Assembly: GCF_964194025.1 (NCBI RefSeq)
Contig: NC_134473.1
Span: forward strand, 14,136,001-14,200,000
Source of the DNA: Convolutriloba macropyga
Lineage: Eukaryota
Direction of reading: 5' to 3'
Length of the DNA: 64,000 nt
Shown here: positions 1 to 64,000 of the stretch, in pieces
Layout: each line of letters starts with the position of its first letter
Position numbering within the stretch: position 1 is the first letter of the stretch
Position numbers and translations under genes: made by a program
Notes under the pieces: generated by a model
Database searches by the model: none
What the model was told of the DNA's origin: nothing
The model's input: only the letters and a program-made list of their open reading frames with translations

Positions 1-2829
1 TCATCGTAGAGAGTTGTGAGTGGTATCTTTAGAAAACCCGTCCAGCGCAGAATATGGAATCAAAAAGATTTTTTTTCGGTTTTCGTTTTTTATAGGGAGT
101 TATGGAGGTGTAAAGATTTGTGAATAATTGCTATTTTTATTCACATTTTCAGTATTTTGACCATATTTTCGATAATTTTGCTGGAAAATGTTAAAATTGC
201 TAACTGTACTGTTTTTAATTTATTAATTTTATCTCTAAAGATAGAGGAGGGTTGCCGAGTTTTTTGGCTAGAATTTAAGCTAAATTTTTCAAAAATCAGA
301 CTTTTTTCGAGAAAAATGGGACCACAAATTTTTTAGCCCACTTTCTTTAAATTTGCTGGAAGTAGACACCTTAAAACTGCGGTCAAATTGTTCTTAAGCT
401 CAAGCCCAGAAAAGAGGTAGATGTAATCCCTGTGGCTTTAAGAGTTTTCTTGATCATTATTTTGCAAGTTTTTTTGCAAATTTAGACTCGATAATTACAA
501 AAAAAGCATTTTTTGACAAACTGAAAACGTTTAGTTTAAAAACTGATCTATTTAGCAATCATTTGAACAATTAACTGTTTTGTTAGACGCACAGCAATAT
601 CTGGGCTCATCTTGATTATTTATCTAAAAGTTTTTAGATTTAATTCGGGCGAGACCTTTTTTTCAAATTATTTCCGCTATGTAAATGTTTTTTATGTAAA
701 TTACTGACAAGAATCTGAAATCAGGGCTCAATTAATGGCAGATAATAATTATAAAAAGATTTCCAATGAATTTATAACTTGGTTTCAGAGTTAAGCTCAT
801 GGTTTTTATGGCTTTGACCAACTGTTTTTGTAAAAATTCTATAGACTTCTTGAGTTTTCCTTTCATTTTTTATACTTTTTGTAGCCCAATGACTTAGTTT
901 CTCCAATCAAAGATGCAGTTAGTTTTATAAGAGTTATATATAAACTCAGCCGATTCTTTAAGTTGTTATCTAGTGTCTGTTATGACTTTGAATATATTTG
1001 CTTTAAGAAAATATCGGTGAATTTTTGAACTTTGCCACTATTTTATATTATTTCGCTCACTTTCGGGTGCAGCCTCAGTAAAAACAGCAATAAACCAATT
1101 TTGTGTGAGTATTAAAAAATTGTTGGGAAATTGTTTTATATTCAACTAATGTATTTCTTGTTTTGATGGGACGCGTTTCAAAATAATTTTTTTTCATTTT
1201 CTTTTTTGAGCATAATCGCATTTTTCTAAGTCCATTTTCTTTGCTTCTCAAATTATCAATTATTGGCACATCTGACTGAAGTAAAGCAAAGTGGAAAAAT
1301 GTATAGCTTTGAAAAAAATGCGTATCCGTATATGTTAATTGTTTTTGTTGAATATTTTAAGCTTTTTGGGCTGAGACCAAGTTGGGCTGTGATCTCGCAT
1401 AATTTTGTGGATTTTATAAAGTTTTTATATGTTTGTTTTCCTTTTGTTGTTGTATGCCATATACCTGATAATGAAAGGTCTCAATTGCGTCTCTAGGGCT
1501 TACAACTCGACCTGGAAAAGATTTCAGTTTATTAATTTTTGAAAAGTTCTTTTTTCATCTTTCTCTCATTGCTTTCACCATGTAACTCAATTTCACTAAT
1601 TAGAAGTCTTGAATACTTTTGATGATTCCAGCACTTTTATCGCTCTTTGTTGCTTACGTTGTAACTGATTGCTTCGACCGTTTAATTTCAAAAAAGACCT
1701 TCGAGATTTCTATGCTGCTCAATTTTTGGATTTATTTTGTTTTCGTGTCTACGTTGTTCTTTTATATGGATGCCCCGTTGATGTTAGAATGAGGAGAAAG
1801 GGATGATTTACTGTTTTCGCAGGTAACATCTTATAAGCATAGTGCCTTGCATAGTGTGATGTCTTAAAATTGTTTAAATTTTGTCTTCCGTGTGTGTTTG
1901 TTATGTATTTTTTATTTTGTGGGGTTTTGACGTGGTCTCATTATTAACAGCCCCAATTGGCTTCATGCCTGAGGTGTTGCAACTTAATCAATCGCTTTTT
2001 GTTGAAATGTTAAATCTGTTATGGTCTACCAAATAATTGTTTTCAAAACATAATTGGGTTTTTGAGTTTCTTGGTCAAGTTGTAGCTCAGTCTCTCTAAA
2101 CACTAGGTCACAACCCGTTTGCAGTTAGCTATCAACTAACCTTTATACTTTTGTCTCTCGGCTTTGTTACTTCTTTTACTTCGAGACTTCAAAAAATGCT
2201 TGAGATCTTTATATATTTGTACAAATTATAGGATTTTTGTTCTCTTTTTGGTTTATAACAATAATCGTGAGTATTTTTGGCTTTAAAATTCTGCGCAAAT
2301 GACGATTGGATTATGGCATGTCTCAATTGCTTCCTTTGGAGATACAAATGAAAATTTCAGTGATATCAGGCGTTATCTAATGACATTAATAACTACGAAG
2401 TTAATTGTTTTCAAAAATAGAAGCAAATTTTTTAACTCTGCACCTCTTTGCTATTTTTCTCTTTTTTGTCGACCTGATAACCAGTTGAACTAATAACCAG
2501 TCCAATATGTTTTCTAATGAAGTATATGTTAATCTGTTTTTTTCTAGCTTTTATCTGATGTGAGTTTGATTTTGTTGTTTTTTTATTGTGGACATTAAAT
2601 TGTGTTCGTAAATAATGTCGGTTGCTTTAATTTTTATGGTCTTTTTTAGTAGTTCTATTATCAAAAACTTTCATGGGCCCTCTAGCGGGGCATTATTGTA
2701 TTCCATTGGTTGTATTTTCAACGATATCTATGTTTTTGATCTTTCATCATTTGGTAGCCAATTATCCCTCGAATGTGGATGAGCGGGGTAGGAACATTAT
2801 GTGCGTACGAACATTACAAGCCTCTTTGT
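1..2829 (+). mobile_element. Non-autonomous Helentron/DINE-1-like element, copy 1 (5' end just outside the window)
   Basis: Colinear similarity with 44457-47390 along its length. 3' end gagcggggtaggaacattatgtgcgtacgaacat...ctttgt. Confidence 0.75.
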
Positions 2830-3867
2830 ATGGTAAAAAAGGCTCAAATACGGCAACAATGCAAACGTGTTATGATTATGAAATAAAACATTGCATATAT
2901 ACATTTAAAAACATTAAAGAATTATACGAGATTTCAAAATCAAGCTACTTGTGCTTCTCAGGGTTGTCAAGAAGCGGCGAAGATCGTTATATTTTCCGAC
3001 ATTTAAACATCTTTCGGTTATATTTTGCGATGATCCTTTCTTTTTCTTGTGGTCCAAACTCGATTGATCACTTTTAATTGCTCTCGAACAAAGTTTCAAG
3101 CAATTATTGTAAAGTTCATCGCCCTTTTATTGCAATTTTTAGCATGGGCGTTTTCTTCTAGAGCGTTGTTTTAATTTCACTTCGCGAGTGAGTTTTTCAC
3201 GCTTGACTTTTTGATTTCTTTTGCGATTTAAATTTCTCGAAATTAGAAATTAAATTTGCTGCAAAAGCGACTGCGAGCGAAGACTGTACATAACTGTGAC
3301 GCTGAGTGGTTATTGTCGTTGACTAGCAATCGAGAGGGCGAAGTTGTCAACCCCTCCCCAGTCACAATGTTTTGCACCATAAAAGTTTATATTAGTCTAT
3401 GCCGCCTTCTAAATGGTTAGCCTCGCCGGGCATTCGAGAGCAACTCGTCCTCGTTTTATGTTTGACTTCCAGAAACTCAGAACTCAAATATTTTTGTGAT
3501 TACCGCATGATTACCGTAATCATAATTAGCGTTGTACAAGGTCGTGATACAAAACTTTTATTTAGACTTTGTTTATTAGCAGATTTTTCCGACAATTCTT
3601 TATAAGTATTGCTTTTCTTGATAAGTTTTGATAAGTTTTGGGCTTGCCATTGCATGGTTAATTTTGCTTGCATTGCCAAAATCTTGTTTGTTGATACCTA
3701 CGCAAAAATCTTGCAATTTGGCACACGTTTTTCATTACCATGCAATATGAAAGAATCTTGGCCAAAAAATTTTAACCATATTTCTTTATGGATGTCATCA
3801 AAGGACACCAAGTTGCCAAGTTTACTTTTATAGCACCCGCTTAAATTGTTTACTTTTCTCTTAACAG

Positions 3868-4160
3868 GATCATAAGCGAGGAGACAATACAGAAAAGTGC
3901 CGACTTCTATACGACCAGATACAGTCACAAGAAGCAAATTCACGAGAACACGACGTAAGACTGTACGTTGAGAAGGACTGGCCTCCCAAAGTGCAGAATA
4001 TCCAATCAAGGCCAGGTAGTTTCAATGGAAACAAAGAGGAGTCGACTGATACCGAAAGAGGGGGCAGATGTGAAAGGACGCCGTTTGATTTCATCAGTAG
4101 AGTGCAGTCCTTCACTAACAGGATGAAGAGAGAACAGAGTCCTATAATAGTAGTTGACAG
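3868..4160 (+). CDS. Receptor protein tyrosine phosphatase, R5-like (PTPRZ1/PTPRG/Ptp99A); internal exon A, D2 domain (upstream exons lie outside the window)
   Basis: Acceptor ttaacag|GAT and donor GACAG|gtgtgt (phase 2). Open frame DHKRG...EHDVRLYVEKDWPP...PFDFISRVQSFTNRMKREQSPIIVVD(R) resembles the R5 D2 segment EVRHFQCPKWPN...TFELISVI...GPMIVHD. Confidence 0.85.
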
Positions 4161-4646
4161 GTGTGTATCAACATGATGGAAATAGAAACAAACGATTCTG
4201 ATGTTGAGGCAATTGGGCTTTGATATCTTAATAAACAATTTAGTTCAGATGCGAAGCAAAACTGAAGCCATTTTGGGTCTTTTGTCGTTTTTATTTTTCA
4301 CCTGATTTCGTGGTCAATTATGGTTACGACCAAAAAATCAAAGGGTGACTTCGTTCGGTGACATGTATAACTCGTTATAGCTGAATTCATGTGCGTGATG
4401 TCATTTCTTACTGCATTTTTAGGGGTTTTGGCTCAGTTGAGTGCTAAATGTTTGCGGATAAATGACTTACCCCAAAATAAATGACTTTTGACCTACTCAT
4501 TCAATCTAAACTGAGAATCTAAATATTAATTGAAACTCAGTACAGGTCACCAGTGCAAAAAAATACAAAGTTATATTGCTTGAATTATATTAGTATTAAG
4601 AAATCGTGCTGAAAAACGGAAATCCTGCGAGAGAGACGCTTTGAAA

Positions 4647-5004
4647 GGTGTCAGGACAAAATACCCAAAATCAAAATACCCAATGTGACAAAATGCAATA
4701 TTTTATTCTTACGTTGAAACTATCAGAACGATTATTTAGCATAATTTTAGTTAGTGCAATTGGCCAAGCCTCTCTGGCCATGACAATGCCTCCCTCAGCG
4801 GCCTGTGGGACTTGTTATGAAAGTTTCACAACCCAACATGGGATTAAACTATCAACTTAATTGCGAGAAATCATGCTTGTAAATATCGAGTGCTAATTTT
4901 AATCGGATTATTGAACGAAAAGATCAAAGGAATTAAATTGGGTATAATGGCATTGGGTATTTTGGCATCGGGTATTTTGGCATTGGGTATTTTGTCATGT
5001 AACC
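4647..5004. mobile_element. MITE with 15-bp subterminal repeats, Mutator/Foldback-like
   Basis: Inverted ends ggtgtcaggacaaaatacccaa / ttgggtattttgtcatgtaacc, tandem ggcattgggtatttt units, and degenerate 9-bp flanks gctttgaaa / gctatgaag. Confidence 0.7.
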
Positions 5005-5013
5005 GCTATGAAG

Positions 5014-7698
5014 ACAAGGCGGCTCGGTAATGTGTGATCGCACATAATGTTCCGAACCGCTCACCCACATTTTCGGCATAATTGTCTGCCAAATGAGGAA
5101 CAGATGGAAAAACACAAAAAATTCAAGTATTTTTCAAAAAAAACTGGTGTATGAAAGAAAAGATAGCCTCCAAAGCAAATAAATCAGTGGAGTAAAAAAT
5201 GATGCATTAGATTGATGAAACATGCCGACATTAAGAAAGCGAGCGAAGACGAACGTCAAAATCAAACAACAACAACAAACATTAATTACATCAAAAAATT
5301 TATGTCCGTTTTGAAAAAAAAACTTTAAACAAAACAAAGTCAAAATAGCGTCAGATAAATTTGAAAATAATTAAAACAACTTGTAATTCACCAGAAAAAA
5401 AAGGTTATTCACCAGTTCATAATAAAGCTTGGTAACAATTAGACAAAAAAAACAGAAACCTTAAAGTTAAAAAATTAGCTGAATTTTTTTTTTTAAAAAC
5501 AGTTTAAGTCAAAGTAATGAAAACCATTAGGAATCATTTAAAATATCCCATAGGTTTAATATTACCAATGCTTCTATAGAAGGGAATTGAGAAATCTTGG
5601 TCTTTAATTTTTTATGCAGTTACAAAAAGATTAACAAATAGACAACAAACTAAAAATCAACTAAAACTTGCCAGAACATAGTTTGGAAGCCGCAAAGCCA
5701 TGCTTTGGGCACCAAAATATGTTCGATTGCACCTTCGTCGAACACCGATAATTTATTATGTAGCCACTCATTAATGAAAATGAGCAACAATTAGACAAAA
5801 AAGAAAAAAAGGCAAAATTATATAATACTTGTTTTTTTTTCGAAAAAAATTTTTTGACATGAAAGCCATTAATTACAAAATGAATAGATTTTTGAATAGG
5901 TTCGTCCATTCTTCCAAAGGAAGTCTTTGAGACCTGCAAATATCCAGAATATGTCTTACGTCTACAAAAAGAACGTCAAATATGACAAAAATAAAAAATA
6001 AATTTACTTTTTTTGTGAAAAATCCGTGTCGAAGACAGTAAAGTCATAACGAATTCTTTAAGAACAATAGATTTTGTGACACCAATCCCTTTTGACACCC
6101 TCCCCTGATATAAATAAAATCATTTTTAACCTTTTATCAACGAGACCAGGTAACAAACAGACAATAAATTGAATAAAATTGCGAAGTTGAAGCGATTTTT
6201 TTTCTTTTTGGAAAACAATTGTTTTCAAAGTCATGAAAGCCATTATCTATCTTCCAAAATCAGAACATCGGCTCATCATCTCTTCCAGGAAACAACAATC
6301 AAACCAGGTCATTGTACAAGAATTTAAATAGGACTAAAAAGACATAGCAAAAACGACAGTTAAAGACAAAATTAAAAAATTAAAAATTCTTCGAGAAAGT
6401 ATTGTCGAAGCGGTGAAGAAACACAATCTATATCTTTAAGGTTTTAAATATTATCAATTTTGCGTTGTTTTAAACGAGAAAAATCTGATATATGAACTGA
6501 CAATAACGTGATAATTTGACAAAACTAGAAAACATGAAAAATGGGCAAATATCTAAAAGTTTAAAAAAAAATGTGAAATCTAGTAGTATCAAAGCCAGAA
6601 CACCATAACTTATGGCCTAAAACCGCAATAAAAACTGAATGTGAACTCAGCAGAAAGAAGAAGGATTCTTTGAATGCTGACACTAAGCTACAAGTTGACA
6701 AAATTAAGAGAAAGATGGAGGCGAAGTTCAATAAGCCATTTTTATCAAATTTTTTAAATAATAAAATCAAATTTTTTAAAAGTCAAAACGACCATAAGCT
6801 TTCAAGCAATCAACTAAATAAATTATTTTGAGCTAATAAAGAAGCCAATAGGACCTATAACTAGTGAGCTTTGATTTGAAATGTTCTGTTATTTAATTAA
6901 TATAAAAAAGGACCAATTTTTTTTTTTATAAAAAACCGACTGATGACAATCCGAATTATTTTTGGATTGTAACGGTTCAAGGTTGGTACAGAACTGGTAT
7001 TGCTAATGCTGATTGACCATTAGGAATTTTCAATTTTTAGAATGTCATTGATATAGATATTTTGTTTGTTAAAAATCAAAAATAAATGCTGCGTTTTTGA
7101 TAATCAACGAATAAAGTTAGCAAAAAACGGCAGAGTTTTATTTACTAAGCACTCTTAACGGAAGTTGAAGTGGAAATCGCTCCTTTTTCAGTCCACAAAG
7201 ACTGTGTTAGTAGTGTTTGGGTGTGCACTTCCTGCAAATTTAATCAGAGTGGACTAAAGAAACTTATTTTGTGCTGTTTTTGATGAAAGAGTCTGAATTT
7301 TGTGAAATATTTAGCCAGAATTTGTGACAAAAAAAAGTTACTGAAAACAACCGACAATATATTTTGTCTTTAAATGTAAAATCAACAACATTTTCTTAAA
7401 AACATTTATTAATTTTTATCAAAATTGACAAAATTTTAGTCAAAAATTCCGAAAAAGGTGAATGAAATCAACGGAATTCACTCTATTTTCTCAAAAGTTT
7501 AAACCTCGATATCTACCTGTCAAAAACGAAAATCAAAAAAATCTTTTTAATTCCATATTCTACGCTGGACAAGCTTTCTAATGATACCAGTCTCAAATCT
7601 CTACGATGAATATATCGATCGGCCAAAATTGACTGAACAGAAAAAAACCCCATTTCAGTATATAGTTCCTCCCCCCTCAAGAGGGGTCGGAACAATAA
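5014..7698 (-). mobile_element. Helentron/DINE-1-like element, copy 2 (full length, inside an RPTP intron)
   Basis: Begins acaaggcggctcggtaatgtgtgatcgcacataatgttccg and ends ggggtcggaacaataa: reverse complements of the two termini of the 44364-47390 copy. Confidence 0.8.
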
Positions 7699-8306
7699 TA
7701 CGTTAGGCCAGTTTTTCTGAAATCACCAAATTCATTTTTCAAACTCTGCCTATGTTGTAGTTATCAATTAGCCATAATCTGTTTTTTTATCGATCTGTTC
7801 AAGAAACTTTTAAGAAAACTGCGCTGATAATCTAATTCGAAGAAAATGTCCAGCAATTTTACAAATCAACTTTTTGAGGTTTTCAATGTCTTCTAGTGCT
7901 CAAAGTTTTTAGAGAATGGTCACACATTTACTGGGTGATTATCAGACACTAAGTCAAATTTTGCTAATAATAAGATTTATGATTGTGGATGATCAGATTT
8001 TACAAAAACTTAAACTGTTGCGCTTTTTTTTCAATTTAGAGAAATGAGCGTTTCGACGATAATCTGAGGCTTGCTAAGTGACCCAAAACTATATAGCTTC
8101 TAGCACCTTACATTGGTACACTTGAAAGTGTTAAGTGACAAAAAAAGGCATCAATAAAACTAATTATGTTATAATTGACATATTCACATCACATAAATTT
8201 AATCCCTATCATACAAGATAAAAAGTTTGTTAAAATTGGAGAGAGAATTCTCAGAATAGATATTTTTTTTTCATGGAAATCACAGAATAGAATTTTCTCA
8301 TGACAG

Positions 8307-8442
8307 GTTTGGTGGTACAAGTGCATCTGTGTTCTGTGCTCTGTGGACAATGAAGAGACAGTTGGAGAGAGACTCCTTCGTAGATGTGTACCAGATTGTA
8401 AGACTATACCAGAGTGCACGCAGTGGTCTCTTCACTAATAAG
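8307..8442 (+). CDS. RPTP exon B (136 nt): D2 pseudo-catalytic loop to Q-loop
   Basis: gacag|G acceptor and AAG|gtaatc donor. Completes R, then FGGTSASVFCALWTMKRQLERDSFVDVYQIVRLYQSARSGLFTNK, matching PTPRZ1/PTPRG D2 GGVTAGTFCAL...QLE.E..VDVYQV. Not in the ORF track. Confidence 0.92.
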
Positions 8443-8926
8443 GTAATCAACCCCTAACCCATTTAGATTGACTAGAGCTAATTCAGCGCATCTTTTTCCA
8501 CCAGCAGCGCTGAAAATTACAATTAGCGCTATCATAGTCTCTCTCAAAACCTTCTCGTGATAGTCAAGTGTGAAAGTCAATAGCAAAATTGTGCAGTTTT
8601 GAACTTCTGTTTTGATCGATTGAAAAACTCGTTCTGAAATCAACGCAAAATTGGAAAAATTTAAAAATCTCTATTGAGTTTTAGACGTACCAAAAAGAGT
8701 TTGCATGAAAACTAGATTATCGGTAATTGCAATATCGAAGATTGTCGTTGATTTTGCAAGATGATTTTGCAACACGATTGTTATCTTGCTGGATATTGCG
8801 AGATTTTGGAAAAAAAAATTGCCAGACAAATGTATCGTTTTGCAAGAACTTTGACTACGCTCCAATAATCGGTATCATAAAACCGCTTTTAAATCGTTTT
8901 TATTTTTAAAGATGACCCTATTTTAG

Positions 8927-9165
8927 AGCGATTACCTGTACCTGTTCCAATCAGTAGCTAGCCACGTGAACAGCAACCGACTCCTGTCACCCAGACACCG
9001 ACTAGCAACTGCTGAGGGTAGTCCTCTTAGACCCTACAACCCCCTCGCTTTCTTCACACTCAACAACCGCAACCCTAACATACATCAGCACTCTGACAGA
9101 ACAGGGCACCGCCTGTTGCCTGGCAACAACCATGGAGGAGGTGGAAAGCTGCAACTGCAAAATAG
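8927..9165 (+). CDS. RPTP exon C: end of D2 domain and start of C-terminal tail
   Basis: ttttag|AGC acceptor in phase 0 gives SDYLYLFQSVASHV (equivalent of EQYQFLYKVIL), continuing in ORF 8966+. Donor AATAG|gttggt (phase 2). Confidence 0.85.
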
Positions 9166-9518
9166 GTTGGTTCAAATATCATTGAAAATCAGAAAACAGA
9201 ACTTTTGTCCCGCGGTTTTTTTTCGTAAACTCAGTTTGAACAATTTAATGCTTATTTTTCAGTCGGTAATACTTTTTATGACCATTTTGTAATACCTCGT
9301 ATGAAATCCATTACCATTCATGCATACATACCGTTAAAATGGTGTATAAATGTCCGAGTGTGGGCGTGGGGTAAAGCTTAATATATTTTTTTGTATGTTA
9401 TTCTTGCTGATTTTGATTCTTTCACTGGAACTGTTTTCGTTGGAACTGTTTCATGTGTATGCATACAGAATATAATGATATGCATAAATTGTAATGGACC
9501 GTCGAATATAAAAATGCT

Positions 9519-9676
9519 TTAGCTCGACTCATGAAAAAACCGTGCTCAACTTTGTTTGGCTAACAAAAGACTTAGCTGGACCTATGAAAGACTCTACCTC
9601 GACTTAAGCTAAGTGCTGGACTCATTAAAGACCCCCACTAGAATTCCAAAGGCAGTTCATGAGTCGAGGTCTGGGA
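9519..9676. repeat. Fragment of the 'atgaaaagac/ctcgac' MITE family
   Basis: Same subrepeats and 3' end (gtcgaggtctggg) as 15300-15622 and 56395-56650. Confidence 0.5.
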
Positions 9677-9843
9677 TGTTATGAGTCTACATACAACATT
9701 ACATAAGCAAAACCATGTATCAGTTGGTTCACACCGTCTAATGAACAAAAAAAACAATTTATTTACCGCAGTGAAGGGAGACAGTTTCTTTTTGCTTTCG
9801 AAAATTAGAGCTGGAAAAGAATCACGAATCACAATGTTCTTAG

Positions 9844-10111
9844 GTCTGTTGATCAACTCGACCAGCGCATTGAATCTCGCCAGAGTGTGAACAACCCCGA
9901 GAGCAGCGACAATCACTATGACTCATCACACGACGAACGAGACACTCTAACTGATTCGTACCTTTTGCCCTCAAACTTACGAGTACAACTTCCACCCTCC
10001 AGTAAACATTCGGGTCAAAAATCGCGCAAGAAAAGCAAAAGTAACCCGAACTACAGAAACTCATATAATCATATTATGTCTCATTCGCAGGACAATATAA
10101 TTTATTCCTAA
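9844..10111 (+). CDS. RPTP terminal exon D: Ser/His/Asn-rich tail to the stop codon
   Basis: cttag|G acceptor is phase-compatible with exon C. Reads RSVDQLDQRIESRQSVNNPESS...DNIIYS*, followed by further in-frame stops (taa tga tga). Confidence 0.7.
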
Positions 10112-12327
10112 TGATGAGAAAATTGTGTTCAATTAGAATTTCTGTTAATTTTCATCTGGTTAATGTGAAATCATCAATAGTGTTAATTTGTATTTTTAAT
10201 ATAGATCAGTGAGCTAATGCACAATTTATTCTTACTGCTTTTCTTGAACTCGAAAACGTAGTTGTTGGTTCTCGAAATTTGTCTCAATTGGCCACCGTTC
10301 TCGATTTTGTTTCGAAAAAGGAATGCTTTTTTTTTCGACATTTTTCTTTTTGAGACGCCTAATTCATTAAAATTCTGAGGAACAATAACAGTACATTATT
10401 TGACCGCTGTCCAAAAATCCAGAATACATACTCGATTTTGTCGGGGTTTTTCAGGAACACATGTTTTAATATTAACGTTCCAAGCATGTCGGTAGAAACC
10501 GGTGACACTAGGGCAATTTAGTTCAAAGTTCGTTATATGAGCCCCCACTGTTCTTGAAGCGCTATTATAAAAACCTGGGACAATATTTGGGCAATCGTTT
10601 CCGTGGCATATGTAACTAATTTCCACGTCATTCAATTCCACGATTACAGCGAATAAAAGAAACGAAAATGGTTATAGTGTTACAGAAATGAAAGAAAACC
10701 TTCTGGGTGATTAATTTATGAAATTTCCCTCGATACTATTATTGAGTGATGAAGACAATAGGTGGTTTCACAAATAACCATAGCACTCTTCACAAGAACA
10801 AATGAGTCTTTCAAATTGGAGTCAACATTAAAATCGGCAAATAAGTTTCAGTCTTAACATATGCTCAAATTATGGTATAATGATCTGTGAATACTTCCGA
10901 CAAAACGTACGACATTTACATCATAGAAGTAACTTATTTCCACGTTCTGCATAACTAAATTCCATTGTTGAACACATTTGACTTGTTAAAAGTGGGGACA
11001 CGTTTTGGTCACTCAATTCCACAAAACAGAGAATCTATTGAAACTTGCTTTTTAGGACATTGGCCACGTAGTGCATTGCTATTCTAAATGCAAATCTACA
11101 TACAATAACAGTAATGCAAAAATGTTTTTACATCGTTCCGTTAAAATATCTTTGACAAAGTTGCTAAAACAATTTGGAGACATGTAGTCGATTGTAGCCA
11201 AAAAATTCAACATACAGAAACAAGTCAAGTCCGTGAACGCCAGACGGTGGTCGAAACTGATTCAAAAAGTGTTACCACTAAAAGTAACCGTGGAACATTT
11301 AAAAGAAAAATTTCTCGATTAAGTCTAGGTTAGTTGTTTTTTTTTAGATAGGAAACAAGCATTTTGGATAAACCTCCTTTAAAACTTTAAAACTTTAAAT
11401 TTGAAGTTTAAATTACAAAAACATGAAGGTTTCCTTATTACCTTTTATGTAATGCGTCTTTGACCTCCACATCCTAGCATTTTTCCTATCTTTCATGCAA
11501 ATAGTTTTGCTAAGTTGTTGTCTACAATTTTAATTGCTCTGCATTTTTATTAGTTGTAAAAATTATATAGCTTTTTTTATTGTTTGGATTTTTTTCAAAT
11601 TATTTTTATTTACAAATGAATTAATTTAGCAATGTTTAGCTCATGGATTTTGCTGAAATTGCCAATGTGTCCTTCTTGATAAATTATTTCTAAAATATCG
11701 TGAGTCGTGTTTTTCTCATAACGATTCTTTGATTTTGAGTTTTCTGTTTGATACCTGATAAGTTTAAAATTGTAACAGTTTGATAGTTTGATGTCATTTT
11801 GATGACAAAAATATCTCCGAGAAGATAAAAAATATTTGATCATTTCTTTTGAGATTCAGTGATTATGTTCTCAATAATTGATGATTATGTATAAGTGATT
11901 ATGTATCCAAATCTAAGCATCTAATTATCAGATATATTAATTTTAGTTTTCTTTCTTTTTTATTTCGATATATGTTTTCCTGTCCTATGCTTTCACAATT
12001 TGTTTTTAGGTTTGGTGATTTTTTAGTGCCATAAAACTTATTATTATCCAGATCTTAACATCTTAAAAAATTTGGCCGTTTTTAAACTTTATAAGATATT
12101 TTTCTAATAAAACAAAAATGTAACACTTTCAAGACTTTACATGGTGTTTTTTGTAAAGTTTTTCTGCTTAAACAGATTTAATTTCTTTTAACCCCTCAAT
12201 TTTAAGATTGCTTCAAAAATTTCAATGCTAGAATTTCTTTTTGGTTTTAGTTTTTCAGTGGCTTTAATTTTCTCCAAAAGTTTCACCAATTTCAGTTAAG
12301 CCACAGAAAAAGAGTTTAAAAACAAAC

Positions 12328-14894
12328 ACAAGCGCGCGTTAATGTGCGTTCGCACATGAAATTCCGACCCGAGCTGATCTACTTTTTTGAATTTATTGTC
12401 AACCAAATGAAGAGATAACCAAAAATAGATGTTTGAGTTTTAAAAAATTGGTTCACACCCAAACTACAAATTGAAATACAAAATACTATGCCTCAATACA
12501 GCGCTCACAAGATTTGCCAGTCAAAAGAACTACGACACAAAAAATTCAAACAAAATAAATAAAATTAAAAAATAACGGTAAAAACTCGATACCTAAATGC
12601 AAAAGAACCTAGTAAAACCGTCAAAATGCAATCAAATAAAACTATAACTGCACAAATTTTCTTTTATCTTAACTACACAGCAGATTGAATTTATACTTTT
12701 TGAGACTAGGTAACAAGTAAAAAGAAGAGAAACTGTGATCTCCAAAATCGAAAATCTATCGACATGTTTTAAACGGAATAATTTCAAACGATGTAAAAAT
12801 CATTAGCTTTTAAAAAAAAATTCTGAATAAATGTAGTAAAGAGTCATTACGAAATTGATAGAACCTGTTTTTGTTTATAAAAAGCCGTAGAATTGGACTA
12901 AAGATGCAGAAGAGCTCACAAATTACAAACAATCTGCGAAATTATAGATTTTGAAGCCATTACAATCGTTAGCTATCATCTAAATAGTGTTTTTTTTATT
13001 TCAATTTTAATTTGTAATAAATGAAATAAACCTATATTGAACATTTTAAATAAGTTCACTTGGGCCTCATTTGAAACAAATGGGATCTGTCATAACGCGA
13101 AAGTTGTAAAAGAAGAGAAAAAAATCATAAACATTGTCCACTCACAAAACTTTTATGAAAATGCATTTTGTCCCACAAACCAAACATCAATCACGACATA
13201 AAATTGATAGAAAATCTATTTTTTGAATTACAAGGAGTTAGATGGGACCTCTCATTGATGAGAATCAGTTACAACTTGACGAAAAGAACAACAAAAGCTA
13301 TACAAAAACTATACAAGAATCAAACAACGAAAAATTAAACAAATTTTTGAAAACGATTAATATCATAGGCTTTGAAAGTATTCGCTATGAATCGACTGCA
13401 TAGAAAAACGTCCCTCATACACTCCTCAATTAAAAGCTTATGAGACCTCTCAGCAGTTTACGACTACATAAAGAATAAAAAACCAGCAAATGAGACAAAA
13501 GTGTCGAAGCCGTTGAGAAAGAATTTTTCAGTAGAAAGGTTTCTATTTTCAGTTAATTTTCTATCAACAATTAGATTCTTCTTTGTTTAACTATAACACT
13601 TCAAAAAATCAACAAGTACGAACAAATATTTTAAAACTACGAAATCTTCGAGAAAACCCCGTAATTTCAACGACATTAAATTCAATAGCTTTCAAAGGAA
13701 GTCAATGAATACGCTACTTTATGCCTCGATGAGAAAAAATGCTGTTGTTGACCTGTCATCACTAAGTCATCAGAATAAAACTTGTGACTGTCAAAACGAT
13801 TACAACTACAGGCAACAATCAAAAAATCATTAGAAAAGTGCGAGAAGAAAGTGTCAAAGCAATTTATTCCACAAAAATTTTTATGAAAACGTTATCCTTG
13901 AACCTTTTAACGTCTTTCTCGAGCCAAGGGGAACTATCAATGTTAGGATAATCTGATAAGATTCCAAAAGAAAAAAAATTATGAAAAAATAAGAAAAAAT
14001 TTTTTAAAAAATATATGAAAACTCGTCGCATCGAAGTCATAAAACCAATTGAAGATAAAATATTATTTTTTAAGTCTTAACTTATTTTTTAAGTCTTAAC
14101 AAAAAATAAGTTAAGACTTAAAAATTATTTTTTAAGTCTTAACAGCCATTAGCTGTCCACTCAAAGCACTAAATATGTTCACTTAATGCTCATTATAAGA
14201 CTATTTGCACTATTAGTCAACCTGTCTATGGCATAGCTCTTCAAAACTCAGTAAAATCTCAAAAAGAAAATCAGATTTTCATTGGAAATAACGAACACTC
14301 AGAGTCGAAGCCAAAAAAATGAGCGATTCCTTGAAAGATAATTTTCTGTTCATTGAGCATCATTTGACAGCAAATGACGTTTGTCATTGACGGAATTTCG
14401 ATATGAAAGGTGAGACTATTCTCTTAGTGACTTAAAAAAAACAAAAAATTAATAATTATTCTAAAAAGTACCTCTCAAATAGAATCCTAATTTTTTTCGA
14501 TAGTAAATTTCCCTATGAGACAAGAACTAGTCTTTTTTACCAGCTTTTCGTCTATTGAGAAGACCAAATTGATGCATTTTCTAGCGTGAAAGGTATTTTT
14601 GAATCAAATTTATCATAGAAAAAATGTTTATTCGAACAAGAATTACGCTAAAAGTGAACAAAAGTAAACCAAGTATCCCGTGTCCACATGAAAATTCAAG
14701 GCTTGATAACGCCTCGAAAAAACAAAATTCAAAAATTTTTTTTAGTTTTGAATTTTACGCTGGACGAGCTTTTAAATGATACCACTCACATTTCTGTACG
14801 TTGAATATATCGATCGGCCAAAATTGTGTACGCAAAAAAAATCCATTTGAGTATATAGCTCCTTCCCCAACAAGTGGGGTCAGAACAAATATAA
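12328..14894 (-). mobile_element. Helentron/DINE-1-like element, copy 3 (diverged)
   Basis: acaag...atgtgcgttcgcacat hairpin with ttccgaccc at one end and ggggtcagaaca at the other; 14740-14860 matches 7555-7670. Confidence 0.7.
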
Positions 14895-15299
14895 TAACTT
14901 TGGCTGCAAACCTTTGTTCGGTTGCAATTGTTATGATACCGAACTTCCAACTGTTTGAGTCGCTTCCGGAAATAGACCCGTTACATTTTCTATTTCCTTG
15001 ACAAGATTTTTGTTAAAACTATATGATGTCAAGATAAGTACAAATTTGTGTTTTGTTCATGAACTAATTCATACAATTTTTACTGAATTGCGCGCGTGAG
15101 TCAACCAAAAATTAATATTGTGGTGAGGTGGAAACATTCACAAACCTTTCTCATTTTGTCACCTTACTTTAGGATTTTTCAGAACAAGAACTTGAGAAGT
15201 ATATGGCTTGACAAATGTCATCGCAAATCATAGAGTTCAATTGAAGAACCTGGTTAACCGCTCTTTTAAGTTGTTTTCCTGATAAAAGAAAACGACGGA

Positions 15300-15622
15300 C
15301 CCAGAAAGCAGCAAATTGGACTTCTTAAGACCAAAAAGACTATTAGTCGACCGATGTTGATCGCGGTCGACCCTATCTTTTGGTTCAACTGTACCGGATA
15401 TGAAAAGACCGTGGTCGATTGATATGGGGTATTAAAAGACCATTACTCGACCTATGAAAAGACTGTGGGTCGACCGATATTGGGTATGGAAAGACCGTTG
15501 GTCGACTTATGAAAAGACTTACTACGAGGCCAACCGTGTATTTAAAGTAGAGAAATACCCCAACCCCCCCCCCAAGTTGACTTTATAAGTGTTTTCATAA
15601 AGTCGACCTCTCAACTAAGGTT
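15300..15622. mobile_element. MITE of the 'atgaaaagac/gtcgac' subrepeat family
   Basis: Repeated gaaaagac...tcgac units, a C-run, then inverted ttttcataaagtcgac; homologous to 56395-56650. Confidence 0.55.
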
Positions 15623-15852
15623 GTTTCCCTGAGACTGGACCACGGAAAAAACGGACAATTACAGTTTGCCATGTTAATCAAAAGTTCCTTTTTGGTGAAC
15701 GTCTACAGAGAAATTCAACAGCGAGTTGATAATGACAGTGCTATTAGATGAACAGAGGAAAATTAACTTTGTTTCTGTTTCAGAAATTTTATGAATAGTA
15801 TGAAATTATTTTAAAAAAATGTTGAAACGCACCACAATTTTAAAGCAGGATA

Positions 15853-16444
15853 CCCGTGTGAGGAAAACGACAAACAAAAGACAATATTTTTTTAAGAAAT
15901 CTTAGTTTTTGTCGTTTTGTCGTCGTTTACGTGGTTTTATCGTCGTTTTCTTCATTTTCATTAGTTTTCGTCGTTTAAGTCGTCTTTTAAGTATAAGAAA
16001 TGATCGGTTCTTCGTCGTCTTTTTCAGGTTTCTTACGTCGTTTGTTTTTCAAATGAAATCGTCGGTTTTGATCGTTTTTTCGTCTTTTTTTGTCGTTTCT
16101 TACGTCATTTTTTTCTCAAATGATATCGTCGGTTTTTTGATAGTTTTTTTTGTGGTTTAATGGCTCTTGAACTAGTTTTTCTCTATTAGATTGTTTTGGC
16201 ATAACCGTATTATGGCCTGAATGCGCAGTTGTCATTGCATCGGGTAAAATTTCGGGAGTTTAATGGATCGAATCCCAGCGGGGATCACGTTTTTTGTCGT
16301 TTTTCGAAAAAAAAGATCTTCAATCTTTTCCTACATAAAAATAACGACGATTACCACGTAAGGGCTTTGATCCTTTTTGTCGAACGAAAACGATTAAAAA
16401 ACGACGATTTCTTACAAGTGAAAAACAAAATTCCTCAACACGGT
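15853..16444. mobile_element. MITE with CCC-start TIRs and aaaacgac/gtcgtttt subrepeats
   Basis: cccgtgtgaggaa ... ttcctcaacacgg inverted termini; many cgtcgttt units in both orientations. Confidence 0.65.
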
Positions 16445-17156
16445 TTATCAAGTTGAAATCAAAGCAGACAAACAGATGAAATTATTGTATAATTCACTAT
16501 AGAATAATTGAAAAAATTGGTTCTTCATCGACAATTTCCTCTTGTAAACGAAGAATAGCAACGAGTGTACCGAAAAGCTAAAAGGCAAACTTACTGTCTT
16601 TTTCCAAGCAAACAGCAAAAAACATCAATCAAGAGAAGATTTTAATTTCTTTGGAAATTACGTCTCAGCGGCATATAATTTTTTGTTCAATTAACAACCT
16701 GCAGAAAAAAAATCGAAATCTGCATAGTTTGGCAGATGGGCAACAGTATCTTTCGTTTTGTTTTCCCCAAGTTTTTTCAGAAATTGTCTTCAGCGTTATG
16801 AAGTGCTTATAAAAATATTTTCTCTTTAAACGTCATTTTATTTTTTGCACATTTTAAATTAAAACATTTTTACTAATTAAAATTTTGGAACAGCAAAACT
16901 TCAATTATAATCCAAAAGTAAACATGCTTTGTCTCGATAGTTAATTAAGCAAGCTAATAAAATATTCTGTTGGAGTTCTTTGAGTCTAAAACATCTCTCA
17001 AATCTTGAACTCGCTTGACTTGAAGATTTTGTTAAATTTTTTCAGCACGAATCAACTAAATTGTTAATCAAACATCTAAGTTGATTGTACCACAACGAAT
17101 ATTTTCAAGCCTGCATTGTTTAATTACAAAATTTAAAAGCTTAGTAAACGTCAATT

Positions 17157-17566
17157 ATGGTCGCGATTTTCTTTAATGTCTCTGAGCGATTTTTGCAGTG
17201 GTTTTTGTACGTTTTTAATGTAATACTTGTCATTGTAGCATTAGTATATATTATCTTAGGAGGTTGGATATTTAGCCTACTTACAAGTTATGCTGTTTTC
17301 GACATACAAAAGGTTGCAGCAATTAATGGAATTTTATTATCCTCAGGATTGCTTTTAATAATCGCTGTGATTATTGGTTATATCGGAATATGTGGCGAGT
17401 ACAAAAGGTTAGTGTATGCCTATTCCGGGATGCTGGGTATCCTAATGCTGCCAGTATTAGCTGTTGGATGTTATGCGGTGTTAATGGGTGAAGATGTGAG
17501 GGCAGATCTGATAGGAAGCATGAACAAATCATTGGAGGACTACACAAAGAGGGAAAATATCAGAGA
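17157..17566 (+). CDS. Tetraspanin exon 1 (TM1-TM3 and start of EC2)
   Basis: ATG, three hydrophobic segments, FLQWFLYVFN and IGYIGICGEYKRLVYAY motifs typical of tetraspanins. Donor AGAGA|gtaagt (phase 2). Confidence 0.93.
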
Positions 17567-17620
17567 GTAAGTAGAATAAAATCAGAATTGAGCTTAACTT
17601 GAGACGAAAAAAATGTGTCA

Positions 17621-18408
17621 CCCCGGATGAGGTGCGCAGATCAGATTCCCATCCAAATTCCGGTTGTCCACCATAAAAGAAACTAACCAATCAGAAAATG
17701 TTTACGGAAACTTACTAAGCATACAACGATAAAAAAGTTTTAGTTTGGTGGCTGAACATTCCGCAAAGCCAATTGTAGTTCCAAAACAACGGTTTTGGGC
17801 ATACTCTCCAGACAATGGAAGCGTTTTTGATCAGTCCGTATGGAATCGGACCATGTTCAGACTATCCAGATCATACCACAAACCTATCCTGACCTAGAAC
17901 ACTCTATGGTCAGAATATCCTGGCTCTGGATGGGGCTCTGATGAGCTCAGCACATACGACCTGGATAGTCTGATCAGAGCAGTATCTACGGTCAGTGCCC
18001 AGAGCTCTAACCCGGAAAACGTTCTTTCCCCAGAAAGAAAACTACTAAAATTTTTTACTGAAGCACTCAAAAACTGTACACATAAATTGACGTCAATTTT
18101 TCTGAAAAAATTCTTTAAGCCAATGATTACTGCTACTTCAACAGTTTCGGTCGGTGTACCCCAGTTTGTAACCCAAGTAAGTCTGGCACCATCAGTACGT
18201 GACCCAAGTTGGCATTACTATGGCACCTCTAGTGGGTAACCCATGTAGGTCTGACAGCCCAGCGTGCAACCCAAGCGGTTCTCATAGCTCTATTTGAGAC
18301 TCGAATTTAACTGGTCAGACCCGATTTCGGCTTGATGGTCTGGTACCTCCTGTGCACGGCGCGTGTAGTCTGATCAAAGCTGGTGTGAGTCGCACACCTC
18401 ATCCTGGG
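17621..18408. mobile_element. MITE with 17-bp CCC...GGG TIRs and 2-bp CA flanks (EnSpm/CMC-like)
   Basis: ccccggatgaggtgcgc vs gcacacctcatcctggg (15/17 inverted match); tctgatcaga/ccagac motifs shared with 61679-62617. Confidence 0.7.
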
Positions 18409-19509
18409 CAATAATCCTATCCGGGAAAAATTGATGGTAATGCCTTGCTGAATTTACTTTTCAACTGACATTGCAAAGAGAAAATTAATTGAAAAAAACT
18501 TTGGTTTGATTTTGTTTAAAAGTGACAACTTCTTTTCTCTCTTCGAGGTTGCGTTTTCTATTGTATAAGTGACATTTGGTTATAAAAAATCTTTTAATTT
18601 TTAATTTTGGTGGCGTACATTTTCGTGAAGTGATTGCTCTAATCTATCAATAACTTTTAGTTGACGACCTCTGCAAAAAAGATTTGAAATCAATTACATA
18701 CAAAGTATAAAGATTTAGAAGAAGAAAAGTTAAAACTTTTATACCTGTTTTATAATGCAATCAATCCTCGTTAAATATCAAATATTCAAATTTGCTGTAG
18801 TTTTCAAATTTGATGATATAATGAAGCTTAAAGAATTGAAACTGCTTTTTCCCAAAGTCTTGATTGCTTATATTTACTTATTTCGGAATTGCAATCTTCG
18901 AAATGTTTCTGAATAACTCTTGTTTTTTTTTCAAAAGCAATTGAAATACATGTTTTCTTTTAAAGTCGCCACTTCAAGGAGCTTGTCATCACTGTCGTCA
19001 ATTCTTTTTACTGTTGCACGAATACTAATGATTCTGATATGTTAAGCTTTTTATTGAAATCTGAAAAGCGTTTTCCTTGTTGATCGGCTTTCGAGTTTCA
19101 TTTTTGTTCAATCTACCTACTTTGAGTAAGGATCTAAACATTTATTGTTTTCGCCTGAAAAGGCAAACAGTTCTGCTCTATTGCCCCAAAAATCAAAACT
19201 TCCAAGAGTAATGAAACGTTTCTCAGAACAAACTGGCAAGAAATTTCCAGTTTCAACGAATATTCGCTGGTTAATTTATTTTGGAGTTAAAAATATTGAT
19301 TTTTTTAGACAGTAATTGGAATACAATGCATAATTGACTACATACACCTGAAATTGAGTTTCCATTTTTGCATTGCGCTAACCTGCAAATTTGTGGTAAA
19401 AATTAGTTCATGTCGAAAATAAATTCAGAAACGTCATATTGTTTAATTTTTTGGTTGAACTAAAAGCTGAGTGAATTTTTCACAATTTGTTTAACCTTTA
19501 ATTTTACAT

Positions 19510-19709
19510 NNNNNNNNNNNNNNNNNNNNNNNNNNNNNNNNNNNNNNNNNNNNNNNNNNNNNNNNNNNNNNNNNNNNNNNNNNNNNNNNNNNNNNNNNNN
19601 NNNNNNNNNNNNNNNNNNNNNNNNNNNNNNNNNNNNNNNNNNNNNNNNNNNNNNNNNNNNNNNNNNNNNNNNNNNNNNNNNNNNNNNNNNNNNNNNNNNN
19701 NNNNNNNNN
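19510..19709. other. Assembly gap
   Basis: 200 N. Confidence 1.
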
Positions 19710-21330
19710 CAAAAATCAGCCGCAACCCTTAAAACTTAGACAAAAATCTTGTAAACCAACCCACCCCCATTCACCATATTTTGATGTCAACTCTGAGACA
19801 TGAATACGGGACCATAGGAAGCAAGAAAACAAAATTTAAAATACATATGATGCACCCACTATTCATTTCTTAGTGCAAAAATCCCTGAAATCGACCTAAA
19901 TCCCCATTCAACCCCCAAAAATTGACACACCAACATCTGAACCACCCCACGCCGTGCAACCAAATTTTGTTATGAGTTCTGGGACATGCCTAAGAGACTC
20001 ACAGACTGCAAAAGAAGAAGTCTTGAAGAACACATGATGCATCCACTGCTCAAATCTTACGGCCAAATTGGCCAAAAGACCACCCCCACTCCACCGAAAC
20101 CACATGCCAACTCGTTAACTACCCAGCCCCCCCTTACGATATTTTGACATGTGTTTTGGGACATGACCAGGAGACCCCCAAGGCACCATGAAACAAATTT
20201 CAATTTATACATGATGCTCCCCTACTCAATTCTTACTGCCAAAATTTGGACAAATTGGCCAAATTACCACCCTAATCCACCGAAACCAGACCCAAACTCG
20301 TTAACTACCTAACCCACCTTCACCAAATTTTGGCATGTGTTCTGTGACATGTCATGGTGACTGCCAAAGTACAATGAAGCGTTTTTCGAATAATGAATGA
20401 AGCACCCCCTACTGAATCCTTATGGCCAAATTTGCTCAAATTGGCCAAAATAGCGTCCCACACAACAGAAAGCACCCCCCCAACTTCTGGACCACCTAAC
20501 CCCGCGACCTCAAATTTTAACATGTGTTCTGGGATATCATTACGGAACTCCCAGACCACAAATCAACACATTTACAACAATATATGAAACCTGACATGTC
20601 AATTTACCCTTAAAATGAGGTCAATTGGGGTCAAATACAGACCCCGCGACATGAACCCCCAAACTCCCGAAGCAACAACACAAACCACACCACATTAACA
20701 CAGAAGTTGTGGGGCATCATTACTGAACTCATGGGGTCTATTACAGCCCAGTAATACCCGTGAAGACATCAGAATTGTGAAATTTGGGTGAAAAACGATC
20801 AAATTGACTCAAATAGCCCCCCACCCGACATGACCCCCCCAACCCCCCAAGCACCCCCACCCCCCCGACCAAATTGACACATAAGTTGTGGGACATCATT
20901 ACCGAACTCATGGGGCCTATTACAACTCAGTAATACCCGTTTAAGACATCAGAATTGTGAAATTTGTGTGAAAAACGCTCAAATTGACTCAAATAGCCCC
21001 CCACCCGACATGACCCCCCCAACCCCCCAAGCACCCCCACACCCCCGACCAAATTGACACATAAGTTGTGGGACATCATTACCGAACTCATGGGGCCTAT
21101 TACAACTCCGTAATAACCGTTTAAGACATCAGAATTGTGAAATTTGGGTGAAAAACGCTCAAATTGACCTAAATAGCCCCCCCACCCGACATGACCCCCC
21201 CAACACCCCAAGCACCCGTACCCCCCAACCAAATTTACACAAAAGTTGGGGGACATCAGTAGGGAGCTAATGGAGTGTATTACAGCCCAACAATACACGT
21301 TATAACAACAGAATTTCACCATTTGCTGAG
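19710..21330. repeat. About 180-bp C-rich tandem array (about 9 units, the last 3-4 highly similar)
   Basis: gacatcagaattgtgaaattt at 20765, 20945 and 21125; degenerate t(g/c)tgggacat anchors recur at about 180-190 bp back to the gap. Confidence 0.85.
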
Positions 21331-22219
21331 AAGAATTGGGCTAATATGGCAAAAATAATACTCCCAAAACAGTCAAATATCTCCAAACTGGCTGCAACAA
21401 ATTTGTTCGGCAATAGCGCAAATCAAAGGTCGTTTCAAGCTGCGTTCATATCATTAAACCATTCTGAAATTGATTCACAAACTTCAGAGAAATTCATGAT
21501 ATAAGGTTCCGTACCAAATACCCATATTACCCACTTCTTCATCAGGTTATACAGTTATAACTTCATCAAATCAGAACTTTGAACAATGAAACTTTGTGGG
21601 AACCTTTGTGGGACTATGACAAAGCTATACATTAACAAAACTCCATTAAAATGGGCCATTAACACACTTTTCTCACCCAAAACAGGTCAAGTACCTGTCA
21701 TTTCGGGCTGAACCCGACTTCAAGTATACCGGCCAATTTCTCAACAGTGGCTCAGAAAACACTATAGGAAACTTATATGGGCTGAAAGAGCAGTTCAAAC
21801 TACGCTTCATATCCAAAGATGGTGCAAATCGGTGCATTTTTCACGGAGATATTAAGGTATAAAGGTCCCGTACCAAATCGAAAAATTTGACCAGGTACAT
21901 CTGACGTTTTGGGTAAGTTCCCTTCGAAAACCCGTTACACCCATAAAAATTTATACTGTTCTGAACTCAGGGGATAATGGGGAATCTGAAACACTATAAC
22001 ATGTCTACAAAAACTCATTTTTTACAACAACGAAATTTGGTGCCCTAGAAGGCAAAATAACCCAAATTTAGGACAAGTTTCTTAATGAATTTCAACCGTA
22101 GACCACGATATCACGTTCTCACATTCAAAGGGAATTAAGAGTAGCTCACCACGAGTTGAATGATACCATTCCTGTTAAATTTGGCTCAGTAGTTTTTGAG
22201 TATTTTGAAAATTACTATC

Positions 22220-25200
22220 ACTTACCCCAATTTTTACCTCAAAAATTGAGGTTCTGTGCCAGTAAACCGGCAAAATCACCCTTCAAACTGTTGAATCAAG
22301 CTGTATTACGGTTACCATGGCTTAGTAATTAACTACCATGGCCATAACACCTTTACCCACGGTTGGGAAACATGTTCCCAACCGTGGGTAAAGGTGTATT
22401 TTGGTTGTGTAGAAATTCGAAGAAAAAAACGATATCCGAAGTGGGTAAAATTGGGCAAAACAGGAAATTGTTGATCTGATACAAATTATTGTCACCAAGG
22501 GCTCTCTAGGGTATAAACTAGGGAGGGAGAAGTAGAATCAGCTATCTGTTTATTGTATTTTTGTTTTTTGCACAGGAAATGTCAAAATTCGTTGAACAAG
22601 ATATTACCAACTGAACAACATTCGGATTCAGAACCAATGGTACATATTTTGCAAAATTATATAACTGGACACCCATATAAACAACAGAACTGCTCAATTC
22701 GGCTTAGGAGATCATTTTGTTGATGATTATGAAGTCAGTCTGTCTTGAAACAAACAAAATAGCGCTTTTTTGGTTAAGAGAAAAACTGAATTTTGTTTTT
22801 CAAAATAGCTTTTGACTTGAACACCAGAATGTAGTTGGCATTGAATTCTGCAATGGAACAACAAATAGGCTTATAGAGATATTGCTTTTGCTACAGTGTC
22901 AATACTGCTGAGGATTTGTTACTCAAAACCAAACAAGAAACAAATTTTTCAAACCAAAAAAAAAACAATTGACTCTGTGTTGACATAAATATATGCAAAG
23001 CTGGTTTATATTCGAAGAAAAAATACTGGTTTGACAAGGAATACTTTGAGTATCTAATCATGTCTACTCATTTAATAGTTTGAAGAGAATTTCGAAAATT
23101 AGTACCACAATTGTTTTCTCGAAATTGAGGTTCTGAGCCAGTAAACCAGTAAAACCACACTTCAAACTGTTGAATCAAGCTTTATTCTGGTTACAATGGC
23201 ATAGCATGGCTTATCAGTTAGCTACTGCGGCCACAACACCTTTATTCATGGTTGGGAAACATTTCCCAAACGGTGGGTAGAGGTGAATTTTGGTTGTAAA
23301 AATTCGAAGAATAAAACGATTTCCAAAGAAAGTAAAAATGCTCGAAACAGGAAATTGTTGATCTGATTAAATTGTTGTCATCAAGGGCTCTCTAGTGTAT
23401 AAACTAGAGCGGCAGAAGTTGAATAAATTATCTCTAAATGGGTTTTATTTTTTTGAACCGGAAATACCGAAATTCGTTGAACAAAATATTACAAACTGAA
23501 AAACATACGGATTCAGAACCAATAGTGCATATTTGCTAAATTTTATAAAATTGACACCCATATAAACATCAACGCTACTCAGATTCTGCTGAATAAATCA
23601 ATTTCTTCTTGATTCCAAAGTCTGTCTGTCTTGAAACGAGCAAAAAATTGCTTCTTTGATTTAAAAAAAAAACTGAAGTTTTTTTTACAAAATTGCATTT
23701 TAGCTGAAAATCAGAGTACAGTAGGCGTTGAAGTATATTGAAAAAAAATGATACTACTTTAATAAGGAACATTTTAAGTATCTAATCATGACTACTCAAT
23801 TTAGTTGGAAGATAAATTTGAAAATAAGACCGCTTACCACAATTTTTTCCTCGAAAACTGAGTTTCTGTGCTAATAAACAAGTGAAACCATTTTCAAACT
23901 GTTGAATCAAGCTGCAATCTGGTTAGCACGGCTTAGCAGTTAGCTACCGCGGCTGCAACATTGTTATCCGGGGTTGGGAAACAAGTTCCCAACCGTGGGT
24001 AAATGTGTATTTTGGTTGTATAGAAATTCGAAGAAAAAAACGATATCCGAAGTGGGTAAAAATGCTGAAAAGAGGAAGTTGTTGATCTGACGCAAATTAT
24101 TGTTACCAAGGGCTCGCTAGTGTAACAGCTAGAGAGTGAGAAGTTGAATAAGCGATCTGTTTATAGTGTTTTAGTTTTTTGCACAGGAAATATTAAAATT
24201 CGTTGAAAAGGATATTACCAACTGAACAACGTTCGGAATCAGAACCAATGGTCCATAAATTAATAATTTGTAAAATCTGGACACCATTTAAACAGCAAAG
24301 CTACTCAAATTCTGCTGAATAGATCTTTTTGTTCTTGATTCTGAAGTCAGGCTGTCTTGAAACAACCAAAAAAAATATCTCCTTTTTTGTTTAAAAAAAA
24401 CTGAAGATTTTTATTCAAAATTGCATTTGAGCTGAAAACCAGAGTACAGTAGGCGTTGAATTCTGCGATAAAACAACAAATAGGCCTTGCTAGTTGTTGT
24501 TTTTGCTACAGTGTACAAAACTGATGAATATATATTCCTCAAAACCAAACAAAGGCAAATTTTTCAATGCTATAGAAAAAGAAAGAAAAAAGGAATTGAT
24601 TCTGTGACGTAAAAAATTGGCAAAGCTTATTTATTTTCAAAGAAAATAATACAACTTGACAAGAGACATTTTTAGTATCTAATCCTGTCTACTGAATTTA
24701 GTTGGAAGACAATTTTGAAAATAAGACCGCTTACCACAATTTTTTTCTCGAAAACTGAGTTTCTGTGCTAATAAGCAAGTGAAACCATTTTCAAACTGTT
24801 GAATCAAGCTGCAATCTGGTTAGCACGGCTTAGCAGTTAGCTACCGCGGCCGCAACATTGTTATCCAGGGTTGGGAACCAAATTCCCAACCGTGGGTAAA
24901 GGTGTATTTTGGTTGTATAGAAATTCGAAGAAAAAAACGATATCCGAAGTGGGTAAAAATGCTGAAAAGAGGAAGTTGTTGATCTGACGCAAATTATTGT
25001 TACCAATGGCTCGCTAGTGTAACAGCTAGAGAGTGAGAAGTTGAATAAGCGATCTGTTTAGAGTGTTTTAGTTTTTTGCACAGGAAATATCAAAATTCGT
25101 TGAAAAGGATATTACCAACTGAACAACGTTCGGAATCAAAACCAATGGTCCATAAATTAATAATTTGTAAAATCTGGACACCATTTAAACAGCAAAGCTA

Positions 25201-26608
25201 CTCAAATTCTGCTGAATAGATCTTTTTGTTCTTGATTCTGAAGTCAGGCTGTCTTGAAACAACCAAAAAAAATATCTCCTTTTTTGTTTAAAAAAAACTG
25301 AAGATTTTTATTCAAAATTGCATTTGAGCTGAAAACCAGAGTACAGAAGGCGTTGAATTCTGCGATAAAACAACGAATAGGCCTTGCTAGTGGTTGTTTT
25401 TGCTACAGTGTACAAAACTGATGAATATATATTCCTCAAAACCAAACAATGGCAAATTTTTCAATGCTATAGAAAAAGAAAGAAAAAAGGAATCGATTCT
25501 GTGACGTAAAAAATTGGCAAATCTTATTTATTTTCAAAAAAAATAATACAACTTGAAAAAAGACATTTTGAGTATCTATTCATGACTACTCAATTTAGTT
25601 GGAAGATAAATTTGAAAATAAGACCGCTTACCACAATTTTTTCCTCGAAAACTGAGTTTCTGTGCTAATAAACAAGTGAAACCATTTTCAAACTGTTGAA
25701 TCAAGCTGCAATCTGGTTAGCACGGCTTAGCAGTTAGCTACCGCGGCTGCAACATTGTTATCCAGGGCTGGGAAACAAATTCCCAACCGTGGGTAAAGGT
25801 GTATTTTGGTTGTATAGAAATTCGAAGAAAAAAACGATATCCGAAGTGGGTAAAAATGCTGAAAAGAGGAAATTGTTGATCTGACGCAAATTATTGTTAC
25901 CAATGGCTCGCTAGTGTAACAGCTAGAGAGTGAGAAGTTGAATAAGCGATCTGTTTAGAGTGTTTTAGTTTTTTGCACAGGAAATATCAAAATTCGTTGA
26001 AAAGGATATTACCAACTGAACAACGTTCGGAATCAAAACCAATGGTCCATAAAATAATAATTTGTAAAATCTGGACACCATTTAAACAGCAAAGCTACTC
26101 AAATTCTGCTGAATAGATCTTTTTGTTCTTGATTCTGAAGTCAGGCTGTCTTGAAACAACCAAAAAATATATCTCCTTTTTTGTTTAAAAAAAACTGAAG
26201 TTTTTTATTCAAAATTGCATTTGAGCTGAAAACCAGAGTACAGTAGGCGTTGAATTCTGCGATAAAACAACGAATAGGCCTTGCTAGTTGTTGTTTTTGC
26301 TACAGTGTACAAAACTGATGAATATATATTCCTCAAAACCAAACAAAGGCAAATTTTTCAATGCTATAGAAAAAGAAAGAAAAAAGGAATTGATTCTGTG
26401 ACGTAAAAAATTGGCAAAGCTTATTTATTTTCAAAAAAAATAATACAACTTGACAAGAGACTTTTTGAGTATCTAATCCTGTCTACTGAATTTAGTTGGA
26501 AGACAATTTTGAAAATAAGACCGCTTACCACAATTTTTTTCTCGAAAACTGAGTTTCTGTTCTAATAAACCAGTAAAACCACCTTTAAAACTGTTGAATT
26601 AAGCTTAG
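22220..26608. repeat. 897-bp tandem satellite (about 5 units)
   Basis: aagaccgcttaccacaatttt at 23826, 24723, 25620 and 26517; two more diverged units begin near 22220 and 23100. Confidence 0.93.
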
Positions 26609-26844
26609 GAAGAAAGAAATGTGTTTTTTTGTTTGTTGAGAAACTTTTTGGAGTATCTAACGTCGTCCAGAATTGTTGATTTTAATTCTGAAATTATGAA
26701 AAGCAGCTGTCTCAAATGTTTTTTTTTTAATATGGGTTGAACTTATTTTCTACAGGATGGTGTTTTCAAATGTGCTTAGTTCCTAATTTAGCTTACTTTG
26801 GCTGTTTCCTATCGTAATGGCACGATTCTTCCAAAAAAAGTTTA

Positions 26845-26997
26845 TCTTGCAAGATTCTTACAAGATTCTTATAAGATTAACTCCTTCTTGCAAGATCTTG
26901 CAAGAATAACTCTGTCTTGTAAGATCTTATAAGATTAACTTTTTTTTGCAAGAATCTTGCAAGATCTTACAAGATTAACTTCTGCTGTCGACTCGGG
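26845..26997. repeat. 'tcttgcaaga' palindromic-subrepeat MITE remnant
   Basis: Iterated tcttgcaagat / tcttacaagat ending gtcgactcggg; more degraded similar tracts lie near 3600-3840, 8700-8850, 43280-43420, 43640-43750 and 52210-52400. Confidence 0.6.
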
Positions 26998-27351
26998 TAG
27001 CCCGTGTTTTCCGCCGAAGATTATGATAAAGAAACATGACGTTTGCTTTTGCTCTTTCGGTAATCTTGAACTAGTCTGGACTTTTACTGTCATCTTTGAC
27101 AGATGATTTAATTTAAGGAACCTTTATGTTCGTAAGTCTAATCTTTAGTCTTCAGCGCACCGTACCCCCCCCCCCGGGTCATGCATATAATCGTCGGATG
27201 ACAAGAAGTGCGAATCCCAGCGTGGGTAGATTATTTTTGCTGGGTTGTTGCACCTGCAAATTAAATTGAACTAAATGTTTCGATATATCTCTTACAGGAA
27301 TCAAATTGAGAACTAAAAATAATTAAATTTTTGTTTTTTTTTCCTCTTCAG

Positions 27352-27682
27352 AAGTTGGGATATAATTCAAATCGAATCAAGTTGCTGTGGTACAGACGGA
27401 GCATCCGCTTGGTTGACTGTTTTCCCCAACCAAACAACTGTACCCGATTCCTGTTGCGTAAACTACAACCTAAGTTGCGGAGAAAATTTGGATAATTTTG
27501 ACTCTACGGAACTTTTCCAAGACCCCTGCGGAACGAAAGCCGGTGACGAGTTTGAATTCCTAACCCTGTTACTGGGAAGACTTGCTCTGGTGTTTGGAGT
27601 TCTTCAGCTTGGTGGAGTGTTGGGAGGGGTCGTTTTGGGGCTGGCTTTTGAAGAATTGTACAATTATCATGCCATAGCGTAG
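27352..27682 (+). CDS. Tetraspanin exon 2 (EC2, TM4, tail); spliced product 246 aa
   Basis: Long pyrimidine tract then cag|A. Joins in frame as E-SWDIIQIESSCCG...VPDSCC...C...DPC, then TM4 (FGVLQLGGVLGGVVL) and tail LYNYHAIA*. Confidence 0.93.
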
Positions 27683-27728
27683 CCTGATACTTGTGAATTG
27701 TTACTGAGTAGACGAACTAACTAGATTA

Positions 27729-27734
27729 AATAAA
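27729..27734 (+). promoter_or_regulatory. Candidate polyadenylation signal of the tetraspanin gene
   Basis: AATAAA about 47 nt after the TAG stop; weak evidence in AT-rich DNA. Confidence 0.4.
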
Positions 27735-30700
27735 CGGTTATTTGTATACCTAATTCTTGTACAAAAGTTTAAATTTTTGTTAATTTGTCCTAAAAGCTCG
27801 TCACGAGAATTGGTACTCCATCTATCCGAAGTTTCTTGTGTTGAGCTGTGGACTTGGGACCAGTACTGTTTGTAAAATGACGCAACCATGAAACAATTTT
27901 TAGAAAGAATTTCGAGCCTTTTTTTCGTTGAAGACAACCCTTTTTTGTACCAGTGGCAAAAATTGACCAATTTTGTCAGCTATTCATGTGATAGCATTAA
28001 TAATTGTTTCATGTATTAATTAGGAATTCAGTTTCTATTATCTAACAAGTAATTCTGTTTTGCTCAAATTTTTGTTCACGATTTAGTAGAAATGATCAAA
28101 TCTATGTATACGAAATTGTAACATATTGTGAACAACTTAGAATGTTGAAAACAACCAAAATGCTATTTATCAAAAAATCATAATGCTATTTATTTATGAA
28201 TTTCGAATGACAAAACCCACTAACATTGCGCAGTGTATTTTTCTATAAGCCATAGATTAGATAACTTTGCATGCAAATAGAAAATAGGATTAATAGCAAA
28301 ATATAGCTGGCAGACTGCCAGAAATTAGCCGCAAAAGTTTTGTACTTCTGTAGTTTTAATAAGACAGTAAAGGAAACAGACCAAAAAAGAAACGTTTGTT
28401 TTTTCATATGATGAGACGTTATATTTTATTAAAAATCTGGGTAACTTACTGTTGCTTCTTTTAGCTGCTCTAAAATACGCCTCAATTAGAGTGACACGCA
28501 TTCACCTCATCTCTTTGAATTAAAGTAAAGAAAAGACGACTTCAGAGTGAAGAACTCATTTTTGAGGTAAATCAAATTTGAAAGAAAATTTAATCACGCG
28601 AATGAACAATAAATTTGCTGCACTAAAAATCGTCCATCACGCACGCAATTCAGTTGAAATTACTTAAACGAAAGAACAAAAGCAGATTTGATGTGATTAT
28701 GACGTTATATGGTTGTTTCAAATTCTTGTTGACAAAATAACAAAGTAAAACAATGCAGGTCAGCAGGGCAAATAATCAGCTGCCGATAAAGATGAAACTA
28801 ACTACCGAGACCGCCACCAAAGTAAAAAAAACACAAAAAAATTTGAAACGAAAACAATAGTTTTTCATTTCTTTTCGAAAAAGAGGGTAAGCGAAGTTAT
28901 TTTTCCCAACAATTTTAAATTCGAAAGATTCTGGCACAATCAATAAGCGTAGACAGTAAACAACAGCTTTGTGAGGAACCACTGCAGACAAAATGAAAAG
29001 ACAACACAAACAGCTTTGGCCATAAAAATTTAAGAACATCATTGCAAACAAGTGAAATCAAATTCACTGAAACACGCAACTCAAGGTTAACTTCTCCTAT
29101 ATCTATTTCACGATAAATCATTTGATCGATTATTGGACGAATATAAACATGTGAAATGATTTGAAAATGTTTTTTAGAGCCATTGAGAGGTATCATTGAT
29201 TAGACTTAATAACAAAACAAGAAAAAGAACAACAAAACGACCAAAATCCAAAAAGGAATAGTTATCTTTAACTCATGAGGACAAATTGTGTCAAACTGTT
29301 TTAAAACCAATGTGTGTTATTTCAAGGGTTCAACAAAGTGCGTTATTAGAACAAAAGTATTGTTTTAAAAAGTGATTGTAACAAAAAATAGGAAAACCAG
29401 CAATAAATGTCAAAACTGTCGCACGTGAAAAAAAAATTGCTCTCAAAAATAGAAAATTCCTTGAAACACAATTTTTTCACTCCAGTTTTAAGAGCACTTT
29501 GGAAAAAGTCACATCTATAACTACTCGCCTTTTGCTCCTCCTGCTGCTCCAGATTGACTAAAATCACTTCTCCAATTTGACTTCTCATTGACAAGAAGAG
29601 GTTAAAAAAAGTGAGAGTGAACAGATCTTGAAGAAAAACAGCAAAGCAATACAATTCAAATTCCTAAAATTGTAAAAAACCAAGAGAAGGGCAATTATAG
29701 CCTCAACAATCGCTTTGCGACTATTAATATCGTGAAACTTTAGACATCTTGATCAAATTGTGATTCTCATCAGCATTGACTCAGAATTCCCATCTTCTTG
29801 ATATTGTTCTTTGCAGATGTGGTTTGTTTTGATTTGATTGATAGCGAAAATGATGTTCGCGAGATAATGTTCTGAGAAAAGTACCCCGACTGTTTATATC
29901 TTTTTCTTTTTACAATTGCTTTTTGTGAACCGCTGGCGAAAACATTTTTTATTCAGATCTTAACTTCCGTAAAGAAAATTAACGTTCATAATTACTTGCA
30001 AAACCTGAATTACATATTTTTCTCTCGTTACGCCAATTGATTATGTTTTTTCTCTTTATTTTTAGCAGTATTTGAAAATTTTCTGATCGTTGTGTTTTGG
30101 TGATAAAAGACATCTAGAGCCTTAAATTAGATTCAATAGGGCTCACTTTTTGGCAAAAAATTTTTGCCACGTTTCTCTCTTGATGAAATTGAATTCTCTT
30201 GGTTTGATCTTCTTCAGATCAACGAGCTAAAGACAGGTGACACACAATTAACTGTAGTAAAAATACAAACTAAAATTTAAATTGAAAATTAAGTAGTAAT
30301 TTCAATTCACATGCAACTAAGTTAGAATTACAACTATCACATTAAACTGAGCTAATCGCATTCATAGTCAAAATGTAAACATCAATCAGCTAAAAACATA
30401 TTATATTTATAAGTTAACAAACGGCAGCCAATAAATCTTTCCAAATACACAAACTCAGATTGCTCAAATTGCATATAACAATATAACATCAAGTTTCTTG
30501 CAAACTTAGGTAAAACAAATCCTGATTTTCCCTTCAAAAATATCTGCCTTATTCAGACAACAGAATCGATTACACACCAATGTTCACAAAAATGCGTTTT
30601 TTCACTTAAATGGTAAAAAATGGCAAAATTTTATATTGTGAATTTTGCAGATAAATGGAAACCCCACGCTTAATTTCATGTATTGAAAATTTTGAAGTTT

Positions 30701-30795
30701 GCAAATTTAATATCGACAGGTGTTCAAAATAAATTTACGACACGGTCAGAGTCATACATACATACATCTCGCTCTAATTGGAGGAATAAAAACTC

Positions 30796-31060
30796 GCCCA
30801 GTGAAACGAAACTTCAAATGTCTTGATAAAATCTTTGGCTACAAAACGTAATACAGACACTAGATAGTATGAAAACTTGCAAAATTGTAGAAGTTTTTCA
30901 AAAAATTGGCATTTTATCGTAATCTTAACGCGACTTTGTCATAATTCACCAAGTTTTCACCGTAAATATGTCAAGCTTTATCATGAAGACTGAAGTTAAA
31001 AATATTTCGCTCAAAATTGATGAACTTTTTGTTGTCGAAAAATGTTTCGTTTCACTGGGC
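30796..31060. mobile_element. Short MITE with perfect 17-bp inverted termini
   Basis: gcccagtgaaacgaaac (30796-30812) and gtttcgtttcactgggc (31044-31060). Confidence 0.75.
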
Positions 31061-31649
31061 AGGCTAAGCTCATTAAAACAAATAGAGCAGTGATTTGAAG
31101 TAAACCACAATAAGTGCTGCAAAGCTGCAATCCTGTTATATGGTCACGTCACCTATTCGTGAATTTTGGGGTTTTTATGCGGTTATTTATCAATTGAACG
31201 CAACAATAAGTTGATAAGCATTGTGTGATCAAATTTTCTAGATCAAGCCCGCCTGATATCATTTATTTCAACTGATCTATTTAAGGAATTGCGGCATTTT
31301 TCAAGTGAATTTCATTTCAGTGGAACAAAAAATTGATAGCATTGCAACATTGAAGCTAATGAAAATTTATATCGAATTGCAATTGTTGTGAATGAAAAAA
31401 GTGTTATGTTAGTCAACTAAAGTGAACAGAAAATACTTCATAAAAATAAACAACTTCCATTAGTCACATTTTACTGCAGTGAGGAAAAATCTTCAGATTT
31501 TGAGTTAAGGTCGTATAAAAAGGAAAATAAAAAATAATTCTGCTGCGTTAAACAGACAGTTTATCTCTCTGAATTGTGAAATTCTTAATTCATAAATCAC
31601 AGTTTGAAATTTAGTTGTCCATTTCAATTTGAGTCGCAATGGTTTTGGA

Positions 31650-31825
31650 TCATTCCATGCAGCTAAACTGTCCCTTTCTTTCGTCTCCACAGGTACTGGG
31701 GTTTCCACTGAGCAAGGGCATTGTGCATGTCTTTTCCATGGTCACTGGGTCGCACAGTCCACACTTCTTAACACTGTGATCCCATTTGCATGGGTCACTC
31801 ACTGCGTATTCTTGGTCTGGACCCA
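31650..31825 (-). CDS. PTN/MK-family terminal exon 5: variant six-Cys C-type domain
   Basis: ttattag|TG acceptor (phase 1). CKWDHSVKKCGLCDPVTMEKTCTMPLLSGNPSTCGDERKGQFSCME* aligns to PTN CKY..WGECDLNTALKTRT..L...C.........C. Confidence 0.78.
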
Positions 31826-34800
31826 CTAATAACAAAAACAACTTCTGGAAATGTCGTGCACCGAGATTACCAGTAGAAAAATGTTAAGATTGTATTTGAA
31901 TCATCCACAATCAATATTACTACCCGAATTGTAACTTTGATAATTGGTACTGCATTCCAGTAAAAGAGATTAACTATTTTTCATAAAATTAATTTAAATG
32001 TTCAGTTCAATGCCCTTAAAAACTTCACCCATCAAAAACCGGTTTTCGAAGGATTTTCACCTCAATTTAAAAACCTCAAATCTCTTTTTTCAATTTTGTC
32101 ACCTTCAGTAGCGCGTTTTTGTTATTTGTTGGTTTACTGACTCTAATGTTATTTATTCTTACTTGCTCTTTCTCGATTATATCCCAATTAAAAATTTTAT
32201 ATTCGACCTCACTTTTCATGCTCTAGACCATTGAAATGTCCAAAAAAACTGAATAACACGGTCGTAATGAAATATGATCCAAAATTTAAATTGTAATTTA
32301 ATCTACGTTTTTTTTCTTCGCAAAGGTTTACGGTATTAGCACTGATTTAAAAAACTTGAGGAAAAGTGTTTTCTAGAGCTAGATGAACTTTACTGAAGTA
32401 AAAATTGCACAAAAATGTCTGTTTTTTCGGAAAACTTCACATTTTTGTCAGAGATTCTGTTTCCAAAATTTTGTGATAGGCTCAATAAAAAGTGTTTGCT
32501 TCATTCACGCTGAAATTCTCCAAAAGTGTAGGCTGATAAAGACAAAAAAATTACGCAAAAGTTGATTAGTACTATTAACTTCAGATTATTTCGATCACTT
32601 ACTATAACAAATGAACTCCAGCAGTTTTTAAATAATTTTTGATTTACTTGTAGAAAAATTTCGAATAGCACTATAGGATAGCACTAAAAATTTGATAAGA
32701 AAAGAAGAAAAGAAGCCTTCATTCGCTTGCACTTTTGTTACTTATTACGAAAATAAAACGACAACAAACGTATTCAGCTGTGAGAATAAAACCGGCTGTT
32801 TCTTTGATACATAATTATCTGAGAACTGACTGGAAAATGATTTGCAAATCATCAGGCAGAAAATGTCGTACATTAGGTCGTTTTTTAAATCCTATATTAG
32901 AAGCAATTTTAAGACTAGTTTCATCCTCATTGCAATTTTTGGCAGAGTTTTGTCTCTAAAACCATTTATCAATGGTGATTGGCTTAGTACGAACATTTCT
33001 TTTGTAATCATGTTGAAAATCACCACCCGTGCAAAAGGATTCAGTAATAAAGCTAAGAGAGAATGGAATAAGTACTTTTAGTTAATGATCTTTCGAAAGC
33101 CACGAGTTGCATACATTGCTAATAGAATTTTTGTGGCAAAAAAAACATTTCAGGAAGAAATTTAAAAGAAAAAAAATTGGGAAAAGAATATTGTCATGAA
33201 GTACAAGACAAACATTATATCAACATGTGGCGCGGTATCTGAGAAAAAAAGTGTGTGATTAAAACGCCAATGAAAGGGAGTTCAAACTCCTGCCTTTGTG
33301 AAGCTGTTTGTGAGAGAATAAACTCCCACTAAAGCATAGCTTCAGGCTGATCATAGCCTGACCGATCTTGGCTGCAATGATGGTAGTACATGATAGTTTC
33401 AGACTCAAAAATTTTGCCTTAGGCACAACAAAAGCCATAGTCTCTGGAACCAAACAGTCTGAAATGAGGCGAATATCAGGAAAAAGGTGCCGCTGTCGCC
33501 TAATTCAGTTCCATTGTGATCGCTCAGCGAGCATCATGATAATTATTATTATATCATAGAATCGTATGAGAATTCTTAAAGCGTTCTTTCAGATCTCTTA
33601 GTGTCGAATTTGGGCAATAATTGAGAGCTGAATAGGAAAAAAAAGAGCTTCAACTGGTTTTAGGAAAGCAAACAAACAAAGTTAGCAATTTACCTAATTT
33701 TAAGAAAACTCTTAGATTGTGAAAACTGTAAGTGACACTAAGTTGAGCATAGATTTACCCGAAAATGATGGCCGTACTCATTGCTACACGTTTCCTAAAA
33801 AATGTACGATTGGTTAATTTGTACTAGAAATGCGATGAGTTTAACGATGAAGTTTTGTATAAATAGGGCTAATCCCTTCGCAGTGAGTGTCATTGCAATT
33901 TTTTGACAACAAAAATTGGGGATTCGCAGCAGTTATTATTACAATTCAAAGAATTTGAATTGTATTGGGCCGCTGTCTTTTTACGACTCGAAGAGGAGTA
34001 TTGGAGAAGTCCTTTTTTTTTAATCAATTTTATTGGAGTGAATTTTGAAGCGGGAAATGAAACGCGTGAAAAACTTGGAGTGATTTTGGTGCTGAACAAA
34101 AGTGAAAAGCAGAGCGAAAAGAGAGTGGTTTTTGCTCATACCGCTGTTTTTGAGAGAGCGAGAAATTGATCTGTGAAAAAAATTTCTCTAAGCGAGCGAA
34201 ATTTTTTTGTTCACGCGCGGCTTTTTTAAAGCAGTTTTTTGCAAATTCTGATGGTTATGAGGTCTGATTATGATATTATATTAGTTTCAGGCTTGCTTGA
34301 TAGGAATTGAAGGTTTCAACCAGTTAATTTGAGTTTGATGCTAATTTGGAGGTTTTTGATCAGTTTTTGCTGATTTTTAGACGAAATTTAATGATTTTTT
34401 GCCTGTTTTTTTGTTTTAATGCTTCAAGTGGGATTTGATTAGAAGCTTGTTACTTCAAGAGTATTCAGATACCAATTGATTAAAGCTTTCTTGGTATAAA
34501 TCACTTTTTTCGTATGAAAATTGACAGAAAAATTGGGAAATTTTAACCATTTTTCATATTTTTTTGCAGTTTTTCTTTTTCTTTTCTTAGACAAGTTTCT
34601 TAGCTTATTATGACTTGCCCATTGTTTTGCGAGCTTTGAAATGCTCTAATTGCAAAGGAATTTTATTTCCTTGTACTATTAAAAGAACTCAATTTTTTAA
34701 AAAAAACTTAAGTTTTTCTAGTTTTTTTTGTTCGATTTGTTTATGAATGTCGTTTCTATTCTTCCTTAATTGTTTTCTGACATTCGTGGAGGGTCAGGGT

Positions 34801-35487
34801 TCACAATTGTTGTTCTAGTTGTTCATTCATAAGTATGTGCAATTTTCTCCTTCGAGTCGTTTCCGGAATTCTTCCGGCTATGTTTTTTTTTTAAGATCTG
34901 TTCACACATTTTCATGATTTTTGAAGTCAAATTGGAGTGGTGATTTTGGTCACGCCGAAACAGGAAATGAAGCCAAAAAGCGAGTGGTTTTGCGACGTAA
35001 ATTTTTTTCCGCTCTAATTTTAAAGTAGAGTGAGAAAACGGTGTTTGAACAAAAATTCGGTTTCTCGGGAGTGGTTTTTTGTTCACACGCGGCAATTTCA
35101 CTCTGATTTTTACTGTTTTTTTTTCAATTTTTTGGATCGCATTTTTTTCTAAATAGTTTTTCCAATCCATTCACAGCTCATTCTGGACCTAGTTTTTTGT
35201 TAAAATTAAAATTACATATCTCACTAGTGGTTTTTTGTTCTCCCTAGCAGCATTTTGACATTGATTTTCTGTTTTTTTATCCAATTTTTTTTTTAGAAAT
35301 GGTTTTCCCAATTCACTCATTGTCCGTTCTAGGTCTAGTTGCTTGTTAACTCAATGAAAATTCTTTGAATTGTACTTCAGGACTTGTCCTGCTATGTTTT
35401 TTTCAATATGGTTATTACCGCCACCAACTCAACTCGGAAGTTCTGATTATGTTTGAGCGACTTTTCTTGGTAGAATGAGGAGCTTAC

Positions 35488-35754
35488 TTCCTGGTATTTT
35501 GTCGGGCATGAGTGACTTGGGGTAGTAGTTAATGCCCTCTTTCTCCCCCAGAATGGTCAGTTTCTTGTTTCCCCCACCGCTCTTGTCCTTGGACTTGCTC
35601 TTGGACCCACAAGTCTTAGTGTCTCTCTTCATACTAGGGCAGGTGAGTCCTCTCGCGATTGCCCTGTTATTGCGCAGCCTCCTTAGCCGCTCCTTCATTC
35701 CGTTCACGCATTTGCTCCATGGAGCCTTTTCCCACCGGCAGTGTTCATCATCTT
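35488..35754 (-). CDS. PTN/MK-family exon 4: basic C-terminal-type domain and Lys/Ser-rich linker
   Basis: gttcag|AA acceptor and GGAA|gtaagc donor (267 nt, phase 1-1). CRWEKAPWSKC...KERLRRLR...CPSMKRDTKTC has Cys offsets 0,10,33,43 versus 0,10,32,42 in PTN. Confidence 0.85.
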
Positions 35755-36655
35755 CTGAACAACAATGTGAAGTTGTCATGCTAAATTTCCTAGTCTTTCT
35801 TCCTTGTAAAGCTTAGTCAGGCTCAGGCGGTTATTCAAAAAGAATCTAAAAACAGAACAGAATCTTAAATCAGAAGAGACTGAATGTCAAGAGTCTAACA
35901 AACAAGCGTTATTCTAGTTAGAATCTTTCCATATATCTCTCGTCTTTGTAAATTTATTGCCAGATGAAATGCCCAATTATGTTTCTGTTCATCGAGAAAC
36001 TAAAATTAATTTGAAAGAGCGAAGCTTATTAGTTTATGATTCTGTGAACGCATACAAACTGAAGTCAGTGAACCCAGGTATCACTAAAATAAAACAATTT
36101 TTTAAAATCTACGCTTACTGGAACAATGATAAGTGAAAAATAAAAATACTTACTCCAAACGTCATACTCTGAAATTTAGGAAAATACTCTGAGAATAAGG
36201 AAAATTAAAATGAAGATCGCTTTCATGGAAAGAATTTTTTTGAAAAAACATTATTTGTAATGTTTCTTCATTACAAAACGTCCCTCAATCCAAAGCATCT
36301 TAAGCTGAAGAATATATTACTTTCTTTTGAGCAAAAACTATTTGCAACAACTGTACATAGGTGAGATAATTTCAAATTGGATTTGAAAAAAGTTTGCCTT
36401 TCTCCAACTTTAGTCCAAGATAACAAGACGGCTTGTGAGAGTCTGTGCGTAGCACAGAATGTTCCACTATACTTCTCGATGTTGTTAACACAACTTTTAA
36501 ATTCTGTCAGAGACACTGTATCCAAAACCAAAGTATACGCACTGGAGAAAATTACGTGTACTGTTTGAACCAAAAATGTCCTCTTTTTCGGTCGATAAAA
36601 GCCAAAACTCTCGAACCAATTCAAGAGAGGTAACGTTAGTGCCAATTAAAACAAC

Positions 36656-36811
36656 NNNNNNNNNNNNNNNNNNNNNNNNNNNNNNNNNNNNNNNNNNNNN
36701 NNNNNNNNNNNNNNNNNNNNNNNNNNNNNNNNNNNNNNNNNNNNNNNNNNNNNNNNNNNNNNNNNNNNNNNNNNNNNNNNNNNNNNNNNNNNNNNNNNNN
36801 NNNNNNNNNNN
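36656..36811. other. Assembly gap inside the PTN/MK-like gene
   Basis: Run of N; could hide an exon. Confidence 1.
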
Positions 36812-39249
36812 ACCACATTACATAAAAAACATCGACAAACAAATACAATGCGCAGCACCAAAGAGTTTTTTAAATTATTTTAGGAAAGCGGTCAGTACTC
36901 AAGGTCCGTCATTGCTCATTTATGTCCTCTATGTTTTTTCTGAAAAATAATTAAAGACTTTTTCAGGCAATTGTATCGGTATGTGTCATTTCGTGTTAAC
37001 TTTGAACTATACTTTTTGAACCTTGTAGTGAATTTTTCTTATTTTTGTTTTTTCATTAGCATAATGGTACAATTAGTTTCATACATATTGACAAGACTTA
37101 AATTGTCAAAAATGAGACTTAAAAACATACAGTTTTGGTTTTGGGCTGATTTTGAGCACTATGTAGCGAAAAAAGTATTTTTACTAATTTATTGTGGCTT
37201 CTGGCGAGTTTTTTTTGCACTCTACGTGTATTTGTTGTCACCATTTTTGGAAACAGATTATTCCAGAAAAATTCTCTTTCTCTCTTTTTATCTGGAAATT
37301 GAAGGAACAATCTCTCTCTCTCTCTCACTAACTCTCTCGTTTCTTCTCTCTCTCTCTTTTTCTACTTTAAATAAAAATAAAACGCATTACAAAAACACAC
37401 ACCCATACATACGCCCACAAAAGCGTCACCGTTTATTTATGCCTTGCGTGTTTTTTTTTTAAAAAACAAGTTTTAGGCAATTATCTTTAACCGTGAAAAT
37501 GAAGCAAATTCAAATCATTTTTTCGAGATACTTCGTCATCTTTCTTGAGCGAGATACTTTGTCATCTTTCTTCCGATGTTTCATGAGCTTAACGAGTTAA
37601 ATATTCGTTCAAAGTCTTGAAACTGTTGTTTACAAAAACTCATAAATTACAGATTTTTTTAAAGCCGCAAATTGTAGCAAGTTTATTGTTGTTTTTCCAA
37701 TTTTTCGAGATTGCTGACAATTTTCACCGCGCACCCATTTTACACTCACAAATGCGCTCATACACGCAAACACACACAGAAAAATCTCGCCGCCAAAAAC
37801 ATTTTTGAAACTTTCTTTTTGGTTTCTGATCTTTACTCAATGTTTGTCGCCGTTCTTTTACGTCCTGATTGTTTCTCGAGAAATGTAGGTGGGCAATTTT
37901 AGAGGCAATTTCATCGGTCATCGTAAAATTGACACCAAAATCTGATCTGAATTTTCTAGTTTTTTAAAAAATTTTTGTCAGATTTGTTGCTTCATGAGCC
38001 TAATCAGGCGATTCATTTTCTTACAAATTCTGAAAGATGCGTTAACAGCTACATTTTTGAAAAGGATTTTTTGGCTTTGAATATATTTTAAACTTCATTT
38101 TTGAAAAAACTTTCATTTGGAGGATATTTTTCAATTTTTTAATATTTCTGACAATTTTCGCACTCTCACTAGTGGTGTCTAACAAATGAGAAAACGCTGA
38201 AAGCTGTTCTTAAAGGCACTTTTTCAGTTAATGACTATCGGTGAACAGCAGACTTTGCGTTTCGGACTCTTCAATCTTTTCTTTAGGTTAATTTCTTAAA
38301 GAAATAGGAACAGTTCTATATATATTTAGGAATAATTTTTATGTGAACTAAAAGAAAAGAGAAAATCTTCTCCTTATTCAGAAAAACGTCTCATTTTCAA
38401 ACAACGAAATTCCCCATCAATATATCACTTGCTGTTTCGTTTTAAAGAAACGTCCAAAAAACAAAAAAAAAAGTGATCAGTTCGAAGCTCAATTTCAAAC
38501 TACATAGAAATGAAAAGTAATTTTTTTTTCATTTCATAAAAAATAAAAATGTATTTTAATTTTTTAAACCTGGAGATCAACGAACTCTCTAAATCTCGAA
38601 TGCATCGGTATAGCAGGGTACTAGAGAAGATTAGTTCGAACCATCTGCACTGATATTATAAGGCATGCAAAAATGTCATAAAATAAAATAAAAGGCTTAC
38701 TTTTCTTTTTGGTTCAAAAAATATAGCTGATTTCATGCTCGTTTCTTGAAACAGATTTCTAAATTCTCCAATGTTTTGTAAATACTAAAATTGTTAGTTC
38801 TTATGAATTTAGAAGTACTTTTCCCAAAACAAATCTAAAAATTAGAACAGAATACATTTTTCTGTTTTTGGTTTTTATTTTCATTTTTGTATTTCGTTAT
38901 TTTGAGAGATCTTAACTGCTAAAATTTCTATTCTTCAAAAGCGAAAATTGCAGAGAAAAAAAACTGATTTTTACCATAGTTTTCAATAAGCAAATATTGA
39001 AGAAACGTATAGAATTGTTTTTTAAACCAAATTATGAGAAAAAAGAGAACTTAGAGAAAGGAAGAAAAAAAGATAGAGAAAAAAGAAGAGCATTTTCTCA
39101 AAAAACTTTACAAATCTAAACTTCATAAACCTTAATTTTTTGATAAGTTTTTGGAGGAAAAATTTGCAAGTCGATACAATGCTTGAAGATAAAAATTTGA
39201 AGATACATTTATTCATTTTTAGGCCTTTGTCTATTTTCATGTTTTCTGA

Positions 39250-41020
39250 ATTTTTCAATTTATCAAATTATTGACAGATCAAATATCACTTTATTATCAT
39301 TCAAAATAAGGCACAATTGGATATATCAAAATCCTTAAAGGTATAGGTTATTTTTCAATTGTTTCGACACCAGTTTCTCACAAAATTTTTTTACGATTTG
39401 TCCTTAACTGTCGTTTTTACTGAACTTTGTATTTTTATTCGGATGAAATTACCTTTATAAGGACAATTTTCTTTGTTTTTTTCTGGAAGAATTGAAAAAA
39501 AAATCAAAATTTCTTTGATTTCTACCCTTTTGCCAATTTTTCACGATATTTTTTTGTTTTATCGCATTTTTACAATTTTGACAGTTCAAATATCACATTG
39601 TTGGCGTTCTAAATAAGACACAATTAAAAATATCGAAATCTTTAAAGGTATAGATAATGGTTTTATTGGCTTTAACCACTTTAGACACCACTTTCTCGAA
39701 GAAATTAACTTAGTTTTTTAATTTGTCTTCAACTGTCGTTTTTACTTTGTATTCTAGTCGTATGAATTTTCTTAATTAATTACGGGTCTTATTGGATTTT
39801 TATTGTGAATTAGATGAGCCCATTTTCTGATTTTACTAGATAGCTGACGGCTTTCATGACGTTGAAGAAATTGGTTTTCGAAAATGAAAAAAAAACTTTT
39901 TAACTTCGCATCTTTGTTCGTTTGTTTTCTATTTGTTACTTAGTCTCGTTAAATACAATTTATATATTACAGTATTGGCGTCAAGATAAGTCGCAAGCGT
40001 AATAAGTTAAATGTTTTTCAAAAGTCTTTTAGACCATAATGGCTTCGAAAAAAAATTAAGCTAGTTTTTGATTTTTGTCATTTTTGTCGTTTTTTGTAGA
40101 CGTCAGACATATTCTTTATACTGCAGAACTCAAGGGCTTTTTGGACGAACACACTAGCATATTCATTTTTTTGTAATTAATGGCTTTCATTACTTTGGAA
40201 GTAAGTTTTTATCGAAAAATAAAAAAGTTTTACATAATTTTGCTTTCTTTCGTTCTTCCTACTTGTTAACTAGTCTCATTAATGGAAAGTAACATAATCT
40301 TTGATAATCGAATAAGGCTAAATTAAACATGTTTTTAGAAGCAAAAAATGGGTTTTCGCCAGCGTTTTTCCTAAAGTTTTAATTCAACTTTTGATTGTTG
40401 TTTTTTCGTTGGTCTTTTTGCAACCGCATAAAAAGTTTATTAACAATAAATCTTAAGGCTTTTCTATAGGAGCATTGTTAACTGTAAAAATGTGTGATAA
40501 TTTCAGTTGATTTCCAATGGTTTTCATAACTTTGAAATATATGATTTTTGACAAATGCAAAAAAAATTTTTTAACTTTACTGTTTTTGTTCTTTTTTGTC
40601 TAATTGTTACCGAGCAATATTATGGACTAGCCCTATATATCTTTTCCAGTGAATAATAAGTTTTTTGTTAGGCTTCAGCTTTATCTGACGCTATTATGAC
40701 ATTGATATTCAATTTTTTAAAATGGACATAAAGTTTTGTGTGTAATTTTTGTTGATGTTGTATTTTGATTTCGCTGTTCGTCGTAACTCGCTTTCTTATA
40801 AATGGCAGATGTCGTCAATCTAAAGCAGTAATTTTTACGTCATTGAATTTTCTGCTTTGGAGGCAATCATTTTGTTCTTGCACCAATTTTTTGTTTTACA
40901 AAATTCTTGATTTTTTTCGGTTTTCTATCTGATCCTCATTTGGCAGACATTTATGCCAAAATGGTGGATGAACGGTGTTGGAACCATATGTTCGTTTCCA
41001 CATGGCCGAGCCTCCTTGTC
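39250..41020 (+). mobile_element. Helentron/DINE-1-like element, 3' partial copy (5' boundary approximate)
   Basis: About 40060-41020 matches the reverse complement of about 5014-5990, ending ...ccgagcctccttgt; internal direct repeat at 39271 and 39578. Confidence 0.65.
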
Positions 41021-41645
41021 GCATTTATGATGGAGATCTTGTTTGTGGGACTTTCATTTCCATTCTTTTGTTTTAAGTCATAATAATATTCAAAGACCAT
41101 AGAAAAGTACATTTGTTATGCGATGTTTTTCATATGAGAAAAAAAGTTAGTTTTTGTCGTAGAAGTCATACGTTTATCCAATCAAAACCTAAGAATGTTC
41201 CCATCACATGGACAGAATGTGCTCGAAAGAGTACACTATCTTACGTAAAAGTGGACCGAAATACTGAAGAGATAAAAGTTTTCCATCCAAATCAAATCTT
41301 ATTCTTAATTCCTATTCTTTTTTACTTAGGCTTTGGAGTGATTTCTACAGAGTCACCTAACCTATACATTAACCACACGGCTGTTTTTATTTACATGTTT
41401 AAAGTTTTTAAAAGGTAGTAGAAGTTGCTTATACCTTAATTTCCCATCGAAATACTCAATTTTAGTTAGTGCAGTGCAAAATGAAATTGGTTGAGGCCCC
41501 AGAGTGAGTCAAGTGTGTCCAGACCGAAAATGAAAGCGCGAGGGGGGCGTCGTGCGTTCAAAATTACAATGTCTGGAAACGTTGGCGAGGTCTGGAAAAA
41601 CGCACGAGGGTCTGAACATGATACCTTCAGCTGACAATGGCTTAC

Positions 41646-41774
41646 CTTCCGACGGTTTTTCAGCCTGCATTTTATCATCCAAACTATTCGGATCCGGATC
41701 CCAAGTTACAGGATATTGTATGGGTGGAAGTGGCTTGGGTTCCTTAACAGTCTCATCTTTATCACAATCCACTC
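41646..41774 (-). CDS. PTN/MK-family exon 3: acidic/Pro-rich linker (or first exon of a second gene starting at ATG 41841)
   Basis: tttcag|GA acceptor and GAAG|gtaagc donor; 129-nt symmetric phase-1 exon VDCDKDETVKEPKPLPPIQYPVTWDPDPNSLDDKMQAEKPSE. Confidence 0.7.
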
Positions 41775-42199
41775 CTGAAACATTTATAAAAATCAGCAAA
41801 TAGTACACAAGTAGGACTGAAAAGTTTTCCAGACACAACATTGTCCAATTATGATCATCCAATCCAAATCTATTAAACTCTGCTGCATAACCGAAAAAGT
41901 TACCTTGTTTTTTTAATCAGAAAATACACTCCAGGCTAGTAGCCGTCAACTTTTGCCAAACCTGCCTTATATTGTTTCATACAATCATATCAACAAAAAT
42001 CGCAACCTTCATTGGCGACTTATAAGCTGTTCCACTATCGCGCCTCCAGTTTCTGTTACATAGACATGAATCTTTTTTGGAATTTTATGGACCATAATGG
42101 CACGTTTTATGGTTGAACAGTTTGGTGATCCCTGGATGTTACCCAGTTTTAATGGATTTTTAGAATCGTCTAGATATAAGATGTAAAAAGAATGCTGAC

Positions 42200-42403
42200 C
42201 CCAGATACATTTTGATCCAGAGTTTGGACCAGGAACGGGTGGAGGAGGGAGCTCGCAGGACTTGAAGCATCTGGAAGTGATTCCTATGATTCGACATCCC
42301 TCTCCACTCCTGGTTGCGTGTTGCTTCCCCACCCCACACATTCCATAGTTGAAGTAACACTGGCCCCAAATCCATCGTGAACAGTTGGGCTCATTTGCAA
42401 GCA
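42200..42403 (-). CDS. PTN/MK-family exon 2: N-terminal-type domain (3' boundary uncertain: 42200, 42143 or stop at 42009)
   Basis: ctttag|TG acceptor (phase 1). CSRWIWGQCYFNYGMCGVGKQHATRSGEGCRIIGITSRCFKSC has Cys offsets 0,8,15,29,38,42, the same as PTN C15-C57, with WxW, CGxG and TRxG conserved. Confidence 0.88.
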
Positions 42404-44363
42404 CTAAAGCAGACTTTGAGAATTGATATTTCAAATCATAGTTACAAAATTAAACATCAACTTTGTGTTAAGAGTTCAAAAATTTATCAACGCGTTGATT
42501 GCTAAGACTCTGATTTTTTTTTGCTTGAGATACTGCTATATTTAATCAAAGATTTTGGTGAGATTTTGGTGTTTTAAGACTTGAGGCACATTCTGCGGTG
42601 AACATTTTTACAAGAACAGAAAATCATCAGCAGCCCACATCAACAAACAATTAATGATATCTGAACAGTTTGAACTACTGCGGTTGCAATTTAAATAATA
42701 CAATACGCCATAATGTGCCACATGAAGTATAACCCAACATCAAAGTAGCCAATAAGCCAAAGATATTAATGCAGATATTCATGCAGTAACGTGTTTGAAT
42801 CAAACTTTTCTTGTTTTAACATACTCAATAATTGTATTCTGAGGGAATCAAATGAACTGATCAATTATTAAATTGATGAGAGTAAGCGCTACATACCTGA
42901 ACAGTTAGGTGGAGAGAAAATCATCGAAAAAAAAACACTGAGGTATTCTATCAGCTCTAACCAAAAGTTCCTGTAAGCTAGTCTTTAAAATTTTTGAAAT
43001 TTTTAATCGACGTTGATTATATATTATCTTTCCTTCTGTGTTCAAGATTTTTTCGAACTTGATGTGTCAACAAAGTCGATTAAGTTATTGCAATTTTGCC
43101 GTCGATTTTTTAAACTAGTCAAAAAAAGATCAGTAAAATCCACACAAACGGTTATAGAGGGTTATAGAGTTTGGTAGGCTATTCAAAGTCTTTATTAACA
43201 ATTTTTTTTACTGTGTATCCATTTAATCTAACCCATTGAAATGAAACTTGATACACCTTGAAAAGACATATGCGTGATCTTGACATTTCTTGCAAAACTT
43301 CTGCCAAGAAATTTTAAATACCAACATTTCTTGGTAAATCTTTTGTAATATCTTGGTAAGTAATGTGATGTTGATCGATTTCATAGATTTTTAACGGATT
43401 TTATGGGATCTTAGCTGGGGCCTTCCCGGTGGCGATCCTGTATAAGGTGTGTACTATGTACACACCGAGCTTACACCCAGTTAAAAAGTTCATTATACTG
43501 GAAAAAAGTGGGCTCAATTGTTGGCTATTAAACTAACGAGAGCTGAATTTTCTGACAATTCTTAATAATTCTTGCTCAATCATAAGTCTTGTTTAAAAGT
43601 GCTTTTTATTTTTCCAAATTGGTATATAGTTCCATGTCATGGTTATCTTGCAAGGTCTTGTCTTGCAAGTTGGCACAAATTTTGATATTTTCGTGGCAGG
43701 TACCATGCCAACATTTTGGAAAAGTTTAGCAAGATTTAGTATGTCTCTTATCAAACTGTATCAAATTTCAGTTCAGTGGGAAGTTTAATACGGACTAAAA
43801 GCCTAGTGCTTCGCTGTTGCGACCCGACAGCAAGAAAATTATTTGTTATTAATATCCAAATTTTGCTATTGTTGTGATAAAGGAGAGTCAGTACTTCATG
43901 GACAAAAAAGACTATATTTTGAGGCGTCGCAATAAGCGCCTTGTAATGTCTTCTAATTTGATGGCCTTAAAATTTTTCTGAAGCCTATTTTACTTTTTTT
44001 TCAATAAAACTGGAAGTTGAAGTCCACAAGGGAAAAATGATTCAAAGTAAGAACACCTTTGTAGGACTGTTTATTCTCGCTATTTTTTTTCTCAATTTAT
44101 TTCAGCTCTCATCAAACAGAAACATATCTAACTTTCAATTGATGAAGTAAATCTTGACCAATTACTTAATTGCATCTTGCAGTAAACAAAAACAAATTAA
44201 TCTAATTTTCACGGTAATGGTTTTGCATCCTTATGAAAAAGCACAATTTACATGTGAACACATCTTTTAAAATTTAAAGAGGCGATTTGAGCGTCAAATA
44301 ATAAGTTGACAACGGTTCAATTTTATAATAATACCATTTTGATTCAAAATCAAGTTTACACCA

Positions 44364-47300
44364 TTATTGTTCCGACCCCTCTCTGAGGGTGGGGGAGGAA
44401 CTATAAACTCAAACGGTTTTTTTTTTGTTCAGTCAATTTTGGCCGATCGATATAATAATCGCAGAGAGCTGTGAGTGGTATCATTAGAAAGCCCGTCCAG
44501 TGTAGAATATAGAACTAAAAAGATTTTTTCAATTTTTATTTTTTATAGGGAGTTACCGAGGTTTAAAATTTTGTGAATATTAGACGTAATTCAGCTACTT
44601 TTTTCACATTTTTGACCAAATTTTCGTCATTTTTGACCAAATTTTCATAATTAATGCCAAAATATTTTAAAATTGTCAATTGTAGTGTTATTTAATTTAT
44701 CCTTAAAGATAGAGGCTGAACTGCTGGATTTGAGTTTTTCGGTTAGAATTCATTCTAATTTTTTCAAAACTCAGAAATTTTTCGTCGAAAAAGGGCTTTT
44801 TTTTAACCAACTTGCTTTTAATTTGCTGGAAGTAGACACCTTTAAATTGCAACCATAATCATTTTAATCTCAAAAAGAGCTAGTTGTACTTCTGCTGGCT
44901 ATAAGAGTCTTCTGAAATTATAATTTGGCCAATTTTTTGGCAAATTTGTTGTCGATAAATATACAAAATGCATTATTTATTTTTGACACACTGACAATTT
45001 TGTATAGAATTGATCAATTTTGCACCAATTTCAATAATTGAGTGTTTTGTTAGACGTTCAGCAATATCTGGGCTGGTCTTGATCTCACCATGAATCCTTT
45101 TGATGAAATTTTTTTAGATTTTAATGGGGCGCGAACTTTTTTTTCAAATATTTTCCGCTATGTAAACGTTTATTATGTAAATTACGAACAAGAAATTCAA
45201 ATCAGGGCTTAATTATTGACAGATATTGTTTACAATAAATGAGACCGAGCTACATTATATTATGTTTTCAGAATTAAACTCACGGTTTTCATGGCTCTGA
45301 CGAATTGTTTTCGTAAAGACTTTATAGACTTCTTGCGTTTTGTTTTCATTTCTTATGATTTTTGTAGATCAATGACTTAGTGTCCCCAATTAAAATTCCA
45401 TTCCATATCCCTCAAGAAGGTATAAAGGAACCTAGACATTTTTTCAGTTGTTATCTAATGTCTGTTAAGACTTTGAATATATATTTTTTGAAAAAAGGTC
45501 GGTGAATTTTTGAACTTTGCCATTATTTTTCTTCTTTCTCTCAACTTCGGGCAGATTTCTCAGTAAATACAATTGGAAACCGACTTCCTTTGATGAATAA
45601 ATAAATGTCGGCAAGAGTTTTAAATTCAACTAAATGTTTCATTATTTTGGTACTATGTGTTTTCAATTTTTCTTTTTTTTTTTTTAGCAAAATTGCAATT
45701 TTTATGTTTATTTTGTTTCCTTGTCGAACTATCACATTATTGACTAGTACAATTAAAAGAAGGCATTGCAGGAAAAATGCACAAGGTTGGAAAAAGGCGT
45801 ATCTAGTATTTTAATTGTTTTTGTTGAATAGTTATGCTTTTTGGTCTGAGAAACAGTTATCTCGCAAAACTTTGTGGGTTTTCGATTTTGCCTAAGTTTG
45901 TCTTTCATTTCGTTGTTGTACGCCCCTTACCCAATAACGATAGACCTTAATTGCTTCCCAAAGACGTATAACGCAACCGAGTTGAAGATTTCAACTTAAA
46001 GCTGTTTGTTCTAACGACTTTCGAATTAAAATTTAAAAAAAAAAAGATGTTTTTTTCATTTGTCTCCTTTTCTCTTTTATTTTCGTCACCATGTTACTCT
46101 ATCTCACTTATTAGAGATTTCAAATACTTTTGTTGATTCGAAATAAATATTGGTGCTTGGTTATGCGTTGTAACTAATTGCTTCGACCTTGTATTTTAAT
46201 TAAAAATTTCTAGATTATGTACAATTTTCGGTTTTCTTTTTGTTGTCACGTCGAAGCAGTCCTTTTATAAGGAGGATTCGTTGATGTTAAGATGAAAAGA
46301 AATAGTGATTCACAGTTCTTGCAGGTTACATCATATAATAGTGCATTGAGCAGTGTCATGTTGCAAAATTGTTCGAAGTTTTGGCTTCTTTATGAATTCG
46401 TTTGTTTGTGGGCTCGTTACTTAGTCTCATTATTTACAGGTCCAGTTGGCTTCCTGAGTTGTTGAAACTTAATCCATTGCTTTTTTGTTGTATTTTTAAG
46501 TCTTTTCGGACTTTTGAATATATCTGTTTTCAAAAATAAGTTTGGGATTTTGAGCTTCGTCTTTTTTATAGAGTTTTTCGGTTGATTTGTAGCTCAGTCT
46601 CTGTATAAACAGGTAACAATGCGTCTCCCGTGAGCTATATTTTAATCGCTATAAAGGCTTTAGGTGAAATTGTTTGTTTCTTGGCTTGTTATTTTTGCTA
46701 CCACGAGATTTGGTAAAATGTTATATTTTTATATATTTGTATATTTCATAAAATTTTTGGTTTCTTTTCAAATTATACCAATAATCGTTGGTCCATTGGC
46801 ATTGAAAATTTGCGCCATCGAACATTGGATAGTGACTTGTCTCAATTGCTTTCTATGTAGATATAAATGGACATTTTAGTGTTTTCAGTTGATATCTAAT
46901 GACAATAATAATTGTGCAATTAATTGTTTTCAAAAAAGGAAAAGTATTTTTGATCTTCGCACTTATTTCCTCCTTTTTGTCTTACTGTTAACCAGTCGAA
47001 TTGGGGACACGTCCCATGTCTTTTCTAATGAAATATAGGTTTAATTGTTTTGGTTTTTATCTGATGCTAGTTTGATTTTGTTATGATTTTTTTATTATAG
47101 ATTTGATTAATATATTTTATTATAGGCTTTATTATAGTTTTGGTCGTAAATAATCTTTGTTGTTTGATTTTCATTTTTGTCCTTTCTATTCGTCCTGAGC
47201 TTTTTTCATCAACAATTTTCATTGGCCCTCTAGCATGGCGTTATCGTATTTCATTGGTTGTTTATTGAACGATGTGTATGTTTTTGAAAGTTATATATCG

Positions 47301-47390
47301 CTTCATTATTTGGTAGCCAATTAAGTCAAGAATGTGGATGAGCGGGGTCGGAACATTATGTGCGTACGCACATCACCGAGCCGCCTTGTT
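44364..47390 (+). mobile_element. Helentron/DINE-1-like element, best-preserved full-length copy (about 3.0 kb, non-coding)
   Basis: 12-bp subterminal inverted repeats tgttccgacccc (44368) / ggggtcggaaca (47344), perfect palindrome atgtgcgtacgcacat (47358-47373), CTTGTT end, no clear TSD. Confidence 0.82.
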
Positions 47391-50300
47391 ATGCTCAATT
47401 TTTAAACATTTATAATCTATTTGACTATCGTTTTTTAAATGAATGATTTAGTTAGTTTACTGGCCTAATTGCACTTCTAAAATTTGATACGATAATTACA
47501 GGACAAAGTAATACAACACTTTTATGCTGAAAAGTTCATGATGCTTTATGCCTCTGTCCATAGCAATGCAAAAAGCTTTTAGTAGAATGTAATAATTTGA
47601 TAGTTTGACTGTAATGATTATTGGAATAAGGTGATAGACCTCAGAAAATCCTCGGTCCAATATTAGTTAGTGAGTAGTTACTGAACTTAAATTGACATAT
47701 TGATGCGGGCAAACTGTTTTATCCGTTTCAGGACCAATTATTTCTTTCACTAAGAAAAACAAATCTTGGAAAAATAAGCTTTGCAAAGCCTCATGTGATA
47801 TTTCATCTGACATTGTGGAAACTGCTATTTTATTATCAAAATGGCAACAAAATGACTGCAGCGCCGCTTTATAATGAACGAAATTAAATCTAGTTTTAGC
47901 CATAGTGATTATCATTAGCAAACACTTTCTGTTGTGAACAGTTCTATTTGAACATATTCATTAGAAGAGGCTAAATTCATTGTAAAAATTAATGATTAAA
48001 GCTTTTCCGAGAATAAAAGCTTTTTTGATCAAGAATATTTTCCTGCTTATTTTAATAGACTAGATTTGACCACTTTAGATTACCCAGAACGTATCTTCAA
48101 ACAGTTTTAAGTGGGGGAAAAGCTGAATTCATTTAAAATTTTAAACATAAAAACCACATCTTAAAAGATCTCATTATTTCTGTCTCCCGTCTTTCAACTA
48201 AATTTGGATTATTAAGGTTTGGGGTTGTTTAAGAATTTAGTTTCCTCTACAAATTAATTACATCTTGGCTCAACCAAATTTGAATTAAGATAAACAAACG
48301 ATTATCAGAAAGCAGAAAAATGCGTCCATAATTTTTTTTATCAAAAGCCGTCTCGTGTTGAGTCTGAATTTCGTTTTGGATTTTAAGTTAGTTCGAAAAT
48401 GAAATTTTGTTCTCGTTTTTTAATTAAAGATCAAGTATCCGAAAAGCAACAATTTAAAAATCAGAGTGAAAATTGGCAAGATTTTACAACAGTCATGCCC
48501 ATTTCGTTTTTTTTAAAAAGAATGCGATTAAACAAACGGGGGGTAATTTAGCGTGCAAGTGCAGGTTTCAAACGTTAATCAGAAAAACTGATGATAAATG
48601 TAATAACACATGAACTAATCTAGTCGATAACAAAAGCCACAGTTAAGGGAAATTTGCATTAATCTAGCAGGCTCCAAACAGGCTTGGCAAATTCCCCTTA
48701 AAGCCCAGAGTATTATGATTAGCACAGGATTTGAAGTCGTTAAAAGGCCCATAATGTGGAACAATTGCATTGGGTTTTGATTAATTTAATGATGGCAGAT
48801 TAGCGTGAAGCTACAGAGGTGTTTTAGCCACACACACAAAATGTGCAAAATCAACAAAGGTGCTACAGGCTAAAGTCAACATTATCGGGCAAACTTACAA
48901 TTTTGAACTTGGGGTTGAGTTCCCGCTGAAAAAGAAACTGGAGTATTAAATTGTTACAATTACTATAAACCATTTTAAGGTCCGCATAAATGTGTTTTTA
49001 CAATATATCACTGGTACAAAGCATAATCATTACAAATCAGAGTGGTTAAATTTGGACTTTTGAACAAAATCCAATTTAACAGCCGGATTATAGTTTGATA
49101 ACGAACAACAAATAGATCAGTAGGAAAGACAAACATAGGAATCAATCATGGCCTGTTATAAATAGCAGATTATAACTTGAGTCCAACCAGTTCAAAGTCA
49201 TAAAGGCTTCTTTACAACCCTGTTTAGAAATAAATCACACTTTACGACCTGGGTACATTTCACTACACACTTGCGACTCGGGTACCTTATTTCGCTTTCA
49301 TTGAAGTGAAGCCAAAAGCAAGTCTCAACTTTCGCAAAGTTCTCACAAAAACTGCACTTTTGGTCGAGTTCAAAGCAGGCTAAGTATACTATCTGGTTTT
49401 TCTCTTAAGGAGTTTGAAGCGAGGTCTTTGAGGACATATTTGACTAGTTAGCTATGCACCAGTAGGTTAAAGAAGTCACCATACTTCAAATAGACAGATA
49501 TAATACCAGCAGGCGCGTTGCGACTATATGGTAATCAAGTAGAATTTTGAAGTGGTTCCATTTGAAAAATTGTTCGAGGTTCCCAACAAATTAAGGAAAA
49601 TTTCCTTTCAAACGCAAATAATTGAAGTAATTTGAAAAATAATCGAACAATCTGAAAAAATAACAGGATGATAATATGATAAATATCAATTTTTCAACCA
49701 GACGTAAAAACTATTGATCAACTTTTCAAAAATTCATTTTATGTTTTCAGTCTTTTGATCAAAATATTCAGTCAGATGAACAAACTATTGCGCAATTTGA
49801 TTTAAACAACACCACATTTGTTCACTTTTGGTATAACTTTGAGGCTTTTCAAGTTTGTTTACTTATTTCATTGAAAATAGACCTGCTACTTAACCAGAAG
49901 CTGTGTATAAGTTTTCGTGCACTAGTGCACTAGTATGTTTGTGAACGTTGAATGGATATCAATAATCGACAAATTTTCTCAGCTGATTTTCACAATTTTC
50001 ACATATTCCTTTCCTGTAAAGAATCCATGACATTCAAGTTGATGGTGCTTTAATGACGTCACATACCCAAAAATAACAGAAAATGGACGCAATATCGAGC
50101 AAAGTGGCTTGATAATCTCAAATCAGTTTATTGAAGCTTTAAAGCCTCATTTTAGAGGATGATGTTGTAACACCTGTTGTTGTTAATCAAAATTAAATGA
50201 AAAGAGCTATAATTTAAATTAACCTTATTGTTGATAGATTTGATTAGCACAACTAAATTGATTCGAAAATTGATACGCTTGGTTTCTCTTTTTTGCATAT

Positions 50301-53300
50301 ATGAGAAACATTAGTTTTTCAGAAGGCTTTAGTTCATCTGCAAAATTTTGTACGTTATCTGGGATTTCAGACGCCATGCAATAAATATGCGATAAATACA
50401 TGCATTCTTTTGTCTGGTGAAGAAAAAAACTTTAAGCAATTTGCTTAAAAATTTTTGTTCAGATGGTACCCGAAGCAATTATTGATTAAAATTGCAGAAC
50501 ACTCACAATTCTTTCAAAAATTAATGCTTAGTTTTTAGGATTCATGTTTGTTGTCACAATCCTGATCCAAATTCAATTCATCGAGATTGTCACGAAGAGC
50601 AAAGTATTTTGCGCGAGACTGTTAGTGTAAGAAAGGTAAGTTTTTCTCAGGAAAAAATTTCTTCAAATATCAATTTGCAACCGAAACAAGCACAAATTTT
50701 TTTCAGATAAAATCTAAAGGAACTGAGCTTTACAAAAACTTTGACAGCAATTGCAGCAGAAAAACTCTTTGCTACTGCAAAACTGCAAACCAAGTTGACT
50801 TCTTGCTGGAATGAAAAATTAGTAGCATTAATATCTGCGCCCTGCTGCATCCAGCACAAATTTTTTTCTTTCAGAGCAAAACAGACGAGAATTCCGAAAC
50901 ACGTTAAAACTGTTTAAGCGCATTTCTCTAGTTATCAATTAAAAATGCAGAACAAATTAAATAATAATTTAAAAAGATTAATTTAGAAATTTCCTACAAT
51001 TTAGGATAATATATTCAAAAGTGCACAACGAACAAAACTTTTCACATATTTAATAATCCTTGAGCCTAAAAAACCCCAGAATGAAAGCATGAGTTTTAAT
51101 AATCAGAGTGAACAAAAATAAGATGAGACAACTTTGAGATGAAAATGTTATAATTATTTGAAAAAAAATTACTGATTATTTTTTTCTTAATTACTAATTA
51201 TTGATTTGAAAGATCTTATAAATTACTTCATTCAAAGAAGAAAACTGTAACTGCTGCCATGAGTATAAACAGGCAAAAAATGCGGAGCTTTAAAAAAAAA
51301 TCTATCAAACAAATAAATAGTATTCATGAATTTTTTCTTCAGATGCTTAGATATTTTTATCTGTTAAATTTCAACATGACTCTAGATTAAAAAGGGAAAA
51401 CAAATAGTCAAAAATTTTAATCAGGTGATTAAGTTAGTCGTTTGGAGAACATCAAAAACAGAAGGTAATAGCTTTCTGCATTAAATTTTTGAGGCTAAAT
51501 GAGTCTCCAGAGATTAAATAATTTTTGCAAGTAACTCATTAGTTCTCGTTTTCATTTCGAAATTGTACAATTTATGTGGCTCTTTTTCTAAAACTTTGTT
51601 TTTTTTCCATTAAAATAAAAAATGCACTGATATTTGCTTCGACTGGAATCAAATTTCCAGCATACAAAATCCTGAAAACTTTAACATCGTTGTAAAATTT
51701 AATTACAAACAGAAAGTACTGCTTTCTTGAAAGTTCATTAAAAAAATAATGGAAACCAAATTTCGTTTCGCCGAGATACCTCAAGACACAACCCGATACA
51801 AAAATACTAATATTTTCAACGCAAACTGAACGCGATGAAAATTGTAGTGTGACGATTTTTCAATTAATTGATCAAAAATATTCAAAAAATAAAGCCTATA
51901 TTCAGTCTTTTCTATGAAATTAAAAGAAAAGGAAGGTTTTGCCCTTTTTTCTGAAAAACTGTGAACTAATGATCTTTTGATAAAAAATTATTTTTATAGG
52001 ACGTTGTTACGTTCCGAAAGTGTTGAATCCTTACTGAGTACTAAGTTGTACACATAGAGGACGAGCCTTTTTCAGAAAATTTTTTGCACTCCAAATTTCA
52101 TCAATTGTTGAAAACCTTTAAATTGGCAAAACCGAAATAATTTTAAATCTTCGGACCCAATTTCCCTCAAAAGAAGAAAATGGTACAAGTACTTACTAGA
52201 GATACCATGAAAACTTGTGACAAAGTCTTGGCAGATTCTTTACACAAGACTTTCTTTCAATTTTGCGTTTATTTTTAAAAATAGGGATGATTAAATAGCA
52301 TGATTTTGCAAAAATTCTACAACACAACCTCGAAACCTTGATTGCGAAAAATCCGCGTTTGTAGCAATTATCTTGAAAAATCTTACCAGATACTGGTCTT
52401 AGGTATCATAGTTATCTCTTAGATAAATGAGGTTTCCATCGCTGCTCATGGTAAACTAATTACTAAATTTTGTTTTGTTTTCAGTAAATTCTCCGCTTGT
52501 TTTCCGATTGTCACAATTTTTTATTTAATTTTAAATGACAGTTTCTTCCCTCCTGTGGAATCAGTATCGCTTATCACTTGATGCAGTTTTCGATTTCTAG
52601 TTAGAGTTTTTAGGTAATTGTCATGGCATTTTTCTTCTACTGTTGACATTAGTGTTAGTCATAATACACAGGCGAAAAAGTACTCTAAAACATAAATTTA
52701 AATTGTAGCTTTTCAAAAGACTCCCTTAACGTATTTCGGAGCAAGTAAATTCGAGTGTTGAGGCATATAATTGTCTCAGCAAAAGCCTTCCTTGTTTTAA
52801 AAAGCCAAAAGAGGCAAACTTCCAAGAACTTTAATTACTTGAAGATACATAGATGTGCCGGAATAATAGATCATAAATTTGAGTTAGTACTATTCGTAAG
52901 CAAATGGCCAGTCAAAAGAAAATTTTGACTGCGCAAAAAAAGGATATCTGAACCTTTTGGGCCGAGTGCGGCAGATTTTGCTCCGCAGCCATTTTGGACA
53001 AAGTATGATTGTTTTTACATTTGTTGGTCAACCAATTTTTCATTTAAATTAGGGCAACCATCTTAGAGCAACGAGCAAAACAAATACTATTTTCTAAGAC
53101 AAGTCCATGTCGCGTCAATTTTTCATGAAAAATGTCATAGTTGAGATGGTTTTCGTTGTCGTTTCCCACTTGCAACTCAAGCACGCTTAGTCAACTACGT
53201 TTTTTCTTCAAAATATATTAAAAAATGAAAATCGGCATCGGAAGCTAAATTAACATTTCAAACAACTTTCTTATTGTAGATTTTGAGATTCTACAGCTAA

Positions 53301-53782
53301 CCTGGAGTTAACCCGAAGTAAAATTCAGCACTGAATCATTAAATTAAGGCATTTTCAGTGACCCGCTTCAGAGTCATCGAGCTATTTTTTGTTCAAGTTG
53401 AGGCAAATGCCAGCTGATTTATACGGGTCGGAAAATAAAGATTAAAACGCTAGACCGTGGGTCCGCATGTCGTTTTTTCGAGTTCTCTCAGCCCTAAATA
53501 GTTGTTGCATTTGCTGTTGAAAGTACAGCGTGTTGGGGGGGGGGGGGAGGCGTACTCATTAGACCATCTGGTCTTACGCTCTCGAACTTGGGTATCTCTT
53601 AAAACCCGTTCTCCTGATCTTTCTTGTACCTCGCGGCTTATTTCTCTCGCCAAGTATACGTTGAACAAGTAGAGCTTCTTGTCAAGCTAAGTCAAGCTTA
53701 TCTTATGCACAATTGACATTTAGGTTGTCTCTCTCAACTTTTTGATAAATTGGTGGGTTTTTATAAAAAAAAAGTGACATAC

Positions 53783-53927
53783 GTGACACTTCAATATGGG
53801 GTGGTAGTGGTTTTTGGGGCAGCTGTTCACCTATTGTCCATTTGCTGGGCAACACATCCCCGCTCGCCACAGACACACAAATGGTCAGCATGAACGAAAG
53901 TGAACAAATAAAAAAAGCAGCTGGCAT
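53783..53927 (-). CDS. Pleiotrophin/midkine-family gene, coding exon 1 (signal peptide and Pro-rich segment); may extend to the in-frame ATG at 54092
   Basis: MPAAFFICSLSFMLTICVSVASG/DVLP...KPLPPHIEVS has a signal-peptide pattern. Donor TCAC|gtatgt (phase 1) is compatible with the acceptor at 42403. Confidence 0.7.
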
Positions 53928-54310
53928 CTTTCTTGTTGTTGTTCTGCAACTGAATGTAGGAGTAAACATGTTTGTGTTGTTATTTTTGTTTACTGTATTA
54001 TAACGAGAACTGCCTCTGCTGTTTCTGACGTAATAGGAAGACTTATCCATCGGATTTTCAGGTTTTGTTGTCAAACAATTACACTCACGCATAATATAAT
54101 TTATACTTCCCCCGCCGTACACAAAAGACAGATTCGCTTTTTATCCCTGTGTAAAAAATTACGTAATATAATGCTTCCCGCTAATGAGAATAATTTTAAG
54201 CTGGTTAAAATCCGGATTTAATCACCTAATCCATAAATTCCAATCGAATAACGGCGCGAGAATAGACAGATTTCGCTTTTATAATGAAGCATAAAGTTGC
54301 AATTTTTTTT

Positions 54311-54424
54311 CACGTCAAACTTGCAAATTAGCAAAATTTTTCAACTGATAATTGTAAATAGTGAAAATTTTTTAACGTCAGCTTTGCAAATAAGAACAAG
54401 TTATTTCACGTCAGATAAGCAAAT
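54311..54424 (-). promoter_or_regulatory. Triplicated composite motif ACGTCA-N5-GCAAAT upstream of the PTN/MK-like gene
   Basis: Three copies at 54312, 54375 and 54408 with identical 5-nt spacing but different spacer sequences. TGACGT is a CRE/ATF-type core. Confidence 0.45.
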
Positions 54425-56394
54425 AGTATTGTGTCTAACAACACTGAGTTTGGTTTGGGGCGAAATTAGCTTGAAGTTGTCGTAAAATAAGGAGGAAAAG
54501 GAGAAAACAATATTTGAGTTGTCTTCAATAAGAGAAAAAGAGAGAATAAGTAAAAGAAAAGTGGAAATGATTGGTGTGTTCGCTTTGACTCCGTTTGATT
54601 TATTCCAATGAATGGGAAAAGTAAATGGAATACACGCAGGTGTAGGGGAAGAAAACAATTTGGGAAATTAGAGGAAAATCGTGAAATAAACACAACAGCT
54701 GCTGACTTGTTAGCAAATGTGTGCTGTCAAGTCTAATAAATCAGAAGCTATTCCTCCCAGTTTGAGGAAAAGAGGGAAGAAGTGTTAGCTTTTGGTGGTT
54801 GTCTTCTTACTCTAGTATTGTGTTGTGTCTTATATGTATTTGTTGTATTTTTTGTATCTTTTCTCAGTTGCAAATATTAAATATTACCGGCTCACCGATT
54901 TTGTTATTTTAGCTTTGTGTAACCAAATATTAGCGGAGTAGAGGTACGTCAGTGGGAATTAAAGCTAAACAATCAGTTTACGTAGTCAACCAACACACAG
55001 CTGTGTAAACTATTTTCCTTTCTTTCAATTTCTGCCGAGGAAAAATTTAGCCCTCAAAGTGGGTATATCGCACGGATTGGTCAAAAATGTAACAAGCTGT
55101 ACATTTTCTAAAAGGTAGTATACATTTCTTATGCTACTTATAAAAGTAGGATTTAGGGATAAAAATTGACCAATATCGACTACTCAAATAGTGCAATTTT
55201 AGTCAAAGTTTATTTAAGCAGACATACCAGTACTTAACTAATTCCATAAAAGCTACGGGAATTAACAAGCTGCCGAATATCAGACTAGACGTATAGCGCA
55301 ATTTAGGGGGTATTTAGAATTTAGGAGCCGGAGTAACAACAGGACAAGACAGGTTAATTAGGTAATACTGGCGATTTAGATTAGTTAATAACAGAGCAAT
55401 GCTAGGCGGTATTAACGAGAGAGACAAACGCTTTCAAAACAACACGATTACAAGTTGTTTTTAGAGTTCAATCGGCGACAGTAGACGAGAATTTGTCCAG
55501 GTTTTAGATTGATTGTCATATGAAACTTGAGAAATATTTATCTTTTCAAAGAGTATTTAGTAACCACCGATTTAGAGACAAAACATGCGATTGCTGTGCC
55601 TCATTTCAAGTAATTTGGTATGTATACGAGTGACACAAAGCTAACAAAACATTAATGGGTGCTGGTTATTAGTTATTATATATCAAGTTGGTTACCAATT
55701 GGGTTATCAATCAAATTCTCTGAGATTATACCATCGAAGCATGCAGTTCAACACGACTTGAACCAATGAAGGTTAAATTGTGGGGTTTCGATCACGCCTT
55801 TGCGGGTGAAACTGGGTAAAAATATCACATGGTGCTATACTCTCACGTGGTAATAAATTACCAAACATGAAATAAGTGCAATCGAAAGGGTCTCTTTGCG
55901 TGAGAACGAAAACCCTGTTTGAAGAACACTTGCAAAATCTTAATTTAGATACATTAAATTGTATTTGAAAGCACCAGAAAACTAATAAAACGAAGCTTAG
56001 CTGTGCTGCTCTATTCATAGATAAGATGATCCTCTTTCTTGTGAAAATAAACTTAAGTTAGAGTCTTGAAATACTGGAAAGATTAGATTTTTTCACTAAA
56101 TTAATTAGTACGGAAGCCAAGAAACTGAACATGATCCCAAAAGACTATCCCAAAACTTGATCCCCACTATTAGGTACTATTCCAATATAAACGAAAAAAT
56201 TTAAGCAATGAATCATAAATTGCTCTACCCAAATTTGTTTCGTTATCAGAGTCGAGTATCAGATCTTGGCAGTTTTCCAACTGTTTCTTAAGTTGGACTG
56301 CTACGGTGCAAAGCTATTTAGTCTTGCTCCAGCTCTGTTTCTGCATGTACACAAGCAGAAAAAAATGAAAGATTTCGGATTTTTTGAAAAAACA

Positions 56395-56650
56395 GGCTCA
56401 TGAAAAGACTAATGGTGGACCCATGGAAAGACCGTTACTCGACTTTGTTGGTTATGAAATGACTAATTGTGGACCCATGAAAAGACCTTAGCTGGAGGTT
56501 CTTCGTTATGAAAAGTCTTAAGCTCGACCCATGAAAAGATATTAGCTCGACTTTAACTAGGAAGCTCGACCGTGTATTTTTAGTCAATATCCCCCCCCCC
56601 CCCTACTAGACTTTCAAAGTCTTTTCATAAGTCGAGGCCTAGGCCTGGGT
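56395..56650. mobile_element. MITE of the 'atgaaaagac/ctcgac' family
   Basis: Six or so atgaaaagac-like units, a poly-C run, and end cttttcataagtcgagg...ctggg. Confidence 0.55.
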
Positions 56651-56970
56651 ATATATATCAATCAGTATCTCCTGTTTTATTTCCTATGGTGTTAGATTTG
56701 GTTGCGCTTCAATACACCAAATTTTGTGTACACTCTAACTGCACTATAAATAATAATTCTGATGAAAACAGAACTCAATTTTTTTCTGATCAAAACTCTC
56801 ATTCTAATTAAAACTAAATTTTAGTTCTGATCAGACAGACTTGCTCTCGATACCCCTTTTATTCAATTTCTCATGCACTTCAAGATCAGACCTCTTCGCA
56901 GTGCAAACTTTCTTTGATGAGACAACTCATTTATGCACAGAATAGTTTTCCATCGGAGACATTCTACAAA

Positions 56971-57487
56971 CCCGGGTCAAGATTTCAGCGCCGTTTCAGC
57001 GCATATTTTTGTAAGACATGCGCTGAATGCGCTGAAATGCGCTGAAATTTCGAGATGGCGCTGAAACTTTTAATTTTCAGCGCATTTTCATCTCATTTCT
57101 TACATAAATTTCAGACCTTTTCAGCTCATTTCTGACATAAGTTTCAGCACATTTTTCAAGGCAATTCTTACATAATTTCAGCGCTTTTCATATCATACGT
57201 TTTATTATTATAAATTCAAATTAAATGGGAAGCATTTCAGTTCTCAACAGCGAAGTAGACTAATTGATAGATGAGACACAATGATCGGGGTTCGAGCCTC
57301 GGAGCGAAATAAAAGAGCTGAACTTTTTGAAATTTCAGCGGAGTTCATCGCATTTCTTACAAAGTTTCAGCGCTTTTCAGCGCACATCAGCGCATTATTA
57401 TGTAAGGTTTTTGAGTTGAATTTTTTAAAAATTGAGCGCATTTCAGCGCATTTCGTACATAATTTTTGGAAATTTTCTCAACCCGTG
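56971..57487. mobile_element. MITE with ttcagcgca subrepeats
   Basis: Imperfect TIRs cccgggtcaaga / tctcaacccgtg with AA on both flanks; repeated (t)tcagcgc and gcgctgaa. Confidence 0.65.
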
Positions 57488-58489
57488 AAGTGAGTTCAAT
57501 TTGGACTCAAAACACCAAAAACAACGAATAATTTTAAATTGTTCTCCTAGTCCAGTCAATAATCAAAATTACAGAAGTGACAAATTACATTTATTTGTGC
57601 CTAAGCTTGTTTAGTTATACGGAGTTCATTATCAATACAATTTTGACCGCTTAAAAGATCGATGTTACCATACAATGATGTTTCACAATATGTTCTATAA
57701 CCGATTGTAACAATTTGAAACACCAATCTTGAAATAAATTACGATGTTTAAGTTTATTTCAGTCAATTTCAACAAAAGAATCTTTCAACGTTGAGTAATC
57801 AGTTCATAGAGTAGACACTCATTCCAATCCGAGCTCACTTTTGATGAGTCCAATCAAATTTAAAAGTCATGTGTCACAGTTTAGCTCTTTGTGAGGGAGT
57901 CTAATCAAAAAAAGGACTCAAATTGAGGTCCTCATCGAGATTATTTATCTCTATAAAAATACTTTGCTTGACCTTGACCTACATATTCGCACTTTGCCCT
58001 ATACAAATTTGAGTGTGTTCATGTGCTGCTGCAGAACTCCAACTAAAAAAATTTTCCAGACCAAATTGGCACAGACTTTGATCATGTTTTGAGAAGGCCC
58101 AGTAAGAGCAAGAACTTGAGTGAAAAGAAGAGAAACATTTTCAAAAAATGTAAGTTACTAACTTTAGCCTGCCTATCACAAACGTTTAACTGGTTTCTTT
58201 TCCAAAACATGGCTCAAAATTGTGGCAGATATTTGGAAAGCTGTTTTTATTATTTGTTTTGGGATTGGTTTAATGCGGGTGTTATTTTTCTTTATCACAA
58301 TTTAATGTTATTGCAAACAAGATGACACTAGGTTAAATTTTGTCACTTGTTGATAAGCGGTTTGTCACTTGTTGACGAATTTTGGTCACTTGTTAAAATT
58401 TGTCACTTGATGAGTTTTTCCACTGTTTCTTTAATTTTTTTTTCGAAAAACAAGACAAAAAATTATAAGCTGCCGGTTTAATTCTCGCC

Positions 58490-60060
58490 AAACACAATAT
58501 CACCAAACATCTTCCCTTACACAATGATGTTAACTAACTGCAGCTGCATTTTATACATGACGTTGTTCTCGGTATAAAAATCAACTGAGAGACATAATTT
58601 TCTGTCACGATAGCCTCATTACAGATATAATGAAAAAAAAAATCACAAATGTCTGTTCATTCTCTTGTTTCACTTCCAATTTCCAGTGTTGATTTCTGCG
58701 GAAGCCGACAACTAACGTGTCGTGTTGAATCGAGCGCTAGCCTTCTTTAGAGATCAATGGTGGATCAGCAGCTTGGTGTAAGCGACAAGCGCCAAAACAA
58801 CCCCAAATTATACAAAACAGACGAAACGTGCACCCCAACTGAAGCCGGCAATAACTTCTAATTTGCGAACAGATCTGAATGAAGAAAAATCAGAACAGAG
58901 TGATTGAACTTCATTGGACAAAACGTCTGAACATTCACTTTTTAAAATACCTCAAATGCAAGAAATGGCAAATTATATCAGTTATCAATGTTTGATCCAA
59001 TTTTTTTGCCCCTTTTTCAAGGTAGTTTTTTGTATAGTCCAATTAAATATGTCATCCAGATGAAATTAAATCTTTACTGTAGTAATTTTTTGAAGAGCTA
59101 AAACTAAAAGTGTTTTGTTAAGTCTTTATCTTTGTGTATTTGCTTAGTTATAACGCATATTTTGTCAGAACCGAATCTAATGTTATCTGAGCGAACAATG
59201 TCGTCCTCTTCCGAGGTTGTTTGAGCATTCAATTATGCATTGGGTTGATCCTGGCAAGAATGTTTATGGAATGCCAGTTGGTGAAGCAGCGCTGAAAAAG
59301 TTCAAAAATTTATATTTTGTTCCTCTATTTCATTAAAACTCCCTTATATAAGCTATAAATAATTAGGACAAAAAAATTAAGCAATACATGTTTATAATTA
59401 TAGTGAATTTTAGCGGAAAATATTAAAAATGGATTTGTTTCTTCGGGTGAATATGAATGATAATATATGCAAAATATACAAAAGTTTTTATCATCTTTTC
59501 TATACCATTTTGTAAAAACCAGGACAAATATAATTACAGCCGATTGGTATTAAAAATTAAACTATCACACAATACAATACAGACATCGTTCTGAATACAA
59601 TAGTGGAAATATTAACTGCAGCTGTGTTTCATATATGAAGTTTGTTCTGTTTATATTAGTCAACTAGGAGACACAATTTCACTCAATAAGATAGCCTCAT
59701 TACAGACATAATGAAACAGAACACCACAAATGTCTGTTCAACTCTCTTGTTTCATTCCCAATTTACAGCATTGATTTTTCTGGAATCCAGCAACTAACGC
59801 GTCGTGTTGAGCCGCGGGCCGGTCATTTGAAGAGAAAGATAGGAATCTGTAGCTTGGCATTAGGTCACGCGCCACAACAATAACATCAGATTGCAAAGGG
59901 GGACGAAATATACACCCAAACTTGTGCTGGAAATTACAGCCGAACAGCAACAGAGCCGAATTAAATAAAAAGAGAACCAGAGTCGATAATGTTTAACCCT
60001 CATTGGCAAATAATCTGATCGGTTATTATTATAGAACTGCAATTGTGAAAAATGGCAATA
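58490..60060. repeat. Diverged direct duplication of about 0.45 kb (about 58500-58970 and 59580-60060)
   Basis: Shared blocks taactgcagctg, gatagcctcattacaga, cacaaatgtctgttca and caactaacg, offset by about 1.08 kb. Confidence 0.75.
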
Positions 60061-61678
60061 TGAAAATCAGTATAGCTCTTGTTTGATTTTCAATGGAGTG
60101 CGAGTGGGTTGCGCTACAATTCCCACCCCCCCCCCCCCCCCCTGCAAATACGTCTTTAAAATAAATCGTTCAAAATCGCCCAATCACAGCTCGCGATAAA
60201 TTTGGCCTTATCATTCTCGTTTTATGGTTTTCGGCGCTTTGCCCATTCGACCCTAATGGCGTCCTCCACCCCTTGTTGGTGGTCACACAACCTTTTAACA
60301 GCACTCACTGCAAATTGGAAGTGATAACAAATCGGTGTTGTTTGGAAACCAGTGTGTACACACATATGTCAAATTAGACCCGAGGGATTAAGAGGATTTT
60401 TGGGAAAAGGAGATAATAAGAAAGTCAAGCAGAGACGAAAGAGATCCTATCTGCTTCAGGATTCCAACATTCAGTCAGATATTTTGTCTCTATAACTTGT
60501 TCAACAAAACTAGGAGAACAGGGAAAAAGTTTATTAGAACGGACAAAATGTTGCAACTGTTTATATTTCAGCACCACAAAATGACATGTTTTCAGGATAA
60601 AATGTTAGGCAATTAACACCAGGTACAATGAAAACATTTAGTCACTAAAAGTGTAACAAATGCAGGTTAAATGGCAAATTAGTTGACAATAAAAATGATT
60701 TGTAGTTATACAGTCATATGATTTCACTTTATGGAGCATGTTGGGCTGAATTGCACCCACTGGTTTGGGAAAGCCGCCCTTTGTTAAACTTTGGAACTCC
60801 GATTCATATCAAAGCCTGAAATTGAGAGTAACAACAGTTCGCGAATGCGCAATCACCAATCTGAAATGCTCATTATACTCCGACAAGTTTCATTTTTATT
60901 TTTTTCCTATTTTCCTATTTTTATTTACTTTAATCAGACTTGCTGATAAATCAGGCTACCACGATTCTTTTCAATTTAATAAAAAGAAGGGGGAGACAGA
61001 AAATTTTTTGCCAAAATGCTAATTATAGGTCACTCAGTTACTTTGAGTTTGATCAGAAACCCAGTCGAAAACGACACTTTAAAAAGATTCAAGGGGGGAG
61101 AAGTGATTCAGGCGGGAAAGTGATAAATTCAAAAAGCAATAACGAAATCAGCTGTTGTTCGATACCGCAAAATTAAAGGACGTATATATTTTTTTGTTCA
61201 AGTAAGAGATCATGTCCTAAGGCACGATAATACCAACATCAACCATACTTTTTTTTAAAATCATTACTTGGTTGAGGTGCTCCTCGACTGTTAATAAATT
61301 GTTCAGAAGAGCATTTTCATATACTGTCTAGATTGACCGTTTACGAATCCAGCTAAAATCAAGGTTTCCATTAAAATCGAGTTATTCTTCTGGTACGATT
61401 TTTGGTACAGCACAACCACTTCTTCGCAATGATCGTGAAACATGTGTAACATATAGGCAGCAGAGCAAATATCGAGTTTCGATCCGAACTTTTCCAGCAA
61501 AGTTCACGGCTTGAATTCTCAAATGGTTATTGATTGCTTCTTACCGTCAATAGGATGAAAACACATAAACTCAGTTACTGTAGCTTTTCAATCTTCAAAA
61601 GTGAAGTGTGCTGGGGTTTGTTTCTGTACTTTTTGCTCATTTCACCGATATCTGAAACCAAATTTTTTCAAAAGGATG

Positions 61679-62617
61679 CCCAGGTTGAGGTCGCGCTCGA
61701 AATCGCCTCTGATCAGACCGTCCCAGACAAGTGGGACCTCTGATCAGACCGTCCCAGACCGAAGTGACCTCTGATCAGACGAGAATGCGCTCGAAGATCA
61801 TTGTGCGCTCGAAGTGCGCTCGAAGCCGCCTCTGATCAGGCGAGTTCCAGACCGAAGTGACCCCTGATCAGACAAGTTCCAGACCATTGTCCAGACGAGT
61901 TCCAGACCATTGTCCAGACTAAAGTGCGTTCAAAATAGTCTGATCAGAGAATGATTTTAAACATGAACAAACCTCTCAATATCGTTATAATACATTCATT
62001 TCATATATCATTTTATCAATCTTATATTCAACTAACAAAAAACCAATCCTGAAAGTATTGTTAATGAAAGTAAATCGAAAAAAAAATGATCAGAAAAAAT
62101 TACTGAGTATGCCATTTTTTTATGCTTTTAACTGAAAAAATGAACTTAGACAGTTCTGCATAAAAACGTCTTGATCTACTCTAATTCAAAATCTTTTCTT
62201 GAGGGGACCGGCAGTTATTATCACCTGGACCCCATGGTTCTGATCAAACCCATCAGATTTTCAGATGAAGTTCCGATCAGAATGCTGTTTTATTGTTGTC
62301 TCTTACCCGAGACAACAAAAGTCAGTAAGAAAACAAAAAAAAACTTGAAAAAAATGTCGCTCGAATTGGTCTCTGGTCAGATTAGTGTGCGCTCGAATCG
62401 GCCTCTGATCGGACTTGTGTGCGCTTGAAACTGCCTCTGATCAGACCGCTCCAGACCAAATTGACCTCTGATCAGACCGTCCCAGAACAAAGTGGCCTCT
62501 GATCAGGCAAGTTCCAGACCATTGTCCAGACCATGTAATTCGAGCGCACCGGGAACATGTGTGCGCTCGAAACTCGTCTGATCAGGGGTCACTTCGGTCT
62601 GGCCACCTCGACCTGGT
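61679..62617. mobile_element. MITE with cctctgatcagac / gcgctcgaa subterminal repeats
   Basis: ccaggttgaggt ... acctcgacctgg inverted ends, GC-rich repeat arms and an AT-rich centre. Confidence 0.75.
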
Positions 62618-63205
62618 CTGTTTATTTTGGACGTCCATTATCATGATGCGCCAGTTCTTGCATAATAAATGCCGCATTATTTGTCAGGTGTCAGTAAAAC
62701 TTTGACAAGTGATTTGAAAGAGATTTTCAGATTTGAGGGCGCGTCAGGTGGAAAAATTGCCCTGATCTCTGATTTGCAACAATTGTCAGGCAAAAAAATC
62801 TTGCAAGTTGGATGCATTTGATCCATTTTTTTTCCATATATTGAATGATGGTCACGGATATATGCATAAAAACTGTTTGAATATACTGCAAAACAATAAA
62901 AGATGGCCGAAAAAACAGAAGAAAAGTTTTGCATATCGTCACAAGATTTCTATCCTTTCTTGTTTTGGTATTGCTGGGTACAATGCCCGAGAACTCTGTT
63001 CAATTTTTGTTTCTTTTAAAGATTTCAACGGGTAAAAGATAAGGTAATTTCTGACCAATTAAAAAAATTATAAAAAAGCGAGATTTTTAATACGAGAGTG
63101 CGACTATGTAGAAAAAATGAGCAAAAGAAGATGATTTTCGTGAGAACGCGTTTTTGCACATGCATTGCTTTGAATTAAGGAAAACTATGTATCTAAAATT
63201 AGCCG

Positions 63206-63420
63206 NNNNNNNNNNNNNNNNNNNNNNNNNNNNNNNNNNNNNNNNNNNNNNNNNNNNNNNNNNNNNNNNNNNNNNNNNNNNNNNNNNNNNNNNNNNNNNN
63301 NNNNNNNNNNNNNNNNNNNNNNNNNNNNNNNNNNNNNNNNNNNNNNNNNNNNNNNNNNNNNNNNNNNNNNNNNNNNNNNNNNNNNNNNNNNNNNNNNNNN
63401 NNNNNTAGAAACAATGGATG

Positions 63421-63465
<45 letters not shown>

Positions 63466-63617
63466 ATAAGACTTGTATNNNNNNNNNNNNNNNNNNNNNN
63501 NNNNNNNNNNNNNNNNNNNNNNNNNNNNNNNNNNNNNNNNNNNNNNNNNNNNNNNNNNNNNNNNNNNNNNNNNNNNNNNNNNNNNNNNNNNNNNNNNNNN
63601 NNNNNNNNNNNNNNNNN
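63206..63617. other. Two assembly gaps (63206-63405 and 63479-63617)
   Basis: Runs of N. Confidence 1.
63424..63461. repeat. (TA)n microsatellite
   Basis: Direct reading; lies between two assembly gaps. Confidence 0.95.
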
Positions 63618-63675
63618 ACGGCAAAGATTTTATTTTGCCTTGGGTAATATAAGCAGGCATTTAACTAAAACAGTT

Positions 63676-63787
63676 TTCTGGGTGTTCCACTTTTCACCCC
63701 TTTTCATTTAACCCCCTATCATTAAACTCCGATTTATTCACCCCTGTATCATTTAACCCCTCTATCTTTTAACCCCTATTAATATAT

Positions 63788-63840
<53 letters not shown>

Positions 63841-64000
63841 CATCATACATATACATATAATATACATTATACATATATGTATGTATATGTATAATATATA
63901 GTATGTATAATATATACACATTCACAGCAAATTTTACACCAGGAGAAAAAATACAACGCCTTCGAAAGGCGCATAACATTTGAATTATCATTCAGGGGGT
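63676..64000. repeat. About 15-bp atcatttaacccct subrepeats followed by (TA)n and AT-rich simple repeat; probable MITE truncated by the window end
   Basis: Repeated ttaacccc/ttcacccc at 63692-63777, (TA)n at 63791-63833, and inverted agggggt at the window edge. Confidence 0.5.

Follow-up and report, generated by a model that had tools for sequence, protein, structure and literature searches.

The window, as we call the whole 64,000-nucleotide stretch of DNA analysed here, appears to carry three ordinary, separately transcribed genes, and their adjacency is probably a neutral accident of gene order and not a functional or ancestral module. The first gene would be the 3' end of a tandem-domain, R5-like receptor tyrosine phosphatase (RPTP) with a competent D1 and a pseudophosphatase D2, the second a 246-aa six-Cys tetraspanin, and the third a 237-aa secreted pleiotrophin/midkine (PTN/MK) homologue. 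All three were modelled by hand, and the models proved GT-AG and phase-consistent by script check. They bear out the positions and strands proposed in the earlier note (RPTP and tetraspanin on the + strand, PTN/MK on the - strand), together with its statement that the RPTP and PTN/MK stops converge at about 21.5 kb from each other (31650 - 10111 = 21,539 bp) with the tetraspanin in between. That note had recognised no further gene, which agrees with the absence of other Pfam matches above the family cutoff in the selection of frames scanned, and of any match in the Rfam and tRNA searches of the window.

Only the last four exons of the RPTP are located in the window (3868-10111, + strand, hand-built GT-AG model). 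The first of these, D2 exon A (3868..4160), reads in an open frame from a degenerate WPD loop (WPP followed by an insertion of about 25 aa) to ...SPIIVVD. Position 3868 is the first base past its AG acceptor (3866-3867), and the GT donor stands at 4161. Its protein is 98% identical to that of a second copy of the locus, which was found on ENA contig ctg26593 and is about 5% divergent from the window. Exon A matched nothing in the PDB, and phmmer against 1.84 billion representative proteins gave zero matches, so this region is divergent; the insertion, which is without any match, distinguishes the gene from known R5 RPTPs. D2 exon B (8307..8442) contains, in place of the PTP loop, VVD|RFGGTSASVFCAL..., where Asp occupies the position of the catalytic Cys, and matches Pfam Y_phosphatase at profile positions 175-221 (E 0.0012); a second in-phase acceptor is possible at 8286. 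Exon C (8927..9165), with AG/GT boundaries and agreeing phase, covers the end of D2 (SDYLYLFQSVASHV) and the beginning of the C-terminal tail. The last exon (9844..10111) encodes a Ser/Lys-rich tail ending in -IIYS before the stop TAA at 10109-10111, as confirmed by script; the final -IYS differs from the -SLV of vertebrate R5 RPTPs. Positions 1-3702 of the window contained no PTP exon, and nothing that precedes exon A in the second copy corresponds to them.

Since the window itself covers the C-terminal part of D2 only, D1 was read from the second copy. There, D1 exons match Y_phosphatase at positions 55-82, 128-177 and 177-222, and D2 exons match it at positions 14-36 and 37-88, collinear with exon A of the window, which gives the tandem D1-D2 arrangement of vertebrate PTPRZ1/PTPRG and Drosophila Ptp99A. 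By its motif HC|SAGYGRTG, which the second copy carries, D1 is predicted to be catalytically competent, and D2 is a predicted pseudophosphatase on account of VVDRFGG and the degenerate WPD loop. In the D2 P-loop (...PIIVVD|RFGGTSAS) Asp replaces the catalytic Cys whichever acceptor is used (8307 or 8286). This Asp aligns with that of PTPRZ (VHDEHGG) and PTPRG (VHDEYGA), while CD45 D2 has Cys there; over a longer stretch, VVDRFGGTSAS compares with VHDEHGGVTAG and VHDEYGAVSAG. The best PDB matches of exon B were PTPRZ D2 (36.9 bits) and PTPRG D2 (34.5 bits), against 20.7 bits for CD45 D2 and 16.5 bits for PTPRA (whole sequence). Likewise, the D1 active-site exon of the second copy scored 45.1 bits with PTPRG D1 and 42.1 bits with PTPRZ D1, the next single-domain chain following at 34.1 bits, PTPRE D1 at 31.5 bits and LAR D1 at 31.4 bits. 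For the D1 WPD exon the subfamily scores are ambiguous, and the D2 motif exon leans towards PTPRE D2 (33.5 bits) over PTPRG D2 (26.5 bits). Together, the Asp-type D2 and the PDB matches of both domains support the R5-type assignment made before, that is, an RPTP of the PTPRZ/PTPRG/Ptp99A kind. The ectodomain lies outside the window, as had been noted, its exons lying further upstream than either the window or the retrieved 41.9-kb contig reaches. In vertebrate R5 RPTPs it consists of carbonic-anhydrase-like and FN3 domains, an architecture argued to have arisen in vertebrates only (PMC11788884).

The tetraspanin (17157-27682, + strand) was modelled as two GT-AG exons encoding 246 aa, from the ATG at 17157 to the stop TAG at 27680-27682. 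Exon 1 (17157..17566) carries TM1-TM3 and the beginning of the large extracellular loop (Pfam positions 1-123 of 225, E 8e-12). Exon 2 (27352..27682), whose phase agrees with exon 1 by script check, contributes CCG and PDSCC, six loop Cys, TM4 and a short tail ending in ...YNYHAIA (Pfam positions 133-222 of 225, E 7e-11). The protein is thus predicted to be a complete member of PF00335, with all four TM segments and, in its large loop, CCG and the conserved Cys. In a large protein search the exon 1 frame returned solely an ORF from an ENA assembly, apparently of the same organism. Judged by similarity, the closest matches are CD63 and TSPAN12, with which it shares the four TM segments, the CCG and PxSCC motifs and the six loop Cys: the nearest PDB matches of exon 2 are the TSPAN12 loop (29 bits, E 8.7e-6) and CD63 (27.3 bits), and in the Atlas a 'CD63 antigen-like' cluster comes closest (score 0.94). 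The C-terminal YxxI-type motif (YHAI) is similar to the sorting signal of CD63, and the long cytoplasmic tail of TSPAN12 is missing here.

For the PTN/MK gene (53927-31650, - strand), a hand-built GT-AG model of four exons gives a protein of 237 aa, with the ATG at 53927 and the stop TGA at 31652-31650; all introns are in phase 1. Exon 1 (53831..53927), as predicted by the model, encodes a hydrophobic, signal-peptide-like start MPAAFFICSLSFMLTICVSVASG and ends at a phase 1 GT donor. Exon 2 (42230..42403) encodes the N-domain, with the RWIWGQC motif and six Cys spaced 7-6-13-8-3, and is 100% identical in an ENA contig; in a large protein search its frame recovered only an ORF from an ENA assembly, apparently of the same organism. 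Exon 3 (35488..35754) encodes the C-domain (C-x6-W-x2-C ... C-x9-C), after which comes a Lys/Ser-rich stretch resembling a tail; a basic GSKSKSKDKSGGGNKK stretch is seen in the model. Exon 4 (31650..31825) adds an extra six-Cys domain up to the stop, and the 3' UTR runs to at least 31322. The gene is expressed and spliced: a transcript-like contig (record 25, public run X8) joins 31825 to 35488, exactly the modelled exon 3-4 junction, and the depth of run X8 is zero across the unique parts of the intron between them. Two coding differences in this contig (31653 and 31692) are synonymous as judged from the codons.

Vertebrate PTN/MK-PTPRZ, and the Miple-Ptp99A pair proposed in the fly, suggest by analogy that the RPTP encoded here may well have the PTN/MK-like protein as a ligand. 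Neutral adjacency is favoured because each of the three genes has its own start, because the RPTP and PTN/MK genes converge around a third gene, and because the fly counterparts are unlinked. With the two genes convergent and another between them, a shared promoter is impossible. Against neutrality, it is uncommon to find a ligand family two genes away from the receptor family best known for it; by our own rough estimate, about 0.2 ligand-receptor neighbour pairs per genome would arise by chance, given some 1000 pairs considered.

The earlier note had suggested a possibly ancestral ligand-receptor linkage or a co-regulated signalling module. On this reading the trio would have been kept together from an ancestor, or regulated as one block, and human 7q31-q33 (TSPAN12, PTPRZ1, PTN) would be what is left of it after dispersal. 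This we regard as unlikely. In human, PTPRZ1 and PTN are on the same chromosome arm some 15 Mb apart, and the paralogues MDK and PTPRG are on different chromosomes; the shared arm counts against neutrality, the distance and the separate chromosomes against a block. Ptp99A is named after 99A, on 3R. Drosophila miple1/2 are located at 61B3 on 3L (PMC4224452), and since miple and Ptp99A are thus on different chromosome arms, they are unlinked, although midkine-PTPRZ1 is considered to have its fly counterpart in Miple-Ptp99A (PMC13382465), which would fit an old signalling block. Human TSPAN12 and PTPRZ1 do fall within one deletion interval of 5.4 Mb and 20 genes (PMC3492093), a further point against neutrality, and the adjacency in the window is itself real under this reading. 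The same three gene families occur on one chromosome segment in both cases, but in human they are spread over megabases and here over 50 kb. Moreover, TSPAN12 is only a candidate match for the tetraspanin: it gave the best solved-structure match of the loop, but by just 1.7 bits over CD63, and the Atlas ranks the CD63-like cluster first. The human TSPAN12-PTPRZ1 interval is a weak parallel to the trio. A more specific version seems improbable as well: the genes for an R5-like RPTP, a tetraspanin and a PTN/MK ligand would have stood next to each other as far back as an early bilaterian, with the tight form kept here and TSPAN12-PTPRZ1...PTN left at human 7q31-q33. If the linkage were nevertheless conserved, it would be a rare example in animals of ligand and receptor genes that have stayed side by side, and would support an old partnership of PTN/MK with R5 phosphatases, which is debated outside vertebrates. 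As matters stand, the analysis yields three curated gene models, each of a divergent gene: a PTN/MK homologue carrying an additional Cys domain, an R5-like RPTP with an Asp-type pseudophosphatase D2, and a tetraspanin.

The minus-strand gene could also be a lineage-specific, thrombospondin-repeat-like secreted protein, neither a functional PTN/MK orthologue nor related to the RPTP, but we consider this quite unlikely. In the Atlas, exon 3 resembles TSP_1 clusters, every one of them under the 170-shared-feature guide. The exon 3 frame found no homologue in a database of 5.8 billion proteins, phmmer of this exon against the PDB returned no midkine or pleiotrophin entry, and exon 4 is without a Pfam match. 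Against this, Pfam assigns exon 3 to PTN_MK_C (PF01091; E 1.7e-6, positions 3-58 of a 65-position profile, 28.7 bits over the 25.3 cutoff) and exon 2 to PTN_MK_N (PF05196; E 0.003, its 18.2 bits just below the 20.4 cutoff), with no TSP_1 and with the N-domain before the C-domain as is canonical. The family identity first proposed held up. The Cys spacing 7-6-13-8-3, the W-x-W-G motif, the C-domain spacing and the Lys-rich stretch also fit human PTN and MK. The gene is best described as a predicted secreted PTN/MK homologue, in which a putative signal peptide is followed by a putative N-domain, the C-domain and a Lys-rich stretch, and then by the extra Cys domain at the C-terminus. It resembles pleiotrophin, midkine and Drosophila Miple1/2 in the putative signal peptide, the putative six-Cys N-domain, the four-Cys C-domain, the basic Lys/Ser-rich stretch and the phase 1 introns. 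It differs from them in the extra six-Cys domain and in being too divergent for a sequence search to find any relative, and it is longer than vertebrate PTN/MK. An AlphaFold single-sequence model of the C-domain exon (pLDDT 60, pTM 0.29, all helix) was unusable.

That the adjacency is a scaffolding artefact, with the join at the N stretch 19510-19709 falsely uniting the RPTP and tetraspanin exon 1 with exon 2 and the PTN/MK gene, is very unlikely: no independent contig spans 18.5-25.8 kb, with ctg26593 stopping about 0.9 kb past tetraspanin exon 1 and ctg24257 beginning by coordinates near 25.8 kb, and tandem repeats fill the interval, but the two tetraspanin exons that flank the gap are in phase and lack nothing of the domain (Pfam positions 1-123 and 133-222), giving a normal 246-aa protein. 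The tetraspanin intron (17567..27351, + strand) contains this N stretch and two tandem repeats, one GC-rich of about 180 bp (20064-21258) and one of 897 bp at about 22.1-26.6 kb. A second N stretch (36656..36811) is situated in PTN/MK intron 2; both are intronic, and neither breaks a reading frame. Contig ctg24257 (39,021 bp) is identical to the window at 37467-46934 and by coordinates runs about 16 kb past PTN/MK exon 2 in the direction of exon 3, and therefore crosses the second N stretch.

Comparison of the two locus copies showed 9 synonymous and 3 nonsynonymous codon differences in the four RPTP exons, and 5 synonymous and 1 nonsynonymous in tetraspanin exon 1. In total, 14 synonymous stand against 4 nonsynonymous codons, and these exons differ by 1.3-1.5% between the copies, with 5-15% in the flanking intron sequence. 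In general character, the genome is invertebrate-like, AT-rich and repeat-rich.

Three gene models were built from stop-free frames and the surrounding sequence of the window, which is AT-rich (GC about 30-35%), rich in repeats and of eukaryotic exon-intron organisation. A script check showed that all introns of the three models are GT-AG, that phases are consistent and that every coding sequence is divisible by three. The earlier note had recognised three genes only, a receptor protein tyrosine phosphatase (RPTP), a tetraspanin and a pleiotrophin/midkine (PTN/MK) gene; all three have Pfam support and their identities were largely confirmed. None of the remaining long frames tested against Pfam reached a family's cutoff, and Rfam and tRNA scans of the window gave zero matches.

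The tetraspanin gene (+) comprises two exons, 17157-17566 and 27352-27682, encoding 246 amino acids. These match positions 1-123 and 133-222 of the 225-position Pfam Tetraspanin profile, a near-full coverage which indicates that no exon is missing. Among solved structures the large loop was nearest to TSPAN12 (29 bits) and CD63 (27.3 bits), while an Atlas search placed a CD63-like cluster first. The 9.8 kb intron contains an N stretch (19510-19709) and two adjoining tandem repeats, one GC-rich with a unit of about 180 bp (20064-21258, GC 0.43 versus about 0.32 nearby), the other with an 897-bp unit (22148-26600, at least four copies, 84-96% identity). The exact fit of the two exons is the sole support for the join across this N stretch. 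Shortly past exon 1, at 17897-18236, each strand has an open frame (113 codons in one, 106 in the other).

The window contains only the final four RPTP exons (+): exon A (3868-4160), exon B (8307-8442, with a second in-phase acceptor possible at 8286), the model exon C (8927-9165) and the last exon (9844-10111, stop TAA at 10109-10111). Exon A covers the WPD-loop region of D2, where WPP and an insertion of about 25 residues are found, and had no match among PDB chains or 1.84 billion representative proteins. The degenerate WPD and the lack of matches fit a decayed pseudophosphatase domain; the P-loop equivalent of the spliced D2 reads PIIVVD|RFGGTSASVFCAL. Exon B matches positions 175-221 of the Pfam Y_phosphatase profile and, against all PDB chains, scored highest with D2 of PTPRZ (36.9 bits) and PTPRG (34.5), with CD45 D2 at 20.7 and PTPRA at 16.5 (a whole-sequence score). 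Its Asp aligned onto the Asp of VHDEHGG and VHDEYGA, a position occupied by Cys in CD45.

With the tetraspanin exon 1 ORF as query, one database protein was retrieved, located on ENA contig ctg26593 (41.9 kb). This contig aligns to window positions 3703-10962 and 16506-18472; identity is 85-95% and the two differ in structure. The window has a 100% identical match in a different contig of that assembly, so that ctg26593 is probably the other haplotype. Window positions 1-3702 have no counterpart in this second copy (compared with L003, a stretch of that copy, upstream of 14309), a large structural difference between copies otherwise about 5% divergent; there, no more than about 1.4 kb separates exon A from the preceding D2 exon. 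Between window and ctg26593, 12 of 936 bases differ in the four RPTP exons (9 synonymous and 3 nonsynonymous codons) and 6 of 410 in tetraspanin exon 1 (5 synonymous, 1 nonsynonymous), against 5-15% in the surrounding introns, which indicates that these exons are under purifying selection.

On ctg26593, additional D2 exons as well as D1 exons lie 5' of exon A, including VTQYHFTEWPDH...VMVHC and SAGYGRTGCYIAIDSM..., which make up an active site that is intact. The D1 active-site exon scored highest against D1 of PTPRG (45.1 bits) and PTPRZ (42.1), other single-domain chains reaching at most 34.1 bits and LAR D1 31.4. Scores of the D1 WPD exon do not discriminate among subfamilies, and one D2 exon preferred PTPRE D2 (33.5 bits) over PTPRG D2 (26.5). 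Taken together, the proposed R5 type (the PTPRZ/PTPRG/Ptp99A kind) is retained as R5-like; the basis is the Asp signature together with best-hit scores rather than a tree, and the PTPRE-preferring exon is at odds with it. Exons for the ectodomain fall upstream of the window as well as of the contig. The CA-PTP architecture has been argued to have arisen in vertebrates only (PMC11788884).

The PTN/MK gene (-) has four exons separated by phase 1 introns and encodes 237 amino acids. Exon 1 (53927-53831) carries the ATG and a hydrophobic leader, exon 2 (42403-42230) matches PTN_MK_N just under the cutoff (E 0.003), exon 3 (35754-35488) matches PTN_MK_C above it (28.7 bits, gathering cutoff 25.3), and exon 4 (31825-31650) encodes a six-Cys domain, matched by no family, and ends in TGA at 31650, as earlier proposed for a gene of this family. 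Pfam did not report TSP_1 for the exon 2 or exon 3 frames. The Cys spacing and Lys-rich stretch presumably agree with human PTN/MK. A 135-codon open frame just downstream of exon 2 (41512-41916, -; CDKDETVKEPKPLPP...), without a Pfam match, could be an alternative exon or an accident of composition.

Four public runs were placed on window positions 31000-36600. Three were DNA-like, with introns covered; in the fourth, X8, depth was restricted to exons. In an X8 contig (709 nt, depth 177), 31825 and 35488 are adjacent, precisely as in the predicted junction, and the contig reaches into the 3' UTR, to 31322; its two coding differences from the window were both read as synonymous. The PTN/MK gene is thus expressed and spliced as modelled, RNA support covering this one of three junctions. 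At 33805-35487 and 36423-36600, contig word depth in the DNA runs climbs from a level of about 50-80 to 10^5-5x10^6, which suggests a very high-copy repeat in intron 3, immediately abutting exon 3. The second N stretch (36656-36811) is, like the first, intronic. ENA contig ctg24257 (39,021 bp) matches window positions 37467-46934 without a difference and by coordinates extends about 16 kb past exon 2 in the direction of exon 3; this independent contig therefore passes the place of the N stretch.

The three-gene neighbourhood was confirmed as real: the RPTP and PTN/MK stops, put at about 21.5 kb apart and convergent, lie 21,539 bp apart in that orientation with the tetraspanin between them, and hence these genes have no promoter in common. 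The suggestion of an ancestral or co-regulated ligand-receptor module is conceivable but unsupported, and the most likely reading, in which we place fair confidence, is that the adjacency is neutral. Searches of large protein databases with frames of the three genes returned only contigs apparently of the same organism; the proteins are too divergent for sequence search to retrieve relatives. Fly Ptp99A lies on 3R, unlike miple1/2 on 3L. Miple-Ptp99A is held to be the fly equivalent of midkine-PTPRZ1 (PMC13382465), and miple1/2 are located at 61B3, 3L (PMC4224452). Human TSPAN12 and PTPRZ1 fall within one deletion of 5.4 Mb and 20 genes (PMC3492093), a curious parallel to the tetraspanin-RPTP pair of the window, weakened because this tetraspanin may be an orthologue of TSPAN12, of CD63 or of neither.

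Stored gene calls on the ENA contig stretch L005 4501-5573 pass through TAA/TAG stops, so gene calling for that assembly apparently applied a non-standard code, and the list of genes from it is not meaningful for Convolutriloba macropyga, a eukaryote. An RPTP D1 intron on ctg26593 holds a Pao/BEL-type LTR retrotransposon (2560-14016 in L006, a stretch of this contig) whose 2273-aa polyprotein is encoded on the opposite strand. The element has direct repeats at 2561-2993 and 13608-14016, each about 430 bp long, and a 370-aa Gly/Arg-rich ORF (10001-11113).
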